64,000 bases of DNA. Origin: an uncultured virus (IMG/VR IMGVR_UViG_3300042564_004671). Taxonomy: Duplodnaviria > Heunggongvirae > Uroviricota > Caudoviricetes. Location of the stretch: IMG/VR virus record IMGVR_UViG_3300042564_004671; one strand, written 5' to 3'. The notes beneath the pieces are model-generated. The model did not search any database. It was given only the letters and a program-made list of their open reading frames with translations, and had not been told where the DNA came from. The translations under genes were made by a program, and so were the position numbers. Each line of letters begins with the position of its first letter. Positions within the stretch are counted from its first letter, which is position 1. Shown one piece after another: positions 1 to 64,000 of the stretch.

Positions 1-1
1 T

Positions 2-211
2 ATGAAAACAGAAAAAGCAATCTCTACTGAACCAGTTAAGAGAACAAGAACTACAAGAGCTAAAGTAGTATCTCCTATTCAAACAGAAATGACTAAATTA
101 GAAACTGCTTTTATGGCAGCAATGACTGGTCAAATGAAATTCAAAGAAGTTAAATCTATCTTCCTTGAAATTCATAAAGAAATCAAAAAATCTGCAAAGT
201 CAAAAAATTAA
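2..211 (+). CDS. small basic hypothetical protein (5' context at window edge)
   Basis: 69-aa Lys/Thr-rich ORF, 9 nt upstream of the methylase. Confidence 0.6.
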   Translation: MKTEKAISTEPVKRTRTTRAKVVSPIQTEMTKLETAFMAAMTGQMKFKEVKSIFLEIHKEIKKSAKSKN

Positions 212-220
212 TAATTTTAG

Positions 221-943
221 ATGCTGATACCTTATCTAGGAGAAAAATCTAAATTTGCTAATTTTATAGTACCGAACATTCCTAAAGATATTTCTACTTA
301 TGTAGAACCATTTGGTGGGATGTTTGGTATTTTTTTTGCATTAGACTTTACTAAGTTTAATGATGTTAAATTTATCTACAATGATAAAAACAATCTAAAC
401 TATCTACTTTTTAAAAATCTTCAAAACGATAAATTCATTGAGTTAGTTAGATACACTGAAGTCAATAAAGAATATTATAGAAGTTGTCTTAAAAATCTAA
501 TCATAGAAAAAGATGAAATTTTACTTTCCTTATATTGGTTAGTAATTTTAACTTGCTCTTCACCTTATGAAATAGGCAAAGACTCTTGGAGAAACAATAG
601 TGAATTTGAAATATTCAAAATGAAATACAGAGCCTATAGTCATCATCTGAATAAAATTGATGAAATACATAACTATGATTATCAAAAATTAATTGATATG
701 TATGATTCTGAATCGACATTCTTTTATGTAGACCCACCTTATATGGGTAAAGAAGAGTATTATATTAATCATGATTTTAATAAAGATACTCATAAAGAAC
801 TATCTGAAGTTCTTAATAATATTAAAGGAAAATTCTTGTTAAGTTATTATTACTTTGATGGAATAGAAGACCTTTATCCTAATTGTAGATTTGATTCTAA
901 AATTACAATAATGGGAACAGAGTTAATAATTATGAATTATTAA
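221..943 (+). CDS. dam: Dam-family DNA adenine methyltransferase
   Basis: PYLGEK start, YVEPFGG (motif I), YNDKN, FYVDPPY (motif IV), GKFLLSY. Confidence 0.85.
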   Translation: MLIPYLGEKSKFANFIVPNIPKDISTYVEPFGGMFGIFFALDFTKFNDVKFIYNDKNNLNYLLFKNLQNDKFIELVRYTEVNKEYYRSCLKNLIIEKDEILLSLYWLVILTCSSPYEIGKDSWRNNSEFEIFKMKYRAYSHHLNKIDEIHNYDYQKLIDMYDSESTFFYVDPPYMGKEEYYINHDFNKDTHKELSEVLNNIKGKFLLSYYYFDGIEDLYPNCRFDSKITIMGTELIIMNY

Positions 944-946
944 ATT

Positions 947-1858
947 CTAAAGGATAGTTATAAAATTATGAACTATACTTTTAATATCTTCGGTGATCTC
1001 GTATTTTTTACCATCATACTCTATTACAACATTTTTAATATTATCTTTATTAAAACCTAGGTCTATTATATCTTTATCTGAAATAATATAGTCTATTTTA
1101 ATAGAGTCAGTAATTATTGATAAATTAATAGGCGATGTAATATTGTAGAAATATATCTCTACATTTTTATCAGATTTTGATATGAAATATTTCACACCTT
1201 CTATATTAGAATAATTATGAATGTCCATATTTTTATAATAATATATTTCATCATCCACATAACTATTTTCTAGAGTATAGTTGAATTTATTGGATTTTAA
1301 TAGGTTAAATAACCAATCTTCAGTTATACCATGTATTTTTAGATATTCATCTAAAGTTAGATTTGGAAGAAATTTTATTAAGTGCTCTCTATCAAATACC
1401 ATAAGATGTAAACTAACTTGATGTTCATGAAAATGATAGAAGTTAGATTTCTTATCATTTGATGATAAAGCATTTATAACAACATCATCTATTTTTAGGT
1501 CATAAATAATATGATAGAAAATATCATAATTATATGTTAAAGCATATTCTGATAGTTTTTTAACTTGATATATATTAGCCCAACCATAATCAGGAAGTCC
1601 TCTACTTATTTTAATTGATTTAGTTGGTGTTTTATGTAAAACCCAAGAGTAAAGTATCTTTTTACCAAAATTTAATACCGGATTTTCTTTTGTCTGAATA
1701 TAATAATCACATAAGCCAGTAACTTCAGTTGGTAAAATAATAGGGCTATTAAGCATAACATCTAGCCCTAATTTTTTTAATATTCCAATATTTTTAACTA
1801 GAACATCTATTTTCTCTTGTGTGTTACAATAAGAACTTATAAGTACAATTTTTTTCAT
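947..1858 (-). CDS. hypothetical protein, possibly glycosyltransferase-like
   Basis: 303-aa ORF; N-terminal beta-strand KKIVLISSY and IIYD resemble GT-A-like phage proteins, weak. Confidence 0.35.
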   Translation of the reverse strand: MKKIVLISSYCNTQEKIDVLVKNIGILKKLGLDVMLNSPIILPTEVTGLCDYYIQTKENPVLNFGKKILYSWVLHKTPTKSIKISRGLPDYGWANIYQVKKLSEYALTYNYDIFYHIIYDLKIDDVVINALSSNDKKSNFYHFHEHQVSLHLMVFDREHLIKFLPNLTLDEYLKIHGITEDWLFNLLKSNKFNYTLENSYVDDEIYYYKNMDIHNYSNIEGVKYFISKSDKNVEIYFYNITSPINLSIITDSIKIDYIISDKDIIDLGFNKDNIKNVVIEYDGKKYEITEDIKSIVHNFITIL

Positions 1859-1867
1859 TAATTAGTT

Positions 1868-2314
1868 TTATATCCTATAAATTCCCGGTTCATCAGATTC
1901 ATCTAAGAATCTTCCAACTTTTATCATAACTGGATATGATGGTAAATAATGAGTTGAATACTTCCCGTGTTGGTCACGAAAGTCCCAATCAATCTTCTCC
2001 AACTCACCAACTGAGTAAACACATCTAATAGAATTAGGAATTCCTTGTCTTTCAGCTAACTCACAAAATTGATTATACATATCAGTGGCAATTTCTTCAA
2101 CTGATTCTGGTGTAGTTGTACAACCAGGATGAACATCAATATCCATTGGTATTACAATACTATCTGAATACTTAGTATTGATATTATTAGCAATATCTTC
2201 AGCATTTTTTTGAAATGATTTAGGAGTTGCGGATAAGATATGACAATATTTTATCCAATCACCTGGTGTTCCATCTTTAGGACAAACTTTTATGTAAATA
2301 ACTCCGTATTCCAT
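1868..2314 (-). CDS. hypothetical protein, possible degenerate class III nucleotidyl-cyclase-like fold
   Basis: IRCVYSVGE...MIKVGRFLDESDEPGIY spacing resembles cyclase RIGIxxG...NxAARL...PGxI; catalytic Asp residues not evident. Confidence 0.3.
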   Translation of the reverse strand: MEYGVIYIKVCPKDGTPGDWIKYCHILSATPKSFQKNAEDIANNINTKYSDSIVIPMDIDVHPGCTTTPESVEEIATDMYNQFCELAERQGIPNSIRCVYSVGELEKIDWDFRDQHGKYSTHYLPSYPVMIKVGRFLDESDEPGIYRI

Positions 2315-2871
2315 TAGTAGTTAGTTTTTACCCAATCAACCAATTTAAGTAAGTTCTCAGTATTGTGAGGATATTTATTTAAAATAGATTCTAAGAATTT
2401 TAATCTACCTTCTTTATATAACTCACCATAAGCTTTAAATTCTTCATGTATTCCGTTCTCCCACTCTAATAGTTGATCGAAATCTCTTTCAACAATACTC
2501 ATATCATAGTGATTAAATGACTCAGAAAGGTTTGTTGTAGCTTGGTGAGTCTTCGTATCTAAAATCATCTGTCTTACTTCTAAGACATCTTTATTTGACT
2601 TATCTGAACAACATTCCATAAAGAAATCTGCTGATTTTTCTTCGTTATCACTTTTCATCGGATCATAAACACAATCGTGAAAAAGAGCAGTTAACATTAA
2701 CTTCTCATATTCTTTATCTGAGTATTTTGATTTACTTTCATTGATTTGGTCAATCACATCATTTAAGTGATTTAATGTATGGTAAGATCTATGAGATTCA
2801 TTCCACATTGAAAGTAATGTATTAACATCACATTTAATATTCCATTTGTTAAGTAATTCTTGTAAGTTCAT
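2314..2871 (-). CDS. HD-superfamily metal-dependent phosphohydrolase
   Basis: HRSYHTLNHL, ALFHDCVYDP, NEEKSA, ILDTKTH, D-MSI motifs; start set at MNLQE (2871). Confidence 0.85.
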   Translation of the reverse strand: MNLQELLNKWNIKCDVNTLLSMWNESHRSYHTLNHLNDVIDQINESKSKYSDKEYEKLMLTALFHDCVYDPMKSDNEEKSADFFMECCSDKSNKDVLEVRQMILDTKTHQATTNLSESFNHYDMSIVERDFDQLLEWENGIHEEFKAYGELYKEGRLKFLESILNKYPHNTENLLKLVDWVKTNY

Positions 2872-2875
2872 ATTT

Positions 2876-3238
2876 TTATTTATTTTTATAAAATTCAACT
2901 CCAAATTTATTTGAAATTTGTTCAGCTTTTTCTAAATTTTTTTCTTCAACAAAAAACACCCATTTGAATCCAGGATATTTATCATTTATTTCAAAGATAT
3001 TATGATTATTTATAATATTACCAGTATTATCTACAAATTTAGGTGGAGTGGAGAATCCTTGATTCCACATAAGATTGTCCATTTCTTTTCTAATATTCTC
3101 TTTTGTTCTAACACTAGTTTTAATAAAGTCCATAATAACAGAAGGATATACGATTTTTTCAATACCCCTACTATTAGTAAACGTAATAGGACTTATCAAA
3201 AAACCATCTAAATTTTCATTAAATCTTTTAATTTTCAT
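2876..3238 (-). CDS. hypothetical protein with capsid-targeting-like leader
   Basis: MKIKRFNE start; TAATATATA at 3243-3251 (-). Confidence 0.6.
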   Translation of the reverse strand: MKIKRFNENLDGFLISPITFTNSRGIEKIVYPSVIMDFIKTSVRTKENIRKEMDNLMWNQGFSTPPKFVDNTGNIINNHNIFEINDKYPGFKWVFFVEEKNLEKAEQISNKFGVEFYKNK

Positions 3239-3241
3239 AAA

Positions 3242-3430
3242 CTATATATTAAATATAGATTTGATTCTTTCTTTTCTTATTCTAACTCTTTCATATTTAG
3301 AGTGAAGACTATGCCATTCCATTAAAGAAGCATTAATACTTGACTTACCAGTTTGTCTAGACTTCAACATAATCATATTTTTACCACTAAGTAATTGGCC
3401 AAAGACATCAAGAGTTTCTTTATTATCCAT
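3242..3430 (-). CDS. small protein: terminase Walker-A-like fragment + RxxKI tag
   Basis: MLKSRQTGKSS, then RKERIKSIF; start set at MDNKE, overlapping the upstream stop. Confidence 0.65.
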   Translation of the reverse strand: MDNKETLDVFGQLLSGKNMIMLKSRQTGKSSINASLMEWHSLHSKYERVRIRKERIKSIFNI

Positions 3431-3605
3431 AAATTCTTTTAATTTTTTCTTTTCGTCTTTCAATTTTATCTCTATACTTACGAGAATTAGACATTATTGT
3501 ATAAATTTCTTTACTAAATTTTTCTAAAATATTATTTTGATATTTAGATTTACTCTGATTTATCATACCAATATGATCCAATACAATAATATCTCTTTTA
3601 ATCAT
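3423..3605 (-). CDS. small protein: DnaB/gp4 helicase Walker-B-like fragment + RxxKI tag
   Basis: DIIVLDHIGMI...KFSKEI, then RKEKIKRIY. Confidence 0.55.
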   Translation of the reverse strand: MIKRDIIVLDHIGMINQSKSKYQNNILEKFSKEIYTIMSNSRKYRDKIERRKEKIKRIYG

Positions 3606-3837
3606 TTAATAGTTGGTCAATCTTATTATTTCTTTTTTCCGCTTTTTCTTTAGCCAAACGGATAGCCTTTCGTTCTTCAGATTCTTCTGTTAAATTTGTT
3701 GAGTTATAATAAACTCCAAGTTGGTCTATTAAGTCCTCATAGTTACTATATTTAGATTCAGATTTATCTAAACCATAAACCATATAATCACCATATTTAG
3801 TACCACCAAATATGTCTTTGTAATATTCTTCTTTCAT
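3598..3837 (-). CDS. small protein with RxxKI tag
   Basis: ends RNNKIDQLLND. Confidence 0.6.
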   Translation of the reverse strand: MKEEYYKDIFGGTKYGDYMVYGLDKSESKYSNYEDLIDQLGVYYNSTNLTEESEERKAIRLAKEKAEKRNNKIDQLLND

Positions 3838-4172
3838 TCTAATATATTTTTAATTTTCCAATCTCTTACATTTTCATAAAAATCAATAAAACTATTCATT
3901 CTATGATTCTGAATATTTTTGAATGATTCTATTTTATTAATAATATCATCAATCAATTCTTTTTCTTCAATTAATTGAGAACCATCTGAACCAGGATATC
4001 CTAACCAGATTTTAGGCTCCTTGTTCTTCCTACCATCTAAACAAATTTCAATTTCATCACTATTTAAATGATGGTCTGATAAGTATTTAGACCATTGTGG
4101 TCCACCTAAATTACATCTTAGAGAGATAGTTCCCCCGTCTCTATATGAGTCAAAACTTTTTATATTAAGCAT
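3834..4172 (-). CDS. small protein with RxxKI tag
   Basis: ends RDWKIKNILE. Confidence 0.6.
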   Translation of the reverse strand: MLNIKSFDSYRDGGTISLRCNLGGPQWSKYLSDHHLNSDEIEICLDGRKNKEPKIWLGYPGSDGSQLIEEKELIDDIINKIESFKNIQNHRMNSFIDFYENVRDWKIKNILE

Positions 4173-4173
4173 T

Positions 4174-4908
4174 TTAAATGTTTTTTAAATCATTTTTGAT
4201 TTTTTCCATACCGGTTGATGCCAATTCTTGGTAATGAGTAAATAAGTGTGTTCTATATTCTGGTATATAAAAATCAACATCTGATAAATCTACATAATAA
4301 ATAGAAGCACTTTCTTTGGTTAAGAATGGAATTGTGTTAGCAGGTGATACTTTCATTGAAGTTCCAACAACAATACAAACATCACATTCTTTAGCAGCAG
4401 TCGTAGCCATATCAACAAAATTTGGATCTAGATTTTCACCAAACCAAACAATATGAGGTCTTAATTGAGAACCAGTTGTTGGACATTTATCACCAATTTT
4501 AATTGGATTATATCCTATATCAATAACGGCATCTAATGGTGATGTTTTATGATCATACATACAACCTCTAGCCTTTGTTAACTCACCATGTAAGTGAATT
4601 ACATTAGTTGAACCAGATCTTTCGTGTAAATCATCGACATTTTGAGTCACAACGGTAACATCATAGTCTTTTTCTAATTCAGCAATTATTTTATGTGCCA
4701 AATTTGGTTCAACTTCATTCATTTGAGCACGTCTCATATTGTAGAAATTAAGAACTTTTTCTCTATCTCTACGCCACCCATCAGGGGTAGCAACATCTTC
4801 TATTCTGTGATTATACCAAAGCCCATCGTCTCCAGTTCTGAATGTAGCAACACCACTTTCAGCTGAAACTCCCGCTCCAGTAAAAATCAATACTTTTTTC
4901 TTTTCCAT
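4174..4908 (-). CDS. cobB: Sir2-family NAD-dependent deacylase
   Basis: TGAGVSAESGVATFR, PNLAH, TQNVDDLHERSG, HLHGEL, LRPHIVWFGE, VGTS. Confidence 0.95.
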   Translation of the reverse strand: MEKKKVLIFTGAGVSAESGVATFRTGDDGLWYNHRIEDVATPDGWRRDREKVLNFYNMRRAQMNEVEPNLAHKIIAELEKDYDVTVVTQNVDDLHERSGSTNVIHLHGELTKARGCMYDHKTSPLDAVIDIGYNPIKIGDKCPTTGSQLRPHIVWFGENLDPNFVDMATTAAKECDVCIVVGTSMKVSPANTIPFLTKESASIYYVDLSDVDFYIPEYRTHLFTHYQELASTGMEKIKNDLKNI

Positions 4909-4917
4909 AATATTTTA

Positions 4918-4948
4918 CAAATTTAATTAATTAAAGTTTAATATCAAA
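4918..4948 (-). promoter_or_regulatory. Bacteroidota housekeeping-sigma-type promoter
   Basis: TAAATTTG at 4918-4925 (-), TTTG about 19 nt upstream, 9 nt before the Sir2 start. Confidence 0.6.
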
Positions 4949-4963
4949 GAAACTCTTAATAAA

Positions 4964-4972
4964 TAATATATA
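4964..4972 (+). promoter_or_regulatory. putative late promoter TAATATATA
   Basis: 22 nt upstream of the 1496-aa gene; same 9-mer precedes more than 20 starts. Confidence 0.6.
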
Positions 4973-4994
4973 CATAAAAGAATTACAGAGTTTA

Positions 4995-7900
4995 ATGGCA
5001 AATTTTTCAGACTATCCACTTAGGCCAAAAATACCTAATCTAGGAACATCCTCAATACCAGCTGTGGTAGCAACTACATCGATGAAATCACCGTTGGATA
5101 ATTCTTTTATTAAAAATATGAGTTCTATCATATCCAAAAAACCTTTATTAATTTCAAAGGCAGATTTAATAGGTCTTGGGAAAAATAAAAAGTTAGTTGG
5201 ATATAATCCTTTACAAGACTTAGTATCAGATGCTGGTAAATCATTTAGTCCTAGAATTATAAACTGGGTTGAACCATATGAAATAAATGGTATTGATAAA
5301 AGTTTATTTTACACTGAAGTCAATTCAGGACTTAAAGTTGGAGATAGAGTATTTATATTAAATGGAAATTATGATAGTGATAGTTTAATTATATCCAATA
5401 AATATAAAAAAGGCAGAGACGGGTATAAAGTTCTTTTTGTTGATAATTGTCAAATAGTCTTAGATATAGATTATACTGGAGTTTTACCATATTTAGAAGA
5501 ATCAATAGATAAATTTATAAAAGTTTATTACATAAAAAATGTACAAGATTTTTTACATGCTAATAGACATGCAACTACTGGATCTGCTGAATTTGATTAT
5601 AAATTTAACTACTACCAAAATAACATAGCATTTATTGACCAAGATTATACAACAACAACAAGTTGGGGTAGAAATGGTGGTATTATAGGTTCACCTGGAT
5701 TCTTTGTAAAATCTGGTATAACACAAAGTTGGACAAATATTAGTAATGATTTAATTAATAGTGGATCATATTCATATGCACTTTCACCTATTTATTCAAA
5801 TAATGATAGAATAAAAATAATGGAAAGTGACTTTACCTATAATGGTAAAACATTTCAAGAAGGATTTGTATATAAATGGAATGTAGGACCTACTCAATCA
5901 GAGTGGATAGTTGATGTTAAATACTCTAAACCACTTATAACAAAGGGTAATTTTAGAGATGGTAATTTTAATGGATTTTGGAATACTGGTTTATTTGGTA
6001 GTCAAAATAAACAAATAAAGTGGGAGGGCAAAACTTCAACTTGGAAATCAGGAACTTTATTAAATACAAATTGGATAAAAGGAACATATGAGGCTTTATA
6101 TACATTACCAGAGAGTTATTACTCTGGGTTAAATGATGATGGATTTCCATATCAGAAACTAAATACACCTAATAATTCAGGTAGGAGTTTTAATTTTATA
6201 ATAGACTCTATTATAGAACAATCAACAATTAATAATGGTACAATTATTAATTCAATAATAGGAACTTCATCAGCAACTTATTCAGTTGTTGAAAACTATT
6301 TGATGAATTATACAACACCTTATCCAAATCTTATTAAGAAAGCTTATTTTGAAGATTGTAATTTTAATAATGCTTACATTTCTAATTCTGAATTAAAAAA
6401 TATTAAAACAAATAACTCAAAGTTTGAAAATGTAAAATCAGTAAACTCTTATTTTAGAAACTCTGTTTTTATCAACTCAAATTATAATAGTGATAACATT
6501 ATAAAAATATTAGGATATGATGAGTTAAATGCAACTGAATATCCAAGTATAGGTTCAACATTTAGTATTGGTGGATCATATGCTTCATTAAATGATGTAT
6601 CTCAAAAAGTTTATAAATTTTATATAAACGAAAGTGGTTATAATAGATTAAAAACTGGAGATAAACTATACATAAAAGGTATAAAGTTAAATAATAGTAG
6701 TAAAGAAATACTAAATCTATTTGATAAGAAATTAAGATTAGGGTCTTGGACAGAATATATTGATGATTATAACATCTATACAAATAAATTCTTTAAAAGA
6801 GGTATTGATGTCTCTGCATTTTTATCTTCTCCTTTAGAGAATTCATATTTATTCGAAAGTGTTAGAAAACCAATCGATCCATTGAACACAACTTCACCTG
6901 ATACTTATCACACTTCAGTTTATTCTGCTAACCCAAATAGTAATCTTTATTCAATAGATATTTGGATGAGTATTTATGATATAAATGATGAAGTTTTATT
7001 ACCTTCTAGTCCAGGTTTAAATGGTATGACATCACCAACACCAAATAGACCATTTTTGAAAGAATATTTAAATATAAATACTAGTTGGGAATATCCAACT
7101 AAATATGATTATATTTCAGCAACTGGATCAGGCCCAGTAAAATTAGGAAACATAGTAGATGTGACAAACGCATATATCGTTGATGCTGATTTTGAAAGTG
7201 GTATTTTTGAAAACTCAAATTGGAATAGTGGATATCATATAAATTCTCAAACTGACTTAAATATAACAGATTCGTCAGCAACTTCATCATTAAATGATGG
7301 AGTTTATAACTTATCATTTACTTCAAGTAATAGTTTATTAGCAACTTCTTTATATAATCAATTTCATCAAGAAACTGAATATCCTTTATTTGTAGGAGAG
7401 GTTGTATTTTTAGATGGTGTTGATTTTAATGATGGTACAACCATTACAAGATTACCAGATGCTTACAAAGTAGTTTCAAATAATTTATTAGGAGTTTATA
7501 AATTAGAAGAGTTAGTAACAGGTACAGTTAGTATCATATCATCATTAACTCAATCAACAGGAACTTTCTCTACAACTAATGCGGGTAATAGATATGGTTA
7601 TATTAAATCACTTAAATTCAATAAATCAAAAATAAAATCTGGTATCTTTAGAAGACCTTATATCACAAACTCTATAATTGAGAACGATTCTTATGATTCT
7701 TTGGATAAAGATTTTAGTGATATACCAAAACTTAGAAACTTAGTAGTAACAGACTCTTTATTTACAAATAAGTCAAATAGATTATCATCAGCTACTTATC
7801 TTTATTCATCGTTTTTATCTGGTAGTGATAGTTGGAATAATGGTATAATACAAAACTCTATATGGGTTAATGGTACTTTCTCAAGTGGTGTTATAAAAGA

Positions 7901-9485
7901 ATCATCTTGGTTAGATGGTGTATTCACTGGTGGTCAGTTTTATGGATCAAGAAGTTTCAACGATAACGCAACATCAGATTATCAATATTATGATACTAAT
8001 AGAATTAGAACTTATTATAAAAATGGTTATACTTATGGTAGTCCATATACAGTAGTTGTTGGAACTACTTCAAATGATAGATATTCTTGGAGAGGTGGAG
8101 TTTTCTTAAATGGATTATTCTCTAAGAGTGATTGGGAAAGTGGTACTTTCTCAGGTGGTCAGTTTTTCAACTCAAAATGGTATGATGGTATTTTTGAAAA
8201 TGGAACTTTAGGAAGTAATCAATTATCAACAAGTGATACAATTTTCTACAATGGAACTTTTAGTTATGTAACAGTTGAAAATGCTTTAATTTACGCGAGT
8301 GATACAAGTCATTCAGGAATGTCAAGTTCCACAATTGTTTGGAAAAATGGAGTATTTAATAATGGTATATTCTCTACGGATTATCAACAATCAGCATTAA
8401 ATAGTACATCAAATACAGCAACTTGGGAAAATGGACTATTTAATGGTGGTCAATTTGTATCAATGGCTAAGTGGAAAAGTGGAACATTTAATAATGGTAA
8501 ATTTACATCAGCATATGGATGGTCACAAAGCAGTTCAACACTTCAATCAGATTATAGTTGGGAAAGTGGTAAATTTAACGGAGGTGAATTTGGAAATGCA
8601 AACGGATTAAGTAACTCAACTTGGTATACAGGAGAGTTTAATAATGGAGTATTCAAAGGTAGAGTTTGGAACGATGGTATATTTTTATATGGTGAATTCC
8701 AAGGTAGTGGAGATAGTCCGGTAAGTGGATTAACTTGTGGAAACGCATCTGATTTTGTTAACGCATATACATACTCATATTGGGGACATTGGAGAAATGG
8801 TATATTCACAGATGTAAAAGATAAATTTATAACAGATATAAAACTTTACACAAAGATTAAAAAGTCAATGGATGTTGAAACTAGAGGAGCAAGAGCTAAG
8901 TTTAAAAATGCTTTATGGGAATCCGGAACATTTAGTCATCCAAGTGGAGAAATGTTTAGTTCGGTTTGGTTAGATGGTTCTTTTGAAAGTGGTAAATTCA
9001 AATCAAGTTCATTCAATCCATATGTAAAAAGAGGAGGTTCTTTACAACCATCATTTAACTTAAATGATGATACTTGTTATTGGGAAAATGGTCAATTAGA
9101 AGATAGTGATTTTTATATTTCTAGATGGAAAAATGGAACATTCACTATAGGTACAGCAACGGGTATGATATGGGAAAATGGTGTTAATAATTATATGAAC
9201 GCATTTAATGTATTCTGGGAAGCAGGAACTTGGAAAAATGGAAACTGGTATGGATCTTCTTTTCAATTTGATGGAGAAGTTGATGATGATTATACAATGC
9301 AAATACTAATGAGAGGAATGTATTGGAGTGGAACATCTTCATGTCATGTTTGGAATATATTCTTGGATAATGAATATGAACCATCAGTTATGAGTTTTAC
9401 AGCAAGTACTCCAGTTTTATCACCTCGAAATCTTGGACCACAAGATCAGTCCCCTCTTCCTATAGATACTAACCCAGTAGAGTAG
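4995..9485 (+). CDS. large putative virion structural protein with (W/F)xxGx pentapeptide repeats
   Basis: 1496 aa, S/T/N/G-rich; long runs such as WESGTFSGGQF, WENGLFNGGQF, WKNGNWYG. Confidence 0.6.
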   Translation: MANFSDYPLRPKIPNLGTSSIPAVVATTSMKSPLDNSFIKNMSSIISKKPLLISKADLIGLGKNKKLVGYNPLQDLVSDAGKSFSPRIINWVEPYEINGIDKSLFYTEVNSGLKVGDRVFILNGNYDSDSLIISNKYKKGRDGYKVLFVDNCQIVLDIDYTGVLPYLEESIDKFIKVYYIKNVQDFLHANRHATTGSAEFDYKFNYYQNNIAFIDQDYTTTTSWGRNGGIIGSPGFFVKSGITQSWTNISNDLINSGSYSYALSPIYSNNDRIKIMESDFTYNGKTFQEGFVYKWNVGPTQSEWIVDVKYSKPLITKGNFRDGNFNGFWNTGLFGSQNKQIKWEGKTSTWKSGTLLNTNWIKGTYEALYTLPESYYSGLNDDGFPYQKLNTPNNSGRSFNFIIDSIIEQSTINNGTIINSIIGTSSATYSVVENYLMNYTTPYPNLIKKAYFEDCNFNNAYISNSELKNIKTNNSKFENVKSVNSYFRNSVFINSNYNSDNIIKILGYDELNATEYPSIGSTFSIGGSYASLNDVSQKVYKFYINESGYNRLKTGDKLYIKGIKLNNSSKEILNLFDKKLRLGSWTEYIDDYNIYTNKFFKRGIDVSAFLSSPLENSYLFESVRKPIDPLNTTSPDTYHTSVYSANPNSNLYSIDIWMSIYDINDEVLLPSSPGLNGMTSPTPNRPFLKEYLNINTSWEYPTKYDYISATGSGPVKLGNIVDVTNAYIVDADFESGIFENSNWNSGYHINSQTDLNITDSSATSSLNDGVYNLSFTSSNSLLATSLYNQFHQETEYPLFVGEVVFLDGVDFNDGTTITRLPDAYKVVSNNLLGVYKLEELVTGTVSIISSLTQSTGTFSTTNAGNRYGYIKSLKFNKSKIKSGIFRRPYITNSIIENDSYDSLDKDFSDIPKLRNLVVTDSLFTNKSNRLSSATYLYSSFLSGSDSWNNGIIQNSIWVNGTFSSGVIKESSWLDGVFTGGQFYGSRSFNDNATSDYQYYDTNRIRTYYKNGYTYGSPYTVVVGTTSNDRYSWRGGVFLNGLFSKSDWESGTFSGGQFFNSKWYDGIFENGTLGSNQLSTSDTIFYNGTFSYVTVENALIYASDTSHSGMSSSTIVWKNGVFNNGIFSTDYQQSALNSTSNTATWENGLFNGGQFVSMAKWKSGTFNNGKFTSAYGWSQSSSTLQSDYSWESGKFNGGEFGNANGLSNSTWYTGEFNNGVFKGRVWNDGIFLYGEFQGSGDSPVSGLTCGNASDFVNAYTYSYWGHWRNGIFTDVKDKFITDIKLYTKIKKSMDVETRGARAKFKNALWESGTFSHPSGEMFSSVWLDGSFESGKFKSSSFNPYVKRGGSLQPSFNLNDDTCYWENGQLEDSDFYISRWKNGTFTIGTATGMIWENGVNNYMNAFNVFWEAGTWKNGNWYGSSFQFDGEVDDDYTMQILMRGMYWSGTSSCHVWNIFLDNEYEPSVMSFTASTPVLSPRNLGPQDQSPLPIDTNPVE

Positions 9486-9528
9486 TAAATTTTTATTACA
9501 ATGAAAGTAAAATAATATATATAATAAT

Positions 9529-12500
9529 ATGAGTTGGAATACATCAGTATCAGGAATATCGTCAGCAGATTGGAGATTAACAACAATAGGCACTGGAGGG
9601 CCCACTCCAATTAGAATGCGTGTTAATAGTCAAGTATCACCATCAAAGTTAACAACCTTAACATATGTTAGTTCAACCAACTATCAATTTAAAAGTGGTA
9701 AAACTTATCAATTTGTTACAGATGTTTATTATTATATGAATAATTTAAATCCAAATTCAGCGTCCTTTTCGATATCAACTCCGATTGAAACAGTATCTAA
9801 TTTTCAATGGGATGAGAGTTTAGATTATAATAAATTTAAAGGAACAAGTCCTTCGATTTTAGGAACAGGAACATCAGTTGGTAGATTTCCAGGTATTACA
9901 AATTCTAATTTTTATTTTTACGCGACTCCACCAAGTGATATATCAACAAAAAATATTATTGAGTATAATGCTAATAATAAATTTGGAACTGCTAGTAATA
10001 CAGAAACAATTAGCGCCGGTATAACCAACTTCAATTTATCTGAAATGGATTATAGAATCCAAGGTTTTGCCTTTTATAAATGGGGTGATGCTCCATATTC
10101 AAGAGCCGGAACATCTTCTACTTTCACAGGAGCTTATCCACAAAATGGACTTGGGTGGACATATGATGCTAACTATAATTCTGGTGAGCTTTTACACTGG
10201 TATGACGATTCACAAGTTAATCTTAATCCAGTTGGTGGTGGACGAACAACTAAAATAGGATCGGTTGGATATAGACAAAATAATTATATAGCAAAATTTG
10301 TACCATATACTTACTTTAACTTCTCATTTAATTATCAAAATCAACATGGTGATTTTCCACTTGAGATATATTTATCAAGTACACTACCAACAAATAATCC
10401 GGGATCATTTTCAAAACCAACTAATGCGTTATTAATTGGAACACTAACTCAAAGTATTTCTGTAATAGCTGGTGTGACCTATTCATCTCGCTCATATTCA
10501 ATACCTCACAAATTCTTCTCATTAGAAGGTGGTAGATATATTTATTTTAAAGGACCATTCGTAGGAACCCAAAGTTCAGCTACATATAGTAGTATTTTCA
10601 TAACAGATATAGTGGTAGAGGGTGGATATCATCCAGGCAATAATGAGCAATATCAAACTTCAAATGTTACTAGTATAATACCATATGGACTAATTGGTGC
10701 AACATATTCAACATATGTTGGTAATGGAAACACAATAAACGCAACACAATCACTATCAATAAGTCAAATTAATGCAAATATAGGAAATGGAACTTTCAAG
10801 TCTGGTGTTTGGGAAAATGGAGTCTGGAATAGCGGATGGAGATATGATGATAGTGTTCAAGAATTTAGTAAAATATACCAATACTTCACCTACAATAAAT
10901 CAAAAAGATGGAGAATTCAAATAGAAGGACCATCAGACGCGGTAAATAGCTTTGAAATTGGAGATAAAGTGTCTATTGGTAATATAATAGCTATAGATAT
11001 TAATGAGAATAGAAAAACAATTAAAGGATATTTCACAATAATAGCCAAAACTGATTTTACAATTATTGTAGAATTTGATAATGATTTTCCTTTAAGAAGA
11101 ATAGAAAAAGATTCAGACAATCACAGAATATATGTAACTAAAAATGTATGGTTATCAGGGGCATTCTTTAATGGATATTTCAGAGGAGTTTGGAATTATG
11201 GATTATTTAGAGGATATCCAATGATTACTGAAATGTATGACACACATTGGGTAGATGGTATATTTGATGGTGGACATTTTAACACAAGCTACTACACAGT
11301 ACCTAAATTTGTTGATACTTTATTTTATCCTAATGAAACATTTGGTGGAAGAGTAGGACTTACATTCTCTAGTAAACACGGATTGGCTGTAGGTGATACA
11401 ATATTAGTAGATAAAGATAATAAAAATATCAATCCACAATATGATGGTGAAACGACTATTGATAATGTAATTAATGACTATCATATTGTAACTGCTTTAC
11501 CTTGGGGGAATGACTCAACAAGTGAAGGTGGTACAGTATCTGTAACTTTATCTAAAGGAGTTGTTCAAAAAATGCAATTTAAATCTAAAAATAGATCTAA
11601 AATAACATCAAATCAATCATTAGAAAGTACATCTGTATTTATTTATGACTCATGGATGGATGTAAACTACTACAATACAAGTGCTGTTAATATTGGAAAA
11701 CCTCAATCATTAGTAAATACTTTATCTGGAAAAGATTATTCTGAAAATAACTTATATGGATATCCAACAAATGATGTTTTAGAAAGCTCATCAACATTTA
11801 GAGATAGTTTTTCCACAACTATAAGAGAGTATAGTTTAGGAACAAAATATAAGATATTTAACAATTATATAGGCGATGCTGGTAATTTCCAAGAACAATT
11901 TGGAAGCACAAGAGATTACAATCCAATTGGAACACCTACCGAAAGTGTAGAGAGAAATAGTTCAGATAGTAAATTTATAAATCTTGGTTGGACTTATTCA
12001 AGATACAATGCTTCATCTTTAACATTCTCAAGAACTTTTGACCTAGGTGAAGAGGGAGTTATAGGACAGGAGTTATTAGTAAGAGCTATAGGAAGAGGTG
12101 GTATTTTAGATATTTATCCATTAACAGATGATGAAATAATAGCTAATAGAACAAATGATACAATAAAGAAATTAAGATATACTGCTATTGAGTTTGATTT
12201 AGTTAGTCACTCAGAACTTCTTGAGGATGGGGGTACTTTTATAGAAAGTTCAGTTCCAACTTTACCTATACTCACAAAAAAATCTTTATTCCCAACTGGA
12301 AGTCAAGGAGGATACCCTATACCAATGTTACATTTTAATAATATAAACACGACTCTAAGAAATATTTATTACTCAACTTTAGGTGCAGGTGGTGGTACAG
12401 TATCAACAATAATACCAGCATCTTATTTACCGATTAGTTCAAATGTCAATCACTTATCTACAAGTAAGAAAAGAAAAATTGAATATTTTTATAATAAGAA

Positions 12501-12867
12501 AAATCTATCAATGAATTTTAGTGGGTACGTTGGATATACTGTTCAATCAACTTTTAATTATGTAATAGATAACATTAAATTTATAGAGATTGATATGATT
12601 CCCTTTTTCCAGTATTTCGTTGAATCAAATATTAATAAAGGTATACAAATTCCTTTTCAAGGAATATCACCTTATATAGATTATAGTAATCCATTCTTTA
12701 ATTTCTTAGATAATATATCACTTGGTGTTAGCAGTATTGCTGTATCAAATTCAAATGTTGCAGTTAGTGGAGTAGGTGTTGGTGTTTCAACAAATAATCC
12801 ACCAGCAAATAATCCAGCAGGTGGATTATTTGAGACCGGAATAGGAACTGAGGGTCGAGGTGATTAG
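9529..12867 (+). CDS. large putative virion structural protein with WxxGx repeats
   Basis: 1112 aa; FKSGVWENGVWNSGW, WLSGAFFNGYFRGVWNYG; TAATATATA at 9513-9521. Confidence 0.6.
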   Translation: MSWNTSVSGISSADWRLTTIGTGGPTPIRMRVNSQVSPSKLTTLTYVSSTNYQFKSGKTYQFVTDVYYYMNNLNPNSASFSISTPIETVSNFQWDESLDYNKFKGTSPSILGTGTSVGRFPGITNSNFYFYATPPSDISTKNIIEYNANNKFGTASNTETISAGITNFNLSEMDYRIQGFAFYKWGDAPYSRAGTSSTFTGAYPQNGLGWTYDANYNSGELLHWYDDSQVNLNPVGGGRTTKIGSVGYRQNNYIAKFVPYTYFNFSFNYQNQHGDFPLEIYLSSTLPTNNPGSFSKPTNALLIGTLTQSISVIAGVTYSSRSYSIPHKFFSLEGGRYIYFKGPFVGTQSSATYSSIFITDIVVEGGYHPGNNEQYQTSNVTSIIPYGLIGATYSTYVGNGNTINATQSLSISQINANIGNGTFKSGVWENGVWNSGWRYDDSVQEFSKIYQYFTYNKSKRWRIQIEGPSDAVNSFEIGDKVSIGNIIAIDINENRKTIKGYFTIIAKTDFTIIVEFDNDFPLRRIEKDSDNHRIYVTKNVWLSGAFFNGYFRGVWNYGLFRGYPMITEMYDTHWVDGIFDGGHFNTSYYTVPKFVDTLFYPNETFGGRVGLTFSSKHGLAVGDTILVDKDNKNINPQYDGETTIDNVINDYHIVTALPWGNDSTSEGGTVSVTLSKGVVQKMQFKSKNRSKITSNQSLESTSVFIYDSWMDVNYYNTSAVNIGKPQSLVNTLSGKDYSENNLYGYPTNDVLESSSTFRDSFSTTIREYSLGTKYKIFNNYIGDAGNFQEQFGSTRDYNPIGTPTESVERNSSDSKFINLGWTYSRYNASSLTFSRTFDLGEEGVIGQELLVRAIGRGGILDIYPLTDDEIIANRTNDTIKKLRYTAIEFDLVSHSELLEDGGTFIESSVPTLPILTKKSLFPTGSQGGYPIPMLHFNNINTTLRNIYYSTLGAGGGTVSTIIPASYLPISSNVNHLSTSKKRKIEYFYNKKNLSMNFSGYVGYTVQSTFNYVIDNIKFIEIDMIPFFQYFVESNINKGIQIPFQGISPYIDYSNPFFNFLDNISLGVSSIAVSNSNVAVSGVGVGVSTNNPPANNPAGGLFETGIGTEGRGD

Positions 12868-13577
12868 ATTTTATTCTTTTTCAATAAAAGGTAACCAACT
12901 TTACCAGGCTCTGTTTTTGAAACATTACCCATAGCAGGTATTTTTGTCTCATCACCTTCTAATTTGATTTTAGTTATTTTTTGTTTTCCTAAAATTCTTT
13001 TCTCACCATTACAACTCTTACAAGGATTCAAACCAACTTTACCTTTACCCATACAGAATGAGCAATCATATCCCATGTATTTACCACTACCATCACAGAA
13101 GTCACATCCATCATCACCATCAAAAGTTTTAAGTATATTACCATCAACATCTTTAATAACTATCTTAGAAGACATATCTTTACCAGTTCCGTCACAAGGT
13201 TTACATTTAACATACCTTTCATATTCTATATTACCATCAAATGAATCATCAATATTAATATAGATATCAAGTACTTCTGTTTTCTTAAAGTTGTCTAAAT
13301 GGTCTTTACTTTTATGATAATCAAACTCAACATTTATTTCAAAAAACTCAAAATACTCATTATAGTTATTTCCAAACTTACTTTTAACATCATAATCTTT
13401 TCTTTGTTCTCCGCAAAGTATATCATATGCTTCTGTCATTTCACCAAAAGTAACTGGATCCCCACCTTTATCCGGGTGGTGTGTAAATGAAAGTTTATAA
13501 TAAGCCTTTTTTATTATTTTTTCATCGGAATTATTATCAACTCCAAGAATTGAATAATAGTTTTTATTTAAATTCAT
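12864..13577 (-). CDS. dnaJ: DnaJ-family co-chaperone (J domain + Zn finger)
   Basis: NYYSILGV...IKKAYYKL...HHPDKGG; CKPCDGTG, CDFCDGSG, CSFCMGKG, CKSCNG. Confidence 0.9.
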   Translation of the reverse strand: MNLNKNYYSILGVDNNSDEKIIKKAYYKLSFTHHPDKGGDPVTFGEMTEAYDILCGEQRKDYDVKSKFGNNYNEYFEFFEINVEFDYHKSKDHLDNFKKTEVLDIYINIDDSFDGNIEYERYVKCKPCDGTGKDMSSKIVIKDVDGNILKTFDGDDGCDFCDGSGKYMGYDCSFCMGKGKVGLNPCKSCNGEKRILGKQKITKIKLEGDETKIPAMGNVSKTEPGKVGYLLLKKNKI

Positions 13578-13779
13578 AGAATCCTATATTTTTTAATTTC
13601 TCTTTCATTTCAGATTTGTTTTTTGTTAAACCAACAATATCACAAACTTGTTTTGAAATACCACCAGATTCTATTATAAGAGCATCCGGTTTTGTTACAT
13701 AGTTAATTAGATAATCCAATCCTTGTTTAGCGGCAGATTCTAAGTTTTCTAATTTGATATATCTTTTATTAAAGCTCAT
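13564..13779 (-). CDS. hypothetical protein
   Basis: 71-aa ORF in an overlapping-gene operon. Confidence 0.55.
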   Translation of the reverse strand: MSFNKRYIKLENLESAAKQGLDYLINYVTKPDALIIESGGISKQVCDIVGLTKNKSEMKEKLKNIGFYEFK

Positions 13780-13969
13780 TTTTATTCAGTATTTGTTCAA
13801 TTTTATAGTCTCTATTTTTTCTAAAGTTTATAATAGAGAATGATTCTTCAGATCTAAATCCACAATGTTTACAAATATAAACGAGTGGTTTTGGAATGTA
13901 TCCATAATTAGAAACAGGTTCTGAAAGACTTGTTTTAATATCAGTAGATTCACATTCTGGACAATTCAT
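13769..13969 (-). CDS. Zn-ribbon protein with RxxKI tag
   Basis: CPEC...CKHCG; RDYKIEQIL. Confidence 0.65.
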   Translation of the reverse strand: MNCPECESTDIKTSLSEPVSNYGYIPKPLVYICKHCGFRSEESFSIINFRKNRDYKIEQILNKNEL

Positions 13970-14259
13970 ATATCTAATATCTGATTAATTTTTTTTTCTC
14001 TTAAAATTGCTTTATTTGTTCTTTCAAATTCACCTCTTTCATCTTTATAACCACAATCATTACAAATACTTTGTGATGGAATAGTCGGTTTAGAACCATC
14101 GGTTGGTATAAAAAACTTCCATTTAATATTCTTACTTTTACAATTCGGACAACCTGATAAATCTTCTAAAGTTCCTATAAATCCTGACTTTTGTAATTTT
14201 CCTAAATCATATGTTTTATTACTTTGATTAGGAAACAAACTAAGTAATTTTTTAATCAT
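13966..14259 (-). CDS. Zn-ribbon protein with RxxKI tag
   Basis: CPNC...CNDCG; REKKINQIL. Confidence 0.65.
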   Translation of the reverse strand: MIKKLLSLFPNQSNKTYDLGKLQKSGFIGTLEDLSGCPNCKSKNIKWKFFIPTDGSKPTIPSQSICNDCGYKDERGEFERTNKAILREKKINQILDI

Positions 14260-14443
14260 TACTTCTATATTTCTTATTAATATAAGCAGCTCTACTTTTA
14301 GCGGCTCTCTTTCTATCAGATTTAGGAATAAATTCTTTTCTATCTCTAATTTCTTTAATAGCTTTAGTTTTGTCCCATTTTCTTTTTAGAACTTTCAAAG
14401 CTTTTTCAATTGGTTGTTTACTATTTACTTCTACAATTAACAT
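14252..14443 (-). CDS. rpsU: 30S ribosomal protein bS21 (phage-encoded)
   Basis: 63 aa, MLIVEV...IEKALKVLKRK...IKEIRDRKEFIPKS..KR..K..A, the bS21 pattern, with a Bacteroidota-like MLI start. Confidence 0.9.
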   Translation of the reverse strand: MLIVEVNSKQPIEKALKVLKRKWDKTKAIKEIRDRKEFIPKSDRKRAAKSRAAYINKKYRSND

Positions 14444-14453
14444 ATATTTTAAT

Positions 14454-15260
14454 TTATTTTATAATACAATAGATTGGACAATGGTCCGATATTTTTCTAG
14501 CTAACTTTAAATCTTTAAAGTCATTAAAGAATAAGATAACATCACTTTTACTTAAAACTAGTAGTGATGATATAAAAAAGTTATCATATTCCATATTTAA
14601 CTTAACACCATTATCTTCTTTCATTTTAAGTGAAGTCTTTTTACCTATCAAGGTTGGTTTAGACCATTTTTTAAGTTCATTAAATCCAGGGTCAGATTGT
14701 GATAAATTTAAATCTCCCATTATAATTATTCTTTTATCCTTGTAAGTATTTTTCAATGTTGCTAAATGAACTGCCTCCAAAGCTGGATTTTTATCAGTTG
14801 GGACTAAGTGTTCACTGAAAAGATAATATTCATTATTCTTAAATATAAAAACTGCTCGAAATGGTTCTCTATTTATTTTATCTTGTATAGACTTCTCTAG
14901 TCCAGATTCTTTTAATTTAACTCTATTTTTTTTATATAAATAAGCGTATCTTTCCGAACCATCACCAGTTGTTGGATCAGAAACAACATAGTCCCAAGAT
15001 GTTCCAGTTCTATCTAATAAGTCATCTAATTTAGCAACCGCTTGTGCTCCAAATTCAGAAGTAGATACTTCTTGAATAGCAATAATATCGTAGTTTTTAA
15101 TTTTATTACAGATATAATTCATTGTAGTATCATTTTGTGATTTACTTCTACCAAAGTTTTGAATATTCCAAGATATTATATTTAGATAAGATGTGTCTGT
15201 CTGTGAATATCCAAATAGTGATATAAGACAAAATAGAATTGATAATTTTAATCTTTTCAT
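14454..15260 (-). CDS. EEP-family (DNase I-like) nuclease with signal peptide
   Basis: hydrophobic N-terminus; SWNIQNFG, IAIQEV, ERYAYLY, REPF, IMGDLN, YDN, ISDHCPI. Confidence 0.9.
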   Translation of the reverse strand: MKRLKLSILFCLISLFGYSQTDTSYLNIISWNIQNFGRSKSQNDTTMNYICNKIKNYDIIAIQEVSTSEFGAQAVAKLDDLLDRTGTSWDYVVSDPTTGDGSERYAYLYKKNRVKLKESGLEKSIQDKINREPFRAVFIFKNNEYYLFSEHLVPTDKNPALEAVHLATLKNTYKDKRIIIMGDLNLSQSDPGFNELKKWSKPTLIGKKTSLKMKEDNGVKLNMEYDNFFISSLLVLSKSDVILFFNDFKDLKLARKISDHCPIYCIIK

Positions 15261-15325
15261 TGAAAATTATTTTTTTGTAAATTATATATTTAATATATAC
15301 TCTTATATAAAATATATTAATAAAG

Positions 15326-16858
15326 ATGTTAAAAAGATACTTTGATTTTGTAAATGAATCTCTAAACTTAATACTAGAGTCCGATGTTGTTTATTCTAGT
15401 AAACTTAGAAATGTATTATCTAAAATAGATAGTGAAATCTCTAGAAAACTTATTGAGATAGAAAATAGAGACCTTCCAGTTAGAAGTAACTATTTTGATA
15501 TCATTTCAGATAAAAATGATATGGTTTCATTTATACCAGATAGAAAAGCTCAAGAAATACTTAAAGATGTTAAAGAATTCTGGAGATTCAATGGATCTGG
15601 CGGAGGTTGGTTAAAACACTCAGAATCAAATGCTGAATTGTTTTCTAAATTAGGATATGTTCCAGAAGGAAATCCTTATTCACCAAACTCAAGAGATATT
15701 GGTGAAATAGTTGCAGAAACTACTTCAGAAACATCTGGTAACACATATTGCTGGGTTAAATTCATGAATGGTACTGGAGAATATATTGGACAAGGAGTTT
15801 ATAATAAAGAAAAACTTATAAAAGCAGAAGGAATTAAAGAGAAAGAAGTTTGGACTAAAAGTAGACAAGAAATCGGTGTAGGTAGAGGAATTAGAGCTTT
15901 ATTATTAACAACTGGTGAAAAGTTTTTAGATAAAGATATTGAACAATTTGTTAATATTTATAAAGCAACAATTGATAAATTAAACGATAAGTTTAGTTTT
16001 TTTGAAGTTGTTAGTGGAACAGATATTCATTATTGGTATAATTATGATAATTATTACCAAAGAAGTGGATCATTAGGAAGTTCTTGTATGGCAAGTGCAA
16101 GAGCAAGTTGGTTAGAAATATACACTGCTAATCCAGAACAATGTTCAATGGTTATATTCAAATCACCAGATGATATTAATAAAATAGTTGGAAGAGCTAT
16201 CTTATGGACTTTAACAGATGGTAAAAAGTTCATGGATAGAATCTATACTATAAATGATTCAGATGTTCAGTTGTTTAGAGAATACGCTAAAGAAAATGGA
16301 TGGTATGCAAAATATCATAATAGTAGTACATCAAATTCCGATGCTTACGCACCAGATGGTACAAAAACAAACTTGAATTTAAGGGTTAATCTTTCTCAGA
16401 AAGACTACGACTATTTTCCTTATTTAGATACTTTAAAATATTTTACACCAGGAAGTGGAATATTAAATAACACTGATGGTGAATATGCACTCGAAGATAC
16501 TGGAGGTGGTCATTCATCTTGTGATTGTTGTGGTGGAAGTGGTAGAACTGAATGTGGTGATTGTGATGGAAGAGGAGTAGAAGACTGTAGTAATTGCGAT
16601 GGAAGTGGAAAAGAAGAATGCTCAGAATGTGATGGTAATGGGAAAAACACTTGTAATAATTGTGATGGTTCAGGAAAAGTAGAAGATGATGAAGGAAATG
16701 AGATTGATTGTGATGAGTGTGATGGAGATGGTGAATTAGAATGTGATGATTGTAATGGAAGAGGTAAAGTAGATTGTGATGAGTGTGATGGAGATGGTGA
16801 ACACGATTGTAATAGTTGTGGTGGAGATGGTGAAGTTGATTGTTACGAATGTAACTAA
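15326..16858 (+). CDS. protein with capsid-targeting-like leader, SCM/DRIY/PYLD domain and CxxCxGxG Zn-finger array
   Basis: MLKRYFDFVNE; GSLGSSCM, GRAILW, MDRIY, FPYLDT; 9 CxxCxGxG repeats plus a terminal CxxC. Confidence 0.7.
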   Translation: MLKRYFDFVNESLNLILESDVVYSSKLRNVLSKIDSEISRKLIEIENRDLPVRSNYFDIISDKNDMVSFIPDRKAQEILKDVKEFWRFNGSGGGWLKHSESNAELFSKLGYVPEGNPYSPNSRDIGEIVAETTSETSGNTYCWVKFMNGTGEYIGQGVYNKEKLIKAEGIKEKEVWTKSRQEIGVGRGIRALLLTTGEKFLDKDIEQFVNIYKATIDKLNDKFSFFEVVSGTDIHYWYNYDNYYQRSGSLGSSCMASARASWLEIYTANPEQCSMVIFKSPDDINKIVGRAILWTLTDGKKFMDRIYTINDSDVQLFREYAKENGWYAKYHNSSTSNSDAYAPDGTKTNLNLRVNLSQKDYDYFPYLDTLKYFTPGSGILNNTDGEYALEDTGGGHSSCDCCGGSGRTECGDCDGRGVEDCSNCDGSGKEECSECDGNGKNTCNNCDGSGKVEDDEGNEIDCDECDGDGELECDDCNGRGKVDCDECDGDGEHDCNSCGGDGEVDCYECN

Positions 16859-17268
16859 TCTATAACTTGATTAATTTTCTTATCTCTTATAAATGATCTA
16901 TATATCTGGAAATATTCAGATTTCTCAGATGCTATTGTTTCTTCAAAATTACTATAATTTAGTTCAATTTCAATTGAAAGTGGTATAAAATTACCATACC
17001 AATCAAAACAATCATTTTGTATTTTTACAATAGTGGATGAATTAAATATACTAAGAACCTTAAATTGATCAAAAATTATAATTGTTCTTTTATCAAAAAC
17101 ATCAATAGGATCATTGGTATACTTATTCATCCATTCTTTGAAAAATCGGATAGAATTTTCACAATTTGTAGTAACCTTTATATAAGACCTACCTGTTTCA
17201 GATACCATATTAACTTTAGATATCTCACCTATAACATTTAATCCATTTTTGTCATCTATTAAAATCAT
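16855..17268 (-). CDS. protein with weak tail-tube(gp19)-like features + RxxKI tag
   Basis: FFKEW...KRTIII...IEIELNYSNF; ends RDKKINQVID. Confidence 0.45.
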   Translation of the reverse strand: MILIDDKNGLNVIGEISKVNMVSETGRSYIKVTTNCENSIRFFKEWMNKYTNDPIDVFDKRTIIIFDQFKVLSIFNSSTIVKIQNDCFDWYGNFIPLSIEIELNYSNFEETIASEKSEYFQIYRSFIRDKKINQVID

Positions 17269-17555
17269 ATACCTAAATCTTTTAGTTTTATTTGTCTATT
17301 TATATTTTTAAGACATAATGAATAATCATAAATACTACAATTGTAAACTTGTTTACAATAATCATCTATTATTTTATCGCAAGTATTCCAATCAATAAAC
17401 TCACCATCGGGTATTAATATATTAAATATTTCTTTTGATTTAATACGCTCTTTATCTCTAGCAATAGCAGCCTTCTCATATTTTTGACAAAAAATAGCTT
17501 CTTGCTTTTCTTTCATAGCTTTAAGATATTCTATAATTAAATTATCAATTTTCAT
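17265..17555 (-). CDS. UVR (UvrB/C, ClpC-type) coiled-coil protein + RxxKI tag
   Basis: KQEAIFCQKYEKAAIARDKER; ends RQIKLKDLGI. Confidence 0.65.
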   Translation of the reverse strand: MKIDNLIIEYLKAMKEKQEAIFCQKYEKAAIARDKERIKSKEIFNILIPDGEFIDWNTCDKIIDDYCKQVYNCSIYDYSLCLKNINRQIKLKDLGI

Positions 17556-19293
17556 AATTAAGATTCACTTCTTCAATTGATGAGAATATTTCCTTATTTA
17601 TTTTTAGTATCCTATCAAACATTTCCTGGTTCAAAATAGCATGATGTACAACAAATATATTAATGTTATAATCGTTTGCAAATGACTTTAATAGTGCTAA
17701 AATAGAATCTATACCTTCTATGTCAATTGAAGAAAAAACTTCATCTAAGAAGAGAATATTGATATGCCTTTTAGTTCTAATTAACTTCAAATAAGCAATT
17801 AAGATACTAATATTTACTTTTTTAGTTTCTCCAGTTGAAAGTGAATCATGTTCAATTACAGAACCCAATTGTCTTATTTCAGCAGTGAATGTTTCATCTA
17901 ACTTAACATCAAATGGTAACATCATTTTTTTAATATTCTCAGATATAAAATGATTAATTGGTTTGATAATACCAGAAATGATAGACTTCTTAACACCATC
18001 TTCACCAAAGATACGATTTAGCTCTTTGTAATAAAGTTCTTTTTCTTTACAAACGGTAATGTTATCACTACTAACTACTTTCTTTTCCTCAAGCTCTTCA
18101 ATGGTATTTTGAAACTCTTGAATATTAATAGAAGGTGTTGTATTAGTAGGTGCTTTTTGACTAGCTTTCTTTTGAGTTAGTTTTTCAATCTCAGATTTAT
18201 AGCTTTTAAGTAAATAACTTAAATCATTAAAAGAGTTTGTTGTTGTTTCAGATAAACCCTTTAACTTAATTTGTCTTTCTTTTACTAATTTTATATTATC
18301 TTCAATCTCAGATTTAATTTTCTCATATCCAGCTTTCTTTTCAACAAAAGAATCTCTTAGCGTAACAAAGTGATCAGAATTAAAATCTGTTCTACAAGTG
18401 GGGCATTTACCAGAGTCATATAAGTCAATTTCTCGTTGTACATTTTTAATATCATTTTGTGTATTAATATACTGCTTTTTCTCATTATCCAATTCATTAT
18501 TTAATTCGGTTTCTTTTTCCTTGATTTTATCCATCTTTTCTTTCAAAGATTTATAATCATCTTTTCTAGAATTCATCTCATTTGTGATTCTATCAATCTC
18601 AGATTGAATATCTTCTTTCTCACGTTCTAAGGCTAGTCTGGCTTCTTCTTTTTGTCTTTCAATAGCTTTATCAATAGACCTTTGAATAGATGAAATTGAA
18701 TCATCTAAAGTTCTAATTTCTGCATCAAAAGAAGCTGCTCTAGTTTTATTGTTTTTTGCGATATCTTTTAAGATACCATTTAAGATATTGATAACTTCTA
18801 AGTTGAACAACTTATCTAAAAGAAGTTGTTTTTCCTCGTTTGAGAGTGAGATGAAGTTTTTGAAGTCATTAATAGACATTGATATAAACGACTTAAAAGT
18901 CTCTATATCCATACCAACATACTTTTCGATTTTCTCATCGACATTAGCTTTACCAGCTCTTTCATTAACTACACCATTTTCGGTAAGTTCAAGTACACTT
19001 GGTGATATACCTCTTTTTATTTCTACCTCAGTTCCTAATGATGTAAACTTTATACGATTTAAAAGTTCACCATTAATTCTATTTGGAAGTGTTGATAGAG
19101 TAGCCCATCTTTTTTTACGACCTCTAACTTTTCCGTAAAGAGTATAATCAAATGAGTCTAATAAAGATGATTTCCCAGCTCCATTGTTTCCAACAAGAAG
19201 TATAAGTTCACCTTTTTCTGTATTTAATTTTAAAATTTGTTCGTTGTTACCATAAGATTTAAATCCTCTAATTCCTAATTCATTAATAAGCAT
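17545..19293 (-). CDS. gp46/SbcC-like recombination ATPase (Rad50 family)
   Basis: GFKSYGN, GNNGAGKSS, Zn hook CPTC, LSTGE signature, LFLDEVFSSID, VVHH. Confidence 0.92.
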   Translation of the reverse strand: MLINELGIRGFKSYGNNEQILKLNTEKGELILLVGNNGAGKSSLLDSFDYTLYGKVRGRKKRWATLSTLPNRINGELLNRIKFTSLGTEVEIKRGISPSVLELTENGVVNERAGKANVDEKIEKYVGMDIETFKSFISMSINDFKNFISLSNEEKQLLLDKLFNLEVINILNGILKDIAKNNKTRAASFDAEIRTLDDSISSIQRSIDKAIERQKEEARLALEREKEDIQSEIDRITNEMNSRKDDYKSLKEKMDKIKEKETELNNELDNEKKQYINTQNDIKNVQREIDLYDSGKCPTCRTDFNSDHFVTLRDSFVEKKAGYEKIKSEIEDNIKLVKERQIKLKGLSETTTNSFNDLSYLLKSYKSEIEKLTQKKASQKAPTNTTPSINIQEFQNTIEELEEKKVVSSDNITVCKEKELYYKELNRIFGEDGVKKSIISGIIKPINHFISENIKKMMLPFDVKLDETFTAEIRQLGSVIEHDSLSTGETKKVNISILIAYLKLIRTKRHINILFLDEVFSSIDIEGIDSILALLKSFANDYNINIFVVHHAILNQEMFDRILKINKEIFSSIEEVNLNYEN

Positions 19294-19344
19294 TTATGTT
19301 ATATTATTTTTATAAATATTATATTAGAAATAAATGAATTGTTA

Positions 19345-19695
19345 TTACTTATCCTGAGAATTTATATCATTTTCATCAATTTCTTCACCAAATGAAGATG
19401 ATGTGTCGGGCGTGAGATGATCTGAAAAGTTCATTTCATCAAGTCTGTTAATAATCTCGTCATAAGGAACTACTTTTTTAAGTATAGATACTAATAAATC
19501 TCTATAACCACCCCATAGTTCAATTGGGCCTATTTCTCTTTCAATACTCTCATCAACAGTTAATGCTAGCATTACATCAGAATAATATAAAGTACCATCT
19601 GAAAAACTATTATTATAGTTTATTGAAAGTAAAACAAGAACACCATTTTCGTATTTACCAAGATAGTCTATTACATCAGCTGTTATATTAATCAT
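19345..19695 (-). CDS. hypothetical protein
   Basis: 116-aa ORF. Confidence 0.55.
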   Translation of the reverse strand: MINITADVIDYLGKYENGVLVLLSINYNNSFSDGTLYYSDVMLALTVDESIEREIGPIELWGGYRDLLVSILKKVVPYDEIINRLDEMNFSDHLTPDTSSSFGEEIDENDINSQDK

Positions 19696-19701
19696 TTGAT
19701 T

Positions 19702-19980
19702 TTAGATTTTTTCTCCTAAAATAAATTCTATCTTTTTGAATCTATCATCAGTATCAGTGAAGATAATGAATACCCTATCGATATCTTTAAATTCTTTTGA
19801 TTCGCCAGTAAATTCATTAACCATTACATCTTTTTTGTAAACAACATCAATTCCAGGTTCTTCACCTAAAAATCTACGCATATCTTCTTTAATCTGTGAT
19901 AGTTTCCAGTCATCATTTTTAAAATCAATCTTAGAGATGTAGTCTCTAATCGCCATTTCTTTCATTGAGCTCATATTCAA
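19702..19980 (-). CDS. hypothetical protein
   Basis: 92-aa ORF; start uncertain. Confidence 0.55.
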   Translation of the reverse strand: MNMSSMKEMAIRDYISKIDFKNDDWKLSQIKEDMRRFLGEEPGIDVVYKKDVMVNEFTGESKEFKDIDRVFIIFTDTDDRFKKIEFILGEKI

Positions 19981-20008
19981 AAGTATTTTTTTATTTATAT
20001 TCTATTTA

Positions 20009-20344
20009 TTAATATAGTTTACCTGTTTCTAAATAGTAGGTATTATTTGTAGTTATCATTTCAAATGTTTCGTGTATTGATTCACATTTTACCATAAATG
20101 ATTTTACATCTTCATCAGTTAAATCAAACCACTCACCATTTACTTTTTTAGTTTTAAATGTTCTATGTAGTTGTGATTCTATTTTTGTTCCCCATTTTGA
20201 CTTGAAAGAATTTATAACATATAGTTCAGAACCATTACCCGTCTTTAACTCTTTAATTCTTTTAGAGACTTCTCTTCTTGTATAACCTATTTTATACAAT
20301 CTTCTTCCTTCAAATTCAGCACATATTAAGTAAATATTAAACAT
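20009..20344 (-). CDS. GIY-YIG / T5orf172-family nuclease domain
   Basis: IYLI...YKIGYT...RIKELKTGN...IESQLHRTF...VNGEWFDL. Confidence 0.85.
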   Translation of the reverse strand: MFNIYLICAEFEGRRLYKIGYTRREVSKRIKELKTGNGSELYVINSFKSKWGTKIESQLHRTFKTKKVNGEWFDLTDEDVKSFMVKCESIHETFEMITTNNTYYLETGKLY

Positions 20345-20374
20345 TAGAGTATATATTACTCTATCATGTTCTCA

Positions 20375-20560
20375 TCACCAGATTTGTGGGAAGTTAGTTG
20401 GTCCTTTTGGAGTAGAAGTTATAATAACATTAGGAACATCTATTCCAAATATTTTACCTATTTTTATTTTTCTTAAATATCTTTTAGAATATTCAACACC
20501 TGATGTATCTTTTTCAATGAAGTGAATACCTGGTCTCACATATCTACCTATTCTGTTCAT
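20375..20560 (-). CDS. small protein: RxxKI tag + terminase coupling-motif fragment
   Basis: RKIKIGKIFG followed by VIITSTPKGPTNFPQIW; start set at MNRIG. Confidence 0.65.
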   Translation of the reverse strand: MNRIGRYVRPGIHFIEKDTSGVEYSKRYLRKIKIGKIFGIDVPNVIITSTPKGPTNFPQIW

Positions 20561-21041
20561 TTGATTTCTTCTTTTTACTTCTTCTTGTTTTCTTGTGAGT
20601 TTTAGATGATTCAGCTCCATATTTATAATCTAAATAGAATAAAGTACCTGATGGAGCAGACATTGGAGTTACTCCTTTTTTCATCAACTCTTTATATTCT
20701 TCATCATCTTCTAACTTCTTTTCAGTAAATTCACCACCTTCAATAACAGCTTCAATTTTACCATCACGATTTTCAGAATTTACTCTACTTTTTACATCAT
20801 CAATTTCTTCTTTTGATGCGAATCCTATTATTTCATTGGACATTAATTTTGATGATACTTTCATAGCCATTGGTAGTAAACTTGGAAACTCTTCAGTTTT
20901 AGTTTCTTCTAATATTTGATTTGATTGATTTTCGGCTAACTGAGCTAAATTGTCTAATTGAGATCCAGTCATACCCATAGACCCTAAGATAGGAGCCCAT
21001 TTTTTCATTAATTCTTCTTTATTTGGTTGTTTCATAAACAA
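20544..21041 (-). CDS. major-capsid (gp23) N-terminal fragment with inserted RxxKI tag
   Basis: KKWAPIL..ENQ..LLPMAMKV..[RDGKIEAVI]..VTPMSAPSGTLFYLDYKY. Confidence 0.7.
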   Translation of the reverse strand: MFMKQPNKEELMKKWAPILGSMGMTGSQLDNLAQLAENQSNQILEETKTEEFPSLLPMAMKVSSKLMSNEIIGFASKEEIDDVKSRVNSENRDGKIEAVIEGGEFTEKKLEDDEEYKELMKKGVTPMSAPSGTLFYLDYKYGAESSKTHKKTRRSKKKKSNEQNR

Positions 21042-21070
21042 AAAAACTTTTCTTGTTATAGAAAAGTTTT
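21041..21070. terminator. possible intrinsic terminator
   Basis: aaaaacttttct...agaaaagttttt inverted repeat downstream of 21081..21392(-). Confidence 0.45.
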
Positions 21071-21080
21071 TGTTTTTAGT

Positions 21081-21392
21081 TTAGTAGTTAAAGTTTAAGA
21101 AATCATATTCTTTAAGTATAAGTTGTTTGACTTTTTCAAAGTTTTCATCTGATAAAACATAATACTTTTTATTAAACCAACCAATCATTTGATTAATAAT
21201 AACATCTTCTGCTTCTCCATTTCCTGAGGTAGAGTAAAAATCAGGATCCTCTTCATCTGGAATCCATTGTTTGATTTCTTTTTCTAACATTTTCTTTACA
21301 GAATCAGATTTATACTCTTCTTTAATTTTAGTAATTGCAAAAGTAGTATCTTGTTGTTCTACATTCTCGTTATATTTTTTTAAGTATTTCAT
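21081..21392 (-). CDS. hypothetical protein with capsid-targeting-like leader
   Basis: MKYLKKYNE; TAATATATA at 21397-21405 (-). Confidence 0.6.
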   Translation of the reverse strand: MKYLKKYNENVEQQDTTFAITKIKEEYKSDSVKKMLEKEIKQWIPDEEDPDFYSTSGNGEAEDVIINQMIGWFNKKYYVLSDENFEKVKQLILKEYDFLNFNY

Positions 21393-21407
21393 AGTGTATA
21401 TATTAAT

Positions 21408-22157
21408 TTATAGTCCAAATATATCTTTCATCTTAGAAAGAAAGTTATTAATAAAGTCTTTATCTTTTTCAGAACCATCTTCAAGTATATTTTGAACCCA
21501 AGTTTTATTTTCAATATATTGATAAGCTTGAAGTTTATCAGAATAATCAAAGTTATCCATCTTCTTACCTATATAGGATTCGATATCTTTTTCAAAATCC
21601 TCTTCAGAAGTCCACATACCAATATCATTTTCATCTTCTTCAATATCATCTAATCCAGAGATAACATCATCTATATCAGATGTGTCAAAACTCCCATCAG
21701 TTTCATTCTCATAAATCCAAGATTTATCCATCTTATTTAAGATATGTTCAGCGTCTTTACCTAATCTATTAATATCATCTTCTGCCTTTTCATCTAATGT
21801 TAAGTTGAAAAGACCTACCAAGTCATCCAATGAACTAAATAGTGACTGGTCAAATTCTGCCAATTTATTTTCTCTATAGATTTCTTTTTCAAAAAGATTT
21901 ATTACAGAAAGATAATCTTCAGTAATTGTAAATTCACCTTTAATAGCAGCATCAATTAAATCATTTAATGAAGTTTTAAATCTATCATAAGATGATAGTT
22001 TATTATCATTGTAACACTTTTCTTCATGAAGTCTAACTATTTTAAGAATAGCTTGTTTCATCTTTCCAATGTTTGATAGAAAGTCAAAGTCAAAATCATT
22101 ATTAGATTCTTCTTTCTTCTTGTTCCAAAAAGCTTCATATAATTTAATTACTTTCAT
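21408..22157 (-). CDS. acidic hypothetical protein with leader-like N-terminus
   Basis: MKVIKLYEAF. Confidence 0.6.
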   Translation of the reverse strand: MKVIKLYEAFWNKKKEESNNDFDFDFLSNIGKMKQAILKIVRLHEEKCYNDNKLSSYDRFKTSLNDLIDAAIKGEFTITEDYLSVINLFEKEIYRENKLAEFDQSLFSSLDDLVGLFNLTLDEKAEDDINRLGKDAEHILNKMDKSWIYENETDGSFDTSDIDDVISGLDDIEEDENDIGMWTSEEDFEKDIESYIGKKMDNFDYSDKLQAYQYIENKTWVQNILEDGSEKDKDFINNFLSKMKDIFGL

Positions 22158-22159
22158 AA

Positions 22160-23119
22160 CTATTTTATTTTTATATTTAAGTAAACCCAGAAAGACATAG
22201 GATTTACACTTATTAATACTTTACCTCCCCACTTCTTAGAAAGTAACCAAGTTGTAAAGTTATTTTTAATATTTAGATATTCTCCTTCATCCAATTTACC
22301 ATTATCCCATCTACCTATACCATAATAACCAAATGAAATAACTCTATCTTTTATAATAGGTGTTAATTTCTTTTCGTGATATCCTGGGTTAAATGTTAAC
22401 ATATCTGTTTTAATTTTACCAAATGTTAAAACATCAGATAATGTTAAATTCACAAGCTCTTTCTTCAATGAAGAAGCAGACTTAGACTCAATTTGACAAA
22501 TCCATTTAATAACAGATTGTGATAATTTAAATTGGCCAAGTGGAGTTGGTGTATTATAATGTAAACCATATTCAAAATTACCATCACATTTAACACCGAA
22601 ATATAAATCAACTTCGTTCTTTTGATAGTCAATTAAATCTAAATATCTTGAAAGTGATTTAAATCTTGAGAATATTTGTTTCAAATCCTCAGATTGAATA
22701 TTAGAGAAATGATAGTATAATAAAAAACTTTCAGGACATCTTTCCCAATTTGGTTGAGATTCTTTATGACCTAAACCAGTCAATGATTTAAGAAATGAAG
22801 TAAATATTCCTTTACCAGCTACTGATATTTCAGACTCTGTTAATGGTTCTAAATCAGTAGATGCTAAAAGTTGAGGTTCTTTCTCTTCTATTCCATTTTC
22901 TAAATAATGATCTATTTGAGCTTTTATCTCTTGTTGTTCTTTATCATCTAATACATTTATAGCATTTGATAAATCAATAGATAAATCAGAACCTTTTGTA
23001 TATCTAGTAACTATATTCTGAATATACGAATCATCTATTAGTGATTCGACCCATTCTCCTAAAGAATTGAATCCATTGAAATGACCTTCATTTATAAATT
23101 CTATATATTTTTTAATCAT
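22160..23119 (-). CDS. hypothetical protein with capsid-targeting-like leader
   Basis: MIKKYIEFINE; TAATATATA at 23124-23132 (-). Confidence 0.65.
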   Translation of the reverse strand: MIKKYIEFINEGHFNGFNSLGEWVESLIDDSYIQNIVTRYTKGSDLSIDLSNAINVLDDKEQQEIKAQIDHYLENGIEEKEPQLLASTDLEPLTESEISVAGKGIFTSFLKSLTGLGHKESQPNWERCPESFLLYYHFSNIQSEDLKQIFSRFKSLSRYLDLIDYQKNEVDLYFGVKCDGNFEYGLHYNTPTPLGQFKLSQSVIKWICQIESKSASSLKKELVNLTLSDVLTFGKIKTDMLTFNPGYHEKKLTPIIKDRVISFGYYGIGRWDNGKLDEGEYLNIKNNFTTWLLSKKWGGKVLISVNPMSFWVYLNIKIK

Positions 23120-23148
23120 AGATTATATATTAAATTTAGAATTATAAA

Positions 23149-25860
23149 TTATCTTATATCCTCAACATCAATATAGTATTTATCAGCTAAAGAAGAATCT
23201 GATAAACTTGAAATTCTTGTAATCTTTATCTTCTTACCTTTATTTAATGAGAAATAAGGTGTGTTTGAAAGTAAAGTAGAAGAAGTTCCATGTAAATATA
23301 AAGGAAAAGAAGCCGAAGCACCATAAGCAACTAAATCCGGATTTGAATCAGCGTTTAGATTAATATAAGAACTTGTTAATCCACCCAATGAGTCAACAAC
23401 ATATTGACCAGAGAAGTCATATATTGATGCAGTACCAACATAAAGATTGTTAAGATACAAGACATCACCTGGTTTGATAGAGTTATTTATAATTGTAGTA
23501 TTTCCTGTTAAAGGAACTTCAAGAATATTACCAATTGTATATTGAATAGTTTGTGTAAAATCAATATCAAAATTAAAATCCTTCCACAAAGAAGCTGAAT
23601 TAGGTAACTGACTTGTACTATTAAAGAAAACAGGCAAATCAATATCACCTATTAATAAAACTTCTGATGTAACACTTGGATTATCAGGTATAGCACTATT
23701 AATATAAATATCTAATTTTTTATTTTGTGTTGAGAATTCATTTGATTTGATGAAAATTTCTATTGATTGTTTATGATCTAAATCTCTATCAATAACAACT
23801 GTTAATTTATCATTATTTGGTAAATCTAATTGAACTTCATCATTATTGTTTATAACTATTAGTAAATTCTTATTAGTTGGAACCGAAACATTTAATGGAA
23901 CGATACCATCGGTTCTATACAAGTCAGTAGTTTTGATACTATCAATTCTTGTATAAGCTGGTTCTCTATTTGTTAAAGTAATATTATTAGATAGATTATT
24001 AACCTCTATACTTTCATTAGAAACAATTTGATTAGTAGAATATAATCTTAATAAGTTTTCAAGACTTTTAATCTTTGTATTAATAGTATTAAGGTCTGTT
24101 TGTGTATAAAGTAATTGTCTAACACTACTAACTTGATCTCTCAAATCACCTTGTTCAGCAATAATATTTAAAAAACTATCATTAGTAGATGATAACTTAG
24201 CCATAGCTTGGTTAAATAAATTCATACTAAAAAGTGAATTTATAGCTTCTGGGTTATATGTTTGTTGTGGATTATCATTTAGAATATTAAAGTTAAGATT
24301 CAAACTAAAAGCATAAGAAGTACCATCATGTTTACCATTTGAAACAAGCTTTTTATAAACTGGAAATCTAATTCCAATTTCTTCTTCTGTTGTATTATTT
24401 GATGGACTATCTAAAAACGAAACTCCATATAAGTTAGTTTTAGTAACTTGATTACCGCTAGCATCTTGTTTTTGAACAGTGTAATACCATAAAATAGCAT
24501 TAAATTCAAAGTCACTTGGTGGTTCGTTATTAACTTCTAAAGCGTTAAATTGGTCAAAGTTAGTTAAAACTCTATTGAAAATATTCATTTTAACATAGTG
24601 ACTAGTGTTGAAGTCAATATTGATACCATCAATTGTTGAACTATCAACAATTGGATTATTAATATCACCACTAACACCAAAATATTTACCACTTCTTCTT
24701 AAAGTATCACCAGTTGATGTCTCATAAGTAAAGTCAGGTGTATCAAATTGTGCGAAATATGAACCTGGGTAATTTTGAGGAAAACTTACAATCGGTGAAT
24801 TAAATAACTCAGCACCTAATATCTCAGGTTGAAACTGACTTGGTAGAATAGGAAAATTAACATTTGGTTTATAATTAACATCCACCATTGTTCTAAATAA
24901 AATATCTGGAGTTTGTCCTGTATGGTCAGGAATATGAGCATAAACCTCAGTATAATTTCTATTAGCTTCTTGAACATTACTAACACCAGTAACCTCACCT
25001 ACATATTGAACTAATCTATGATAAACCAATTCTGCTTTACCTGTAGTTTCATATTCTTGAGAAATTGTAGTTTCAACATTTATAATAATTCTTTGACCTT
25101 GTGTTGGACTTGCTGGAATAACAGCTAATATATCAGTTTGAATACCTTCAAAAGTATCAGAACCATCCATTTCTGAATTAGATAAACTATTTGTGTTTAT
25201 AGTAGAGTTACTAACATAGTATATTTTAATCTTATCACCAACTTTGAAATTAGTAGTTCCAATAAACTCTATTTCCATTTTTGTTGTATAACCAACTTCA
25301 CCACTTTGATAATAGGAATAAGTGTCCCAAGGTAATATTTCTCTTTCTCTCCAAAGATACTCTTGAAAATATTGGTCATCATTTATATTTCTTCTTTCAA
25401 ATTCAGCAAGATTACTAAAATACTCATCAGAAGGAACAGCAGGTTCAAAATCAACTAACCCTAACTTCTTACACCACTTAAAAAATATTTTCTCAGTAGG
25501 TGTTTCAAGTGCATTAGTATCATAGTAATATTTTGTATTATTTAATCTAGACTCTCTAATTACAGTTTCTTGATTACCCACATAATTTCTTAATGATTCT
25601 ATTATTTGGTCACTAAAGTTAGTAGCTGGTGTAGCATTTACCGACTTTTCAAAACTATTATCAAAGTCAAAATAAATTTTATTAGACATAGTACCAGATG
25701 TCAAATTCTGTTTTGGGAAATTTAACAAAACAAACTTTGAAAAATACATTTTATAATTTGAATTCTGGTAAGCTGCCGATATATCTTCAGCCGCACCTGG
25801 GAAAGCATAAAATGATGTTCCATTAGATTTCAGAAACTTATAAAGAGGTGTAGACGCCAT
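23149..25860 (-). CDS. large putative virion structural protein
   Basis: 903 aa, N/S/T-rich beta-type composition with a central coiled coil; neighbours the 1720-aa protein. Confidence 0.5.
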   Translation of the reverse strand: MASTPLYKFLKSNGTSFYAFPGAAEDISAAYQNSNYKMYFSKFVLLNFPKQNLTSGTMSNKIYFDFDNSFEKSVNATPATNFSDQIIESLRNYVGNQETVIRESRLNNTKYYYDTNALETPTEKIFFKWCKKLGLVDFEPAVPSDEYFSNLAEFERRNINDDQYFQEYLWREREILPWDTYSYYQSGEVGYTTKMEIEFIGTTNFKVGDKIKIYYVSNSTINTNSLSNSEMDGSDTFEGIQTDILAVIPASPTQGQRIIINVETTISQEYETTGKAELVYHRLVQYVGEVTGVSNVQEANRNYTEVYAHIPDHTGQTPDILFRTMVDVNYKPNVNFPILPSQFQPEILGAELFNSPIVSFPQNYPGSYFAQFDTPDFTYETSTGDTLRRSGKYFGVSGDINNPIVDSSTIDGINIDFNTSHYVKMNIFNRVLTNFDQFNALEVNNEPPSDFEFNAILWYYTVQKQDASGNQVTKTNLYGVSFLDSPSNNTTEEEIGIRFPVYKKLVSNGKHDGTSYAFSLNLNFNILNDNPQQTYNPEAINSLFSMNLFNQAMAKLSSTNDSFLNIIAEQGDLRDQVSSVRQLLYTQTDLNTINTKIKSLENLLRLYSTNQIVSNESIEVNNLSNNITLTNREPAYTRIDSIKTTDLYRTDGIVPLNVSVPTNKNLLIVINNNDEVQLDLPNNDKLTVVIDRDLDHKQSIEIFIKSNEFSTQNKKLDIYINSAIPDNPSVTSEVLLIGDIDLPVFFNSTSQLPNSASLWKDFNFDIDFTQTIQYTIGNILEVPLTGNTTIINNSIKPGDVLYLNNLYVGTASIYDFSGQYVVDSLGGLTSSYINLNADSNPDLVAYGASASFPLYLHGTSSTLLSNTPYFSLNKGKKIKITRISSLSDSSLADKYYIDVEDIR

Positions 25861-25954
25861 TTAAACAATTTAATTTTATACTCTATATATAATTATTTTC
25901 ATCTTCTGTTTGTTTGAAAAACAAAACAAAGAAATATTAATAGATATAATCTTT

Positions 25955-26401
25955 ATGATCGGTCACATATATTATTTAATTGGATTAGTTGTATTCTTCT
26001 CTATAATATCTATAATATTTAGATTCAAAAAAGTCTATTTTATTAGAGAATGGAAAGATAAATATGAAAAAGTAACTGGTAACAAGCCACTTAAATCACA
26101 ATTTAGAACAAAAACAGAATACTCAAAACTTGAATCATATAATATATTAGTGACTTTTGAGTTAATATGGGTATTATTTGGTTTGATATCAAATAGTTGG
26201 TCTATTTTCTTATCTATTATTATAATATCTTATATACTAAATATTTTGATAAAGCCAATAAAATACACAATGTTACATAGATTAACTATACACCTTTTTA
26301 TAATAGCAAAATTACTGGTTTATGGATATCTAATAGTAAATCACTTCTACTTACACATAGAAAATTTAGATATAATTAAAGGGTTTTTACAACTTCAATA
26401 A
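25955..26401 (+). CDS. membrane protein
   Basis: about 4 hydrophobic segments; start set at MIGHIYY. Confidence 0.65.
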   Translation: MIGHIYYLIGLVVFFSIISIIFRFKKVYFIREWKDKYEKVTGNKPLKSQFRTKTEYSKLESYNILVTFELIWVLFGLISNSWSIFLSIIIISYILNILIKPIKYTMLHRLTIHLFIIAKLLVYGYLIVNHFYLHIENLDIIKGFLQLQ

Positions 26402-26762
26402 CAGCCTTTTCAGTGCCATTAATTATATAGTCATATAATCCAAAAGTATTAGACTCACTTGGAACTTCATCAAAATATTTTATATCATTTAGAAGTTCAT
26501 CTATATCATTTCTGAATTTAAGGTAAAACTCATAGATATCAGAATCATTTATAAACCCCTCGATTTTAACATCTTCAGGAGATTTAATAAACTTCTCAGT
26601 AAAGGACTTAAACTCACCACCACTATTCTCAATAGTCTTTTCAATCATTGATTTAACTTCACTTGATAACTCAGTGTATTTAGAATTATCAGTCTTAGTC
26701 TCAGGTGTCTGAACCTCAGTCTCATCAGCTTCTTTTATAAATTGTAAATATTTTTTTACCAT
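26376..26762 (-). CDS. hypothetical protein with capsid-targeting-like leader
   Basis: MVKKYLQFIKE; TAATATATA at 26767-26775 (-). Confidence 0.6.
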   Translation of the reverse strand: MVKKYLQFIKEADETEVQTPETKTDNSKYTELSSEVKSMIEKTIENSGGEFKSFTEKFIKSPEDVKIEGFINDSDIYEFYLKFRNDIDELLNDIKYFDEVPSESNTFGLYDYIINGTEKAVIEVVKTL

Positions 26763-26790
26763 AATCTATATATTAACTTTCAAACTTAAT

Positions 26791-29700
26791 TTACATCCAA
26801 GTAGCTTCAAATACACCGTTATACCAGATACCGCCTTCCCATAAACCAGTGTCAAATAAACCATTTGTCCATATTCCTGACTTCCAATTTAGGTTTGTAA
26901 ATTTACTAACAACTCTCAAATTTGTCTCAACTAAGTTAATAGATGTACCTGAAAGATTATAATTAACATATATTGTTGTAGTCTCATTGATATTATCTTC
27001 TTCAGTAAAAAGTACTTTATATCTACCCGGTGCTGAATTCGATCCGTATATAGAATAAGTTCCACCAATTTGATTGTCTATAATATAGATATCGTCACCT
27101 ATATTAAATTTGAAAATTCCATTAAGTGTGAATGTATTATTAACAGTATCTACACCAACAACTTGAATATCTTCAAGTATACCACCATACCAAGTACCTA
27201 ATTTCCAATCCATGTTATAAGCAATACCACCATACCACTCTCCAGATAACCATTTACCTGTTTTCCAGATTGAGTATTTATGTTTGTCTGAAACATCTAA
27301 TTGACCATCACTATTTCTATTAAGTTCAGAGTAAAAACTTCCACTAACCCAATTTCCAGCTTGCCAAGTGGACGTTCTACTATTGAATGATTTAGTACCA
27401 AATCTAGATTCGCCATTCTTTTGTTGCCAGTTACCATTATACCACATACCATTCTCAAAGTCACCGCCATTCCAGTTACCATCTAACCAATAAGCAGGTT
27501 CACTATCACAATTGAAAATACCTGTATTCCAAGTACCTAATATCCAAATACCTCCTTGAAATAATCCGTTATTCCAAACACCATCATTCCAAGTACCTTT
27601 ATACCAAATACCATTATTCCAAGTACCATCATACCATCTACCATTATTCCAAGTACCATTATTCCAAGTACCAGTATACCATCTACCAGTATACCAAATA
27701 GACATCTCTTTATCTACGGTTTTAGTATCAACACTAACTGATAGAATTCTATCATCAATTTTATTTGAGTTCCAAGTACCACCGTACCAATCACCACTCA
27801 TCCAAACTCCAGAATGCCAAGTTCCGCCGAACCATCTACCACATTCCCAAGTTCCTTTATACCAAACCAATTCTTCAGTACCAAGACCAATAATAGCTCC
27901 TGATATCTCAGCTTCTAGAATCCAAGGATATGATAAAGAAATAGTCTCTAGGTTTAATCCATCCACTAATCTATATCTATATTTATCATAGTCTATGTCA
28001 ATCAATGAATAAACACTACCAGATAACTTAAGATTTTCGACTGTTAACTCAATTGATTGTTTACCTCTTTGATCAGCACCATAGTCAATCAAATCAATCG
28101 GTTGATAGTTTAAGAATGGATCTTGTCTAGTATATCTAACATATCCATCATCATTACCTAAAAGAGGAGTTGTTCCATAATCTATATCTACTACAAAGTC
28201 ATAATCAGTTACTTTTATAACCGGATGATATCCAAAATATTGTTGATTAAGTTGTTGTGAAGAACCAGTACCTCCAGTAAATTCAAGATTCACACCATCC
28301 CCAGTAATCAATTCATGTTTTTGTGAACAAGAAATATATAATTTACCTGGAACATATATAACAGAACCAATTCCTGTTTGACTGGTATTTAATATAGGAA
28401 TAGAATATTCTTTAGCTAATCTCGTTATATTCATTGCCAATTCATTTTTATAATCGACATAAATTATAGCTGATAACTTACTAACCGTATTTGCATCCGA
28501 TAATAAAATTTTAGCATAAGAGTCTGTAGGTATTTTGAAGTTTAACTCATTTTCATATGACTCATAATTAAAAAGACCTTGATCTTTCCAAGAGTTTGTT
28601 TTACCTTTTGTTCTTTGTATATTATTTAACTCTTGTAAATCTTCACTTATTTGAGAAAGATATCTTCTGGATACAATATCTAATGTACCTGATAATATAG
28701 CAGTATCACCAAGTACAAAGTTTAACCTTTTATGAAACTCAATAACATAAGCTTCTTGTACCTCATCATAGTACTTATCCATAACTAATAATTTTTCAGT
28801 TGTATAAGTTGAAGAACCATTTATATTAACATCAACAAATGTATTTATGAAAATACTATTCCATTCTAAATAAAGGTCATTACCAAATAGTATTTTATTA
28901 CCTTGTGAATTTAAATCATAAGAAGCTGTCATACCATTATAATCAATATAAGCTGTTGAGGCGGTCAAACTACCCAATGGTATATTTCTATACTCTGGCA
29001 TTGCTAAATATTCTTTAGTAGCATAAAAAGTTGGATTCAAATCACCAAAACCATTTATACCCTCTAAATAACTTAATAAATTATAAGTAGGTGAGTATCC
29101 AAAATTTAAAAATCCAGAAGTATATTTCATTTCAGAATAATTACCACCAATTATAACATTTGTTGCTAAGTTATAATAACTAGTTAGATTATTAAAATCA
29201 GCACTCATTTTAAGAATACTTGATGTAGAACTTAAAACATTACCATAAGAATCTGAATATTCTAATTTATAAGCATTTCCAATAGGGTGTTCATTAAATC
29301 GATAAGTCAACTCATCAATTGTCTGATATCTATTTAAGTTTGTTAAAGTAATGCTATAAGTTGTACTTTGAAGTTCCTTAATAATATTACCATTAAAATC
29401 AGTAAACATATAGATGTAATTACGACCAGAAAGTGTCTCAACTCTATTTACAACAAATTGACCATCAACAACAGAACTATTAAATTGAATAACATCTCCT
29501 ACACTAACCGGATAAGATGTAGTAACTTTATAAACCATTAAATAATCATAGATATAGATGTCATACGGTGATGTTGGAGCAGATATAACCGGCAATCCTT
29601 GTGAATCATATCTACTTTGAGTAGCAAGTGTAATCATAGGAGCCAAATATGATATCTGAGAAGCTGAACCTGTTATAGATGATATAGTATTTGATGTCGA

Positions 29701-31953
29701 AACTGAACTATATGAAAAAGTAGTTGACATTAAAACACTAACTGACTCATCCATAGGAGTATTAGTATAAAACTGGAATGTTTTTTGTCTATCACTCCAA
29801 TAAGTGATCCAATTTGTTTCAGATTGTGTCATAAAACTTGGAGCAGTTGCTGAAATAATAAGTGGTTCAAACGCTAAATAAGAACCAACAAGAGATGTAT
29901 CACTAAAGGTCAATGAGTTTGGAAGTCTATAATCACCAGCATCTGTAAAGAAGTTTAATTTACTAGCAATATCATAATCCAATACCAATAATTTAGACTT
30001 TAATTTCTCTTCAAAAGTAGGATCTAAAACATTAAAGTTTAATACACTATATGTAGATGATTGTAATAGTGATGTATTACCACATATTATCAATTCACTA
30101 CCGTCATAATCAAAAATTTCATTAGGATAAGTAACATATTCAAAAGTAGCCGCTGTTAATCCAACAGTTTTATTTGAATAAGAACTACCTGTTCCTAAAT
30201 ATTGAAAGTTATTAATATCGAATGAGAAAATCCCATCTTGATTAGTGACATTATCAGTACCTGTAAAATAAAAATAATCTGTGTTTTTTCTTCTTGTAAT
30301 ACTTCTTATATCACCATAATAATTTGAAAAGTCAAAATAAATAAAGTCAGTTCCTAAATCAGAGAATGAACTATTAATATCATAAGCTATAATATTACCA
30401 TTATCAGTAGCTAAGAAAAGTAAATCTTTCTCAGTTGGTATTGAATAAGTTGAATATGAGTAAGAAGCTGCCCAAGTTGTTAACTTTGTTTTATAAATAT
30501 CATTAATATTATCAACTAAAACATATTCATCTTCTTCATCATTTATCTTAGATATTCTTCTTTTATAAGCCACCCAACCGTCAATACTATCAACCATCTC
30601 AATCAAAACTCCTGTATTACCTGCTATAAAAAAGCTAGTAGCTGTTGAAAATAAAACTTTATTATAATTATAAGAATTAAAATCATCTAATTCAATTCTT
30701 GTCCAAGTATAACCACCATTTTTAGTAACTAAAATCGTATTTAATTCACCAACAATAACCCCTCTAAGATCATTAAAAAATGACACTGAATAAATATTTG
30801 TCTTTATTATTTGAGGTTGTAAGGAAGTAACATCTTCTATTTTTATTCTTTCTATTTCAAAGTCGTGTTTTCTTACTTTTAGTAAAGTATTACTATCACC
30901 ACATATCCAGTAGTATTGAGATGTCTCTGATATACCTCTTAGATTTACTTTATACTTATTTTTGATAATATTTGACTTACCTTCTTGTGTATTTAGAATA
31001 ACTCCAAATTCACCTACTGATATGGTTCTTGTAGGAATAGTATATGTTATATTTTCAAAAGTATATGATTGTGTTCCATTTTTTATAACATCAAAATAGT
31101 TTATTTCAAATAAGTTATTATAATCAACTCTGTTTCTTAAAATCCAATTTTTCTTTTCTTTGAATTCAATTGGTTGACTAAGTGCAGTAGTTGGATAAAA
31201 ACCATCTAATAATCTAGATAGATGAAGTTGTTTACCAGCATTGTTAGTTCCTAATTTAACATTAGTGCTAAACCTAATACATTTTTTATAATCATCAAGA
31301 ATTATATCTCTTACTAGTTTACCACCTTGATAAGTATAAATACCATTCTCTTCATTATAATATTGATATTCAATAGTAGCTCCAAGGTCTAAAGTGATTG
31401 TATATCTACCAGTAAAATAAATATCTGGGTCAGTACTATTTAATAAAGTAACATTTGTAACTTGATCTTTTACTAAAACTTTATGACCTTCTTTAAGTCT
31501 AATATCATCAATATAATAAGGATCTGTAACTAATGTAAGGTCTATTTGTTCTGTTGTAGCCACATCAACATAGTGATAGTTTTTTAAAGAATCTTTAATT
31601 AATCTAGATGGTGTAAATAAGTTTTTCAGAGTTAAACCATATTCTGATACAGATTTGTTATAAAAGTCATAAGAACTATCATTTGTGATTTGAGAGGCAT
31701 CTTGTGGTGGTATAGTAGATATACTATACGGAGAACCTATTATTTGTGGTATATACCAATTTCTAAATTGATACTCTTCTATAATATCATAAATATTACT
31801 TAAATCATTAACTGGTAGATATGTAGCACCACTTAAACACTTAGAGTAAAGTCTTGTAGAACTAAGTTCTTGTTTTAGATAATTAAAGTCACTCTTTGTT
31901 AACTTATCATCTGTTGATGACCACTTATTAAAATCACTATTGTATTTCCACAT
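26791..31953 (-). CDS. large tail/baseplate-associated protein with BNR/Ycf48-like propeller and WxxGx repeats
   Basis: IDDIRLKEGHKVLVKDQ...ENGIY tail-fibre-like motif; VGELNTILVTKNGGYTW; long WYxGTWNNG array. Confidence 0.65.
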   Translation of the reverse strand: MWKYNSDFNKWSSTDDKLTKSDFNYLKQELSSTRLYSKCLSGATYLPVNDLSNIYDIIEEYQFRNWYIPQIIGSPYSISTIPPQDASQITNDSSYDFYNKSVSEYGLTLKNLFTPSRLIKDSLKNYHYVDVATTEQIDLTLVTDPYYIDDIRLKEGHKVLVKDQVTNVTLLNSTDPDIYFTGRYTITLDLGATIEYQYYNEENGIYTYQGGKLVRDIILDDYKKCIRFSTNVKLGTNNAGKQLHLSRLLDGFYPTTALSQPIEFKEKKNWILRNRVDYNNLFEINYFDVIKNGTQSYTFENITYTIPTRTISVGEFGVILNTQEGKSNIIKNKYKVNLRGISETSQYYWICGDSNTLLKVRKHDFEIERIKIEDVTSLQPQIIKTNIYSVSFFNDLRGVIVGELNTILVTKNGGYTWTRIELDDFNSYNYNKVLFSTATSFFIAGNTGVLIEMVDSIDGWVAYKRRISKINDEEDEYVLVDNINDIYKTKLTTWAASYSYSTYSIPTEKDLLFLATDNGNIIAYDINSSFSDLGTDFIYFDFSNYYGDIRSITRRKNTDYFYFTGTDNVTNQDGIFSFDINNFQYLGTGSSYSNKTVGLTAATFEYVTYPNEIFDYDGSELIICGNTSLLQSSTYSVLNFNVLDPTFEEKLKSKLLVLDYDIASKLNFFTDAGDYRLPNSLTFSDTSLVGSYLAFEPLIISATAPSFMTQSETNWITYWSDRQKTFQFYTNTPMDESVSVLMSTTFSYSSVSTSNTISSITGSASQISYLAPMITLATQSRYDSQGLPVISAPTSPYDIYIYDYLMVYKVTTSYPVSVGDVIQFNSSVVDGQFVVNRVETLSGRNYIYMFTDFNGNIIKELQSTTYSITLTNLNRYQTIDELTYRFNEHPIGNAYKLEYSDSYGNVLSSTSSILKMSADFNNLTSYYNLATNVIIGGNYSEMKYTSGFLNFGYSPTYNLLSYLEGINGFGDLNPTFYATKEYLAMPEYRNIPLGSLTASTAYIDYNGMTASYDLNSQGNKILFGNDLYLEWNSIFINTFVDVNINGSSTYTTEKLLVMDKYYDEVQEAYVIEFHKRLNFVLGDTAILSGTLDIVSRRYLSQISEDLQELNNIQRTKGKTNSWKDQGLFNYESYENELNFKIPTDSYAKILLSDANTVSKLSAIIYVDYKNELAMNITRLAKEYSIPILNTSQTGIGSVIYVPGKLYISCSQKHELITGDGVNLEFTGGTGSSQQLNQQYFGYHPVIKVTDYDFVVDIDYGTTPLLGNDDGYVRYTRQDPFLNYQPIDLIDYGADQRGKQSIELTVENLKLSGSVYSLIDIDYDKYRYRLVDGLNLETISLSYPWILEAEISGAIIGLGTEELVWYKGTWECGRWFGGTWHSGVWMSGDWYGGTWNSNKIDDRILSVSVDTKTVDKEMSIWYTGRWYTGTWNNGTWNNGRWYDGTWNNGIWYKGTWNDGVWNNGLFQGGIWILGTWNTGIFNCDSEPAYWLDGNWNGGDFENGMWYNGNWQQKNGESRFGTKSFNSRTSTWQAGNWVSGSFYSELNRNSDGQLDVSDKHKYSIWKTGKWLSGEWYGGIAYNMDWKLGTWYGGILEDIQVVGVDTVNNTFTLNGIFKFNIGDDIYIIDNQIGGTYSIYGSNSAPGRYKVLFTEEDNINETTTIYVNYNLSGTSINLVETNLRVVSKFTNLNWKSGIWTNGLFDTGLWEGGIWYNGVFEATWM

Positions 31954-31956
31954 ATT

Positions 31957-32169
31957 TTATTTTTTAACTTTTAATTCCCATAGAACGGTTTTACTATCCA
32001 TTACTATGTTACTTTTTGATATTTTAACCTTGGACTTTTTAAGCACACTCTTTATCATTGAAACAAACTCAGTATATTGATATATGTCTGTTATATAATC
32101 AGATATATCAATAATAAAAGATTCTTGTTCCGAAAATATCAAACTATAGATTAAATCATCTTTTTTCAC
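31957..32169 (-). CDS. hypothetical protein (GTG start)
   Basis: 70 aa; TAATATATA at 32189-32197 (-). Confidence 0.55.
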   Translation of the reverse strand: MKKDDLIYSLIFSEQESFIIDISDYITDIYQYTEFVSMIKSVLKKSKVKISKSNIVMDSKTVLWELKVKK

Positions 32170-32256
32170 TTTAACTCAGTCTTTGACTTATATATTAAAA
32201 GTATGCATCTCTAATGAGGGAGAAAATGGAATATCAATATATAAAATAAAGAAATA

Positions 32257-33015
32257 ATGTATATGAGTAAAAAGGGCGACGCTAACAATCAAATACAAGA
32301 AGGAATTCAGGAATTTGAATACAGAAAAAACATCAGAAAAAAGAATTCTCTGACTAAAGAAGAATTTCAAAAGTCTAATGTACATTTAAGTGATAAACAA
32401 CAAAGCTTATATAAAGGAATAAGAAACAGCACATTAACTGTTGTTCACGGACCAGCAGGAACCTCAAAAACATATACAACCTGTTACGCAGCTTTAGCAC
32501 TATTAGCTGATAAGAAAATCGAAAAGATTATTATAACAAAACCTATACAAGAATCTGGTGAGAATTTAGGTTTTTTACCTGGAAGTATGGAAGATAAACT
32601 ACTTCCATATAAACAATCTTACTATACAACATTTTGTAAAATCATTGGTAAAGTATCAACTGATATGTTATTTGCTACAGAAGAGATTGTATTCGAACCA
32701 TTAGCTTATATGAGAGGTTCTACTTATGATAATTGTATAATGTTATTAGATGAGTGTCAAAATGCTTCAATCAAACAATTAATGCTTTGGGTTACTCGTT
32801 TGGGTAAAGATTCAAGAGCCGTAATGATGGGAGATACATCACAATATGATGTTAGGAAAAAAGACTCAGGCTATAATGACTTCATTAAGATGGTAGATGG
32901 TATGGATGAACTTTGTATGTTTGAATTTAATAACTCTGATATTGTTAGAAATAAATTCTTAATACAAATTGCTAATAGATACGATAAATATCGTTCAGAA
33001 CAAAAAGAGTTTTAA
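32257..33015 (+). CDS. phoH: PhoH-family ATPase
   Basis: GPAGTSKT, ENLGFLPG, PLAYMRGST, LLDECQN, TRLG, GDTSQYD, DIVRN. Confidence 0.95.
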   Translation: MYMSKKGDANNQIQEGIQEFEYRKNIRKKNSLTKEEFQKSNVHLSDKQQSLYKGIRNSTLTVVHGPAGTSKTYTTCYAALALLADKKIEKIIITKPIQESGENLGFLPGSMEDKLLPYKQSYYTTFCKIIGKVSTDMLFATEEIVFEPLAYMRGSTYDNCIMLLDECQNASIKQLMLWVTRLGKDSRAVMMGDTSQYDVRKKDSGYNDFIKMVDGMDELCMFEFNNSDIVRNKFLIQIANRYDKYRSEQKEF

Positions 33016-33016
33016 T

Positions 33017-33047
33017 AAAAAACCCACTAAGATTTAGTGGGTTTTTT
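33017..33047. terminator. bidirectional intrinsic terminator
   Basis: A6-cccactaa-gat-ttagtggg-T6 between convergent genes. Confidence 0.8.
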
Positions 33048-33051
33048 ATTA

Positions 33052-34005
33052 TTAATTATCAAATTCAAAATTTCCATCATCATCATAAAATTCTTCTTCA
33101 GGTTCAGGATCTCTTTCGGTCTGACCATTACTTTGTACTAAAATATAGTCAAAACTATATCTATCAGAGTTTGAAAATCTACCCGTATTTTCATTATAAA
33201 ACTTAAAGGTATCTAAATAAGGATAGTATCTAAAATCATAATTCTCCAAGACAACATAAAGTGATTTTATACAAGGACTTCCATCCACATCAAAAATTAA
33301 CTCAGATTTAGCATTTTGTTCCCATTTTGATAAGTAACCATTTTCTTTTGCCCAATCTTTGAAAAATGCAACATCATGATCGTAGATATAATATATTCTA
33401 TCCATTACTTTGTATTCTTTTTCTATTTCTTTATGCTCTTTAACACCTTCCCAAAGAAGTGCTCTAGCTCTCACTTTTCCATCATCTTCTAAATAAACTA
33501 ACATTTTAATATTAGGATTTTTAGAATAAATCTCCATGAACTTATTTCTTTCTCTTTGTCTCATACAAGAGTTCCATAAAGTTCCAATTTTCATACCATT
33601 TGACAAATGGTAATTATCTTCTAAATAATACTTTAGAATATCTTCACCAGAAACTATCTTTAGTTTAGATTTATCTCTTGAGAAGAAAGATTTATAAAGA
33701 TTTACAAATCTTTCAATTGCGTTATCATTTATATTAAAATTAGATATTGAGAACTCAGTTAGGAATTTTCTTATAAATCTACCAATTTTAATTTTTGTTC
33801 GACCTGAACTCCAAACATCTTCTACTTTTTCATATTTAGAACGAGGTAGAAAAGATATAACATCTATTTCAGACTCTTCTACTTTTATATAATTACCCTC
33901 ATCGGTTAAGTGCGAACCATCACCATTTAGTAGTATTTGAGAAATGATATCTCTTGATGCGAAGTGTAAGAATTCAACAAAATTTTTATCGAAAATAAGT
34001 CTCAT
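33052..34005 (-). CDS. SCM/DRIY/PYLD-domain protein, paralogue of 15326..16858
   Basis: KIGRFIR, GTLWNSCM, ARALLW, MDRIY, WAKENG, YPYLDTFKF. Confidence 0.7.
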   Translation of the reverse strand: MRLIFDKNFVEFLHFASRDIISQILLNGDGSHLTDEGNYIKVEESEIDVISFLPRSKYEKVEDVWSSGRTKIKIGRFIRKFLTEFSISNFNINDNAIERFVNLYKSFFSRDKSKLKIVSGEDILKYYLEDNYHLSNGMKIGTLWNSCMRQRERNKFMEIYSKNPNIKMLVYLEDDGKVRARALLWEGVKEHKEIEKEYKVMDRIYYIYDHDVAFFKDWAKENGYLSKWEQNAKSELIFDVDGSPCIKSLYVVLENYDFRYYPYLDTFKFYNENTGRFSNSDRYSFDYILVQSNGQTERDPEPEEEFYDDDGNFEFDN

Positions 34006-34024
34006 AGATTTTAATATATAGTAT

Positions 34025-34237
34025 ATGAAATTTTTATTAGAGTTTAAGTCTTTTTATAATGTAGATGATATTGTTCTCATTGAATACTGGTATGGTGATA
34101 TGGTTACTCCTGTTAAAATTGTTGAGAAACTATCGAGAGTTTCTTATAAAGTTAGCCATAATGTTCCAAATTCTAAAATATTTAATGCTCCCGATGAAAT
34201 CATCAAATCATCGGATATAATTGATATTAGTCGATAA
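34025..34237 (+). CDS. small SH3/KOW-like hypothetical protein
   Basis: 70 aa, beta-rich; TAATATATA at 34012-34020. Confidence 0.55.
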   Translation: MKFLLEFKSFYNVDDIVLIEYWYGDMVTPVKIVEKLSRVSYKVSHNVPNSKIFNAPDEIIKSSDIIDISR

Positions 34238-35426
34238 CGTTACCTAATAAGTAGTCATAAAATGTTTTATCATTTACACTATTCATATCAAGATATTGGT
34301 CTTTAACAACATCTAATTCTGATTTTGATAGATTTTTATCTAAAATTTTATCAATAATAGAATCATAGTAATCTTCTTTCTTATCAACAGATTTAGGTGT
34401 AATATCAATTAAACCCGAGCCATTGTCAAAGTATTTCTTACCACTACGTCTTGTCTTTTTGAAAGAAGCATATTCTTTTTCACCTGGCCAATCTTCTTCA
34501 AGATCATCTTCTAAATCATCCTTAGGACCATCATACCAATCATCATGATATCCATAATCTCTACTTCTCCAGTTACTTCCTTTTCCTTTCCAACTACTTG
34601 AAGAACTTCCATAACTTTTTTGTTTGTTTCTACCAAAAGAACCATAACAACCATAATCATAAGACTTATATTCTGTTTTAGAAGGATCTCTTCTAGTTGG
34701 TAAGTTTTCCCAGTCAATCAATAAACAAGCGTCAGCCAATTTGACCAAGTGTTTAATATCTTGAGACTCGTTAGTAGTGTGTTCTTTATAATAACCAACT
34801 GATATATTAGTACATTCTGGAATTAAATGTGTAAACTCAGCGGAGTCTGTATAAACACCACCATCATCTTTCTTATAAGACATACCACCTCTTTTATTAA
34901 GTTGTTTACTTAATTCATCGGCGAACGCATCTGAACAACATCTTGAAGATGATTGGAAAGTAATAACAGAACCTGTATCTCGTCTATCAAAAGAAATTAT
35001 TCTATCATATAATCCTTTGAATTTATCGTATTTAGCAGCCAAACCCGAACCAATACAACCAACTTCCTCACCAATGAAAAAGTAGTAAAGACCTGGGATT
35101 TTATTTTTAATAAGATGTAGTAATATAGTGACACCTGCTTTATCATCAGCTCCTAAAATTGTTTTACCATCTGTTTTAATCATATTTCCATCGAAAACAT
35201 GAGTAACTGGAGTTGCTTCTTTGCAAGCCGTGTCAAGGTGTGATGCGAAAATGGTTCTTGATTTACCAATTTTATAGTAGTAGTTACCATGTGAATCTTT
35301 TTCTAAATCAGGAAATACTCCTTGACTTATCATACTCTCAACAAGAGTATCTTCAGTACCATAAGGATAGGTACGATTTGTTAGTCGTAAAAATGTTTCT
35401 AAAATATAATTTTCTTTTTTACTCAC
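34227..35426 (-). CDS. M20/M28-family zinc peptidase (GTG start)
   Basis: SHLDT, LGADDKAG, GEEVGCIGS, FDRR, YTDSA, NISVGYYKEHT. Confidence 0.85.
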   Translation of the reverse strand: MSKKENYILETFLRLTNRTYPYGTEDTLVESMISQGVFPDLEKDSHGNYYYKIGKSRTIFASHLDTACKEATPVTHVFDGNMIKTDGKTILGADDKAGVTILLHLIKNKIPGLYYFFIGEEVGCIGSGLAAKYDKFKGLYDRIISFDRRDTGSVITFQSSSRCCSDAFADELSKQLNKRGGMSYKKDDGGVYTDSAEFTHLIPECTNISVGYYKEHTTNESQDIKHLVKLADACLLIDWENLPTRRDPSKTEYKSYDYGCYGSFGRNKQKSYGSSSSSWKGKGSNWRSRDYGYHDDWYDGPKDDLEDDLEEDWPGEKEYASFKKTRRSGKKYFDNGSGLIDITPKSVDKKEDYYDSIIDKILDKNLSKSELDVVKDQYLDMNSVNDKTFYDYLLGNVID

Positions 35427-35452
35427 TTTATCAATTTTATTTATAATTATAA

Positions 35453-35482
35453 CAAATATACGAAAAAAATTAGAAAAAACAA
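35453..35482 (-). promoter_or_regulatory. Bacteroidota-type promoter
   Basis: TATATTTG at 35453-35460 (-), TTG about 19 nt upstream. Confidence 0.6.
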
Positions 35483-35501
35483 TACTTTTAATATATAATT
35501 T

Positions 35502-36053
35502 ATGAATTTTAAAGTAGATAATTCAATTTTATGGGATAATGTGTTCTTTATCGAAACCGATAGTGGTGTAAAGTATGTTGCTAAATTAGAAGAAACATCA
35601 CCGGGATCAGGGGTATGGACACTTTTCTTCCTTTTAGTAAATGGTATACCAAATTCTAGAGAAATATTTGGAACAATGAATACTCTAACTGAGAATCTTA
35701 TAAATGTACTAAATCAAAAAGGTATAGATTCTCTATTAGTTTGGATTGCTGGAAAAGATAGAAAAGAAATAGACCAAAAAACTAAAGTATTTTTAAGATG
35801 GGTAGAGTATCCATTTGAATATACATTAGATGAAAATCCAGAAATTAGAATACAGGGTAAGAATGAAACCATATATCCGAATACAAATTTTATACACATA
35901 AAAAGAATTGTTAAACAAGAAGTTAAGGAAGTTAAAAAAGATGTACAAGTTCCAATTTCAAACATTAAAGTAAAATTCTGTTTTAATTGTGGAATGGAAA
36001 ATAAAGATTATAAATTTTGTCCTGGTTGTGGAACAAATTTAAAACAAACATAA
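35502..36053 (+). CDS. hypothetical protein with C-terminal Zn ribbon
   Basis: FCFNCG...FCPGCG; TAATATATA at 35489-35497. Confidence 0.7.
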   Translation: MNFKVDNSILWDNVFFIETDSGVKYVAKLEETSPGSGVWTLFFLLVNGIPNSREIFGTMNTLTENLINVLNQKGIDSLLVWIAGKDRKEIDQKTKVFLRWVEYPFEYTLDENPEIRIQGKNETIYPNTNFIHIKRIVKQEVKEVKKDVQVPISNIKVKFCFNCGMENKDYKFCPGCGTNLKQT

Positions 36054-36074
36054 AGTTTTTCAATATATAACATT

Positions 36075-36146
36075 AGCTGTTCGCTACACTTATGTCGGGT
36101 ATCATTAGGATACCTTTGAGATTTAGAAATGAATCAAAGATATAGG
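36075..36146 (+). ncRNA. putative structured 5' leader (three-way junction)
   Basis: P1 36089-96/36139-46, P2 ggtatc/gatacc 36098-36114, P3 tttga/tcaaa 36115-36138. Confidence 0.45.
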
Positions 36147-36168
36147 ATAAAATAAAAAAAGAATAACT

Positions 36169-37182
36169 ATGGCAAAATCAATTGCACAAACTAGCACTAA
36201 ACCAAGTGCTTGGATCGTAACTCCTAACGACAAAGGGAGAAAATCAATTAAAAGTGGTAAAATCTTCTTAGAAGATAAAGAAGAATTTGAAATAGAATTA
36301 TTTAACCCACTAACCGTTTCAGTTCTCGCTGATATTAAATTAAACGGTCAATCAATATCAAAAACAGGATTAGTTTTAAAACCAGGACAAAGAGTTTATC
36401 TCGATTGTTTTATTGACGACAAAAAGAAATTCATATTTTCTACATATGAAATCGATGGTGGTTTAGAATCATTAAACGCTACTCAAAACAATGGTCTTTT
36501 AGAAGTTTTTTTCTATAAAGAAGATGTTATCACTTTAGATAACTGGAGATCTCGTTTTGATAGAGTAATCGTTGAAAAGTGGTATCCTGCTTACTACCCA
36601 TCACATAACTATCCTTGGAACAACATCTATTGTGGTGGTTCTTTCGGAACTGGTGGGTATGGAACTACTCTAACCAATGGTATTATTGGAAGCACTACAA
36701 CTACTAATGTTGATTTATCTAATATAAGTAGTAATATCAATTCATCATATACATCTGACTCTAATGTTTCATATGGTGGAACTACGGTTAATAATTTATT
36801 TTCATTAAATAATATAGAAACTGGTAGAGTTGAAAAAGGTGAAGTTTCAAAACAAAAATTCACTGAAGTAGAAATGGACTTTGAAAAGAATTATATCTCT
36901 TCAACTATTATTCAGATATTACCAGAAAGTAGAAAACCAGCAGAGATTAAAAATGTTAAAATTAATATTGAACTTCCTAAAGGTGATTGGTCTAAAGAAC
37001 AGATAGAAGAAGCCAAAGAAGTAGTTCAAAATTTCTTGTGGAAAGAAGATACCCAAGAAACACAAAAAGAAATGTATAAAAACATAGAACTAATTAAAAA
37101 ATTAGCCGACTTACATTCAGCAGGTATCTTAACAGATGAAGAATTCTCAACAAAAAAAACAGAATTACTAAGTAAAATCTAA
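36169..37182 (+). CDS. hypothetical beta-sandwich protein with C-terminal SHOCT domain
   Basis: ETGRVEKG..SKQKF; ends LKKLADLHSAGILTDEEFSTKKTELL-type SHOCT. Confidence 0.7.
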   Translation: MAKSIAQTSTKPSAWIVTPNDKGRKSIKSGKIFLEDKEEFEIELFNPLTVSVLADIKLNGQSISKTGLVLKPGQRVYLDCFIDDKKKFIFSTYEIDGGLESLNATQNNGLLEVFFYKEDVITLDNWRSRFDRVIVEKWYPAYYPSHNYPWNNIYCGGSFGTGGYGTTLTNGIIGSTTTTNVDLSNISSNINSSYTSDSNVSYGGTTVNNLFSLNNIETGRVEKGEVSKQKFTEVEMDFEKNYISSTIIQILPESRKPAEIKNVKINIELPKGDWSKEQIEEAKEVVQNFLWKEDTQETQKEMYKNIELIKKLADLHSAGILTDEEFSTKKTELLSKI

Positions 37183-37203
37183 AAATAAATAAGTGAACAG
37201 CTT

Positions 37204-37234
37204 AAGAAGAGAGTCATTTTGACTCTCTTTTTTT
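37204..37234. terminator. intrinsic terminator (convergent genes)
   Basis: aagagagtc-atttt-gactctctt followed by a T run. Confidence 0.8.
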
Positions 37235-37236
37235 AA

Positions 37237-38160
37237 TTAAATTGTAGTAGGAGTATCAACTGCTCTACCAGTTGATTTATCTCTTGTATTTATTACCATT
37301 GTTGATTTATCTATCCAAGACTTAGTAGTAATATAAAATTCGTCTTCTAATTTCCCACTAACTCCTAATAAATCTAATATCTTATCTGGATTTTCATGAC
37401 CAGCTGCAATCAACATAGTTCTAACATTTTCAGCAGTATACATCTTATTATCTAAATCAGGTTTGTCAGTTGCTTGCCACCAATTACAATATTGATAAAT
37501 CGAAGTTCCTTCATCATTTATGTTTATATGTTCTCCTTTATTTTTTGACAAATTTCTACTTTCAATGTTCTTTAACAACCAATCAAATGGTGTGAATAAA
37601 ATCCACTCAGTAATTTGACCCTTAAAATAAGATTTTATACCTATACTTATATCATCAAATATAATTGTTTTACAATTATCGGGTAATAAATCAGCACACC
37701 AAGCCATTCCAGTAATTCTACCATCTGGACTATTACGAGGTATATTATTTTGTATATTTTGAGATATTGTTAATGGATATTTTTTACAAATTTCTTCAAA
37801 TGCCTCGACTTCTTCGACAGGTGCTGTTTTTTTCCAATCCATATACTCTTTTTTATAAAAGACTTTTGTTCCATCAGACTGACCAAATGTCCAAGGCCAA
37901 TCTGATATAGTATCAGCAAGTGTATTCATACCTCTTTCTCTTAATAGTTTTTGGAAGTCTTCAAAGTATTTACCTCCACCAAAATTATCTGTACCAACTA
38001 AAACTACAGGAGATAGATTTTCATACCAATCAGTTGCTCCTAATTTTTTTGCCAAAGTTGATTTCCCAGACGCACTTGGACCAGAAAATAAAATAAGTTT
38101 TTTTCCACTAATTGATTCTTTTATCAATCTAAATTTTTCGTATAGTTTTAAGTATCTCAT
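37237..38160 (-). CDS. P-loop kinase with capsid-targeting-like leader
   Basis: MRYLKLYEKFRLIKE; LILFSGPSASGKST; IIFDD. Confidence 0.7.
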   Translation of the reverse strand: MRYLKLYEKFRLIKESISGKKLILFSGPSASGKSTLAKKLGATDWYENLSPVVLVGTDNFGGGKYFEDFQKLLRERGMNTLADTISDWPWTFGQSDGTKVFYKKEYMDWKKTAPVEEVEAFEEICKKYPLTISQNIQNNIPRNSPDGRITGMAWCADLLPDNCKTIIFDDISIGIKSYFKGQITEWILFTPFDWLLKNIESRNLSKNKGEHININDEGTSIYQYCNWWQATDKPDLDNKMYTAENVRTMLIAAGHENPDKILDLLGVSGKLEDEFYITTKSWIDKSTMVINTRDKSTGRAVDTPTTI

Positions 38161-38178
38161 AAATTGTAATGAAATTTT

Positions 38179-38190
38179 TAATATATATTA
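38179..38190. promoter_or_regulatory. palindromic bidirectional late promoter
   Basis: TAATATATATTA contains TAATATATA on both strands, between divergent leader-bearing genes. Confidence 0.6.
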
Positions 38191-38194
38191 AGAA

Positions 38195-39550
38195 ATGAAA
38201 CTTAAAAGATATATTCAATTTATTAAAGAGTCTATTAAAGAAGATATAGAAGAAGGAACTCTTTGGAAGTTAACCGAAGATGATATCACCGATTATATGT
38301 TAGAAATAACAGATGCTGGATATTATGTTTCAGTTGAATTTGGTTTTTGCGAAACTATACAAGAAACAAATTGGTCTACTAAAGAGGTAAAAGATAAAGA
38401 TATTTTTACTGAGAAAGTAAAATCAGGAGATAAAGTTAGACCGGCTTATTGGATTAAAATAGATAAAAGTGGTAGAGTTAAAAATGATGATGTTACTTCT
38501 ACATTTCAATTTGCTTGTGGTATTATAGGTGAAGAAGCCAATACTGAAATATCAATAAATGATGCTGATGGTAACCTTGGAGATATAGACGGAATAGAAA
38601 TTAAAGGTGGTTTATTCTACACAGATAATTGGAATTCAAATGAACCAGAGTTATTAGAGGCTGAAGATTATATTGCTATTTTTGCTAAATCAAAAGAAAC
38701 CATTACATTCACACAAGAAAATTTAGTAGAGTATTATAACTGGTCAGATGCTATTGTAAAAGATGGTAGAATTTATATTGAAATAGATACAGAAGATTTA
38801 TCTGATATTATGTTATCTAGAAGTTCTAGTTATAAAGACATCTTAGTAAAAGGTGAGGAAGATATGTATGATAATTACTATGGTTCTGATTATCAACCAG
38901 ATATTACATCAATGTTTCAATATTCTTTAGATAAAGAGAATGAAGTTTTATTAGTAAAAGCTATGATTAAAGAAATGGGTGGTTTAGAAGACACTATTAA
39001 TCATATTGGTGATGAATGTTCAGATGAAACATACGAAAGTGTTAAAGGTAAGTCAGAAGAAGAAGTCATTCAATTCCTATTAAAAGAAAGATTCTACGAA
39101 ACATTAAAACAATTATGTAAAAATTCTGAAATCTGTCAAGATATTAGACAAACTATTGGAGATTGGGAAATGAACGCTCACGTTGACACAAACTATAAAG
39201 AAATTCTTCATGAATTTGATGAAGTTGTTGAAAGTGAATTCACATTTACAAAAGAAGATAAAGAAATTACTAGGTATTATAAATCAAAAGATGCCGAAGG
39301 AAATGAAACCAAAAGAGAGTATAAAGAAATAGTGACCTATTATACCATTCCTTATAGTAATGATTGGATAGATAATGAAGATGCCGAAAGACTAAAAGGT
39401 AATAGTTTATTTGACATATTCAAAGAATGGTGTGGGGAACAATACTTTACATATGAATTGAAACCTTATTTTTCCGACCATGGTGATGTTGATTCAAAAG
39501 CTCTTAATCAGGATTTGAAATCAGATTTAGAAAGATATCTTAAAAAGTAA
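38195..39550 (+). CDS. acidic hypothetical protein with capsid-targeting-like leader
   Basis: MKLKRYIQFIKE, 451 aa. Confidence 0.65.
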   Translation: MKLKRYIQFIKESIKEDIEEGTLWKLTEDDITDYMLEITDAGYYVSVEFGFCETIQETNWSTKEVKDKDIFTEKVKSGDKVRPAYWIKIDKSGRVKNDDVTSTFQFACGIIGEEANTEISINDADGNLGDIDGIEIKGGLFYTDNWNSNEPELLEAEDYIAIFAKSKETITFTQENLVEYYNWSDAIVKDGRIYIEIDTEDLSDIMLSRSSSYKDILVKGEEDMYDNYYGSDYQPDITSMFQYSLDKENEVLLVKAMIKEMGGLEDTINHIGDECSDETYESVKGKSEEEVIQFLLKERFYETLKQLCKNSEICQDIRQTIGDWEMNAHVDTNYKEILHEFDEVVESEFTFTKEDKEITRYYKSKDAEGNETKREYKEIVTYYTIPYSNDWIDNEDAERLKGNSLFDIFKEWCGEQYFTYELKPYFSDHGDVDSKALNQDLKSDLERYLKK

Positions 39551-40117
39551 TTAAATATTCATATACTCTTTTAACTTCAATAACATATAATCTGTTACTA
39601 AGTCAGATGTATTTAATGAAGAAAGATATTTAATATCAACTTTAACAGCCTTACTCATTTCCTCTTCTTTAGAACCATCACCTTTAGCAACTACTTCATG
39701 ATAGTCTCTCTCATTTAATGGTAGAATATAAGGATAATATTTGTTGGCTGATGCTTTATTAATAAAAAGTGGTCTCAAAGCTTCTAATTGATAATCTTCT
39801 CTTAAAACTATACCAGCTTCTTCTTCTAATTCTCTTAGAAGAGCTTTATCAGGAGTTTCACCTTGTTCAATTCCACCACAAACTAAAGTAACATGGTATT
39901 CTTGACCATCAACATATTTAAATGTTGGAATATATTCATATCTTAAAACTATCTGATTAGTTTCAATCAAATATGGAATACAAACTACCGCATCTCTTTC
40001 TTTAAGAATTGACCAATCCTCAAATTGAACTATTTGGAAATGTTCATCTTTATAAAGTACTTTTTCTTTAGAGTCGTCAAACTCGTCTTTTGGTTTTAAT
40101 TTTGAAAATTTCTCCAC
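39551..40117 (-). CDS. Nudix hydrolase (GTG start)
   Basis: GGIEQGETPDKALLRELEEEAG Nudix box. Confidence 0.9.
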   Translation of the reverse strand: MEKFSKLKPKDEFDDSKEKVLYKDEHFQIVQFEDWSILKERDAVVCIPYLIETNQIVLRYEYIPTFKYVDGQEYHVTLVCGGIEQGETPDKALLRELEEEAGIVLREDYQLEALRPLFINKASANKYYPYILPLNERDYHEVVAKGDGSKEEEMSKAVKVDIKYLSSLNTSDLVTDYMLLKLKEYMNI

Positions 40118-40148
40118 GGTAATTTAATTGTTTTTCTTATATATTAAA

Positions 40149-40787
40149 TTAATATTTGTAGTTCTTAGTCGCCTTACGACATTTCAACTGACTTTTAACA
40201 TTATTCAATTCAGATGTTCCCATTTCAAGACGAGCACTCTTACGCTTCATAACTAAACCTTCAATCATATCGATTGGTGTTAGTTTATCAAATAAGTCTT
40301 TAAATCCATTTAAGTAAGATTTAACACGATAAACATTTGTTGTAATATTATAAAGGTAATCTTTTTCAGAATCGACTTGACCGTAAATATTATCCAATAA
40401 CTGAACTCTTTCTTGAAAAGTCTTACCAACTAAATAGTCACCATCTAAAGCAAGAATGTCAAAAATAACAAACTTATGGTTGAATGGTTGTCTAGTTTCA
40501 TCAGATTTGTTCTTATTCATATACTCACCATTAAGAACGGTCCATCCACCAGTACCTCGGTAGATGTCTTTTACTTCTTCATCACTTAAACGGAAGTTAG
40601 TTAGTCTTTGATTATGACGATTCATAACTATTGATTTAACACCATTAGTGAAAATCAAACAATTAGAACCGTTAAGTTTTGGCTGAGCAATTAGGCTATC
40701 ATCATCCCAGAAATCTAGTTCACTATCAGGAATAGCATTCTTAGGTCTTGGTGGATAGATATATCGATATGTTATAAATTTAGACAT
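40149..40787 (-). CDS. ATP-dependent ligase-type nucleotidyltransferase (adenylation domain only)
   Basis: QPKLNG (motif I), LNGEY, FVIFDIL, IEGLVMK, LKCR; no OB domain. Confidence 0.8.
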   Translation of the reverse strand: MSKFITYRYIYPPRPKNAIPDSELDFWDDDSLIAQPKLNGSNCLIFTNGVKSIVMNRHNQRLTNFRLSDEEVKDIYRGTGGWTVLNGEYMNKNKSDETRQPFNHKFVIFDILALDGDYLVGKTFQERVQLLDNIYGQVDSEKDYLYNITTNVYRVKSYLNGFKDLFDKLTPIDMIEGLVMKRKSARLEMGTSELNNVKSQLKCRKATKNYKY

Positions 40788-40791
40788 AACA

Positions 40792-40822
40792 CAAAGATAA
40801 TAAAACTTATGATAGTTGCCAA
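40792..40822 (-). promoter_or_regulatory. Bacteroidota-type promoter
   Basis: TATCTTTG at 40792-40799 (-), TTG about 20 nt upstream. Confidence 0.55.
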
Positions 40823-41421
40823 GACATTTGACCGAAAATTTGAGTTAAATCTTCATTATGTTTACGGGATGTTGAACTATAAACTTTTGTATTAATAGCC
40901 ATATTCAACTTATAATCCATTATTTCTAAAGGATTGTGAACTTTAAGTTTTTTCCCATTGAAGTCAAATATTATAAAAGAAGCATTATTATCATTATGAA
41001 AGAAATCAACTTTATATTCTTTGTATTTAGGGAATAATTGTAATTTCTCGATACTAATTAAAGGTTTCTTTTTATATTTAAAATCAACATATCCTAATCT
41101 ATTAGGTGTTGAAAATTCATCATCATATCCGTCTTTAGAATACTTAGAATATCGATTTTTATCATCAATAAGAATATCAATATCATTTGTATCTCTGTAT
41201 ATGAGACCAAGAATATTTAGAGCTAATGAACCACTGATGATATCATTGGGAAATTCATCTGAAATAAAGTAAAGTAAATCTTTGTATTTCTCTTTCAAAG
41301 TAGGTTTGAAATCAATCTCACCATTGAGAACTTTCAGTTTATAATCTCTGAACTCTGTTTGTAACTCAGTAGGAGTTAAATAGTTGGTATGTACCGTACC
41401 TAAACGATATGAATTTGCCAT
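40807..41421 (-). CDS. nucleotidyltransferase-fold protein with N-terminal RxxKL tag
   Basis: ISGSLAL...RDTNDIDILI, VDFF, RKHNEDL; FRDYKLKVL near the N-terminus. Confidence 0.7.
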   Translation of the reverse strand: MANSYRLGTVHTNYLTPTELQTEFRDYKLKVLNGEIDFKPTLKEKYKDLLYFISDEFPNDIISGSLALNILGLIYRDTNDIDILIDDKNRYSKYSKDGYDDEFSTPNRLGYVDFKYKKKPLISIEKLQLFPKYKEYKVDFFHNDNNASFIIFDFNGKKLKVHNPLEIMDYKLNMAINTKVYSSTSRKHNEDLTQIFGQMSWQLS

Positions 41422-41435
41422 TAAAATAAAATTAG

Positions 41436-41506
41436 AGGTCGGGGGTAGTAACTAACTACCGTATCATCATTTGCAATGATGTACCTAAGATCTCGGTCAC
41501 CCGACC
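41436..41506 (-). tRNA. tRNA-Cys(GCA), atypical T-loop, no encoded CCA
   Basis: GGTCGGG/CCCGACC acceptor stem, CATCA-TTGCAAA-TGATG anticodon arm, GGTAG-TTAGTTA-CTACC T arm, U73. Confidence 0.85.
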
Positions 41507-41514
41507 ATATAGTA

Positions 41515-41655
41515 TTAAGAGTTTATTTCCTCTTGTAGTTCCGACATCAATAATTGATATTGGTAATCTTGTGCCATTGAAATTAAATCAGAAAGTGAAT
41601 TCACATCCATTTCTGGGTTTTCTAAATAATCATTAATAACTTGTGTAGCGTCCAT
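41515..41655 (-). CDS. small acidic protein
   Basis: MDATQ... 46 aa; TATATTTG at 41672-41679 and TTTG 19 nt further upstream. Confidence 0.5.
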   Translation of the reverse strand: MDATQVINDYLENPEMDVNSLSDLISMAQDYQYQLLMSELQEEINS

Positions 41656-41683
41656 ATCTTTTATATTTATACAAATATAGTAA

Positions 41684-42079
41684 TTATTTTCTAGATTCCA
41701 AAATATCACCAATAGTTGTTTTAGAATAACCTATCATTTTTTCAACCCCTAAGATATGATTAATTCTTTTTTGTCTTAAAACATCTTTTGGATAAACAGA
41801 GTTTAAATCAATCAACCGACCAGTTGAATAAGTATGCTTAGTTACTCTGATACCTCTTTTACTCACATACTCAACATATTTTGGTTGAAATTCTTCTGGT
41901 AGGTATTCATAACCAACACATTCATATCCATTACAATAATATCTACCACAATCACAATTCCAATAATAGTAATCATCATCGTAATCATCATCCCAATAAC
42001 CCCAATAGTAATCACTACCAAGTTCAGCCTTGGTTATTATCTTATCAAGAATTTCTGTTCTATTTTTTCTCAGTGCCAT
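41684..42079 (-). CDS. hypothetical protein with RxxKI tag
   Basis: Y/D/W-rich N-terminus; RQKRINHILG. Confidence 0.6.
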   Translation of the reverse strand: MALRKNRTEILDKIITKAELGSDYYWGYWDDDYDDDYYYWNCDCGRYYCNGYECVGYEYLPEEFQPKYVEYVSKRGIRVTKHTYSTGRLIDLNSVYPKDVLRQKRINHILGVEKMIGYSKTTIGDILESRK

Positions 42080-42467
42080 TTATTAATTCGCTTAATCTCC
42101 AATCCCTGATGTTGATTTTGAAATCATCAAAAGAATGAGAATTTGACATTATATCTATTCTTGTATTTATTTCTTTTATTAAGTCACTTATTTCCATATC
42201 TCTATTTCTACATTGACCATCATAAACACATTCAATACTTGTTTTATTAGAAGCTAATATCCACATAGTAATATTTGAGTAAATATCAAACATTCGTTTT
42301 ACTTGTGCTAAATACTCTTCAGCAGATTGTCTAGACTTACCAGATACATCAACATGAACGGTAAAGATAGGATTATTTAAATTTAGTTCAATTTTTTCTG
42401 GAGCAACACCATATGAGTGAGTAAATGGATTGTTATTTATAGCATTTTGAAGATTTTGAAAAGACAT
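42060..42467 (-). CDS. portal(gp20)-like fragment + RxxKI-type tag
   Basis: IFTVHVDVSGKSRQSAEEYLAQVKRMF; RDWRLSELI. Confidence 0.5.
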   Translation of the reverse strand: MSFQNLQNAINNNPFTHSYGVAPEKIELNLNNPIFTVHVDVSGKSRQSAEEYLAQVKRMFDIYSNITMWILASNKTSIECVYDGQCRNRDMEISDLIKEINTRIDIMSNSHSFDDFKINIRDWRLSELINGTEKK

Positions 42468-42501
42468 AATAATAAATTTTTATTTATTATATCTACTTTA
42501 C

Positions 42502-42981
42502 TTAAAATGTTTCTAATACAGAAGCTGTCTTGTGGAAGATTTTATCTTTAGCTTGTTCTTTATCTAAAAATCCAGCCCAATCAATCTCTTCAATTTGAAG
42601 TCTTTCTTTTGGAATAACTTCCGAATCTAAACCAATTTCAGAGACATCATTTATATGAACCGTATATAAAGTTATACTTTTATACTTTATGCCTTTCTTA
42701 TTTTCATAAAAAACAACAATAGGATTTTTAATATCTAATATTTGACTCTTACTAATTATAACTGAGGTTTCTTCTTTTAATTCACGAAGAGCAGCATCTA
42801 AAGTAGATTCACCTTCTTCTATACCACCTTTTGGAAATGAATAAGTTCCGAACCAACGAGAATTGGATGGATGACAAAGTAAAACTTTCTCACCTTTTAA
42901 TATAATTACAACACCGGCTGATTTCTTCATCTTGCTATCAAAAGGATCAAACTCAAAGAATTTATTGATTCTACTTAACAT
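42502..42981 (-). CDS. Nudix hydrolase
   Basis: SAGVVI, FPKGGIEEGESTLDAALRELKEETS, EEID. Confidence 0.9.
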   Translation of the reverse strand: MLSRINKFFEFDPFDSKMKKSAGVVIILKGEKVLLCHPSNSRWFGTYSFPKGGIEEGESTLDAALRELKEETSVIISKSQILDIKNPIVVFYENKKGIKYKSITLYTVHINDVSEIGLDSEVIPKERLQIEEIDWAGFLDKEQAKDKIFHKTASVLETF

Positions 42982-43463
42982 TATTTCATGTGTCTCACAT
43001 CTTTATGTGATGATTTAGGATTATTACTATGTGACCACAATCTAGCAAATGGAGTTTGAAAGAAATCATTATAGATTAGTGTATCATCTATATGAAGTGA
43101 TATATTTTGCTCTTTACAATATTTAGCTTTAACATTATCCCAAACACCGTCTTCAAACTTCTTTTGAATAGTACCATCTGGAAACTGAATCTCTCCAGTT
43201 ATGGTAGATCCTGTCTCAATTAAATAATCATATACTGAAAATTTATGTGTCCACTTGATACCAAAATCATTTAATTGTTTTTCAAAATCTTCATTCCAAT
43301 GACCACCTGTTATAAGGTGAACTTCACCACCATTCTTAACAAATGAATCAGTTAAGAATGAGAAAAAATCCGGCATTGAATCTACAACACCATGTATATC
43401 TAAACCTAGTTTAAATGTACCTGTACTAACTTCTTCATTAATCATTTCACTGAATTTTAACAT
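42981..43463 (-). CDS. HAD-superfamily phosphatase with leader
   Basis: MLKFSEMINEE; GLDIHGVVD, HLITG, KAKYC, LHIDD. Confidence 0.75.
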   Translation of the reverse strand: MLKFSEMINEEVSTGTFKLGLDIHGVVDSMPDFFSFLTDSFVKNGGEVHLITGGHWNEDFEKQLNDFGIKWTHKFSVYDYLIETGSTITGEIQFPDGTIQKKFEDGVWDNVKAKYCKEQNISLHIDDTLIYNDFFQTPFARLWSHSNNPKSSHKDVRHMK

Positions 43464-43485
43464 AAACTATATATAAAATTTATTT

Positions 43486-43884
43486 CTACAATAAATTTCG
43501 CCAACCCCCTCTTTCAACCGGAATTACTTTACAAAGATAATCATTTTGAGAAAAAACAGCATTACAATAATAAATTTCTTCTTCTGAATTTTCAAAATGC
43601 ATATCGATTTTAAGTCTCATTAAATGAGAAAACTTCCATTCTCTATTTGTGAAGTTAATATCAGTTATTCCAAGTTTATTAGCCAACTCATAAACAACAA
43701 CGTGTTCATTTTTTATTCCAAGATTTTTATTTTTTTCATCATATCTTCTTGTAACTATACAAACATCATGTCCTTCTTCAATATATTTTTTTGCTAATTG
43801 TTGTATTTCCTCTTTTTGATGATTGATAATCTTTCCACCAAATTCATCATCTAAAGTCCCATCAAAATCAAAACTTATTCTCAT
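43486..43884 (-). CDS. HAD-superfamily phosphatase
   Basis: ISFDFDGTLD, IVTRR, K, HFEN. Confidence 0.8.
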   Translation of the reverse strand: MRISFDFDGTLDDEFGGKIINHQKEEIQQLAKKYIEEGHDVCIVTRRYDEKNKNLGIKNEHVVVYELANKLGITDINFTNREWKFSHLMRLKIDMHFENSEEEIYYCNAVFSQNDYLCKVIPVERGGWRNLL

Positions 43885-43886
43885 TT

Positions 43887-44507
43887 TTATTTATTAAAAG
43901 TTTTTTCATAAACATTCCTAATGGCTTTTATACCATTTGGTTGAATCTCTCTTGTTCCTATACCCGCAAAATTTTGAGAAGTTATAGAAGGAACATCTTT
44001 CATTTCAACAAATTGAAGAGTTGAGTAAGACCATCTAAACCACTTATCTCTAACTTGATCAAATACAAATACTTCTTTTTTATTATTTATACCCATCATT
44101 ACTGCATATCCGGTACCACCATCGACAATATCAAATTCACCTTTATTGTAATATCCTTTTGAATTTTTGTGACCAGATTTAATAATTGTGCTAATTGCAA
44201 ATATTTGATCCGAGTATTTCACTTGAGACCAATTACGAGCTAGCAAATTCATATACTTATGAATTCCATATCTATTTAGAAACTTATTTGCTTTATTAAC
44301 TTCAATAACACCTTCATTATAATCATCATCTGAAATTTCAACTTTATTAGGTGATGTGTGTTTAGGTGTTTTATGAGAGTAGGCTCTGGTAGTAACATCA
44401 TAGGTAACTCCTTCGTTTTCCCAGACGGTATCCGCTCCGACTGCACCACCAGAATGACAAACTACTTTTGTCAAGTCAATGGGTTTTTTATCAAAAATAT
44501 CAATCAT
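43887..44507 (-). CDS. SLOG-superfamily (DprA/MoCo-carrier-like) protein
   Basis: HSGGAVGAD, LARNWSQV, GGTGYAV, FAGIGTR. Confidence 0.75.
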   Translation of the reverse strand: MIDIFDKKPIDLTKVVCHSGGAVGADTVWENEGVTYDVTTRAYSHKTPKHTSPNKVEISDDDYNEGVIEVNKANKFLNRYGIHKYMNLLARNWSQVKYSDQIFAISTIIKSGHKNSKGYYNKGEFDIVDGGTGYAVMMGINNKKEVFVFDQVRDKWFRWSYSTLQFVEMKDVPSITSQNFAGIGTREIQPNGIKAIRNVYEKTFNK

Positions 44508-44754
44508 TTAGTATTTTGTTTATTAAAAATTCTCTCTTTATCGATAAATCCTTTTCAAAAAATAGATTTATCGAATTTTCTCCACTAAAAGAGCTATAGA
44601 TATTCAATTTATATTTACAATCTTGATAATGTTTATCTAAGTATTTAATTATTAAATATCTAGCATCATCTATATTGGTTACTTTATCACTATACGGAAC
44701 ATCAAAACTCTCCACTAAGTTTTTATTAGTTTCTAAATAAATATTTATCATCAT
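44500..44754 (-). CDS. small protein with RxxKI-type tag
   Basis: ends KREFLINKILND. Confidence 0.55.
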   Translation of the reverse strand: MMINIYLETNKNLVESFDVPYSDKVTNIDDARYLIIKYLDKHYQDCKYKLNIYSSFSGENSINLFFEKDLSIKREFLINKILND

Positions 44755-45617
44755 AGTTTTACCTCCATACCTTGAGTGTTCCAGATGGCCAATGCACCAT
44801 CCATCCTAAAATACAGGTCTCTTATATCAATCGGTTCATTAAAAATGTATTTTTTAAGACAAAGAAAAAATCTATTTCCATTACAACCAACCATTTCTTT
44901 ATGTAAGATATTATTACCTACATCAATATAAGAATTAATTCTAAAATTCTCAACTCTTTCTACCGTAAATATCTTAGTACTAAATACTAAATCGATTGTA
45001 TCCAATATTTCTTTAATCTCTGAGAAATCATTAAATGAATAAATCACTTCATCGTTTTTAATACAAGCAATTTTTAATCCTAAATGATTATATTTATTTA
45101 TAACATCTTCAATAATAACACGTTGTGCTTTACCCTGTCTCTTTGGATTAATATTACCGAATATATATTGTCGGAATTGTTTAGAGTGGTTAAAAATCTC
45201 AGGGAAATCAAATTTTGATAAGAAATCTTCATATGAGTTTCCCAATTCATTTAGGAAATCAGGATCATATTTTTTAAGAACCTTCCAGTTTGCTTTTTTA
45301 ATATCTATAGATATATACTTACAATCTTCTGAATATTCAAAGTTTTTAGTAACTGGATAATCAGGTATTAAATTATCATCTTGAAGCTCATTATAAGCTC
45401 TTGTATTTTTGAGAAAATCAATTATCTGATTTGATTTTTCAATTCTATATTCATAAAGATCACCATACTTTTCTTCAGCTTCTTCATAAAGTCTAATTAA
45501 CTCTTTAATATTTTTCCACTTCTCCAACTTAGAGAATTGTTCTATATAATAGTCAAAGTGTTCGTATTCGGGAACACTTATGTCCATTAATTTACAAAAT
45601 CCTTTTACGTCTTTCAT
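44751..45617 (-). CDS. hypothetical protein, possibly polymerase-palm-like
   Basis: YISIDIKKAN and IKNDEVIY resemble palm motifs A and C; weak. Confidence 0.4.
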   Translation of the reverse strand: MKDVKGFCKLMDISVPEYEHFDYYIEQFSKLEKWKNIKELIRLYEEAEEKYGDLYEYRIEKSNQIIDFLKNTRAYNELQDDNLIPDYPVTKNFEYSEDCKYISIDIKKANWKVLKKYDPDFLNELGNSYEDFLSKFDFPEIFNHSKQFRQYIFGNINPKRQGKAQRVIIEDVINKYNHLGLKIACIKNDEVIYSFNDFSEIKEILDTIDLVFSTKIFTVERVENFRINSYIDVGNNILHKEMVGCNGNRFFLCLKKYIFNEPIDIRDLYFRMDGALAIWNTQGMEVKL

Positions 45618-45618
45618 A

Positions 45619-45948
45619 TTAGTTTAATACCTGTTTTATTTTTTCGTCTCTTTGATAAGCTTTATAATCTTCTCCTTCCGTGATAAAATATTCTGACATT
45701 TCTTGTTCAGTAAAATAATACCACTTTATTCTCTCACTATATGGTAAATTCCACCAATCTTTTCTACCAGAATGATATCCATGTTGATCATCTTCAACAC
45801 AAAAACCATATCCTTTTCTACCATTAACTTCTGGATCAGCATTAAATTCTAAATTACCTCTTCCTTTGATATCATAATGACTACCAACTTTAATAGTTTT
45901 GTATTCTTTGACACAAACAACTCTTTGACAATCCCATCTATCTTCCAT
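45619..45948 (-). CDS. small protein with RxxKI tag
   Basis: ends RDEKIKQVLN. Confidence 0.6.
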   Translation of the reverse strand: MEDRWDCQRVVCVKEYKTIKVGSHYDIKGRGNLEFNADPEVNGRKGYGFCVEDDQHGYHSGRKDWWNLPYSERIKWYYFTEQEMSEYFITEGEDYKAYQRDEKIKQVLN

Positions 45949-46105
45949 CGAATAGTTTTTTAATTTTATATTTTCTAGCTTTTATAACATTAACTCTACA
46001 TCTTAACTTGGATAACTCTGAGTAAACATCAGTTACATTCATAGCACCGTAGCTCGAGTTCAAAATCATCTTGTAATAAGCTAATTTACTTTCTAATTCT
46101 CTCAT
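45938..46105 (-). CDS. unlisted 55-aa ORF: DNA polymerase B motif-B fragment + RxxKI tag
   Basis: MRELESKLAYYKMILNSSYGAMN...ARKYKIKKLFDGR; ATGA overlap with the upstream gene. Confidence 0.7.
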   Translation of the reverse strand: MRELESKLAYYKMILNSSYGAMNVTDVYSELSKLRCRVNVIKARKYKIKKLFDGR

Positions 46106-46707
46106 AAATCTCCGTGATGGTCAATTTTTTCCATAGTTCTCTTTGACATTATATTAGTAATATCACCTATGTTAAAAGGTCGATATTCACCAAACATTTT
46201 ATAAGCAACATCAACTCCAACGTCCATAGAACGACCAAAGTCTGGGATAGAACCGTGTGAGTGACCATAAAGATGTATAACACCTTTGTGACTACCTAAC
46301 CAAACTCGATGTGAGTAGTGAGAAAGGAATAGTTTTGTTTTACCAATATCTAAAGTTAAAACATCTTGAACTGATGAAAAAAGTTCAATTGGGTTAAATG
46401 ATGTATCGTGATATTTTATTTCTTTGTCTACTATGTGTTGGTCATGATTTCCTAAAATAAGATGTACATTTTTACAAACAATGTAGTTTCTAAATTGAAG
46501 TATGTTATGAACTCCACCGAAACTCCAATCACCTAAGTGATAAAGAATATCATCTTCTTTAACATATTTGTTGATACCATCAACAAGTGCCATATTCATT
46601 TCATGTACAGAGTTAAAATCTCTATATCCTGAAGACCAGTTCGATATTTTGGGACCAGCTATGTTAGTGTGTCCAAAGTGTGTGTCTGATGTAAACCATA
46701 TATTCAT
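46102..46707 (-). CDS. calcineurin-like metallophosphoesterase
   Basis: TSDTHFGH, HLGD, GNHD, SHY, GHSH, DVGVD. Confidence 0.92.
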   Translation of the reverse strand: MNIWFTSDTHFGHTNIAGPKISNWSSGYRDFNSVHEMNMALVDGINKYVKEDDILYHLGDWSFGGVHNILQFRNYIVCKNVHLILGNHDQHIVDKEIKYHDTSFNPIELFSSVQDVLTLDIGKTKLFLSHYSHRVWLGSHKGVIHLYGHSHGSIPDFGRSMDVGVDVAYKMFGEYRPFNIGDITNIMSKRTMEKIDHHGDL

Positions 46708-46711
46708 AATA

Positions 46712-46719
46712 CAAATATA
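46712..46719 (-). promoter_or_regulatory. Bacteroidota -7 element
   Basis: TATATTTG 4 nt before the ATG of the metallophosphoesterase operon. Confidence 0.55.
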
Positions 46720-46733
46720 AGGATTTAAAATAA

Positions 46734-46758
46734 AAAAACCACTCTATTGAATGGTTTT
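46734..46758 (-). terminator. possible intrinsic terminator
   Basis: aaaacca...tggtttt inverted repeat with a T run on the minus strand after 46777..47541. Confidence 0.45.
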
Positions 46759-46776
46759 CTAATTTTTTTCAGATTT

Positions 46777-47541
46777 TTATTTTTTGACTTCTTTCCAAAA
46801 GTGCTTTTGTCCAGGTTCTTCTTGAATTTTCCCATCTTTAAATGCAAACTTTTTCAAACCACCAACTGGTATTTTATATGAATCGGACTGATTAGGTGGG
46901 GTAGGTGGAGTATCAGTAGAATCTTTGAATCTACCAGTAAACTTATCATTTTCAGGTCTATAATAACCAACAGCCGCACTATCAGTACCATCATATCCAA
47001 AAAATTCAAGAATCTTAGTTAATAACCAACTAACCACAAACGATCCTATCCAATATAAAGCAGCAATAGAACCACTACCATCTGTCATAAATAATCCTGT
47101 AACAAATGCCGGTAATCCAAACCAACCAGCAATATTCAATCCGAATAAATATTTAAGAGTTGCCAATATTTTTACTATAATGTTTTCACCTTCTACTGTA
47201 TGCCACTCATCACTTTGACTCTCTTTAACAGGACTTAGTTTAAGAGCCTCTATCATTTTAGAAACATTTTTTGAATCTAACTCTGGAGTAATTGTTCCAA
47301 AATTTTTCATCATAAAGTCATATATTTTCTTTAATGATTCTTTACTTGGTTTTATAGAATTCAAAATATCATGACCTTTATCTTCTAACCATTTCTCAAC
47401 AGGTTTAACCATTGTGTTTTTTATTTCATTATAGATTGATTTATAAACATCAGCTGCTCCAGCGATTGGATCAACTGGCATAAACATCATGTCCATAGTT
47501 TCATTTACATTGAAAGATTCAAATTTTTTAATATATTTCAT
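46777..47541 (-). CDS. membrane protein with capsid-targeting-like leader
   Basis: MKYIKKFESFNVNE; two hydrophobic helices; TAATATATA at 47565-47573 (-). Confidence 0.65.
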   Translation of the reverse strand: MKYIKKFESFNVNETMDMMFMPVDPIAGAADVYKSIYNEIKNTMVKPVEKWLEDKGHDILNSIKPSKESLKKIYDFMMKNFGTITPELDSKNVSKMIEALKLSPVKESQSDEWHTVEGENIIVKILATLKYLFGLNIAGWFGLPAFVTGLFMTDGSGSIAALYWIGSFVVSWLLTKILEFFGYDGTDSAAVGYYRPENDKFTGRFKDSTDTPPTPPNQSDSYKIPVGGLKKFAFKDGKIQEEPGQKHFWKEVKK

Positions 47542-47642
47542 AATATAAGTAATTTTTTATAACATATATATTATTTTTCTAAATATATTTTTCATCAAAC
47601 TATCATTTTTTAGATATATAAACTATAAAAAAATCGTATTTA

Positions 47643-48515
47643 ATGAAAAATCTATCATCTCAAGTTGGTCAAACTCCACTAATTCAAATATCAGAAAGAA
47701 TCTTTGCAAAATTCGAAGGTCAAAATCCAAGTGGATCCATAAAAGATAGAATGGCATCTTTTATAATCAATGATGCTGAAAAAAACAATCTTATTAAAAA
47801 AGGTGATACAATTATTGAAGCAACATCAGGAAACTCTGGAATTGCTTTTGCTTTCTTAGCAGCAGAAAGAGGTTATAAATGTATTATTATTATGCCTTCT
47901 AATATGAGCGAAGAACGAAAACAAATGTTAAGAATTTATGGAGCTGAACTTATTGAAGTTCCTGATGGTAAATTTGATGATGCGATTGCTTTAAGAGATA
48001 AAATGGCTAAAGAAAATGGATACTTTAACCCTAATCAATTTCATAACCCTCTAAATATACAAGCTCATTATGAAGGAACGGGTGTTGAGATTCTACACCA
48101 ACACACAGAGAAAATTGCTGCTTTTGTTGATGGAACAGGAACTGGAGGTACTCTTATGGGTATCTCTCGTCTTTTAAAGATGTATCATCCATGGATGAAA
48201 GTTGTTGCTGTTGAGCCAGCAGAATCTCCAGTTATGTCAGGTGGTCAACCAGGAATTCACGGAATTCAAGGAATTGGCGATGGTTCTAAATTCTTAGTTA
48301 ATCTAAAAGAAGTTGATGATATTATGATTATATCAACTGAAGAAGCTAAAGAAAGAGCTAGAAGACTAGCTAAAGAACAAGGTTTATTTGTTGGTATCAG
48401 TTCGGGAGCTAACATTTTAGCATCAGAAAGGTTATTAGAAAAGTACCCGGATATGGAAGGTAATATCATTACTATATTATGTGATAGAGGAGAAAGATAT
48501 CTTTCTTGTTTATAA
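47643..48515 (+). CDS. cysK: cysteine synthase (PLP-dependent, CysK/CysM)
   Basis: VGQTPL, KFEGQNPSGSIKDR, EATSGNSG, NQFHNP, GTGTGGT, IQGIG, GISSGAN, CDRGERYLS. Confidence 0.95.
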   Translation: MKNLSSQVGQTPLIQISERIFAKFEGQNPSGSIKDRMASFIINDAEKNNLIKKGDTIIEATSGNSGIAFAFLAAERGYKCIIIMPSNMSEERKQMLRIYGAELIEVPDGKFDDAIALRDKMAKENGYFNPNQFHNPLNIQAHYEGTGVEILHQHTEKIAAFVDGTGTGGTLMGISRLLKMYHPWMKVVAVEPAESPVMSGGQPGIHGIQGIGDGSKFLVNLKEVDDIMIISTEEAKERARRLAKEQGLFVGISSGANILASERLLEKYPDMEGNIITILCDRGERYLSCL

Positions 48516-48532
48516 AAATAATATATAGTTTA

Positions 48533-49786
48533 ATGAAACACTTAAAATCTTACAACGAAGGATTCTTAGACTATTTTAAGAAAGATAGTAGTGATGACAA
48601 ACTCACACTGGATATGATGCATCGTCTTGAAAAAGTTAAAGATAATAACCCATATGAAATTCATGATATAATGAAAGAAGATATGAGGTTACCTGCTTGG
48701 ATGCAAAATGCAGCAAGTACTTCAGAAAATGGAGCTGGATCTGAATATTATAGTGTAATATACATTGTTAGATTTGATGATGTTGATGTATTAATATCAA
48801 ATGATAGACATAATCTAGTTAATGTTCAAACTGGAGCACCAGCAGGTCATAAGAAGTGTGTTAATAAGTGGAAATTATTTATTGGAAATAACACAGGTTT
48901 ATGTGAAAGAATTAGATCTAAAGAATTATATCGTATAAAGTTATTTCACTTAATAGAGAAAATCTATAATGAAGATATAGAAAGAAAAAGAATTGATAGA
49001 ATTCAAACTGAGATTAACCCAGCGGCTGATTTATTAGAAGAAGGTCTTTTTGATTTCTTTTCTAAGAAGGAAACTGAAGATGATAAAATTGCTTCAGCAT
49101 ATATCAAAAGATTAAAGAAGGTTAGAGGTATTTGTCCTTATAAAATAACAAAAGACGATACTAGTAACGGAGATTCATACACAATAAATAAATGGGAAGT
49201 AGATTTTGAAGACACTCCTATTAAACTATGGTCTATAATATCTACTAGATCATCTGGATTTGATGAACAATCACAACAACTTTTACTTAGCAAAAAATTA
49301 GCAAAATATAGCAAATATGAGTTTTACGGACTAAATATTAAATGTGAAGGTGAACTTGAAAATTGTAAAGCAAGTGCTAAAGTGCTAAAAGAATTGGTTG
49401 AATTGGTAGAATCTGTATATGAAAATGATAAAGAAGCTAGAAGAATTGAACATATAAGAGTAAATATGAATGATGCTGCTGATTTAATTGGAGAATCCAT
49501 ATACGAAAGAGAAGTAGTATTCACTAATAAAAGAAACCCAAGATTAGTAATTGCAATTAAGAAGAATCCTGATGGTAGAATAACTGAAATTCAAAATGAA
49601 ACCGGTATGAGATTTCCTTTCTCAGTTGGTCAAATTCTAAATAGAACAGCTGAAGTTTGGGCTTGTAATAATAACTTCTTAATGGATGGTAAAGATACTT
49701 GTCCTGATAAAAAGATATTTGGTATTAAAACTAAAGATGTTCCACAAGGACACGAATGGAGACATATTTTCCCTCACAAATTTTAA
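48533..49786 (+). CDS. internally duplicated protein with capsid-targeting-like leader
   Basis: MKHLKSYNEGFLDYF...AADLLEEGLFDFF...AADLIGES; TAATATATA at 48519-48527. Confidence 0.65.
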   Translation: MKHLKSYNEGFLDYFKKDSSDDKLTLDMMHRLEKVKDNNPYEIHDIMKEDMRLPAWMQNAASTSENGAGSEYYSVIYIVRFDDVDVLISNDRHNLVNVQTGAPAGHKKCVNKWKLFIGNNTGLCERIRSKELYRIKLFHLIEKIYNEDIERKRIDRIQTEINPAADLLEEGLFDFFSKKETEDDKIASAYIKRLKKVRGICPYKITKDDTSNGDSYTINKWEVDFEDTPIKLWSIISTRSSGFDEQSQQLLLSKKLAKYSKYEFYGLNIKCEGELENCKASAKVLKELVELVESVYENDKEARRIEHIRVNMNDAADLIGESIYEREVVFTNKRNPRLVIAIKKNPDGRITEIQNETGMRFPFSVGQILNRTAEVWACNNNFLMDGKDTCPDKKIFGIKTKDVPQGHEWRHIFPHKF

Positions 49787-49796
49787 TATATAAACT

Positions 49797-50300
49797 ATGA
49801 AAAAAATAAAAGATTTCAAATCATTCAATGAAGCACTAGCAGGTCATATGGGAGCGGTTCATTCAGCTACAAGGAATATGAAGTCAGCTTCTGGTGAAGA
49901 ACCTTCTACTAAATCAGATGAATTCTCACTACACATTTGTACCGATCCATTATATAAAAGGTTTGCTAACTATAACTACAAACTAAAAGATGTGGAAATT
50001 GAAAAAGTTGAGCCTAAAAAAGGATTTATGTCTAAATTATTTAGTGGTAGTTCATCTATTGATTTTACATTCACTAAAGTAAAAGACAACTCTGAAGCTT
50101 TTTTATCTTTAAAATTAAAAGGAGATAAATTTGTTTTAGCCAATTCTTCAACAAGTGAGAACATTATGGCTACTATTCCGGATTTAGAACAAGCTAAAAA
50201 GTTTCTTAACTTTCTATTAGGACAATCCCAATGGAAAGATGAATTAACTAAGAATTTTGAAAATATAAAAGAATCGCTAACAATTGAATCTTTCAAATAA
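49797..50300 (+). CDS. hypothetical protein with leader
   Basis: MKKIKDFKSFNE; TAATATATA at 49784-49792. Confidence 0.6.
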   Translation: MKKIKDFKSFNEALAGHMGAVHSATRNMKSASGEEPSTKSDEFSLHICTDPLYKRFANYNYKLKDVEIEKVEPKKGFMSKLFSGSSSIDFTFTKVKDNSEAFLSLKLKGDKFVLANSSTSENIMATIPDLEQAKKFLNFLLGQSQWKDELTKNFENIKESLTIESFK

Positions 50301-50741
50301 AAAATAAAAATGATTATGAAACACATAAGAAAATTCAATGAATCAATTGAAAACGAAGAAATCAATGAAAACGAAATAAATGAATTCTTAAATAATGGAG
50401 TTAGAATTAATGTATTTTTAACTGATTTACTTTATGATACAAATCTTATTTTACTTATGACCAATGGTGAGATATATGAAAGAAGAGCTGGTAATAAAAA
50501 ATTCACTATTTATTCATCAAAAGATGAATTCAAATCAAAAACTGGGGCTTCTTTAGATGATGAGTATGCTGGAAATGCTTCTCCTGCTTTAATCAATCTT
50601 TTTGGTGAGGTGGATGATTATAGAGGTGGTTTAATTGAAATGGCTTATATTGATAGCCAATTTGATAATCCACTTTTAGATAGTATTCTAAAAAACTTTG
50701 AAAATATAAAAGAATCATTAACAATTGAGTCTTTAAAATAA
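50251..50741 (+). repeat. imperfect direct repeat of about 50 nt encoding KNFENIKESLTIES(F/L)K
   Basis: copies at about 50251-50300 and 50692-50741. Confidence 0.8.
50310..50741 (+). CDS. hypothetical protein with leader
   Basis: MKHIRKFNE; C-terminus nearly identical to the previous gene. Confidence 0.6.
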   Translation: MIMKHIRKFNESIENEEINENEINEFLNNGVRINVFLTDLLYDTNLILLMTNGEIYERRAGNKKFTIYSSKDEFKSKTGASLDDEYAGNASPALINLFGEVDDYRGGLIEMAYIDSQFDNPLLDSILKNFENIKESLTIESLK

Positions 50742-50754
50742 ATAAATAAAAACT

Positions 50755-51378
50755 ATGATAAAGAAATTTAACCAATTTGTAAAAGAAAATGTTTCACTAA
50801 GTAATTCGGCAGCTAGAATATACATTGATAGTGATGAAGCCGAAATGTTTACTACTGAACCAGCTTTGCAAAAATTAGTATCAGATAGAAAAGTATCTCT
50901 ACTACCACCAGAACTTTATTTTGAAGCAGAAGATAAAAGTACAATTGAGATACTTAAAGGATATTTTCCAGATGTTGATTTTGAGGATGATTTTGAGGAT
51001 GAACATTATAGTGGTGACGATGAGGACGAGGATGATTCAGATGGATTTGACGATGATGACTACGAAATGAGTAATGAAGAAATTAACTTAAAAGGCCTTG
51101 CTGCTGGAGCAATGATGGCTTTAATGACTGCTTGTCATAATGGTGAAATAAATGGTGAGCCATATGAAGGATATACTGGCGATATGTTAGTAAAAAAGAT
51201 TGAAATGGGTGGAGGTAAATACAACCACTTTCTTGTACACGGACTTGATGAAGATGGTAAATATGTTGAATTTAGAACAGATAATCTAACTTTTAATGTA
51301 GGAGATTCTATTCATGTTGACTTCTCAAAAGAAGAAGCTTATCCACTAGATGATAAAGAAAATATAGGAAAATTCTAA
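50755..51378 (+). CDS. two-domain protein with leader, acidic linker and internal hydrophobic/lipobox-like segment
   Basis: MIKKFNQFVKE; D/E tract; NEEINLKGLAAGAMMALMTAC. Confidence 0.6.
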   Translation: MIKKFNQFVKENVSLSNSAARIYIDSDEAEMFTTEPALQKLVSDRKVSLLPPELYFEAEDKSTIEILKGYFPDVDFEDDFEDEHYSGDDEDEDDSDGFDDDDYEMSNEEINLKGLAAGAMMALMTACHNGEINGEPYEGYTGDMLVKKIEMGGGKYNHFLVHGLDEDGKYVEFRTDNLTFNVGDSIHVDFSKEEAYPLDDKENIGKF

Positions 51379-51380
51379 AC

Positions 51381-51409
51381 AAAAAAGACCAGTTTAACTG
51401 GTCTTTTTT
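51381..51409. terminator. bidirectional intrinsic terminator
   Basis: A6-gaccag-tttaa-ctggtc-T6. Confidence 0.75.
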
Positions 51410-52086
51410 GTTTTAATATAGTTTGATAAGTTCTCCCAAAGTATTTTATAAATATCATCAAATTGATTATACCTAATTCTAATTGAATCAATATAATTAT
51501 CTTCACAATAATCTTTTTTTATTTTATCTACTTCTTTAATTAAATAATGTTCTTTACTTAAATACTCAATTGTAGTTCTTCTATTAGGTAAATAAAATTG
51601 AAATATATTATTATCTAAGTTTTTATTTTCATCATATTCAATTTGATACTTATCTAAAAACTCTTTAATATCATTTATTCCTTCTTTATCACAATTATTG
51701 ATCTTATCTCTTAATAGACTTTCCTCGTTATTTCTAAATTCAGGAGCAAGGCCTAGTAAGTGTGAGCTAGACCTTTGTTCGTAAACAATACCATTATAAA
51801 TTATCTTAATATTATTAAGAGCACCAGTATATTCAGTTAAAGAGTAATCATATTTGTCTTTCCAAATATTTTTGGCTTCTAAAATAAAATCTTCAGTTGT
51901 CTTTCTTTTAATAGACTTCTCAGGACATCTACCCATCAAATGTTTAGAGATGGATTGAGTATAAATCTCACCATTATATTCAATTTCTATTCTATCATTT
52001 AAGGTAACCTTATCTGATAAATTTAAATAATTGTATTTATAACCGTGTGTATTTCTAGCTTTTTCTAAAAATTCTAACCTTTTCAT
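51394..52086 (-). CDS. putative free-standing homing endonuclease (repeat DNA-binding units + degenerate Vsr/DUF559-like domain)
   Basis: two repeats F..KA...HG.KY.Y...HL.G..PE; FYLP..RTTIEY...K..YC..N.I..IRIRY. Confidence 0.6.
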   Translation of the reverse strand: MKRLEFLEKARNTHGYKYNYLNLSDKVTLNDRIEIEYNGEIYTQSISKHLMGRCPEKSIKRKTTEDFILEAKNIWKDKYDYSLTEYTGALNNIKIIYNGIVYEQRSSSHLLGLAPEFRNNEESLLRDKINNCDKEGINDIKEFLDKYQIEYDENKNLDNNIFQFYLPNRRTTIEYLSKEHYLIKEVDKIKKDYCEDNYIDSIRIRYNQFDDIYKILWENLSNYIKTKKTS

Positions 52087-52190
52087 ATAGTATATATAAA
52101 AATCTTTACCTCCTTTCAACATTTTTTTAATTTTTCTTGAAAGAGGGAGTAAGTTTCTTAATATATAAAGTATAAAAATAATTAATTAAA

Positions 52191-53429
52191 ATGGCAAAAC
52201 AATCAGGTAAAGAAGTAAAAAGATTCGAATTTAGTAAGGTAGGAACTATATTAGATAATATAGCAAAATCAACTCCAATTTTAATCGAAAAAGAACTGAA
52301 AGAAAGAAATTATATTTCAACTGGAAATTATCTTTTAGATGCGGCTCTTTCTGCAAAATTAGTAGGAGGTGGTATTTTAGGAGGTAGAATATTCGGACTT
52401 TTAGGAGAATCTGGTGCAGGTAAGTCATTTATCGCTTACTCTATATGTAAATCAGCTCAAAGAAAGCAAGATTATAGTGTGATATACATTGATACTGAGA
52501 ACTCAATAGATATCGAAGGTATAGCTAAAATGGGCATTGATAACTCACCAGAAAAATTCAGATTAATTAGATCTAATAAAGTTGAAGATATAAATATTAC
52601 ATTAACACAACTATTAGATGAATTAAAAAATCAAAAAATGGCAGGATATGAAATTCCAAAGATTCTAATAGTATTAGACTCTATTGGTATGATGTCTTCT
52701 AACAAAGAAAAAGCGGATTTACTAAAAGGTGATATGAAACAAGATATGACTAGAGCTAAACAATTAAATGCTCTTTTTAGAAGTATTAGTTCTGATCTTG
52801 GATATTTAGATATCCCCATGGTATGCTGCAACCATACATACTTGACACAAGATTTATTTCCAAGAGAAATAAGTAAGGGTGGTATGGGTCTAGTTTATTC
52901 AGCTTCAGTTTTAGGTTTTCTATCTAAATCAAAATTGAAAACAGGAGATGAGGATGATATGGACTTAGGCCAATCAGGTATCTCGGTTCTTTTCAAAACT
53001 CAAAAGAACCGTTTAGCCAAACCTAAGAAAATTAGATTTGATATCTCTTTTCTAAATGGTTTAAATCCTTACACTGGATTAGATGCTTTCTGTCGTCCAG
53101 AATATTTTGAACAAATTGGTATCGCTAAAGGTAAAATGGATGTTGATAAGAAAACAGGCGAAATGACTTTCATCCCAGGTGGTATCAGATGGTATGTTAA
53201 TCACTTAAATAAATCAGTTACAACAAAACAATTATTTTCATCTGAGATATTTACTCAAGAAGTTCTTGAAAAAATGGCACCAATTGTAAATGATTATTTC
53301 AGATTTAGATCATTGGATGAAATTGAAGATGTTGAAAAACAATTTAATAGTGTAATCGGAGAAGATGAAGACGAAGATGAATCAAATGGATTCACAGATG
53401 CCGCTGACGCAGATGATATCTTTGGATAA
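52191..53429 (+). CDS. uvsX: RecA/UvsX recombinase
   Basis: ISTGNYLLD, GESGAGKS, IYIDTE, IVLDSIG, DMTRAK, NHTY, GGMGLVYSAS. Confidence 0.92.
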   Translation: MAKQSGKEVKRFEFSKVGTILDNIAKSTPILIEKELKERNYISTGNYLLDAALSAKLVGGGILGGRIFGLLGESGAGKSFIAYSICKSAQRKQDYSVIYIDTENSIDIEGIAKMGIDNSPEKFRLIRSNKVEDINITLTQLLDELKNQKMAGYEIPKILIVLDSIGMMSSNKEKADLLKGDMKQDMTRAKQLNALFRSISSDLGYLDIPMVCCNHTYLTQDLFPREISKGGMGLVYSASVLGFLSKSKLKTGDEDDMDLGQSGISVLFKTQKNRLAKPKKIRFDISFLNGLNPYTGLDAFCRPEYFEQIGIAKGKMDVDKKTGEMTFIPGGIRWYVNHLNKSVTTKQLFSSEIFTQEVLEKMAPIVNDYFRFRSLDEIEDVEKQFNSVIGEDEDEDESNGFTDAADADDIFG

Positions 53430-53482
53430 TATTAAAAATAAAGTCGAAGAGTACTTAACTCTAAAAAATAAAATAAATTAAA

Positions 53483-53659
53483 ATGACAAAACAAGAAATC
53501 TACGAACAGTTAAAACAACTTTGGGAGCAATTCGAAGCTGGACACAATGGTACAACTAAAGTATCTGATTCAAGAGCTCGTAAAGCTTTAGGTGAAGTTA
53601 AGAAATTAATTACTCCTTACAGAGCAGCTTCTACTGAAGAAGGTAAAGCAAAAAAATAA
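53483..53659 (+). CDS. unlisted 58-aa histone H1-like (Hc1-type) helical protein
   Basis: MTKQEIYEQLKQLWEQFEAGHNGTTKVSDSRARKALGEVKKLITPYRAAS; RARKA..E.KK....YR..S pattern. Confidence 0.7.
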   Translation: MTKQEIYEQLKQLWEQFEAGHNGTTKVSDSRARKALGEVKKLITPYRAASTEEGKAKK

Positions 53660-53675
53660 AACAAAATCAATTCCA

Positions 53676-53894
53676 ATGAAAAATATGATAAAATCGCTAT
53701 TAGTGGAAAGAAATGTGGAAAGTAAAAACTTTTCAGATGAAATATTATATAAAGTTGGAATGGACAATGTTAGAGATAACATTGAATTCTATCACGACAA
53801 AACATTCACTTGTGAGTCAGTGATAAAAGAATTGTTTATTAGAGGTATAATTAATTATATCGAGAAAAATAGGTTTCCTTATTTAGAAAAATAA
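53676..53894 (+). CDS. hypothetical protein
   Basis: 72-aa ORF before a terminator. Confidence 0.5.
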   Translation: MKNMIKSLLVERNVESKNFSDEILYKVGMDNVRDNIEFYHDKTFTCESVIKELFIRGIINYIEKNRFPYLEK

Positions 53895-53930
53895 GGTGGT
53901 GGATGTTCGGAAGTGATTCGGGCCCAAAAG

Positions 53931-53965
53931 AAAACCCTCTGAATTAATTTTCAGAGGGTTTTTTT
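53931..53965. terminator. bidirectional intrinsic terminator
   Basis: aaaaccctctgaa-ttaatt-ttcagagggtttt. Confidence 0.8.
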
Positions 53966-54420
53966 GTTGACGTATAAATAGTTCTGTATATAGAAATACA
54001 CCAATAAATAATATTTAAACCACCATAGACTAAATATAAACTTAAATTCATTCCAAAAAGCTTAAATACTATATCTAAAATGATAAAAAAACAAACAGAT
54101 ATTAAAAAATACCTATTTAGTTTATCAAATTTTTGAGTGACTACAAATTTTTGAAATTTATACTTTATAATTAAGTAAGGATGTTGTAATAAAGATATTT
54201 TTCTATCTCTACTACAAGGTATGCAGATTTTTGAATAATCCTCTGATTTCATCAATCTTTCGAAAGTTTCTTTTTCAGATAAGTTCAAATCATCTTTGCA
54301 ATTATAGCATATTTTACCTTTTTTTATCTCCCAACTTAATGAGTTTCTTTTTTTCAAAATTAAAATTTGAAAAAAAACAAAAAATATGGGTAAAAAACAA
54401 TATATGATTGAAAACATCAT
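53944..54420 (-). CDS. membrane protein with Zn-binding CxxC pair and RxxKI tag
   Basis: 3 TM segments; CYNC...CIPC-SRDRKISLL. Confidence 0.6.
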   Translation of the reverse strand: MMFSIIYCFLPIFFVFFQILILKKRNSLSWEIKKGKICYNCKDDLNLSEKETFERLMKSEDYSKICIPCSRDRKISLLQHPYLIIKYKFQKFVVTQKFDKLNRYFLISVCFFIILDIVFKLFGMNLSLYLVYGGLNIIYWCISIYRTIYTSTKKPSEN

Positions 54421-54869
54421 CCTAAAATTAATTTTAAAAAATTATCTCTCTTATCCATCTTAGATAAAGACTTAACACACTCTGGCCCTAAACCATTTAA
54501 GATACTAGAAGGTACAGTAAGTGTTCTACCACATTTACCACATTTACCCTCGTGCCAAGCTTCAATGAAGTCAGGTAGAGTATTTGTTTTTAGTTTATTA
54601 AGAACATACTCAAATACTTTAACGGATTGAGCATCTTTAGAAATTGCTGATTTTTTACCATGTCTATAGATACCTTCAATACAAGTACCAATATAGGAAT
54701 ATGTTTCAGGACCCGTCAAAACACTAATAAAAAACATATTAGAGTCTTTGGCTTGTTTTACTTTGAATGTAAAACGATTTCCTGTTTTTGAGTTAAGTAA
54801 TGTAACAAGTGATTTACCTGCAAAGATAAATTTAAGTGCTTCTGAGTTATTTAATTTATGTCCTTCCAT
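54417..54869 (-). CDS. DUF6011-like protein with tag-like C-terminus
   Basis: TGNRFTFKV, HEGKCGKCGRTLTVPSSILNGLGPEC; KRDNFLKLILG; TATATTTG at 54889-54896. Confidence 0.75.
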   Translation of the reverse strand: MEGHKLNNSEALKFIFAGKSLVTLLNSKTGNRFTFKVKQAKDSNMFFISVLTGPETYSYIGTCIEGIYRHGKKSAISKDAQSVKVFEYVLNKLKTNTLPDFIEAWHEGKCGKCGRTLTVPSSILNGLGPECVKSLSKMDKRDNFLKLILG

Positions 54870-54934
54870 TTTGTAGTGATTTATAATACAAATATAAGGA
54901 AAATATCTTAATAGTCAAATATAATATATAAATT

Positions 54935-55336
54935 ATGATTAAAAGATTTCAACAATTTATAACTGAAAGATTCTCACTTCAAAATGATTTTGGAGTGACA
55001 TATAGTGAATTGGATGAGATAATGTATTATATTACTGATGAATTTCAAAATCTAGGATGGTCAGTTGAAGATTCATCACAATCATCTTTAATAGAACAAG
55101 ATGATAATTGTTTTATAATTGAATTATATGATAAAACGATTGATTTCCCATCTGATATGCCAGTTCTTCATTATATTGAACCAAAAGTTTTCGAGTTAAT
55201 ATCAGATGTTAATAGTCAATTAAAACAATATGAACTGGAAGTTTACACATCAGACTTTGGATCAACTGATGCTTATTATGAGTTAGTAATATCTAAAATA
55301 GACCACACACCTAAAGATAGACAAAGAGGTTGGTAG
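54935..55336 (+). CDS. hypothetical protein with leader
   Basis: MIKRFQQFITE; TAATATATA at 54922-54930. Confidence 0.6.
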   Translation: MIKRFQQFITERFSLQNDFGVTYSELDEIMYYITDEFQNLGWSVEDSSQSSLIEQDDNCFIIELYDKTIDFPSDMPVLHYIEPKVFELISDVNSQLKQYELEVYTSDFGSTDAYYELVISKIDHTPKDRQRGW

Positions 55337-55355
55337 ATTCTTACTATATAGAATT

Positions 55356-56078
55356 ATGAATATAGTAGCAGTCGATCCATCACTTATTTCAACAGCTCTT
55401 GTAGTTACATCAGGAGATACATTTAAGATTTATAATTATTGTAGAGAGTCATCTGCTTTTGGTAAAACAGGTATCAAAAAATGGTTCAAATTAGCTGAAG
55501 AGTTTGTAACTTATAAGTTTATTGAATATAGAGAATTTGAAGATTACTCAGAAGGAGAACTAACAAAGTTAAAAGATTATGATAAAATAACAGATGATAT
55601 CATAAAAGATATTTTAGATAATATAGATTCAACTAAACCAACTAAGATAGGAATCGAAGGTTATTCATTCTCATCAACTGCTGGTGATATTATTGACTTA
55701 GTTACATTCTCAACTCTTTTAAGAAAGAAACTATTTGATGAAATATCAGAAGATATTACGGTTCTTTCTCCATCAACACTTAAATTAGAGTCTTGTAAAT
55801 TGACTTATCCACCTATTATTAAAGAAATTGGAGGAAAGAAACCAAGACAAGAATTTATTTGGAGGAATTCAATTGGTGTTTCTGGTGGAAACTTTAAAAA
55901 ACCAGAGATGTTCAAGTCTATTATTGATAATAATGATTTAAATGATTTTTGGGCAAAACATTGTAAGTTATCAAAATCAGATGTTTTATCTATTTCGGTT
56001 ATACCAAAACCATATGAAGATGTTAATGACGCTTACTTAATCTATAAAGTATTAGAAAAACAAAACCCACTTAATTAG
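55356..56078 (+). CDS. RuvC-like Holliday junction resolvase
   Basis: IVAVDPSL..TA, IGIEGYSF, SPSTLK, EDVNDAY. Confidence 0.75.
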   Translation: MNIVAVDPSLISTALVVTSGDTFKIYNYCRESSAFGKTGIKKWFKLAEEFVTYKFIEYREFEDYSEGELTKLKDYDKITDDIIKDILDNIDSTKPTKIGIEGYSFSSTAGDIIDLVTFSTLLRKKLFDEISEDITVLSPSTLKLESCKLTYPPIIKEIGGKKPRQEFIWRNSIGVSGGNFKKPEMFKSIIDNNDLNDFWAKHCKLSKSDVLSISVIPKPYEDVNDAYLIYKVLEKQNPLN

Positions 56079-56089
56079 GTGGGTTTTTT
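56062..56089. terminator. bidirectional intrinsic terminator
   Basis: aaaacccactta-at-taggtgggttttt. Confidence 0.75.
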
Positions 56090-56092
56090 AAT

Positions 56093-58084
56093 TTAACTTT
56101 CATATTGTTTAATCTTATCTTCAAGATATTCAATTGTTTTCTTTTTAATTTCAGGTGATGTTTTTCTACTATGACTTAACCAAGTTAAAGCTGCTTTGAA
56201 TCCACCTTTAACACCTTTTTCTATCATTATATCAATGAAATCTAATCTACCATACTCTGCTGCCCATTTAACTGGCATGTTTCTACCAGAATCATCTGCT
56301 AATTTAGCACCATACTTAACAAGTAATTGGAATACATCTAAGTATCCTTCTCCAATATCATCAATATTTTTCCAACCACCTCTACAACATCTTCTTATTG
56401 GAAGTGAGTTGTCAAAGTTAGGATTTAATCCTTGTTTCAAACAATATTCAACAGCATTAACATCATTACAAATATTATTAAATACTTCTCCTGTTAATTC
56501 AGAACCATTAGATACCAATAATTTAATCATATCTAAGTCTTGAGCTTTATTAACAATAGCGTCTGCTTTACTTCTTAAGTTTGGAGAACCACCTAATTCT
56601 AAAATAACTTTAGCTTTCTCGTGATTGTTTTCTTCAACAGCATGTAAGAGAGCTACACAATTATCTTTATTGATATTAGCGCCATCTTCTTTAACATATT
56701 GTTTAATCTTTTCAATTGAAAGTCCTTTCTTAACTATTTCTCTTTCAGCAAGTTTTGCTCTTTCTCTTCTAGTGATTTCTTCTTGAGTCATTGGTTTAAG
56801 CTGAGCAAAAAGATCTTCCTTAATATCATATTCACCTTCCCATTTTTTAAGAAGATTTTTAATTGAACTAAGAATATTAGCGTCGTCTTTAGCATGAGCC
56901 GCTCTTACTGATTGACCTGGTTGAATAGTAATACCAATAGTAGATAAGTTATCATATTGAGGAATATTAAAGTTATAAATATAATATTGTTTGTTATTAT
57001 GGTTACCAACATAGTTTTCCCACTGAGAAGAATAATCTTTAATACAATGTCGTGTATGACCATTTAACATCTGATTAGCTTGAAAAGACTTAACTTCAAT
57101 AATTAAGATACCATTATCTTCAAATACGGTATCAGAACCTAAGTAACCATACTTCTCATTACAAGCATTAATCTTATCATAAAAAGCAATAATTGAATCA
57201 TTTTCTGATGATTTCAAGTAGTTCTGAGCCGCTTTGATAAACTCTCTAATATTTTTATATCTGAAAAGAGGTCCGAAATATCTTTTATCACCTTTCTTAT
57301 AAGCTTTACCATGAATAACTTGGTCAGCATCAATTATTCTAACCTCACCAAAGAATGATTTCCATAGTCTTTCTTTTTTAACTTCATCTTTACCACCTAA
57401 TTGATCAAATCCTCTACAAACTTCAGCAAATTGGTCTTTAATAACTTCTGGTGAATCCATATAATCTTTTTTCAACACCGGAGTTAATTTATCAATTACT
57501 TTTTTAATTTTTTTATAATCCTCTAAACTATCTAATCCATCAATAAGTGCCTCTGCATTATTTGGAATATTTGGATCGATAAAATTAGCATCAAACTTTT
57601 TAGGAAGTCTATCAAGTAATCCAGAATATTCAACAAGTTTAGATAGAATGTTATTAGGTGCTTCAATTTCTTTACCATCAACTTCAATTTTCTCTACTCT
57701 TGTAAATAACTCTTCCATTGAAACCATCTCAACAAAAAAGAAATAAGTAAATGGATAAGTCCACCCTATGTGTTTTTGACCTAAATACTCTCTAATCTTT
57801 AAGAAGTCTGGATTTCTCTCAATATTTCTTACTTCTTCATCTTTTAGTCTAAGTTCTCTTAACTTTAATTTGATCTCACTTTGTTGTTCTGGAGTAAAGT
57901 CACCTAAAGTCAAACATCTTTTTTCTTTATGATCCAACTGAGCTTTTAACTCACCTTCAACAAATCCAAGGTTAGTAGCAGCAGTAGTTAACAAATAAGT
58001 ATCTTTCAAGAATTTTTTAGCCTTATCAAGATTTTCGTTTAATGGTTTCTCACCTAAAAATTGATTATATTTAAATAGTTTCAT
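56093..58084 (-). CDS. ankyrin-repeat protein with capsid-targeting-like leader
   Basis: MKLFKYNQFLGEKPLNE; GANIN..ALLHAVE, LLVSNGS, WAAEYGRLD. Confidence 0.75.
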   Translation of the reverse strand: MKLFKYNQFLGEKPLNENLDKAKKFLKDTYLLTTAATNLGFVEGELKAQLDHKEKRCLTLGDFTPEQQSEIKLKLRELRLKDEEVRNIERNPDFLKIREYLGQKHIGWTYPFTYFFFVEMVSMEELFTRVEKIEVDGKEIEAPNNILSKLVEYSGLLDRLPKKFDANFIDPNIPNNAEALIDGLDSLEDYKKIKKVIDKLTPVLKKDYMDSPEVIKDQFAEVCRGFDQLGGKDEVKKERLWKSFFGEVRIIDADQVIHGKAYKKGDKRYFGPLFRYKNIREFIKAAQNYLKSSENDSIIAFYDKINACNEKYGYLGSDTVFEDNGILIIEVKSFQANQMLNGHTRHCIKDYSSQWENYVGNHNNKQYYIYNFNIPQYDNLSTIGITIQPGQSVRAAHAKDDANILSSIKNLLKKWEGEYDIKEDLFAQLKPMTQEEITRRERAKLAEREIVKKGLSIEKIKQYVKEDGANINKDNCVALLHAVEENNHEKAKVILELGGSPNLRSKADAIVNKAQDLDMIKLLVSNGSELTGEVFNNICNDVNAVEYCLKQGLNPNFDNSLPIRRCCRGGWKNIDDIGEGYLDVFQLLVKYGAKLADDSGRNMPVKWAAEYGRLDFIDIMIEKGVKGGFKAALTWLSHSRKTSPEIKKKTIEYLEDKIKQYES

Positions 58085-58092
58085 TTTAGTTA

Positions 58093-59850
58093 TTATTTTA
58101 TTCTTGTATGAAAGCTATGGCCCTCATTAATTCTTTCTAATTCTTTTAGATAAATTTCTTTACCTTCTTTCATATATTGAGCTAACATTTGAACTTTTTT
58201 ATAGTCACCCTCATCTAAAGCAGCATCAATTAACTCTTGTAATTCTCTTGGAGTTAAATCAGCATAATCTACTTCACCTTCAGTTTCTTCAGATCCACCA
58301 TATAAACTTTGTTTAACTAATTTATCAATGTCAGATTCTTCTTCTTCTTTACCTGGCTCCATAGTACCATCTTCTTCCTCTTCTTGACGATATTTTTCTT
58401 CTTCCTGACGATATTTTTCTTCTTCTTGTCTTTCCTTTTCTTCTTGTTCCCATTCAGCAATTTCTCTATTATAGTCTTCGATATCTTCAACGATATAGTC
58501 AACTATCTTTTTGATTTCTGTTTTAGCTAAAGATGAATTGAATTTTTGTTCATTAATAACAAATTCAATTTTACCACCTCTTTCAACACTATCAAATACA
58601 GAGAACATACTTTTCATAATATCTAAGAATTGTTTATCAGTTCTAGCAATATCTGCTTTCTTTTTCAAAAATTGTTTATGTTCTTCAGGAGCATTTTTAA
58701 CTTCTTCTTGAGCTCTTTCTTTATCAACAGCTAACATTGTAAATACTCTTGTTTCTAATCTTTTATAATCATTAGATTCAGAAAATTTATTAACAAAAGT
58801 TAATAACATTTGTAAAGCTGGTGGTCCATATCTAAAGTCTTGAGCTTCATCCATAAAAGATGAAGTAGCTTTTTTAACTATTTCTGCAGTTTTCTTATCT
58901 TTCTTGATAGCACCAGATTGTAAGAAAAGGAATATACCTTTAATTGTCTCGTGAATCAACATTGGAAAATCAACACCAGCAGATTTAATAACTATTTTAG
59001 TAGCTTCTTTTTCTAAAAGAAGATTCATATTATAAAAGTTACCTGACAAACTTTCCCATTTAACTTGAACAGCTCCAGCCATACCACCTGGTTGATTTCT
59101 CATCATACTAGCTTTTCTATCAATTGGAATAACCCAGTCCATTTTATCAGCGATATCTGACATTTGAACCCATAAGTTTAATATTGTTCTATAACCATCA
59201 CCGAAAATTTGTTGTAAACCTTCATCAACAATATCAGAAGCTCTAATAATATCTTTTGTAGATTTACCAGCGGCTTGAGTAATCATATTAAGAATCTTTT
59301 TCTTTTCAACCGCATCAACTAAATCAGTTCCAGGAACTTCTTCTTGTTCTTCATCTGATCCAGACTCTTGATTTTCATCTTGGTCCTCATCTTGGTCCTC
59401 TTGGTCTCTCTCATCTTGCTCTTCTTGGTCTTGTTCAGTAGGCTGTTTAGCTTGTTGAGGAACTTCATTAATATCTCCAATTTCTCTATTAACAGAACCC
59501 ATCGGTACTAATTTAATATCTAATTCAATTGGCTTAATAGATGAATCTAAAATTTCACCGAATTGATCTCTTACTACTTTCTCAGCTAACTTTTCTAATT
59601 TAGCAATTCTTTCTTGTACTTCTTGTTGTGATAATCTTTGTCCATTAGGACCTGTTGATAAAATTTGTTGAGATTGTCTCATAGCACCTTCAAAAGATGG
59701 CCAAAGATTTCTCATTTGAGACTCATCATCAGGTCTGATACCTAAATTTCTTGCAGCTTCTTCATCAGATTTACGCATGAAATCAGTAGGGACTCCCTTA
59801 TTTCCTCTCAAATCAACTTCTTCTTTTATAAATTTTTCAAAATTTTTCAT
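58093..59850 (-). CDS. acidic protein with leader and C-terminal IDEAL/UVR-like helix pair
   Basis: MKNFEKFIKEE; LIHETIKG; EEEKYRQ repeats; LIDAALDEGDY. Confidence 0.65.
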   Translation of the reverse strand: MKNFEKFIKEEVDLRGNKGVPTDFMRKSDEEAARNLGIRPDDESQMRNLWPSFEGAMRQSQQILSTGPNGQRLSQQEVQERIAKLEKLAEKVVRDQFGEILDSSIKPIELDIKLVPMGSVNREIGDINEVPQQAKQPTEQDQEEQDERDQEDQDEDQDENQESGSDEEQEEVPGTDLVDAVEKKKILNMITQAAGKSTKDIIRASDIVDEGLQQIFGDGYRTILNLWVQMSDIADKMDWVIPIDRKASMMRNQPGGMAGAVQVKWESLSGNFYNMNLLLEKEATKIVIKSAGVDFPMLIHETIKGIFLFLQSGAIKKDKKTAEIVKKATSSFMDEAQDFRYGPPALQMLLTFVNKFSESNDYKRLETRVFTMLAVDKERAQEEVKNAPEEHKQFLKKKADIARTDKQFLDIMKSMFSVFDSVERGGKIEFVINEQKFNSSLAKTEIKKIVDYIVEDIEDYNREIAEWEQEEKERQEEEKYRQEEEKYRQEEEEDGTMEPGKEEEESDIDKLVKQSLYGGSEETEGEVDYADLTPRELQELIDAALDEGDYKKVQMLAQYMKEGKEIYLKELERINEGHSFHTRIK

Positions 59851-59858
59851 AGTTAAAA

Positions 59859-60131
59859 TTATTTTTGTTCGAAATAGGAGTCTATTTCTTTTTTATCTTC
59901 TTTTGAAGCATCTGAATAAACAGAACTAAGTCTATCAATTACTTTTTCAGCTGACGCTAAAGGAGCATCTTGTTCAGATGGAACTTCAGTTGGTGTTATA
60001 CCTGGTCTACTTGGTCTCGGTCTCGTTGGAGTAGGAGTTGTAGTCGGTGCTGGAGTTGTAGTCGGTGCTGGATTTGCACCCATTACCAATTCCTCACTAA
60101 CAAAACTCTCAAACTTTTTGATAATTCTCAT
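59859..60131 (-). CDS. small protein with leader and P/T repeats
   Basis: MRIIKKFESFVSEE; PAPTTT x2; TAATATATA at 60158-60166 (-). Confidence 0.6.
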   Translation of the reverse strand: MRIIKKFESFVSEELVMGANPAPTTTPAPTTTPTPTRPRPSRPGITPTEVPSEQDAPLASAEKVIDRLSSVYSDASKEDKKEIDSYFEQK

Positions 60132-60183
60132 ATATAAGTTTATAATTTTTACATTATTATATATTAATTTCTAATCTTCAAAA

Positions 60184-60669
60184 ATGACATTAAAACCAAT
60201 AAAAAGTTATTATGATTACAAACAAGCTAAAAAATACCTAGAGTCTGTATCTTATAATGAATTAACGAAAGAAGAATCTAATGATATTGAAATTCTATCT
60301 ATTCTAATAGAGGACTTTGAAAGAAGAGGTAAACCAAACTTAGAAGATGTAGTTATTGAGCCAATAATTGATTATGTTTACGATTTAGTTGAAAACGCAT
60401 CTAAATATGAGAAAAACGGATTAATAGAAAAGGGTCTAAAACTAGGAGAAGAATATGGTGAGTTATCAGCCGAGATTTTAAAATTAAAAGGATATAAAAA
60501 AACAACCGAAGATGAAGGTAGAATAAACTATAATATTCTATTGGAATCAACCGATTGTTTAATAATGGTATTTGATATTATGTCATCTATGGGATTCACT
60601 AAAAAACAAATATGTGATATGTCAGAAAAACAAGTTAATAAGTGGTTAAAAAATATAGAAATTAAGTAG
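60184..60669 (+). CDS. HigA-N-terminal-like helix fused to MazG-like NTP pyrophosphatase
   Basis: LKPIKSYYDY...EILSILIEDFE; KLGEEYGEL...ESTDCL. Confidence 0.6.
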   Translation: MTLKPIKSYYDYKQAKKYLESVSYNELTKEESNDIEILSILIEDFERRGKPNLEDVVIEPIIDYVYDLVENASKYEKNGLIEKGLKLGEEYGELSAEILKLKGYKKTTEDEGRINYNILLESTDCLIMVFDIMSSMGFTKKQICDMSEKQVNKWLKNIEIK

Positions 60670-60670
60670 T

Positions 60671-61102
60671 ATGAAAAAAGCGTATGTTATTTTAAAAAAA
60701 GGATTTGAGTATGATGATAACATCTACAATGAATCAGATGGTGGTACACCAAATCTAATTGTATTTTCTAAAGAAGATGCTCAATTAAAAGTAAATGAAT
60801 TAAATATTCAAGAATTAAAAAATTGTTCAATATCAGAATACTCATATGATATGGAAGATATTCTTAATGTAGAAATTGATGAATATGATAAATTCAACGA
60901 ATCTCTAAATACCAAGTATGGTAAACCAGAATCTAAAAATAGATGGGATTCATTTGAGAATAAACTACATCCAATGGCTAATGAAGAAGAAGCTAATCAA
61001 TATGTTAAAATGGTTTCTATTAGTTTTTACGAGGCTGTTGAAACGGATATTGATGTTCAATCTCTTAGAGAAAAACAAGTTTCTAGTATTTTAGACAAGT
61101 AA
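60671..61102 (+). CDS. hypothetical protein with tag-like C-terminus
   Basis: ends LREKQVSSILDK. Confidence 0.55.
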   Translation: MKKAYVILKKGFEYDDNIYNESDGGTPNLIVFSKEDAQLKVNELNIQELKNCSISEYSYDMEDILNVEIDEYDKFNESLNTKYGKPESKNRWDSFENKLHPMANEEEANQYVKMVSISFYEAVETDIDVQSLREKQVSSILDK

Positions 61103-61121
61103 ATCAAAATAATTATAAATT

Positions 61122-61155
61122 ATCCTCATAGTTTTAATATATAGACTATGAGGAT
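61122..61155 (+). promoter_or_regulatory. 11-bp hairpin with TAATATATA in its loop
   Basis: atcctcatagt / actatgaggat flank tttaatatatag. Confidence 0.55.
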
Positions 61156-61194
61156 TATTTATTTTAAATAGTTTATAAAAATACCTAATGGAAA

Positions 61195-61581
61195 ATGAAA
61201 AAATTTACTAAAATATTAGAAGAGGTAGAAAGTGAAAGATTCTACAAAGTAACAGCACAAGTTGAATTAATTATACCTGCTGAGAATGAAGGAGAAGCTG
61301 GATATATGTCAGACTCTATATTAGCATCTATTGAATACGGTTCTAACTATACAATTGATTTAATCGATGAGACAGATGAAAGAGTAGTAACAGAATCAAA
61401 GTCGGAGATAAAATCAGAAGTAAAAGGTAATGATTATCAAATGGTTTCTGGTATTATAGATATCCTCAATAAAGTAAAAGATAAAGAAAATAGAATGGAA
61501 ATAGCAAAAGATATGATTTCTCAATTTAAAAGAGAAGATATAAAATTTGATTATGATAAGTTTTTAGATTCAATAAAATAA
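61195..61581 (+). CDS. hypothetical protein with leader-like N-terminus
   Basis: MKKFTKILEE. Confidence 0.55.
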   Translation: MKKFTKILEEVESERFYKVTAQVELIIPAENEGEAGYMSDSILASIEYGSNYTIDLIDETDERVVTESKSEIKSEVKGNDYQMVSGIIDILNKVKDKENRMEIAKDMISQFKREDIKFDYDKFLDSIK

Positions 61582-61610
61582 TATATACTACATAAAAATA
61601 AAATATTAAA

Positions 61611-62177
61611 ATGAAAAGATTTTCAGATATTAAAAAAGTAAAAGTTAAAAAAATCAACGAAGCCGAAGGTGAATCAAATTTACCTTCAAACTACGAAGAT
61701 ATGTCAAAAGAAGAACTTTTAGCTCTTATGTCAGGTAAAAAAGAACAACCTGAACCAGAAAAGAAAGAAGAAGAAAAGAAAGAAGTATCTAACGAAGGTG
61801 GTGATGTTTCTAAATTCATCTCTAAATTGTTAGAAAGTAGAGAGATGGCTCAAGTTTATCACTGGACGGTTAAAGGTGATATGGGTTCACACGCAGCTCA
61901 CTTAGCATTAGAAGCTTACTACAGTGGTGTTATTGAATTTATTGATGATATCGTTGAGGTTTATCAAGGTCAATATGGTTTAATTGAAGGATATGATCAA
62001 ATTGCTACAGATGAAACAAGATCTAAAGATAAATTGGATTACTTCAAAGAAGTTGTTGAATTTGTTAAATCAGAAAGAAGTTGCATTAAAGTAGAAGATA
62101 CACACTTACATACTATAATAGATGAGGTTGTAGTTCTTATTTACAAAACAATCTACAAATTAACTTACAATAAATAA
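61611..62177 (+). CDS. ferritin/Dps-like four-helix protein with leader
   Basis: QVYHW...HAAHLALEAYY...DDIVEVYQGQYG...IIDE; TAATATATA at 61579-61587. Confidence 0.65.
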   Translation: MKRFSDIKKVKVKKINEAEGESNLPSNYEDMSKEELLALMSGKKEQPEPEKKEEEKKEVSNEGGDVSKFISKLLESREMAQVYHWTVKGDMGSHAAHLALEAYYSGVIEFIDDIVEVYQGQYGLIEGYDQIATDETRSKDKLDYFKEVVEFVKSERSCIKVEDTHLHTIIDEVVVLIYKTIYKLTYNK

Positions 62178-62178
62178 A

Positions 62179-62727
62179 ATGAAACACATTAAAAAACATC
62201 CTATTAATGATAAAGCTCAGAAGCTTTCAAAGGATATAAAAAAACAAGATCATAGTAAACCAGCATCAAAAAAGAAATTAGACGCTGATAAATCTTTAAG
62301 TGATCCTGAGGTTTCAATGAAGGTAACTAAACCATCAAATAAAAAATTAAATGGTGAAAAGTTTTTATCTAACCCTACAATCAATACTAAAAAGCCTAAT
62401 AAACCTTCTAATAAAAATTTAGATGGTGAGAAGTTCTTAGCAGAAGGACTTAATCATTTAAAAAGATTCAATGAAGAATTCGATTCAAGTGGATATCAAT
62501 CACACTGGACTAAATTTGCTCAATGGTTATGGGAAAAAGACTTTGAATTATATGGTGGTGGAGAAGACCTTCACAATAAATTTATGGAAGTATCTAATGA
62601 TGATAACTTATCATCAGAAGATAAAGCTAGTCAAATTACAAATTATTTAGATGAAAAATGGGGAGTCTATGATGGATATATGTCAGTATATAATTATTTA
62701 GAATCTTTATTCATGGATGAAATTTAA
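62179..62727 (+). CDS. basic repeat domain + internal leader + acidic domain
   Basis: KPSNKKLNGEKFL-type repeat x3; internal LNHLKRFNEE. Confidence 0.6.
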   Translation: MKHIKKHPINDKAQKLSKDIKKQDHSKPASKKKLDADKSLSDPEVSMKVTKPSNKKLNGEKFLSNPTINTKKPNKPSNKNLDGEKFLAEGLNHLKRFNEEFDSSGYQSHWTKFAQWLWEKDFELYGGGEDLHNKFMEVSNDDNLSSEDKASQITNYLDEKWGVYDGYMSVYNYLESLFMDEI

Positions 62728-62729
62728 CT

Positions 62730-62758
62730 AAAATCCCACTTAATAAGTGGGATTTTTT
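62730..62758. terminator. bidirectional intrinsic terminator
   Basis: aaaatcccactta-a-taagtgggatttt. Confidence 0.75.
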
Positions 62759-62997
62759 ATTTCTATAGTTCCGTAAAAGTTATTATTTATAATCTTTTTA
62801 GAGTATCTACTCATAATTGATTTACTTGGTGAGAATTCATCTTTAACATCTAAACCTAAACCAAATATCTTATTAATCTTTCTTTTTCTACTTACATTCT
62901 TAGAAGTATATCCAGATATAACAGAAGTGGTTGTCAATGGAATATAAGGAGCAAAAACATAACCTTGTTCTAAATTACTTTTCTTTCCTATTATCAT
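62740..62997 (-). CDS. major-capsid (gp23) C-terminal fragment with inserted RxxKI tag
   Basis: QGYVFAPYIPL..[RKRKINKIFG]..FSPSKSIMSRYSKKIINNNFYG. Confidence 0.7.
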   Translation of the reverse strand: MIIGKKSNLEQGYVFAPYIPLTTTSVISGYTSKNVSRKRKINKIFGLGLDVKDEFSPSKSIMSRYSKKIINNNFYGTIEIKNPTY

Positions 62998-63133
62998 TGA
63001 ATATTTTTTTAATTTTTTCTTTTCTTTTATCTTTTCTAAGAAAAGAACTTAAAAAGTTCATAGAAGAATAGTCATGTAATCTACTTCCAGGTCCACCTAG
63101 TACAACATTCCACTCATCTCTCGCTTTTATCAT
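62975..63133 (-). CDS. unlisted 52-aa ORF with RxxKI tag
   Basis: MIKARDEWNVVLGGPGSRLHDY...RKEKIKKIFND. Confidence 0.55.
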   Translation of the reverse strand: MIKARDEWNVVLGGPGSRLHDYSSMNFLSSFLRKDKRKEKIKKIFNDNRKEK

Positions 63134-63248
63134 ATAATCTTTTGATTTTATTTTTTCTCTTTTCAGATCTTTCTTTTTTAGACCATCTGAAAATTGAATC
63201 TGTTATAGACTCTTGAAACTCTTTTGATTGATTTTCCCAAATTGACAT
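63114..63248 (-). CDS. unlisted 44-aa ORF with RxxKI tag
   Basis: MSIWENQSKEF...KRKNKIKRLYD. Confidence 0.55.
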   Translation of the reverse strand: MSIWENQSKEFQESITDSIFRWSKKERSEKRKNKIKRLYDKSER

Positions 63249-63270
63249 AAATATTATACAATAAAATTAA

Positions 63271-63588
63271 CTACTTGTTTTCTGTGTACATATACTTTCT
63301 ACCAGTATCATTATAATCCATTAGATTATTAACAACGGTATCAATCTTATCTTTAGAATCATCAACATCTTTTTTGATAACTTGAAGCGCAGCAATTGAA
63401 TCATCTATCTGATCATTTCCTTTTTTAGAATCACTTTTGAAATTATTTAATTCATTTAGTAATGATTCTACTGATTTTGATTTATCATCCATGATAGAAG
63501 CAAAGTCTTTTAACTCCTCAATAATTTCTGCTACTCTTTCTGATGAAATATCTACTTGTTCATCTTCATTGAATCTTCTAATTTTCAT
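63271..63588 (-). CDS. coiled-coil protein with leader
   Basis: MKIRRFNE; heptad pattern. Confidence 0.6.
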   Translation of the reverse strand: MKIRRFNEDEQVDISSERVAEIIEELKDFASIMDDKSKSVESLLNELNNFKSDSKKGNDQIDDSIAALQVIKKDVDDSKDKIDTVVNNLMDYNDTGRKYMYTENK

Positions 63589-63606
63589 ATTAATAGTTTA
63601 ATATTT

Positions 63607-63620
63607 TAATATATATATTA
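63607..63620. promoter_or_regulatory. palindromic bidirectional late promoter
   Basis: TAATATATATATTA between divergent genes. Confidence 0.55.
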
Positions 63621-63623
63621 ATT

Positions 63624-64000
63624 ATGAAACGTAAGAATAAGCTTATATTAGAATTCACAGAATTTAACATGCAAAGAATGAACCCTGATTCAGCGGCTCA
63701 AACAGTTGGAGGTGTAGATGATCCGTCATTATCAACAAATGCCTTTGATAAACACTCAGACGCTATTAGACAAGCGATGGGTAGAATTAATGACATCCTT
63801 TATAATCTTAGTGGTACAAGTGCTTATAAAAATCTTAGAAGTAGATTAGCATTAGAACATCAAGATATTCAAAGTATTAAAATTCTAAGAATTGTTAAGA
63901 ATGAAATTTACTATGATGCTTATATCACGTTCAAAATTGATGATTATGAATACTGGGGAGTTATTGAAAATGTAATGAACGCAAATCCAGAATTAACATC
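63624..64000 (+). CDS. partial ORF running off the window end
   Basis: MKRKNKLILEFTEFNMQRMN..., open to 64000. Confidence 0.65.
   Translation, partial: MKRKNKLILEFTEFNMQRMNPDSAAQTVGGVDDPSLSTNAFDKHSDAIRQAMGRINDILYNLSGTSAYKNLRSRLALEHQDIQSIKILRIVKNEIYYDAYITFKIDDYEYWGVIENVMNANPELT

Follow-up and report, generated by a model that had tools for sequence, protein, structure and literature searches.

Mini-genes of a T4-like phage that join segments of core proteins to a common basic helix

Why would a T4-like phage carry genes so small that each holds little more than the signature of a capsid, tail, packaging or replication protein? The question was raised by a 64,000-nt stretch of DNA (the window), part of a 175.7-kb contig of an uncultured T4-like phage that is kin to the "huge" phages. 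About ten tiny, retained genes each combine a signature piece of a core protein with a common basic helix; a segment of 10–45 residues from a core virion or replication protein and the short helix form one mini-protein, which is made and selected. The classes copied were capsid, tail sheath, tail tube, prohead protease, and packaging and replication enzymes. The starts, stops and overlaps of the mini-ORFs given in a preliminary description of the window agreed with our check. Of its eight assignments two were wrong and one was mis-named, a sheath piece having been called terminase. The pattern itself is genuine, and broader than in that account. All ORFs given below by coordinates lie on the minus strand.

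Pieces of virion proteins

Two pieces of a T4-type major capsid protein, N- and C-terminal as described earlier, were recovered using Pfam Gp23, PHROG 138 and tblastn. The N-terminal piece, a 165-aa ORF at 20544..21041, aligned with Gp23 positions 26–58 (E 8.9e-4) and with PHROG 138 (E 1e-5), and showed 69% identity to its counterpart in G002, a 385-kb relative. The C-end piece, an 85-aa mini-ORF at 62740..62997, corresponded to the last strands of the protein (Gp23 310–354, E 9.5e-4) and matched capsid genes of other phages in tblastn (E 2e-6). Alignment to capsid proteins confirmed that in both pieces the tag sits within the homologous sequence: an inserted acidic stretch with the tag-like RDGKIEAVI in the first, and a clean insertion of ~20 aa with the basic tag RKRKINKIF (62863–62889) in the second. 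A middle piece, outside the window, matched Gp23 134–185 only (39.6 bits), which is the spine-helix region. The gathering cut-off of PF07068 is 24.4 bits, and the two window pieces fall below it (19.2 for 20544–21041, 19.1 for 62740–62997). All three align to the profile of this family, but over 33–70 residues and without a capsid fold; with 26–58, 134–185 and 310–354 of 376 positions covered, most of that fold is missing. A full-length capsid gene (583 aa, Gp23 6–354) is located elsewhere in the contig.

Smith-Waterman (SW) scores against the foreign capsid protein of contig G006 and against the phage's own were 110 and 74 for the N-end piece, 100 and 41 for the middle piece, and 128–137 and 62–66 for the C-end piece. 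Judged by these scores, the three pieces appear closer to a foreign T4-like capsid protein than to that of the phage itself. The C-end mini-protein modelled alone with AlphaFold2 (pLDDT 53, helix only at residues 33–44) is predicted to be unfolded by itself. Two overlapping micro-ORFs of 52 and 44 aa (62975..63248) end in RKEKIKKIF (62999–63025) and RKNKIKRLY (63132–63158); comparison with core proteins gave no supported match for them. In 5 of 8 related loci, the gene for the capsid piece is likewise preceded directly by tagged ORFs.

The ORF at 20375..20620, which encodes 61 aa if started at the inner ATG and 81 aa if started at the outer one, had been read as a terminase coupling motif. Its score against the large terminase subunit (TerL) was only z 1.9, and it is a piece of the tail-sheath N-arm (sheath residues 3–47; z 5.9, reached by 0 of 300 shuffles), with the basic tag RKIKIGKIF (20447–20473) inserted into the sheath sequence; with the tag removed, z rose to 9.4. 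The C-terminal half is near-identical in G002. The N-arm is presumably an inter-subunit contact of the sheath. Co-folding of the piece with parts of the sheath inner domain gave an ipSAE of 0.53 (0.44, 0.53 and 0.56; best of three controls 0.01), above a pass mark reached by 116 of 157 solved complexes and 2 of 215 mismatches, in a range (0.60 or below) that held only 18 of the 157 solved complexes plus both passing mismatches. Contacts agreed between runs to at least 44%, and the partner pLDDT was at least 48. This pass weakly supports binding of the piece to sheath domains and may be owed to likeness to solved sheaths.

The tail-tube piece corresponded to tube residues 1–11, with MPLPHY retained despite synonymous changes. 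The prohead-protease piece, a tagged 56-aa ORF behind a gp55-like gene, matched protease residues 137–165 (z 7.6). Taken as a set, the sheath (3–47), tube (1–11), capsid and protease (137–165) segments gave z values of 6.7–19, which no shuffle reached. T4 gp55 ends in a sliding-clamp (PIP-like) binding tail, and the 56-aa ORF was considered as such a tail and rejected in favor of the protease match. The homologue from phage pT24 was 119 aa long and had no tail; a Pfam search for a gp45 sliding clamp found none. Neither the late sigma factor nor the polymerase bears the motif as a clamp-binding tail.

Two further virion assignments were withdrawn. The 137-aa ORF at 16855..17268, called tail-tube-like, scored z 0.4 (reached by 97 of 300 shuffles) and had no match in Pfam or PHROGs. 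The 135-aa ORF at 42060..42467, called portal-like, scored z 3.1 against portal (2 of 300) and was matched better by some other protein; the 112-aa ORF at 3834–4172 is paralogous to it. Both carry only the general C-terminal motif defined below (RDKKINQVI and RDWRLSELI, respectively).

Pieces of packaging and replication enzymes

The 62-aa mini-ORF at 3242..3430 reads LKSRQTGKSS... followed by the tag RKERIKSIF (3251–3277). Its proposed identity as a TerL Walker A piece was kept as a weak match: against residues 96–130 of the phage's own TerL the SW z was 3.8 (reached by 4 of 300 shuffles), its orthologue profile aligned with TerL 107–131, the Walker A site, in hhalign (P 9e-4), and one of four orthologues matched Terminase_6N (E 0.09). 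Orthologues were present in 3 of 5 related contigs, with RQTG-x-S and the tag invariant in 4 of 4 sequences. In one orthologue R replaces the Walker A lysine, so the chemistry is not kept there.

The adjoining 60-aa mini-ORF (3423..3605), the stop of which overlaps the start of the next gene, contains DIIVLDHIGMI and then the tag RKEKIKRIY (3429–3455). The match to DnaB Walker B noted earlier was likewise weak (own DnaB residues 311–354, z 4.7, 0 of 300 shuffles), and a PDB sequence search for this ORF did not find a helicase. The orthologue in G002 is 51% identical and has kept the tag.

The third enzyme piece, a 55-aa ORF at 45938..46105, carries the PolB motif B pattern K-x3-NS-x-YG, of which this is the sole copy in the contig, and then the tag RKYKIKKLF (45950–45976). 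The motif is thus present as described, but statistical comparisons of the ORF with polymerases gave no match. Orthologues were found in 4 of 5 related contigs; the motif residues K, N, S, Y and G, like R, K and F of the tag, were invariant in 5 of 5 sequences, with identity otherwise down to 30%. A 109-aa ORF ending in RDEKIKQVL (45619..45948) is translationally coupled to it.

The C-terminal motif and its basic sub-type

The tag was placed in a wider setting using a general motif found at the C-terminus of small proteins, R-[DNKE]-x-K-[IL]-x-x-[ILV]-[LFIY]. A looser form, R..[KR][IL]..[ILV][ILVFY], was scanned over the 215 ORFs of the contig and gave 27 matches; 18 were within 15 aa of the C-terminus (1.7 expected) and none within 15 aa of the N-terminus (1.7 expected). 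In G002, 33 of 45 matches were C-terminal (3.0 expected) and 2 near the N-terminus, and in a 50-kb sample of LR745206 the motif ended 10 of 63 ORFs. The proteins with such ends are otherwise unrelated to one another. Arg was found at motif position 0 in 51 of 67 C-terminal cases versus 21 of 242 internal ones. The motif is encoded with the codon use of the genome background, which argues that selection acts on the peptide.

Window examples included a 79-aa and a 112-aa ORF (3598..4172; ends RNNKIDQLL and RDWKIKNIL; orthologues in G002), for which similarity to core proteins was looked for and none was found; a 66-aa ORF and a 97-aa zinc-ribbon protein (13769..14259; RDYKIEQIL and REKKINQIL) located between phage bS21 and DnaJ-like genes; and a 92-aa ORF ending in the variant RFKKIEFIL (19702..19980).

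The basic helix is a sub-type of this clade-wide C-terminal linear motif, RK-x-K-I-x-x-[IL]-[FY], and was found in 10 mini-ORFs of the contig and 9 of G002. A strict tag, [RK][RK]x[RK]Ixx[ILV][FYW], occurred seven times in the window and eight times in the contig, every copy on the minus strand and in the frame of a small ORF; 30 six-frame simulations with an order-2 Markov model gave a mean of 2.5 (range 1–5). These counts and frames upheld the earlier observation of a common basic helix joined to tiny ORFs. Under one uniform similarity test, core-protein matches were obtained for 11 of 19 basic-tagged ORFs, 2 of 41 with other tags and 2 of 100 untagged small ORFs (Fisher 1.2e-5 against other tagged, 4.9e-9 against untagged). 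In three cases the tag was inserted cleanly, within loops.

Could the motif be an address label that directs many small proteins to a single destination, for instance the prohead, whence they would be ejected as internal proteins, or a hub protein, with the core-protein origin of some payloads secondary? The number and variety of the proteins that it ends, the Arg bias and the background-like codon use all favor this. In addition, the prohead protease-scaffold protein has a conserved segment, ESKINQLF, related to the motif, to which the tagged protease piece aligns, and a TAATATATA motif precedes several of these operons and also structural genes. The tie of the basic sub-type to core-protein pieces and the insertions within loops are left unexplained, and we regard an address label as rather improbable. 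In T4 the capsid targeting sequence (CTS) is N-terminal and is cut off by the prohead protease, whereas the motif here is C-terminal or internal, in loops (N-terminal matches: none in the contig, two in G002). The T-even CTS of IPI–III does offer a precedent, being, in the part of the source available, a short conserved peptide on diverse small proteins from variable regions, as here, and the T4 payloads that bear it are anti-defense proteins (PMC3012670). Those payloads are not core-protein fragments, unlike the mini-ORFs, and encapsidation here is hypothetical; the single RNA run yielded contigs from relatives only.

The tag could also be a by-product of translation signals, that is, the A-rich stretch at which the following gene is initiated, read in frame, in operons that lack Shine-Dalgarno sequences. 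The regions upstream of genes are indeed A-rich at −18 to −9 and free of G, and 14 of the 18 C-terminal motifs were followed by a called gene on the same strand, overlapping or within a few bases. The remaining four had no close downstream gene (three with none on the strand, two of these with terminator hairpins, and one with a 47-nt gap), three tags are internal, the motif codons vary like background, most gene ends have no motif, and the invariant Arg and fixed spacing go beyond what A-richness explains. We consider this origin extremely improbable.

Conservation and possible roles

Each fragment gene had a syntenic orthologue in G002 (42–82% identity), and the capsid C-end gene was intact, with an invariant tag, in 10 of 10 aligned genomes. 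Crude estimates of dN/dS were moderate (0.25–0.9 for the mini-ORFs, 0.28 for the capsid gene). The mini-ORFs keep their synteny and intact reading frames in relatives, and neither the signature residues nor the tag vary; on sequence comparison they are therefore selected genes and not debris. The earlier view of selected fusions rather than pseudogenes was thus sustained by synteny, intact ORFs, invariant residues and tag, and the core-protein association.

The same data bear on whether the pieces are relics of mobile elements, exon remnants of introns, inteins or homing endonucleases with the tag as element or junction read-through. Polymerase motif B, the P-loop regions of terminase and helicase, and capsid are typical homing sites and were copied here. 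The sheath piece is followed directly by a gene for a GIY-YIG-type endonuclease (T5orf172/MUG113, 111 aa, 20009..20344; Pfam MUG113 E 5e-20), and the contig has several further endonuclease genes. Only one of the clusters in the window adjoins such a gene, though, and G002 has a counterpart of it at the corresponding position (58% identity); endonuclease and pieces are syntenic and diverged there, hence old and stable. An Rfam search of the window gave no intron or other family, the DNA copies of the tag are only ~73–77% alike with no high-identity repeat found, the parent genes are far from the pieces, and the signature residues are retained under selection. A relic origin is therefore very unlikely.

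We tentatively prefer to regard the mini-proteins as interface mimics, capping assemblies of the parent type or competing with them, and infer their binding, target and helix role. A copied segment would bind where the parent segment does, at the acceptor of a neighboring subunit (sheath, tube, capsid) or at a subunit interface of a ring ATPase, and would cap, delay or poison assembly of the parent-type protein. The targets may belong to a rival co-infecting phage, as the foreign type of the capsid pieces would suggest, or to this phage itself. The helix that the pieces share may be a common handle or a blocking element. The virion parts copied are terminal arms and strands (sheath 3–47, tube 1–11, the capsid N-end, spine-helix region and last strands), and the predicted disorder of the capsid mini-protein alone fits folding on a partner. 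Against mimicry, PolB motif B is not an oligomer interface, the Walker A chemistry is lost in one orthologue, and the crude dN/dS values are only moderate. Nor does mimicry account for the helix; about 40 other small proteins bear a related motif without a core piece.

MicroProteins of plants and animals are small regulators derived from the interaction segment of a larger protein; they would be expected to attach to the parent protein or to what it interacts with, and so to prevent complexes from forming. The pieces described here are likewise segments of larger oligomerizing proteins (sheath, tube, capsid and protease, at the z values of 6.7–19 given above). Unlike in the microProtein concept, several are nearer to a foreign lineage than to their own parent. 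To our knowledge, microProteins with a common tag have not been described for phage structural proteins.

The preliminary description had proposed immune decoys or baits: the pieces would occupy or misdirect pattern-recognition sensors, and the helix would block oligomerization or deliver the sensor to an effector. The available part of one source gives as targets of Avs/STAND sensors the capsid protein, tail tube, portal, DNA polymerase and RecA-type helicase ATPase, with terminase and portal for Avs1–4 (PMC13581612). The copied classes overlap these (capsid, tail tube, terminase, polymerase, helicase ATPase), the residues kept invariant are the signatures of the families, and T4 internal proteins offer an analogy, diverse anti-defense proteins with one short targeting sequence (PMC3012670). 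The triggers, however, are folded full-length proteins and the pieces here short fragments; the sensors read folded shapes over extended interfaces (PMC13581612), and the capsid mini-protein is predicted to be unfolded. Sheath and prohead protease are absent from the targets in that part of the source, which names sheath only as a possible undetected target; it makes no mention of phage-encoded fragment decoys, "decoy" occurring four times and always for mass spectrometry (PMC13581612). A faithful mimic might also activate a sensor instead of blocking it. A decoy role thus seems unlikely.

Dominant-negative interference, which the preliminary description had offered as its alternative, fits at least as well as decoys. 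The mini-proteins may compete with full-length proteins or with the binders of those proteins.

Genome setting of the tagged ORFs

The 175,660-bp contig is linear and viral, with a CheckV completeness of about 85% and a G+C content of 29%, and represents a T4-like myovirus. The window covers its bases 79–64078. Full-length genes for the capsid protein (583 aa), portal, large terminase, DnaB-type helicase, tail sheath (1306 aa), tail tube and a prohead protease-scaffold fusion were located outside the window, and all are open under table 11. The capsid protein has 73% identity to those of two ~640-kb "uncultured phage" records and 29% to Lak phages. For the sheath protein, 1441 database relatives were recovered at E <= 1e-10. 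The gp55-like late sigma gene (contig 128922–129287, 120 aa) was confirmed in 263 viral contigs; the 80 loci kept (L021–L100) are 92–100% identical. The group that carries the tagged family is one of very abundant uncultured large phages.

Shine-Dalgarno sequences are absent from the genes and the leaders are A-rich. The sequence TAATATATA and its close variants occur in 88 copies in the contig (in the window, for example, at 3242–3251, 20349–20358, 21396–21405 and 63612–63620), and most copies precede a start codon by 4–5 nt or 19–26 nt; portal, sheath, tube and baseplate are among the genes so preceded. The motif is probably a T4 late-type phage promoter, and some transcripts may have almost no leader. 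Neither introns nor tRNAs were present when the window was searched. An RNA-library run contained contigs of relatives (mostly 90–95% alike) across 29 of the 30 bins of 2800–21500, which does not show transcription.

Other genes in the window code for SIR2 (4174–4908), PhoH (32257–33015), an Hc1 histone-like protein (53483–53659) and an ankyrin-repeat protein (56093–58084). An operon at 12864–14443 contains ribosomal protein bS21, a DnaJ-like protein and three small ORFs, two of them tagged. Giant ORFs have long internal repeats (27421–27850, 16500–16853 and 7907–11281): a 1720-aa ORF has repeats with a 15-nt period, a 510-aa ORF has CxxC-type repeats of 33 nt, and ORFs of 1496 and 1112 aa have repeated WxxGxF-type units.

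Distribution of the shared motif

The tag, a short basic helix with the strict pattern [RK][RK]x[RK]Ixx[ILV][FYW], was found seven times in the window and eight times in the contig, against 2.5 expected from Markov simulation, and every copy is in frame in a small minus-strand ORF. The loosened pattern R..[KR][IL]..[ILV][ILVFY] gave 27 matches among the 215 ORFs of the contig; 18 lie within 15 residues of the C-terminus and none near the N-terminus, with 1.7 expected for each. Matches were likewise C-terminal in 33 of 45 cases in G002, a 385-kb relative (95% complete; expected 3.0), in 10 of 11 in a 50-kb sample of phage record LR745206 (expected 0.7), and in 3 of 4 in a sample of LR756504 (expected 0.3). 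The cultured Tenacibaculum phage pT24 gave no match over its first 50 kb. The opening Arg is present in 51 of 67 C-terminal cases versus only 21 of 242 internal ones, and no sequence conservation was detected on the N-terminal side of the motif.

The motif codons follow background usage and the DNA copies of the tag are alike at only about 75%; selection therefore acts on the peptide. A CRISPR-like repeat-spacer arrangement was rejected, as the tags differ in DNA and vary synonymously. For 14 of the 18 C-terminal motifs, the downstream same-strand called gene overlaps the end of the ORF or begins within a few bases. Of the remaining four, three lack a same-strand downstream gene, two of these having a terminator behind them, and in the fourth the gap is 47 nt; since three tags are also internal, the motif is not merely a leader read in frame. 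Recoded stops joining small ORFs were rejected on the open capsid, portal and terminase genes, and further by the two stops that end 3423–3605. An N-terminal MK..[FY]NE was dropped as a second label because of its rarity (3 of 215 and 1 of 489 ORFs). The tag resembles the MinD helix, but a membrane-targeting role seems unlikely, as the invariant Arg would lie centrally on the hydrophobic side.

In most carriers the ending is R-[DNE]-x-K-I-x-Q-I-L, and these carriers are similar to nothing. The basic sub-type, [RK]K-x-[KRST]-I-x-x-[IL]-[FY], is present in 10 ORFs of the contig (seven in the window) and nine of G002. ORFs were compared by a uniform test that took the highest Smith-Waterman score of each over 12 core proteins; a pass required z >= 5 and a score that none of 100 shuffles reached. 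The pass rate was 11 of 19 among ORFs with the basic tag, compared with 2 of 41 among the other tagged ORFs (Fisher 1.2e-5) and 2 of 100 among small ORFs without a tag (Fisher 4.9e-9). That the motif serves the whole family as an address label is plausible, but this would leave the link to core proteins unexplained.

Fragments of core phage proteins

Three capsid pieces were recognized: the N-terminal part (20544–21041), the spine-helix region (contig 102988–103203, outside the window; Pfam E 5.5e-10) and the last strands (62740–62997), where the tag is cleanly inserted as a stretch of about 20 residues. For all three, the capsid protein of a different T4-like contig (G006) is a closer match than that of their own phage; scores for the N-terminal part, the last strands and the spine-helix region, in that order, are 110, 128 and 100 versus 74, 62 and 41. 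Paralogues of the C-terminal half of the phage's own capsid protein were also seen (249 aa, contig 110230–110979; 258 aa, contig 100199–100975), the first ending in the looser, general C-terminal form of the motif.

The ORF at 20375–20620, read in the preliminary description as a terminase coupling motif, instead aligns with tail sheath residues 3–47 with the tag inserted (z 5.9–9.4 against sheath, 1.9 against terminase), and no terminase was found when it was searched against phages. The tail tube piece (contig 69751–69852, 33 aa) begins with the first six residues of the tube, followed by the tag, and these six residues are preserved despite two synonymous changes. The prohead protease piece (contig 128780–128950, outside the window; 56 aa, tagged) copies protease residues 137–165. 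The end of the late sigma gene overlaps the start of this ORF in a different frame; at two loci both are in the same frame, with one stop codon between them. The ORF was considered as a clamp-binding tail of the sigma factor, a reading rejected on its identity as a protease piece and on a pT24 homologue without the tail; a sliding clamp was not found by Pfam or lenient PHROG scans. The full-length protease (contig 117860–119977, outside the window) has a long, scaffold-like fused extension built of tandem repeats of about 13 residues (YSEYLAENLDKNI), and a conserved tag-like ESKINQLF segment lies at the end of its protease domain.

The TerL Walker A piece (3242–3430; z 3.8, hhalign P 9e-4 at the right site) and the DnaB Walker B piece (3423–3605; z 4.7) are weaker cases. 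DnaB similarity (z 7.3) was also seen in a protein of 172 aa that carries the general motif (contig 90941–91459). Two general-motif proteins gave nothing by tblastn against GenBank phages. Core similarity of the "portal-like" (42060–42467) and "tube-like" (16855–17268) ORFs of the preliminary description was not upheld by Smith-Waterman comparison.

The family B DNA polymerase gene (contig 85315–86844, 509 aa) codes for the N-terminal half only, through motif A, as in four of five relatives searched (L017–L020). The C-terminal half (motifs B and C) was not found anywhere in the contig, five relatives or G002. Because it is absent from the contig and the five relatives, the putative PolB piece (45938–46105) was assigned on the motif alone; all five of its orthologues compared retain K, N, S, Y and G of motif B. 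Comparison of this piece with longer proteins left none of 15 candidates scored, and Pfam gave a polymerase match in 0 of 5 orthologues. PDB sequence searches with the PolB, TerL and DnaB pieces returned no polymerase, terminase or helicase, and close-relative scans of viral contigs confirmed none for the TerL and PolB pieces.

Every piece is syntenic in G002 at 42–82% identity, and that genome has additional capsid A-domain and protease N-terminal pieces. All 10 genomes compared have an intact gene for the capsid C-terminal piece, and R-K-R-K-I-N-x-I-F does not vary among them. Of five related contigs, three carry the TerL piece and four the PolB piece. Crude Nei-Gojobori ratios, from very short sequences, were 0.25–0.9 versus 0.28 for the capsid gene; the 135-aa ORF was left out of this comparison because its start was out of register, making the value unreliable.

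Possible roles of the tagged mini-proteins

AlphaFold2 predicted, at low confidence (pLDDT 53), that the capsid mini-protein at 62740–62997 is unfolded save for the tag helix. The sheath piece co-folded with sheath residues 24–120 and 900–1306 scored 0.53 (runs 0.44, 0.53 and 0.56), the best of three controls scoring 0.01; between-run contact agreement was at least 44% and partner pLDDT at least 48. Of 157 solved complexes, 116 passed the co-fold mark, as did 2 of 215 mismatches; scores of 0.60 or below include only 18 of the 157 solved complexes, plus both passing mismatches. The predicted complex lends weak support to binding of the sheath, and the pass may derive from likeness to solved sheaths. 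Interface mimicry is therefore tentatively favoured, as a possibility short of an even chance: the mini-proteins would cap or compete at assembly sites of the parent type. Because the capsid pieces are foreign, the targets are possibly the assembly sites of rival phages.

An immune-decoy role would fit the list of proteins sensed by hosts, but not the recognition of folded shapes described for the sensors. It is rather unlikely that the phage encodes a library of epitopes, each with the tag, drawn from the core phage proteome. In such a library every mini-protein would show the best-conserved patch of its source (a capsid, tail, packaging or replication protein), and the common helix would link the library to a single effector or keep sensors from oligomerising. 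A full-text search of the literature, covering main texts, gave no description of such a motif or of fragment decoys.

If such an epitope library exists, one modular design could neutralise host pattern-recognition immunity or disable the assemblies of rival phages. Should the mini-proteins bind the partners of their parents, as interface mimicry would have it, they would provide modular, protein-level interference, directed either at rival viruses or at the host's sensors for core phage proteins, of which we know no described example. The shared helix would then be a portable handle for some reader, and natural selection would have marked the minimal recognition segments of capsid, sheath, tube, protease and motor proteins.

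What the first reader, a model, noticed from the sequence alone, without database searches (positions are those of the whole stretch)
3242..63248. Shared R-x-x-K-I-x-x-I/L tag on about 22 otherwise unrelated small proteins
Instances, by ORF left coordinate: RKERIKSIF (3242), RKEKIKRIY (3423), RNNKIDQLL (3598), RDWKIKNIL (3834), RDYKIEQIL (13769), REKKINQIL (13966), RDKKINQVI (16855), RQIKLKDLG (17265), RKIKIGKIF (20375), RDGKIEAVI (20544), RDYKLKVLN (40807), RQKRINHIL (41684), RDWRLSELI (42060), REFLINKIL (44500), RDEKIKQVL (45619), RKYKIKKLF (45938), RDRKISLLQ (53944), RDNFLKLIL (54417), REKQVSSIL (60671), RKRKINKIF (62740), RKEKIKKIF (62975), RKNKIKRLY (63114). Most lie within about 12 residues of the C-terminus, and all but one are on the minus strand. 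The cargo domains vary: Zn ribbons, UVR, NTase, a membrane protein, DUF6011-like and core-protein fragments. The DNA encoding the tag is not conserved, so selection appears to act on the peptide. Inference: a docking motif for one hub protein, giving a modular adaptor library.
Basis: partly seen in the sequence, partly recalled or inferred. Interest (0 to 1): 0.88.

Follow-up and report, generated by a model that had tools for sequence, protein, structure and literature searches.

The report
Shared peptide tag on giant-phage proteins
About one in five proteins encoded in this stretch of a giant lake-water phage ends in the same short helical peptide, a selected "address label" whose reader is still unknown and which is also attached to tiny copies of pieces of the phage's own core proteins.

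Summary
All 22 peptides are in the named ORFs. A strict form of the motif occurs 15 times in the last 20 residues of 210 proteins of this 175.7-kb contig, against 0.08-0.14 in shuffles. It is frame-specific. Its codons drift while the residues stay. It is kept in orthologues.

A whole clade of huge T4-like lake phages carries it: 173 of 984 proteins in the 634.8-kb relative LR745206.1.

New here: there are two tag classes.
- RD-type, R-[DEN]-x-K-[IL]-x-x-[ILV]-[LIVM], sits on proteins of about 120 aa with no known domain.
- RK-type, R-K-x-K-I-x-[KNR]-[IL]-[FY], sits on micro-proteins of about 56 aa. Several of these are pieces of the terminase, capsid protein or tail sheath.

A sister clade uses a diverged tag, and two more distant relatives lack it.

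The best reading is a modular docking helix for one shared reader. No reader was identified. The leading candidate, on weak grounds, is the phages' own Clp protease, whose unfoldase lacks the usual N-domain.

Earlier notes of this scan describe the same tag on other DNA. Five paper searches found no description of it.

The parts
3242..3463 (-). 73-aa micro-protein: copy of the terminase Walker-A segment plus an RK-type tag (tag nt 3251-3277, RKERIKSIF, 2 residues after)
   Evidence: The body aligns to the contig's own large terminase, residues 96-130, 36% identity over 39 aa, pairwise E 8e-4. An orthologue lies in LR745206.1. Matrix score 15.1.
3423..3605 (-). 60-aa micro-protein with an RK-type tag (nt 3429-3455, RKEKIKRIY, 1 after); body unassigned
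   Evidence: (score 13.9).
3598..3837 (-). 79-aa protein with an RD-type tag (nt 3607-3633, RNNKIDQLL)
   Evidence: score 25.0. The orthologue's tail is EKRNSVIDKIL.
3834..4172 (-). 112-aa protein with an RD-type tag (nt 3840-3866, RDWKIKNIL)
   Evidence: score 17.4.
13769..13969 (-). 66-aa zinc ribbon with an RD-type tag (nt 13787-13813, RDYKIEQIL, 5 after)
   Evidence: score 19.2. This is the only body with a paralogue, 13966.
13966..14259 (-). 97-aa zinc ribbon with an RD-type tag (nt 13975-14001, REKKINQIL)
   Evidence: score 26.9.
16855..17268 (-). 137-aa protein with an RD-type tag (nt 16861-16887, RDKKINQVI)
   Evidence: score 22.2.
17265..17555 (-). 96-aa UVR-like four-helix protein ending in the -LGI variant of the tag (nt 17271-17297, RQIKLKDLG)
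   Evidence: The relative's copy (h296085) matches the phage ClpC-like protein there, E 6e-7. R87, L91, G95 and I96 are invariant in 12 homologues. AF2 mean pLDDT 93.5; the tag lies in helix 78-93.
20375..20620 (-). 81-aa ORF that aligns weakly to a stretch of the relative which I read as tail sheath, with an RK-type tag inserted (nt 20447-20473, RKIKIGKIF, 23 after)
   Evidence: tblastn alignment to LR745206.1 171813-171962, E 0.014, with a gap exactly at the tag. Score 17.7. The 'sheath' label is my recalled reading of the P-G-I/V-x-x-E-E motif and was not tested.
20544..21041 (-). 165-aa mimic of the capsid protein N-terminus with an inserted tag-like segment (nt 20742-20768, RDGKIEAVI)
   Evidence: Aligns with the N-termini of both capsid proteins; the insert is kept in the orthologue as RDRKIDSIT. 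Matrix score 8.3, below threshold.
40807..41421 (-). 204-aa protein with a tag-like site near its N-terminus (nt 41323-41349, RDYKLKVLN)
   Evidence: Score 10.9, borderline. Kept in the orthologue as RDLKLSVIG.
41684..42079 (-). 131-aa protein with the tag 21 residues from its end (nt 41750-41776, RQKRINHIL)
   Evidence: Score 13.0. The orthologue has RERKIDQIL at the same place.
42060..42467 (-). 135-aa protein with an RD-type tag (nt 42081-42107, RDWRLSELI)
   Evidence: The orthologue is tagged with RNWRLGELL.
44500..44754 (-). 84-aa protein with an RD-type tag (nt 44509-44535, REFLINKIL)
   Evidence: score 19.2.
45619..45948 (-). 109-aa mostly beta protein with an RD-type tag (nt 45625-45651, RDEKIKQVL)
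   Evidence: score 24.9. Orthologues end either ...QVLN or ...LGI. AF2 mean pLDDT 67, C-terminal helix 91-107.
45938..46105 (-). 55-aa micro-protein carrying K-x3-N-S-x-Y-G and an RK-type tag (nt 45950-45976, RKYKIKKLF)
   Evidence: The reading as family-B polymerase motif B is recalled and comes from scan note e1-5648667; I did not test it against a parent polymerase.
53944..54420 (-). 158-aa protein with hydrophobic segments and a weak internal site (nt 54184-54210, RDRKISLLQ)
   Evidence: Score 7.9, below threshold. The orthologue has RDEKINLVS. Membership is doubtful.
54417..54869 (-). 150-aa DUF6011 protein ending in a tag variant (nt 54423-54449, RDNFLKLIL)
   Evidence: PF19474 E 5.4e-12. 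The PHROG profile match ends at residue 135. 119 of the 120 closest cluster representatives keep it.
60671..61102 (+). 143-aa protein with an RD-type tag (nt 61067-61093, REKQVSSIL); the only plus-strand case
   Evidence: score 14.3.
62740..62997 (-). 85-aa copy of the capsid protein C-terminus with an RK-type tag mid-chain (nt 62863-62889, RKRKINKIF)
   Evidence: Weak Gp23 match. The relative's 75-aa orthologue lacks the insert and carries the tag at its C-terminus; its body matches the capsid protein at E 4e-6.
62975..63133 (-). 52-aa micro-protein with an RK-type tag (nt 62999-63025, RKEKIKKIF)
   Evidence: score 16.8. The syntenic 50-aa counterpart in the relative (E 0.11) ends in RKEKIEKIF.
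63114..63248 (-). 44-aa micro-protein with an RK-type tag (nt 63132-63158, RKNKIKRLY)
   Evidence: score 16.5.

Best explanation
The motif is a real, portable peptide module of about 13 residues. Its pattern is hydrophobic/K at -4, then x, x, hydrophobic at -1, R, [DEN or K], x, K, [IL], x, x, [ILV], [LIFY].

If it forms a helix, every conserved residue (-4, R0, K3, I4, I7, L8) falls on one face. This is inferred from the spacing. Both AF2 models place it in a C-terminal helix.

I read it as a docking or 'address' tag. Many unrelated small phage proteins would use it to plug into one shared reader. It usually sits 0-7 residues from the C-terminus, often behind a variable linker.

It comes in two co-varying flavours. 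The RD-type sits on ~120-aa proteins of no known family. The RK-type sits on ~56-aa micro-proteins, several of which are copies of signature pieces of the phage's own terminase, capsid protein and probably sheath and polymerase.

Shown: the tag exists, is translated-frame specific, is under purifying selection as a peptide, can move within a protein, is clade-wide, and has diverged in a sister clade.

Inferred: It consists of a ClpC-type unfoldase without an N-domain but with the VGF ClpP-docking loop, plus ClpP copies. In that case tagged proteins would be substrates or SspB-like adaptors.
For: Enrichment:
- 15 hits against 0.08-0.14 expected.
- 91 hits against 1.2 expected in LR745206.1.
- 173 of 984 proteins by matrix.
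- 104 of 1878 proteins in 80 IMG/VR loci, against a null of 7 of 5634.

Peptide-level selection:
- Frame-specific, 16 hits against at most 1, and 92 against at most 4.
- At the five core positions 46% of orthologous codons differ. Of the changed ones, 56% are synonymous, 40% conservative and 4% radical. In the linker the figures are 32%, 25% and 44%.

Conservation:
- 8 of 8 BLAST orthologues are tagged.
- 16 of 18 unique members of a family down to 24% identity are tagged, and 18 of 18 of another.
- 119 of 120 DUF6011 relatives keep it.
- R is found in 172 of 173 tags.

Modularity: the tag moves between mid-chain and C-terminus in one gene family, and is inserted into capsid and sheath fragments. 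The -IL[ND] and -LGI endings swap among orthologues.

Two classes: position 1 against position 8 gives Fisher p 6.9e-5 and 4.6e-8. Median lengths are 56 against 123.5 aa, and 61 against 117 aa.

Divergence: LR756504.1 uses [YH]-R-K-x-I-I-x-[DE]-L-[LI] on 51 of 212 proteins. Samples of LR756501.1 and LR756500.1 gave 0 of 126 and 0 of 144.

Clp lead:
- ClpS is present in the three tag-bearing records and in neither of the two without the tag.
- ClpC without an N-domain, plus ClpP, occurs in both complete tag-bearing genomes.
- The ClpC-like protein has a VGF loop.
- One tagged protein copies the ClpC UVR segment.

The AF2 models put the tag in a C-terminal helix.
Against: - No reader was found.
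- The Clp link rests on five related records. Two of them were judged for the tag on 100-kb samples only.
- This contig, which I take to be a fragment, has ClpS but no ClpC or ClpP.
- The phage ClpS keeps the N-degron residues (N-D-D and H), so it is not itself a likely reader of a C-terminal tag.
- In the high-confidence model of the UVR protein the tag helix is part of a compact four-helix fold (pLDDT 93.5). At least there it may be an ordinary structural helix.
- Tagged genes overlap or abut the next gene more often than small untagged ones, 14 of 22 against 12 of 64. An added mRNA-level constraint on the last codons is therefore not excluded.
- Counts over orthologues are not phylogenetically independent.
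Confidence: 0.55

Rival explanations
1. The tag is a plain degradation signal, a timer. Tagged, mostly early-type, proteins are cleared by a host or phage AAA+ protease that reads the tail directly at its pore. No adaptor or delivery role is involved.
For: The tags sit at or near the C-terminus, with 103 of 173 having 1-2 residues after L8. The phages encode ClpC-like and ClpP proteins. The basic-then-hydrophobic make-up recalls the MuA-type ClpX signal, which I cite from memory.
Against: The distance to the C-terminus varies from 0 to 16 residues, and functional-looking internal copies exist: 10 observed against 2.3 expected. Recognition of a free carboxylate is therefore unlikely. An invariant Arg and a one-sided helix pattern look more like groove docking. 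This rival overlaps the best explanation rather than excluding it.
Confidence: 0.15
2. The tag is a capsid-targeting or packaging signal. It binds the scaffold, portal or capsid interior so that tagged proteins are loaded into the huge head and injected.
For: Several RK-type micro-proteins copy head components: the capsid N-terminus, middle and C-terminus, and the repeats of the protease-scaffold protein. T4 loads internal proteins through a short shared peptide; this is recalled.
Against: T4's signal is N-terminal and is cleaved off. Up to 173 different proteins per genome would need packaging. Terminase- and polymerase-like fragments and two helicases also carry the tag. No virion proteome exists.
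Confidence: 0.1
3. The tag is a self-association or structural helix. It caps or completes small folds, or joins tagged proteins to each other, without a dedicated reader.
For: In the UVR protein the tag helix packs into a confident four-helix fold. In the 109-aa protein it continues a C-terminal helix.
Against: Thirteen conserved residues are short for a stand-alone coiled coil. A near-invariant Arg (172 of 173) across unrelated folds, including zinc ribbons, beta domains and capsid fragments, is not expected of generic packing. The tag also follows variable acidic linkers.
Confidence: 0.1
4. The tag is an amphipathic helix that targets the membrane or nucleic acid, like the C-terminal membrane-targeting helices of MinD or FtsA. 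The RK-type is the stronger case.
For: RK-type tags carry 3-5 basic residues alternating with I, I and F/Y. Their form recalls MinD-type tails, which I cite from memory.
Against: RD-type tags are near neutral. Arg is not exchanged for Lys at position 0 (172 of 173). On a helix, Arg sits in the middle of the hydrophobic face.
Confidence: 0.07
5. The pattern is a by-product at the DNA or RNA level. One version: an A/U-rich translation-initiation region for the overlapping downstream gene. Another: leftover sequence from a single ancestral gene family.
For: Tagged genes overlap or abut the next gene in 14 of 22 cases, against 12 of 64 for small untagged genes. The residues after L8 (ND*, DI*, E*, GI*) contain the next gene's ATG. 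In LR756504.1 many tagged genes look like paralogues with longer shared tails.
Against: The motif is frame-specific. Changes at core codons are synonymous or conservative. Tags are followed by stem-and-T-run, terminator-like sequence at 109944 and 128702 (read by eye; no terminator scan was run). Six of 22 tagged genes have gaps over 30 nt. Internal copies exist. Only 1 related pair was found among 28 bodies.
Confidence: 0.03

Closest known systems
MIM helices of ESCRT-III proteins docking on the MIT domain of the AAA+ ATPase Vps4 (recalled; the MIT domain was only the top, non-significant fold hit, E 1.1)
   Same: A short C-terminal amphipathic helix with a conserved Arg and spaced Leu/Ile, carried by several different proteins, plugs into one hub ATPase.
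   Different: No MIT domain or ESCRT proteins were seen here. The phage ClpC-like protein starts with about 40 acidic/Ser-rich residues that I read as disordered. The sequence pattern differs. The scale is far larger, 10-18% of a proteome.
Clp adaptor tails and degrons: the SspB C-terminal ClpX-binding peptide, and the ssrA and MuA-type tails (recalled)
   Same: A variable body, a flexible linker and a short C-terminal peptide. The phages that carry the tag encode Clp parts.
   Different: The known tails bind the unfoldase N-domain or pore. The phage ClpC-like proteins lack an N-domain. No binding has been shown, and the sequences are unlike.
Clamp-binding C-terminal tails of T4 gp43, gp55 and gp33, and PIP boxes (recalled)
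   Same: Position at the extreme C-terminus. The hydrophobic spacing h-x-x-a-a matches I4-x-x-I7-L8. Many client proteins share one ring-shaped hub.
   Different: The polymerase piece and the gp55-like protein here do not end in the tag. No gp45-type clamp was found by Pfam in this contig or in LR745206.1. A tagged 56-aa ORF does overlap the end of the gp55-like gene.
Poxvirus ankyrin proteins with a C-terminal PRANC/F-box-like motif (recalled)
   Same: A large viral family of varied binder proteins shares a short C-terminal module that docks on one host degradation hub.
   Different: That is a eukaryotic ubiquitin system. Those bodies are all ankyrin repeats, whereas here the bodies are unrelated. 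The hub here is unknown.
T4 capsid-targeting sequence of internal proteins (recalled)
   Same: A short shared peptide addresses unrelated phage proteins to one place.
   Different: T4's peptide is N-terminal and removed by the prohead protease. The tag here is C-terminal or internal and shows no cleavage motif.
Inhibitory protein fragments (PMC11831152; I saw the search listing and the start of the abstract only)
   Same: Fragments of a protein can bind its native interfaces and inhibit it. This is a possible logic for the RK-type micro-proteins.
   Different: Those fragments were made in the laboratory. Here they are natural, conserved genes joined to a shared tag.

Membership tests
T4-type clamp-binding tail / PIP box | Hydrophobic plug at the extreme C-terminus with h-x-x-a-a spacing | tested here: met
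   I/L at +4, I/L/V at +7 and L/I/F at +8. Of 173 tags, 117 have at most 2 residues after +8.
T4-type clamp-binding tail / PIP box | Present on the replicative polymerase and the late sigma factor | tested here: not met
   The 509-aa PolB piece and the 121-aa gp55-like protein end without it. None of the 37 unique relatives' loci examined shows gp55 fused to the tagged ORF.
T4-type clamp-binding tail / PIP box | A sliding clamp encoded by the phage | tested here: inconclusive
   PF02916 and PF09116 found nothing in G000 or LR745206.1 at E up to 10. A divergent clamp could be missed. A clamp loader is present.
Clp adaptor tail or degron | A cognate Clp unfoldase and ClpP available | tested here: met
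   LR745206.1 has a 701-aa ClpC-like protein with a VGF loop and two ClpP genes. LR756504.1 has the same kind of set. This contig has ClpS only.
Clp adaptor tail or degron | Unfoldase N-domain that receives adaptor tails | tested here: not met
   The ClpC-like proteins of both tag-bearing genomes begin just before the first AAA module.
Clp adaptor tail or degron | Tag-dependent binding or degradation | not testable with these tools
T4 capsid-targeting sequence | N-terminal position followed by a prohead-protease cleavage site | tested here: not met
   Tags are C-terminal or internal.
SHOCT domain (PF09851) | Match to the Pfam model | tested here: not met
   No tagged window protein matches. 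The only SHOCT hit is the untagged 337-aa protein at 36169-37182.
MinD/FtsA-type membrane-targeting helix | C-terminal amphipathic basic helix without need for a specific residue | tested here: inconclusive
   The form fits RK-type tags, but Arg at position 0 is kept in 172 of 173 tags.
One paralogous gene family | Sequence similarity outside the motif | tested here: not met
   Only 1 related pair among 28 bodies at E below 1e-3.

The most novel reading that the evidence does not exclude
These phages run a targeted-degradation system of their own. Some 100-170 tagged small proteins per genome act as binders whose shared tag delivers whatever they hold to the phage's N-domain-less ClpC-ClpP protease.

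The RK-tagged micro-proteins are baits. Each shows one signature piece of a core phage protein: terminase Walker A, capsid, sheath or polymerase. Host sensors are reported to recognise exactly such core proteins (abstract of bioRxiv 10.64898/2026.01.04.697583). The baits would hand those sensors over for destruction or sequestration.
Probability: 0.12. Interest if true: 0.95.

Novelty: new variant of a known kind. Interest (0 to 1): 0.8.

Why it matters
Shared short docking peptides organise much of eukaryotic cell biology but are barely known in phages.

Here one peptide marks 10-18% of the proteins of a whole clade of the largest known phages. Almost all of those proteins lack any known domain.

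The tagged micro-copies of terminase, capsid and sheath pieces are an unreported design. They point to mimicry in assembly control, in phage-phage conflict or in evasion of host sensors.

The tag, which has diverged between sister clades, also offers a handle for finding a co-evolving reader.

Tried and rejected
- Hub by complex prediction. I did not resend it. A window-only job (DnaJ-like protein, 663-aa ankyrin protein and the last 43 residues of the 13966 protein) returned 'no answer', score 0.00. That is evidence neither way.
- Sliding clamp as hub. No clamp was found by Pfam or by PHROGs at loose thresholds. The conserved 240-aa candidate is RuvC-like. The PDB sequence search and the Atlas search on it were uninformative.
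- ClpS as reader. Rejected, since it keeps the N-degron pocket residues.
- DnaK and DnaJ. Present in tagged and untagged relatives alike.
- gp55 plus tagged ORF as one frameshifted gene. The split is the same in the 25 of 37 unique relatives' loci that have the second ORF; 12 lack it and none shows a fusion. This leaves the question unresolved.
- Fold search of the UVR protein model. No match at E up to 0.001.
- Expression. One RNA-library run holds contigs 90-95% like parts of 41500-47600, for example 44160-44814. Contigs from an RNA library do not prove transcription.
- timed out and was rerun.
- Papers. Five searches found no description of the tag or of tagged core-protein fragments. Supplements were not opened.

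Full report
**What the window is.** The window is bases 79-64078 of a single 175,660-bp virus contig with about 28% G+C. It encodes a T4-type capsid protein, portal, large terminase and head protease. It also carries a clamp loader, a UvsX-like recombinase and half of a family-B polymerase, and many unusual extras:
- ribosomal protein bS21;
- a DnaJ-like protein;
- ClpS;
- Sir2;
- PhoH;
- a Ro60-like protein;
- an RNase II/R-type enzyme.

The capsid protein is 73-74% identical to those of two 'uncultured phage' records of 634,780 and 642,428 bp. It is 29% identical to that of the Lak megaphages. The capsid search matched 233 IMG/VR stretches, and the contigs of the 80 kept loci range up to 385 kb. 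I therefore take the contig to be a fragment of a huge phage, although CheckV's figure is 85% complete. Near-identical DNA occurs in more than 20 lake-water metagenome runs.

**The observation.** Sixteen are followed by 1-7 residues and six are internal.

I called genes greedily, taking the longest non-overlapping ORFs of at least 38 aa. This gave 210 proteins covering 95% of the contig. In these, the strict pattern R..K[IL]..[ILV][LFYI] occurs 15 times in the last 20 residues. Shuffling whole proteins gave a mean of 0.08, and shuffling only the tails gave 0.14; no shuffle exceeded 2.

The motif appears only in the gene's reading frame: 16 hits against at most 1 in each of the other five frames.

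A position matrix built solely from the relative LR745206.1 of the 84 window proteins tagged and passes 20 of the 22 claimed sites. Internal sites above threshold number 10, against 2.3 expected. Some internal copies are therefore real. The strand bias follows gene orientation, since 59 of the 84 genes are on the minus strand.

**Peptide, not DNA.** Codons for the conserved residues vary: ATT, ATA, ATC, CTA, TTA and GTT are all used. At the five core positions, 46% of aligned codons differ from this contig's codon. Of the changed ones, 56% are synonymous, 40% stay within a residue class and 4% are radical. In the 21 residues upstream the figures are 32%, 25% and 44%. These counts are not phylogenetically independent.

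The one or two residues after the tag (ND*, DI*, E*, GI*) often hold the ATG of the next, overlapping gene. Tagged genes overlap or abut their neighbour in 14 of 22 cases, against 12 of 64 for small untagged genes. The mRNA thus constrains the very end. It cannot account for the motif, because tags also precede stem-and-T-run, terminator-like sequence and occur mid-chain.

**Range.** I fetched LR745206.1 whole.
- The strict pattern occurs 91 times in the tails of 984 proteins, against 1.2 expected.
- The matrix of 984 proteins tagged.
- None of the 84 C-terminally tagged proteins of at least 115 aa has a Pfam match at E up to 1e-4. Of 14 with an internal copy, two match, and both are helicases.
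- In 80 IMG/VR loci around the capsid gene, 104 of 1878 proteins are tagged, against a null of 7 of 5634.

Conservation in orthologues:
- All 8 BLAST-detected orthologues of this contig's tagged proteins are tagged.
- tblastn adds further orthologues or syntenic counterparts, several at weak E-values, for 3242, 3598, 20544, 41684, 54417, 62740, 62975 and 90863.
- In one family that has drifted to 24% identity, 16 of 18 unique members keep the tag behind a variable acidic linker. In another family, 18 of 18 keep it.

More distant relatives, 100 kb read from each:
- LR756504.1 (capsid 53% identical) carries a diverged tag, [YH]-R-K-x-I-I-x-[DE]-L-[LI], on 51 of 212 proteins.
- LR756501.1 gave 0 of 126.
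- LR756500.1 gave 0 of 144, though about 10 of its proteins end in N-A-D-D-F-G-F-F.

**Two classes.** Position 1 and position 8 of the tag co-vary. K at position 1 goes with F/Y at position 8, and D/E/N goes with L/I/V/M. Fisher p is 6.9e-5 here and 4.6e-8 in the relative.

RK-type tags sit on micro-proteins with a median of 56 aa here and 61 aa in the relative. RD-type tags sit on proteins with medians of 123.5 and 117 aa.

Where an RK-type body can be placed, it is a piece of a core phage protein:
- 3242 aligns to the contig's own terminase around Walker A, 36% identity over 39 residues.
- 62740 and its relative copy the capsid protein C-terminus.
- A 71-aa gene outside the window copies Gp23 profile positions 132-185.
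- 20375 aligns to a region of the relative that I read as tail sheath, with the tag filling a gap in the alignment. The sheath label is recalled.
- A micro-protein in the relative holds about three and a half of the 14-residue repeats of the protease-scaffold protein.
- 45938 carries K-x3-N-S-x-Y-G. I know this, from memory and from scan note e1-5648667, as polymerase motif B. I could not compare it with a parent, because the polymerase's second half is not on this contig.

Among RD-type or tag-like cases:
- 20544 mimics the capsid protein's N-terminus, with a tag-like insert.
- A 249-aa protein is a capsid paralogue.
- 17265 is a UVR-type helical protein like the middle segment of the phage ClpC-like protein.

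**Anatomy.** Written on a helical wheel (my inference), positions -4, 0, 3, 4, 7 and 8 fall within one half-turn arc, with the Arg in its centre. This suits a helix that lies in a groove.

AF2 places the tag in a C-terminal helix in both models. The 109-aa protein's model is weak, with mean pLDDT 67. The UVR protein's model is strong, with pLDDT 93.5 and pTM 0.83. In that model the tag helix is the fourth helix of a compact bundle. This fits either a structural role there or a tag that folds back on a UVR hairpin. No significant fold match was found.

**Who reads it?** This remains unknown.

The clearest lead is the phages' own proteostasis set. LR745206.1 has two ClpP genes and a 701-aa ClpC-type protein. 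That protein has no N-domain but does have a UVR segment and the VGF loop that, from memory, ClpC uses to dock on ClpP. LR756504.1 has the same kind of set, plus a ClpX-like gene inside its array of tagged genes.

ClpS occurs in the three tag-bearing records and in neither record without the tag. LR756501.1 has a ClpB-like protein with an N-domain but no ClpP. LR756500.1 has ClpP only. Of five larger IMG/VR contigs of the clade, three hold the ClpC-like gene and three hold ClpP.

This is a correlation over a few related, partly sampled genomes. ClpS itself keeps the N-degron pocket. DnaK and DnaJ do not discriminate. No clamp was found, and the polymerase piece and the gp55-like protein are untagged. 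A tagged 56-aa ORF does overlap the end of the gp55-like gene in this contig and in 25 of the 37 unique relatives' loci examined.

**Comparison with the known.** What it works like:
- MIM helices on Vps4;
- SspB-type tethering tails;
- clamp-binding tails;
- poxviral PRANC motifs.

It passes no membership test for any of these (see the table).

Iyer and colleagues (PMC7824862; passages read) note ClpP and ClpS in jumbo phages but mention no tag. The abstract of Lee et al. (bioRxiv 10.64898/2026.01.04.697583) lists capsid protein, portal, tail parts, DNA polymerase and others as targets of bacterial STAND sensors. That makes a bait role for the micro-proteins thinkable, but it is untested.

Five full-text searches found no description of the tag.

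Earlier notes of this scan report the same tag and tagged capsid, terminase and polymerase mini-genes in related megaphages on other DNA. I treated them as leads and re-tested the central claims here.

**Verdict.** The docking-tag reading is the best supported but unproven. The hub is unidentified.
- the split into two co-varying tag classes;
- the diverged tag of a sister clade;
- the codon-level and frame tests;
- the co-occurrence with an N-domain-less ClpC, ClpP and ClpS set.

Noticed in passing
G000 contig, window-scale coordinates 128702-129209 (outside the window; L005:4783-5287): A 121-aa gp55-like late sigma factor lacks the long C-terminal part of T4 gp55. It is overlapped by 29 nt, in the +1 frame, by a 56-aa ORF that ends in an RK-type tag and is followed by stem-and-T-run, terminator-like sequence. 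The arrangement recurs in 25 of the 37 unique relatives' loci examined and is never fused.
   Followed up: partly
LR756500.1, loci L108 and L109: About ten proteins of 127-369 aa, six of them in a row, end in H-L-x-N-A-D-D-F-G-F-F-D-N. This is a different shared C-terminal motif in a more distant huge phage (9 proteins against 0.09 expected for N...FG).
   Followed up: partly
LR756504.1 1-50000 (L104): A dense array of 70-110-aa genes nearly all end in the diverged tag. Many share a longer F-x-T-[LI]-x-E-[YH]-R-K tail, which suggests paralogue expansion. A ClpX-like gene without a zinc-finger N-domain lies inside the array, at about 37.9-38.5 kb.
   Followed up: partly
G000 117782-119899 on the window scale (L004:9863-11977): The head maturation protease is a 705-aa protein. 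Its C-terminal extension is a run of 14-residue repeats (Y-S-E-Y-L-A-E-N-L-D-K-N-I), probably a fused scaffold.
   Followed up: partly
window 45618-45957: One contig from an RNA-library run of a related strain joins 45618 to 45957 with 11 other letters between. That strain therefore lacks the tagged 109-aa gene, so the gene is dispensable or variable.
   Followed up: no
window 19702-19980: A 92-aa ORF ends ...DDRFKKIEFILGEKI.
   Followed up: no
window 20009-20344: A 111-aa GIY-YIG-type (T5orf172/MUG113) gene sits between capsid- and sheath-fragment mini-genes. It is conserved in the relative at 56% identity.
   Followed up: no
window 49797-50741: Two adjacent genes of 167 and 143 aa share a near-identical C-terminal stretch, K-N-F-E-N-I-K-E-S-L-T-I-E-S-[FL]-K. 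It is unrelated to the tag.
   Followed up: no
G000 85237-86766 on the window scale (L002:9318-10844): The family-B DNA polymerase gene covers only the exonuclease and the start of the polymerase domain (509 aa). The second half is not on this contig, so the polymerase is split or the contig is incomplete.
   Followed up: no
G000 82647-84314 on the window scale, and LR745206.1 120830-122440: Two different SF2 helicases carry a strong internal tag-like segment (RDLKINKVI and RDKKIDHIL). The first is conserved between the two phages.
   Followed up: partly
window 14252-14443 and 12864-13577: Phage-encoded ribosomal protein bS21 and a DnaJ-like protein (J domain plus zinc-finger region) sit in the same small-gene cluster as several tagged genes. 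The order is kept in LR745206.1.
   Followed up: partly

What the first reader, a model, noticed from the sequence alone, without database searches (positions are those of the whole stretch)
20544..21041. Major capsid N-terminal mimic with the tag spliced into it
KKWAPILGSMG...AENQ...LLPMAMKV...EII and VTPMSAPSGTLFYLDYKY match the T4-like gp23 N-terminal pattern (KWxPxL..ENQ..DLVxVQPMxxPxGxxFxL). Between two normally adjacent motifs there is an insert of about 50 aa carrying RDGKIEAVI. The protein stops at 165 aa and cannot form an HK97 shell. The equivalent region of T4 gp23 contains the Gol peptide sensed by Lit.
Basis: partly seen in the sequence, partly recalled or inferred. Interest (0 to 1): 0.8.

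Follow-up and report, generated by a model that had tools for sequence, protein, structure and literature searches.

The report
Tagged chimeric capsid-fragment gene, megaphage
A giant uncultured phage keeps a small, conserved gene stitched from short pieces of capsid-protein N-termini (two like its own, one like that of an unrelated phage group) around a helical tag shared by about one gene in eight; it cannot build a shell, is predicted to be made before the capsid genes, and probably works as a molecular mimic whose target is still untested.

Summary
The gene (likely start 21035, 163 aa) aligns in three pieces to an intact 583-aa capsid protein elsewhere in the genome, with a ~50-aa helical insert carrying an R-x-x-K-I-x-x-I tag. 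It is no exon or relic: 724 short homologues, dN/dS 0.2-0.5, no longer form. All 5 of 5 capsid-fragment genes of this genome carry the tag, and a 735-kb relative uses a different tag (DPYGEE) on similar fragments. Pieces A and B resemble the phage's own capsid protein; piece C and two other fragments resemble Immutovirus-type capsid proteins. The gene has a promoter of the type found before replication genes and the late sigma factor, inside a conserved hairpin. A specific Gol/Lit decoy is weakened, since the insert splits the Gol-like stretch at shifting places. Best reading: a pre-late, tag-docked mimic used in conflict, slightly more likely against rival phages' head assembly (0.35) than against host sensors (0.30). 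No partner is shown. This scan met the family before on other DNA; I found no paper on it.

The parts
20544..21035 (-). The gene, 163 aa from the conserved ATG (TAG stop at 20544-20546)
   Evidence: reading TAG as Q adds only 11 residues; relatives stop with TAA 17, TAG 3, TGA 2 of 22
20922..21023 (-). Piece A (res 5-38): two helices like the N-terminal propeptide of the phage's own capsid protein (res 7-40)
   Evidence: own-type in 44 of 46 scored members
20826..20888 (-). Piece B (res 50-70): first half of the Gol-equivalent stretch, like own capsid res 91-110
   Evidence: own-type in 73 of 85 scored members
20676..20825 (-). Insert (res 71-120): long helix 75-99 plus short helix 112-120; the most confidently predicted part
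   Evidence: pLDDT 87-96 over res 81-120
20742..20768 (-). Tag R-x-x-K-I-x-x-[IV]-I (res 90-98); R90 is the only invariant column of the 76-member alignment
20619..20675 (-). Piece C (res 121-139): strand motif closer to Immutovirus-type capsid proteins (13 of 19 identical) than to the phage's own (7 of 19)
20547..20618 (-). Lysine/arginine-rich tail, poorly conserved and absent in some relatives
21056..21082 (-). Promoter-like site AAAC-N18-TATAA, of the type found before helicases, SbcD-like nuclease and the late sigma factor (inferred pre-late class)
21036..21075 (-). Conserved hairpin with U-rich 3' arm ending at the ATG; the TATAA element lies at its loop
   Evidence: -12.1 kcal/mol, z -3.7
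20375..20620 (-). Overlapping downstream mini-gene: tail-sheath N-terminal motif, then the tag, then a terminase-like IITSTP motif
   Evidence: (sheath E=3.3e-5; terminase E=0.019, weak); syntenic in 6 relatives
62740..62997 (-). Second tagged capsid fragment in the window (85 aa): C-terminal capsid piece with the tag inserted in its middle; second half Immutovirus-type
   Evidence: E=9e-9 to the Mel-JY01 capsid protein

Best explanation
A pre-late, tag-docked molecular mimic used against rival phages. Shown: the protein is a stand-alone, selected chimera of capsid N-terminal pieces around a portable tag helix. Inferred: (1) it is transcribed from its own pre-late promoter with the replication genes, and the overlapping hairpin stops or silences late read-through from the upstream late gene, so it is present before capsid protein and fades when the phage builds its own heads; (2) its propeptide-like helices and strand motif bind the partners that a nascent T4-type capsid protein binds (scaffold, neighbouring subunits), with piece C tuned to a foreign, Immutovirus-type capsid lineage; (3) the tag docks it on a common, still unknown partner that localises, holds or destroys what it catches. 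The effect would be to spoil head assembly of co-infecting T4-like phages. Steps 2 and 3 are untested.
For: Three of the five tagged capsid fragments of this genome are best matched by a foreign capsid lineage: alignment scores 107-119 (one of eight 91) vs 39 for the own protein (71-aa fragment), 62-90 vs 28 (second half of the 85-aa fragment), 70-81 vs 40 (piece C); other Mahaphage capsid proteins tested score at most 56, 33 and 59, so a plain ancestral state fits poorly. The 735-kb relative joins the same foreign-type piece C to its different tag. Immutoviruses infect Flavobacterium, and the largest genomes of this clade are predicted to infect Bacteroidetes (PMC7162821, passages). With 47 core-gene profiles, fragments came almost only from capsid, head protease, portal, terminase and sheath, and tags were enriched among them (4 of 22 vs 2 of 138; 6 of 141 vs 3 of 670; 5 of 74 vs 13 of 786). 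Tagged genes avoid the late ATATATA motif (0 of 22 here; 4 of 32 vs 193 of 402 operon leaders in the 635-kb relative). dN/dS 0.19-0.47 in six pairs.
Against: Pieces A and B are own-type, and the two longer fragments (249 and 258 aa) are own-type too, which an anti-rival tool would not need. Capture from a co-infecting phage explains foreign likeness without any function against it. Pieces are only 19-55 residues and scored by pairwise alignment against a 19-sequence panel, with no tree. Most tagged proteins match nothing, so the tag is not specific to mimics. In the 735-kb relative the tagged genes do not avoid the late motif (10 of 17 vs 182 of 390). Promoter classes rest on motif statistics, with no transcript data.
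Confidence: 0.35

Rival explanations
1. Decoy or antagonist of host sensors that read short capsid motifs (Lit-, CapRel- or Thoeris-like). Made before the capsid protein, it occupies the sensor or its cofactor without activating it, because the insert breaks the epitope, and the tag parks or removes the sensor.
For: The fragments come from proteins known to trigger defence: capsid, portal, terminase, prohead protease (10.64898/2026.01.04.697583 abstract and sections 11-12; PMC9712102 passages; PMC13728456 passages). The copied stretch aligns with the Gol region, which binds EF-Tu (PMC3014915 passages). Pre-late timing fits. The 249-aa sister fragment folds as an HK97 core (pTM 0.78; T4 head E=2.8e-7), the shape Avs sensors wrap.
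Against: The Gol-like stretch is split at shifting places and piece B can be lost. Avs7, 8 and 10 bind the A-domain, which this protein lacks. A foreign-type piece protects the phage's own capsid protein only if the sensor cross-reacts. A mimic of a trigger risks setting the sensor off.
Confidence: 0.3
2. Exaptation: the working part is the tag helix with its ~50-aa context, and the capsid pieces are raw material kept for folding or for a new, unrelated binding job.
For: Insert residues are as conserved as the capsid-like ones (R90 96%, N89 90%); pieces A and B are each lost in some members (17 of 64 complete members lack A); the tag is also grafted as an insertion into a 536-aa protein whose orthologue lacks it.
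Against: Piece C keeps capsid residues at 88-99% and recurs with a different tag in another lineage; five separate genes tile one capsid fold.
Confidence: 0.17
3. Helper or timer of the phage's own head assembly: it holds scaffold or protease before the capsid protein arrives and is cleaved at a retained I-x-E site.
For: Pieces A and B are own-type; an [ILV]-x-E motif follows piece A in 19 of 38 members against 7.6 in shuffles (the role of this motif as a T4 gp21 site is recalled).
Against: Pre-late promoter and insulation from late read-through; located about 95 kb from the head genes; piece A is dispensable; the family was not found in four other huge-phage genomes; piece C is foreign-type.
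Confidence: 0.13
4. Exon or decayed copy of a split capsid gene.
For: None beyond the partial homology.
Against: The true capsid gene is intact, 583 aa without stops; no further capsid sequence in six frames for about 3 kb downstream; standard genetic code (95% coding); dN/dS below 0.5; no form of 287-2000 aa among 937 candidates (weak evidence alone).
Confidence: 0.02

Closest known systems
T4 gp23 major capsid protein (Pfam PF07068; PDB 6uzc, 7vrt) and its N-terminal quarter with the Gol region of the Gol-Lit-EF-Tu exclusion system
   Same: Homologous to the first ~135 residues: N-terminal helices and the stretch aligned to T4 G113-G133.
   Different: No spine helix, A-domain or rest of the P-domain; ~50-aa tagged insert inside the Gol-like stretch; pre-late promoter; stand-alone beside an intact capsid gene.
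T4 gp24 vertex protein (capsid paralogue)
   Same: A second, dispersed gene derived from the capsid protein.
   Different: gp24 keeps the whole HK97 fold and is a late virion protein (role recalled); this protein has no globular fold in the model (pTM 0.37) and scores at background against gp24.
Satellite capsid-interference proteins (P4 Sid, PICI CpmAB, PLE CapR/TcaP; recalled, Sid and the Vibrio satellite scaffold appear as PDB titles)
   Same: Possible mode of action: diverting or blocking another phage's head assembly.
   Different: Those are not pieces of capsid protein and carry no shared tag; no sequence likeness was found or tested.
Phage anti-defence mimics and sponges (Ocr, Tad, Acb; 10.1101/2025.06.06.658234 passages)
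   Same: Small pre-late proteins that mimic a molecule in a conflict.
   Different: The passages seen describe DNA mimics and nucleotide sponges; the word capsid does not occur in that text.
Shared short address motifs of T4 (capsid targeting sequence of internal proteins; clamp-binding C-terminal tails; both recalled)
   Same: One short motif on many unrelated proteins.
   Different: The R tag is mostly C-terminal or inserted in loops, is on ~12-14% of genes, and almost never co-occurs with the N-terminal targeting-like motif (0 of 22 here, 1 of 141 in the 635-kb relative).

Membership tests
gp23-type major capsid proteins (PF07068) | Sequence match to the family profile above its cut-off | tested here: not met
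   19.1 bits against 24.4, residues 123-155 only; homology itself is supported
gp23-type major capsid proteins (PF07068) | Complete HK97 fold (spine helix, P- and A-domains) | tested here: not met
   Homology ends at capsid residue 134; model has four helices, pTM 0.37, no PDB match at E<=0.001
gp23-type major capsid proteins (PF07068) | Gene in the head cluster under a late promoter | tested here: not met
   About 95 kb from the capsid gene; AAAC-N18-TATAA site, no ATATATA
gp24-type vertex paralogues | Near full-length HK97 fold | tested here: not met
Gol peptide (Lit/EF-Tu trigger) | Homology to the Gol region of gp23 | tested here: met
   Alignment of capsid N-termini with T4 gp23; Gol limits recalled
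Gol peptide (Lit/EF-Tu trigger) | Contiguous ~20-29-residue core | tested here: not met
   Split by 50 residues here, at shifting places in the family; core size from PMC3014915 passage
Gol peptide (Lit/EF-Tu trigger) | Binds EF-Tu and promotes or blocks Lit cleavage | not tested
Split or intron-interrupted capsid gene | Missing parts encoded nearby and no intact gene | tested here: not met
T4-type internal head proteins with capsid targeting sequence | N-terminal targeting motif and late promoter | tested here: not met
   Neither present; tagged and targeting-motif genes do not overlap in this genome
Anti-defence or anti-phage interference proteins | Measured effect on a defence system or on a rival phage | not testable with these tools
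   Needs experiment

The most novel reading that the evidence does not exclude
Mahaphage-type megaphages run a modular adaptor system: pre-late mini-proteins made of pieces of capsid and other head proteins, partly taken from rival phage lineages, each fused to a lineage-specific docking tag (R-x-x-K-I in one lineage, DPYGEE in another) that recruits one effector, so that rival heads or host capsid sensors are captured and removed before the phage builds its own shells.
Probability: 0.25. Interest if true: 0.92.

Novelty: categorically new. Interest (0 to 1): 0.72.

Why it matters
Capsid proteins are a main trigger of bacterial immunity and hard for a phage to change. A selected set of tagged capsid fragments would be a new way out of that bind, or a new weapon between phages that share a host. 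Either way the fragments mark which short surfaces of the capsid protein matter in these conflicts, and the tag gives one handle on the function of 10-14% of the unexplained small genes of some of the largest phage genomes. All parts are small and can be tested in cultured Flavobacterium phage-host pairs.

Tried and rejected
Complex prediction of this protein with the 249-aa sister fragment (split-fold complementation): no answer, score 0.00, no evidence either way. Fold search of the 163-aa model: nothing at E<=0.001. PDB sequence searches: none with the single protein; T4 gp23 only at E=0.46 with the profile. NCBIfam: only weak, unrelated hits. ESM Atlas: three clusters at 0.84-0.85, two with a Gp23 share; leads only. 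RNA runs: contigs from 2 of 3 runs laid cover parts of the gene, but contigs cannot show transcription, strand or start, and word shares were 0.05-0.06. Tag swap between orthologues: inconclusive, 0 of 2 small pairs and 0 of 154 reciprocal best pairs carry both tags. Tag as a DNA repeat: rejected, codons follow background usage apart from a lean to ATA at one isoleucine. TAG recoding: rejected. Pairwise BLAST test that tagged genes are more often fragments of any longer protein: not enriched in the two complete genomes (3 of 141 vs 13 of 670; 6 of 74 vs 46 of 786); enrichment appears only for core-gene profiles. A scan of viral contigs for the hairpin sequence gave mostly unrelated hits (1 profile hit among the loci returned). 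The tagged sheath fragment of the 735-kb genome is not clearly foreign (139 own vs 126), and the sheath motif of the downstream gene is mixed (5 of 7 own-type). No tree of the fragments was obtained, so the ancestral-state alternative is tested only by pairwise scores. Locus search with P0149 found nothing.

Full report
Observation. The ORF lies on the minus strand at 20544-21041 and holds every motif quoted. Its homologues start at the ATG at 21035, so the protein is most likely 163 aa. It matches Pfam Gp23 below cut-off (E=0.00094) and PHROG 138 (E=1e-5). The window is part of a 175,660-base linear virus record whose true capsid gene lies at 116028-117779, is 583 aa long and has no stops. 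A profile of the small gene's family hits that capsid protein in three stretches, 7-40, 91-110 and 112-134 (E=3.2e-9 among 361 ORFs); the second and third are adjacent in the capsid protein and are separated by about 50 residues in the small protein.

The phage. The capsid protein is 73% identical to those of two uncultured phages of 635 and 642 kb, 51-53% to those of 636 and 735 kb, and 29% to Lak phages. Those four sizes match the largest genomes of the Mahaphage clade, predicted to infect Bacteroidetes (PMC7162821, passages; the link by size is my inference). The record is therefore probably a fragment of a megaphage.

A real, selected gene. 724 of 774 candidates of 90-289 aa are homologous; none of 937 candidates of 287-2000 aa is. 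An exhaustive search gave 203 clusters at 50% identity, and the best 150 are 46-236 aa long. dN/dS over residues 1-140 is 0.19-0.47 in six pairs that share this gene and are not independent. No further capsid sequence lies in any frame for about 3 kb downstream, and the genome uses the standard code. The exon and relic readings fail. The model shows helices 6-19, 25-41, 75-99 and 112-120, no globular fold (pTM 0.37) and no PDB match.

The tag. R-x-x-K-I-x-x-I occurs in 26 of 211 genes here (3.9 expected; 15 at the C-terminus, 0.3 expected) and in 138 of 981 genes of the 635-kb genome (16 expected). Gene sets are my own ORF calls (ATG, 40 aa or more); the two complete genomes were read in 20-kb pieces, so genes at the cuts are split. 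Tag codons follow background usage, so the motif is kept at protein level. R90 is the only invariant column of the 76-member alignment, and the tag's R, K and I are invariant in the 61-member family of a sister fragment. The 735-kb genome has the R tag at background (16 of 1067, 15 expected) but carries another motif, DPYGEE, in 91 genes (0.6 expected). That motif was absent from five other huge genomes; the R pattern was strong only in the 642-kb genome among five tested (67 vs 7 control). Most tagged proteins match no family (91 and 140 proteins scanned, that is 17 of 22, 74 of 74 and 140 of 141 tagged small genes).

One of five. A profile of 83 related capsid proteins finds five short genes in this genome (E=5.9e-10 to 0.035): this one, a 71-aa spine-helix piece, 249- and 258-aa core pieces, and an 85-aa C-terminal piece at window 62740-62997 with the tag again inserted in mid-motif. 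All five carry the tag, against 21 of 205 other genes (p=2e-5). The 249-aa piece folds as an HK97 core (pTM 0.78). The complete relatives have such fragments too, with R tags in the 635-, 636- and 642-kb genomes and DPYGEE on some (3 short ones and one longer gene of 12 hits) in the 735-kb genome. With profiles of 47 core genes, fragments came from capsid, head protease, portal, terminase and sheath, with one weak helicase hit, and tags were enriched among them in all three genomes (four untagged hits are cut artefacts and were left in the counts). The overlapping downstream gene joins a sheath N-terminal motif (E=3.3e-5), the tag and a terminase-like motif (E=0.019).

A chimera. Across 150 representatives, piece A is own-type in 44 of 46 scored, piece B in 73 of 85, but piece C is Immutovirus-type in 81 of 106. 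Piece C shares 13 of 19 residues with many capsid proteins of that lineage and 7 of 19 with the phage's own. The 71-aa piece scores 91-119 against eight Immutovirus-type capsid proteins, 39 against its own and at most 56 against other Mahaphage ones; the second half of the 85-aa piece scores 62-90 against 28 and at most 33. T4 scores lower than the Immutovirus type (52, 76, 22). A 484-kb huge phage also has this capsid type. The 735-kb genome has a 79-aa gene with the same foreign-type piece C and its own tag. The two long pieces are own-type. These are pairwise scores on short stretches; no tree was obtained, so a retained ancestral state is disfavoured, not excluded.

The Gol question. The stretch copied aligns with the T4 region that holds Gol (limits recalled), a 29-residue region that binds EF-Tu (PMC3014915, passages). 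But the insert cuts it before the V-x-P motif in 25 of 64 complete members and after it in 35 (86 of 150 were incomplete by my patterns and left out), and one relative lacks piece B. Contiguity of a Gol-like core is therefore not what selection keeps. The constant unit is the tag helix plus piece C. Avs7, 8 and 10 bind the A-domain, whereas Lit and CapRel read short motifs (10.64898/2026.01.04.697583, sections 11 and 12), so among sensors only the short-motif kind could be a target of this protein.

Timing. Three upstream motifs sort the genes. ATATATA precedes capsid, portal, head protease and 16 of 24 genes with a targeting-like N-terminus, and none of 22 tagged genes. AAAC-N17/18-TATAA shows a sharp spacing peak in three genomes and precedes the late sigma factor, two helicases and the SbcD-like nuclease, so I read it as pre-late. 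This gene has that site at 21056-21082. Its TATAA sits at the loop of a hairpin that runs to the ATG (z -3.7), present in 11 of 13 loci, some of them near-identical, including one with a different upstream gene, and in 26 of 41 further family loci (several others keep the promoter without the hairpin). Inference: a transcript from this promoter lacks the 5' arm and is translated, while read-through from the upstream late gene is ended or silenced. The avoidance of the late motif also holds for operon leaders of the 635-kb genome (4 of 32 vs 193 of 402) but not for the DPYGEE genes. No transcript evidence was obtained.

Mechanism. A protein that copies capsid assembly surfaces, is made before and apparently kept out of the late phase, and partly copies a foreign capsid lineage with the same host phylum is best read as a conflict tool with a docking handle. 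I put interference with rival heads at 0.35, decoying of host sensors at 0.30, exaptation at 0.17, own assembly at 0.13, exon or relic at 0.02. The first two are close and may both hold. No binding partner is shown.

Novelty. Nine full-text searches found no description of tagged capsid fragments or of either tag; the library lacks most subscription papers, and I read no supplements, where gene tables of the huge-phage papers might list these genes. I saw passages or named sections of seven papers, none in full. This scan noted the same family and tag on other DNA; those notes are not independent support. The gene fails the membership tests for capsid, vertex, Gol and internal-protein families, so I class the design as new, with its function open.

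Noticed in passing
W04 (LR756501.1), genome-wide; e.g. L113, L129, L457:1444-1683: A second lineage-specific tag, DPYGEE-x-W, on 91 of 1067 genes, including capsid, portal, protease and sheath fragments; unlike the R tag it also occurs in proteins with a targeting-like N-terminus.
   Followed up: partly
L118:1303-2673 (W04 497197-498567, minus): A 456-aa protein with the DPYGEE tag ends in a sheath N-terminal motif followed by the capsid piece B motif, the same pairing as the two adjacent mini-genes in the window.
   Followed up: no
window and G000, genome-wide: Three promoter-like classes: TA-x-x-TTTG (host type, recalled), AAAC-N17/18-TATAA (pre-late) and ATATATA (late); about 24 genes start with a T4 capsid-targeting-like motif and have the late class.
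   Followed up: partly
G000:C1:110230-110979 (L203:12230-12979, minus): 249-aa tagged protein folds as a minimal HK97 core without E-loop insertion domain; 90 homologues; a candidate decoy for fold-reading sensors.
   Followed up: yes
L114, L124, L130, L110, L111: A separate, untagged class of capsid-derived genes copies the glycine-rich linker after the propeptide, often behind a targeting-like N-terminus.
   Followed up: no
L123, L131, L451: Untagged 170-200-aa mini capsid proteins joining N-terminal helices to spine-helix and C-terminal pieces, in the 735- and 462-kb genomes.
   Followed up: no
W02 120830-122440 (minus) and window-external G000 82725-84392: The R tag sits as an insertion in a 536-aa protein whose W04 orthologue lacks it, and inside a 555-aa helicase in both G000 and W02.
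   Followed up: partly
L092 (around 4200-5480): In one relative the gene with its hairpin follows a 252-aa gene whose G000 homologue is followed by another tagged capsid fragment (258 aa): the same slot holds different fragments.
   Followed up: no
L120:1498-1695 (W03): A 65-aa gene with an uninterrupted Gol-like stretch followed by two tags, in a genome where the tag is otherwise rare.
   Followed up: no
window 15326-16858 (+): 510-aa protein with a targeting-like N-terminus and a long run of CxxC-x-G-x-G repeats like a DnaJ zinc-finger region (label recalled).
   Followed up: no

Follow-up and report, generated by a model that had tools for sequence, protein, structure and literature searches.

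The window that we analyzed, a 64,000-nucleotide stretch covering bases 79–64078 of a 175,660-base linear virus record, is AT-rich (25–32% GC) and carries on its minus strand an 85-codon gene, hereafter F62, preceded by two short frames (micro-ORFs 2 and 3) and, upstream of these, by an untagged, conserved gene (Table 1). A preliminary description of this DNA had read F62 as a mimic of the C terminus of the T4-type capsid protein gp23, interrupted by an internal tag and placed at the end of a unit of three tagged ORFs. The frame is indeed present, begins with ATG and encodes the peptides quoted there, and the two additional frames exist as well, each ending in the motif that F62 carries internally. 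The micro-ORFs overlap their neighbors (by 23 nt for micro-ORF 2 and 20 nt for micro-ORF 3), and a terminator-like hairpin separates F62 from the convergent gene; from the overlaps and the hairpin we infer that the three tagged ORFs form one operon, and the 105-aa gene is probably part of the same transcription unit. The hairpin stem includes the stop codon and last codons (NPTY) of F62, such that the conserved C-terminal NPT(Y/L) is encoded by a stem shared with the convergent gene, and because these codons form the stem, conservation of NPT(Y/L) may partly reflect selection at the RNA level. A scan for sigma-70-like promoters found no excess (15, versus 13.5 in shuffled sequences). RNA-library contigs from four metatranscriptome libraries (four studies) cover F62 with 85–99% likeness, a weak hint that it is transcribed, as such libraries may hold DNA. 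Neither F62 nor the micro-ORFs had a match in PHROGs below an E value of 0.1.

Table 1. Features of the F62 locus and of related frames elsewhere in the window (window coordinates; parts of F62 are given by residue).
Feature	Position	Strand	Description
F62	62740..62997	-	85-aa mini-protein, ATG start
F62 piece A	residues ~4-32		gp23 C-terminal hairpin
F62 tag	residues ~33-54		inserted basic helix, core RKRKINKIF at 37-45
F62 piece B	residues ~55-80		last strand of gp23
Codons of F62 tag core	62860..62886	-	RKRKINKIF
Micro-ORF 2	62975..63133	-	52 aa, tag RKEKIKKIF at end
Micro-ORF 3	63114..63248	-	44 aa, tag RKNKIKRLY at end
Upstream gene	63271..63588	-	105 aa, untagged, conserved; directly upstream of the micro-ORFs
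Hairpin	62730..62756	.	terminator-like, two-way, 12 pairs; between F62 and convergent gene 62179..62727
Tagged frame	45941..46120	-	60 aa; sole K...NS.YG of the record, kept in three relatives (weak)
Tagged frame	3426..3605	-	60 aa; Walker-B-like cargo, by eye
Tagged frame	3245..3493	-	83 aa; cargo aligns to large terminase Walker A region (weak)
Tagged ORF	20378..20629	-	internal tag RKIKIGKIF; adjoins the N-terminal mimic
N-terminal mimic	20544..21041	-	165 aa, untagged; residues 123-155 match Gp23 profile 26-58

The record is that of a T4-type phage, with a complete gene at genome positions 116031–117782 for a Gp23 capsid protein of full length (583 aa; 99 bits) and with genes for a T4-type large terminase, a DnaB-type helicase, ribonucleotide reductase, the head maturation protease and the tail sheath. 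Two uncultured phages, LR745206.1 (634 kb) and LR756502.1 (642 kb), are 67–73% identical to parts of its DNA, and 15 lake-water DNA runs contain the window nearly complete. The neighborhood of F62 itself consists of small accessory genes; the capsid, protease and related head genes are 54 kb away. The accessory set is an unusual one for a phage: Sir2, DnaJ-type J-domain and ankyrin-repeat genes lie in the window (4174–4908, 12864–13577 and 56093–58084, respectively), and a ClpS adaptor homolog and a Ro60/TROVE protein are encoded outside it (genome 136900–137181 and 73458–74906). Two genes away from F62 is a gene (window 61611–62177, plus strand) matching DUF5856 and the PHROG 'starvation-inducible transcriptional regulator' (Dps-like).

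Several comparisons linked F62 to the capsid protein. The Pfam Gp23 profile (PF07068) matched it at positions 306–354 of 376 with an E value of 6.5e-4, its 19.7 bits lying under the curated cut-off of 24.4 bits. A tblastn search of 2.3 Gb of phage records returned 13 records, with every match covering at least 85% of the query; 11 of the 13 matches fell under annotated capsid or major-head genes, and in LR756508.1, one of the two unannotated records, the matched region proved on checking to be a full-length capsid gene's 3′ end. Microcystis phage Mel-JY01 gave the best match (2e-6). When a profile of 79 family members (a shallow alignment, Neff 1.6) was aligned with hhalign to a profile of eight full-length gp23-type proteins, the probability was 99.1% (E 7.9e-19, 63 columns), and the region matched corresponded to residues 514–579 of the phage's own 583-aa capsid protein; seven of these eight proteins had been chosen from F62-profile hits, which makes the comparison not fully independent, and the phage's own protein, which headed the set, had not been chosen in this way. 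Left unaligned was a block of 22 F62 columns (residues about 33–54) containing RKRKINKIF. In the Atlas, 29 of the 30 nearest clusters have a common set of Pfam families that includes Gp23, and two of these are 78–82 aa long. By profile–profile comparison, homology of F62 to the last ~65 residues of gp23-type capsid proteins is secure, and the earlier proposals that F62 holds C-terminal gp23 motifs, that a profile comparison would recover them and that a tag replaces the intervening loop were all borne out, the insertion being the part that carries the motif.

F62 nevertheless differs from a gp23-type protein in several respects. Pieces A and B account for its homology to the last ~65 residues of that family, and it does not have the full HK97-type chain with its N-arm, E-loop, and P and A domains; F62 is only 85 aa, carries the 22-residue basic insertion, is predicted to be disordered alone, and coexists with a normal 583-aa capsid gene, and it cannot form a shell. 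An AlphaFold2 model of F62 from the 79-sequence alignment had a mean pLDDT of 59, with a helix at residues 35–45, corresponding to the tag, as the sole confident element, and was judged too poor for a fold search; a sequence search of the PDB with the family profile yielded one chance-level match only (E 0.76). By eye, the start of micro-ORF 2 resembles the gp23 strand just ahead of piece A, but neither this frame nor micro-ORF 3 had a significant BLAST match among three capsid proteins. A complex prediction for F62 with micro-ORF 2, run without controls, scored 0.00 and counts neither for nor against contact. F62 shared 28–35 identities over 53–63 aligned columns with the capsid proteins of seven other phages, as opposed to just 18 of 43 with the resident capsid protein, and by this measure it is closer to mainstream gp23 than to the capsid protein of its own phage.

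The frame was open in all 11 related IMG/VR loci (82–90 codons, on contigs of 89–476 kb). A word-indexed search returned 356 clusters at 90% identity, the best 120 of which were 82–107 aa long and 74–96% identical, and an exhaustive search of 50%-identity representatives returned 387 clusters at E ≤ 0.001; among the best 150 of these 387, 139 were shorter than 150 aa, three were 230–241 aa and eight were 314–662 aa. Nei–Gojobori dN/dS ratios of F62 ranged from 0.18 to 0.83 over 55 pairs. For the six genomes that contain the upstream 105-aa gene, the median was 0.38 for F62 versus 0.08 for that gene, which is under strong purifying selection. Constraint on F62 is real, yet loose outside the motifs. 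Summed over pairs, the tag core accumulated 18 nonsynonymous and 43 synonymous differences, versus 1988 and 922, respectively, for F62 outside the core; the tag is the most constrained part of the protein, and is so at the peptide level. F62 is demonstrably a real, selected mini-gene and not debris. The unit of three tagged ORFs fared less well than F62 itself: all three ORFs are present here, but relatives have zero, one or two tagged micro-ORFs upstream of F62, and the stable element is F62, not the three-gene unit.

The tag has the consensus R-K-x-K-I-x-K-I/L-F/Y. Its strict pattern, R[KR].[KS]I.[KRNS][ILV][FY], occurred nine times in the record, always on the minus strand, versus a mean of 0.3 in 20 first-order random genomes, and eight times in a 385-kb relative (G002) versus not once in eight random genomes. 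With a scoring matrix built from 17 instances, 12 matches in the record (ten of them at 17.8 or above) and 14 in G002 (twelve at 18 or above) scored at least 14, a score that no match reached in the reversed-sequence controls. All of the ten and twelve top matches lay in frames of 35–102 aa (a weaker match, scoring 16.3, fell in a 762-aa frame), and in each the tag was no more than seven residues from the C terminus, with the exceptions of F62 and ORF 20378–20629. The F62 core, in a frame of under ~100 aa, scored 30.4 and is internal, 40 residues from the end, although the handle is C-terminal in the LR745206.1 homolog of F62 and in three representative clusters. Paralogous tags differ in the codons by which they encode Arg, Ile, Leu and Phe, and their flanks are unrelated, which argues that the tag is kept as a peptide; on these grounds we rejected a DNA-level element such as a promoter, a translation-initiation region or the end of a mobile element. 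The basic helix is a portable handle that ends, or lies inside, about ten mini-proteins of this phage, each of them with a single strongly conserved stretch of some T4-type core protein as its cargo. Possible resemblances of the handle are to a degron, a chaperone-binding site, a clamp-binding (PIP-like) box or a membrane-targeting amphipathic helix. With about ten tagged mini-ORFs and cargo beyond the capsid protein, the picture is wider than the one first drawn.

The family also proved to be modular. In the F62 homolog of LR745206.1, which another tagged ORF precedes, pieces A and B are contiguous and the tag is C-terminal. Sorting the 139 small representatives by regular expression gave 19 with the order A-tag-B, 35 with A-B (some with the native short loop behind unrelated leaders, others with a long insert), 17 with B before A, and three with A-B-tag; the B-before-A clusters are, as judged from the order of their motifs, circular permutations. 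Two representatives (P0133 and P0153) have piece-tag-A-tag-B within one frame, and two others (P0218 and P0224) fuse a gp23 N-terminal motif with A-B, in either order. In two loci (L009 and L015) the tail of the second micro-ORF seems to have been joined, at the tag, onto the first, and micro-ORF 2 is missing from one contig of an RNA library. Recombination at the tag-coding repeats would explain these fissions, fusions, deletions and permutations. Because A and B stay together through permutation, what selection keeps seems to be either a small unit resembling a sheet or a binding surface in two parts.

As for what the other tagged mini-ORFs carry, cargo from the capsid protein is clear. In addition to F62 with its gp23 C terminus, one tagged ORF (genome 102991–103206) matched Gp23 at 40.2 bits (profile 131–185) and two in G002 matched it at 34.8 and 29.1 bits, which places three tagged pieces above the Pfam cut-off; another tagged ORF of G002 matched profile positions 222–259 with an E value of 0.013. 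Non-capsid cargo was indicated more weakly, by a match below the cut-off between a tagged ORF of G002 and the C-terminal part of Portal_T4 (E 0.004), by matches to the head maturation protease (residues 133–164, E 3.6e-4; residues 22–57, E 0.08–0.19; against a database of 313 large frames), to the tail sheath N terminus (E 0.001–0.002) and to the large terminase around Walker A (E 0.17–0.49), and by a K...NS.YG, which we take to be motif B of family-B polymerases, in one tagged frame (from a scan of 184,125 six-frame residues). These matches are weak, with positions at the expected signature sites, and the assignment of non-capsid cargo depends on weak E values and on motif resemblance. Three overlapping tagged ORFs with capsid, head-protease and portal pieces stand in a row in G002 (342285–342811, minus strand; L055).

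The N-terminal gp23 partner fragment that had been placed 42 kb from F62 is likewise present, as an untagged ORF (Gp23, E 9.4e-4; PHROG major head protein, 1e-5). The tagged ORF adjoining it seems to join sheath and terminase pieces around its internal tag, to judge from weak matches of the part before the tag to the tail-sheath N terminus and of the part after it to a large-terminase motif, a layout that parallels the A-tag-B of F62. Directly downstream of both is a T5orf172/MUG113 (GIY-YIG-like) gene (window 20009–20344, minus strand), which may be a homing endonuclease. Elsewhere in the genome, two untagged proteins of 258–261 aa (110233–111006, minus strand, and 100190–100972, plus strand) match Gp23 profile positions 174–305 and may be partial capsid paralogs; they are nearer the resident capsid protein than are the tagged pieces (E 1.6e-8 and 6.6e-7 in a BLAST database of three proteins).

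The polymerase itself is also split. The record's family-B DNA polymerase gene encodes a 510-aa N-terminal part (genome 85318–86847, minus strand) that stops just before motif B, at the same point as in three relatives (L031–L033), and LR745206.1 has a 476-aa C-terminal part with motifs B and C, 100 kb away (L028/L029). Pfam, protein, pattern and phmmer searches found no C-terminal half in this record or the three relatives (84–97% complete), four records that may be incomplete. LR745206.1 has the C-terminal half and lacks the tagged motif-B piece, whereas the four other records, in which the searches recovered no such half, carry that piece.

Our tentative reading, to which we give a little under an even chance, is that F62 is a motif-display mini-protein of a modular family that acts by mimicry through a common handle. 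F62 alone would be largely unfolded; its capsid-derived strands would occupy a site that normally recognizes a conserved surface of gp23-type proteins, and the shared basic handle would provide a common second contact. Two targets would be the most likely: a host sensor that detects conserved phage proteins, or the process by which rival T4-type phages fold or assemble their proteins. The phage's own shell is probably not the target, given that these very motifs are where the resident capsid protein has diverged. According to a recent preprint (PMC12803255), the capsid and other conserved phage proteins are sensed by many bacterial STAND receptors, which makes a host sensor a reasonable target. 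The pieces displayed overlap the targets reported there only in part, with the capsid as the clear case.

An extension of this reading, possible but doubtful, is that the tagged mini-genes constitute a library of decoy epitopes, each presenting one invariant segment (of capsid, portal, protease, terminase, sheath or polymerase) on a common basic helix, that would dull the host receptors for these proteins or disrupt folding and assembly of rival T4-type phages during co-infection, with the phage's own proteins having drifted from the consensus. A mimic of an immune trigger is expected to trigger rather than to block, and the decoy idea therefore takes an extra assumption. Avs/STAND receptors, moreover, are reported to read whole folds by their shape, and the portion of PMC12803255 on which we draw describes no phage-encoded fragment decoy; a Walker A loop, or any similarly short linear piece, is unlikely to imitate folds read in this way. 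The median dN/dS of F62 (0.38), well above that of its neighbor (0.08), also counts against mimicry as proposed. Full-text searches of the main texts of the literature yielded no description of such tagged mini-genes.

An alternative that we consider unlikely is that the mini-proteins serve the phage's own virion or its assembly, with the handle as an address (to the procapsid core, a membrane or DNA) and the mini-proteins either packaged or regulating assembly of the phage's own head. Capsid, portal, protease and terminase, all of them proteins of the head or of packaging, do supply much of the identified cargo, and a basic helix that is nearly always C-terminal is reminiscent of a sorting signal. 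However, the cargo is more like foreign capsid proteins than like the resident one, polymerase and sheath pieces are unsuited to a head address, and F62 resides with accessory genes far from the head genes. This likeness to foreign capsids, the mixed cargo and the accessory-gene position lead us to favor mimicry of mainstream gp23 over service to the phage's own shell.

Chance is a further alternative, and quite an unlikely one: foreign or duplicated T4-type genes might have been shuffled at a repeated tag cassette and the neutral or selfish remains kept by chance or hitch-hiking. The relaxed dN/dS of F62 relative to the neighboring gene would fit such an origin, as would the varying number of upstream micro-ORFs, the resemblance of L009 and L015 to deletions between two tag repeats (together with the RNA-library contig that skips micro-ORF 2), and the T5orf172/MUG113 gene adjoining the N-terminal fragment. 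What counts against this explanation is that the frame is preserved in all 11 loci and across hundreds of clusters, together with strong peptide-level constraint on the tag, retention of both pieces in the permuted forms, and DNA conservation that stops at the tag.

We also considered whether these are pieces of a gene, a second capsid-type protein (or other split genes) that reassembles non-covalently with the tags as assembly handles. The gp23 profile is tiled by pieces at positions 26–58, 131–185, 222–259 (in G002) and 306–354, fused forms occur, and four records with the tagged motif-B piece yielded no C-terminal half for the family-B polymerase, which in this clade stops just short of motif B. 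Yet much of the fold is absent, adjacent pieces overlap in gp23 coordinates, one ORF combines sheath with terminase pieces, permutations occur, a complete capsid gene is present, and the four polymerase records may simply be incomplete; we find reassembly very unlikely.

The motifs in the cargo are of the kind that homing elements target, and some untagged representatives resemble second exons with unrelated leaders, but that the pieces are exon remnants or flanks carried by introns, inteins or homing endonucleases, with the tag as read-through into the element, is highly improbable given that Pfam searches (E up to 1) detected no intein or endonuclease domain in or beside the F62 unit, that the overlapping ORFs leave an element no room, and that the tag is conserved as peptide and not as DNA. 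Conserved phage-type genes are known to occur in separate pieces in environmental DNA, as metagenomic 'fractured genes' with split inteins (PMC2677866), and F62 is like them in this respect. Unlike the fractured genes described there, the F62-type pieces are very small, overlap one another, occur in permuted order and mix segments of different proteins, and F62, the micro-ORFs and their neighbors had no intein or homing-endonuclease domain in the same Pfam searches.

If mimicry of mainstream gp23 is the correct reading, a virus that turns pieces of the most conserved viral proteins against host sensing or against rival phages would be new, and the handle that the mini-proteins share would suggest a single partner common to them all. 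With 387 clusters at 50% identity the family is large, and it has no name; many small huge-phage genes now annotated as 'hypothetical' could then be interpreted. Its permuted and fused members are in effect a natural experiment in minimal beta-sheet units derived from the HK97-type fold. Finally, metagenome surveys based on counts of gp23 hits can mistake such fragments for capsid markers.
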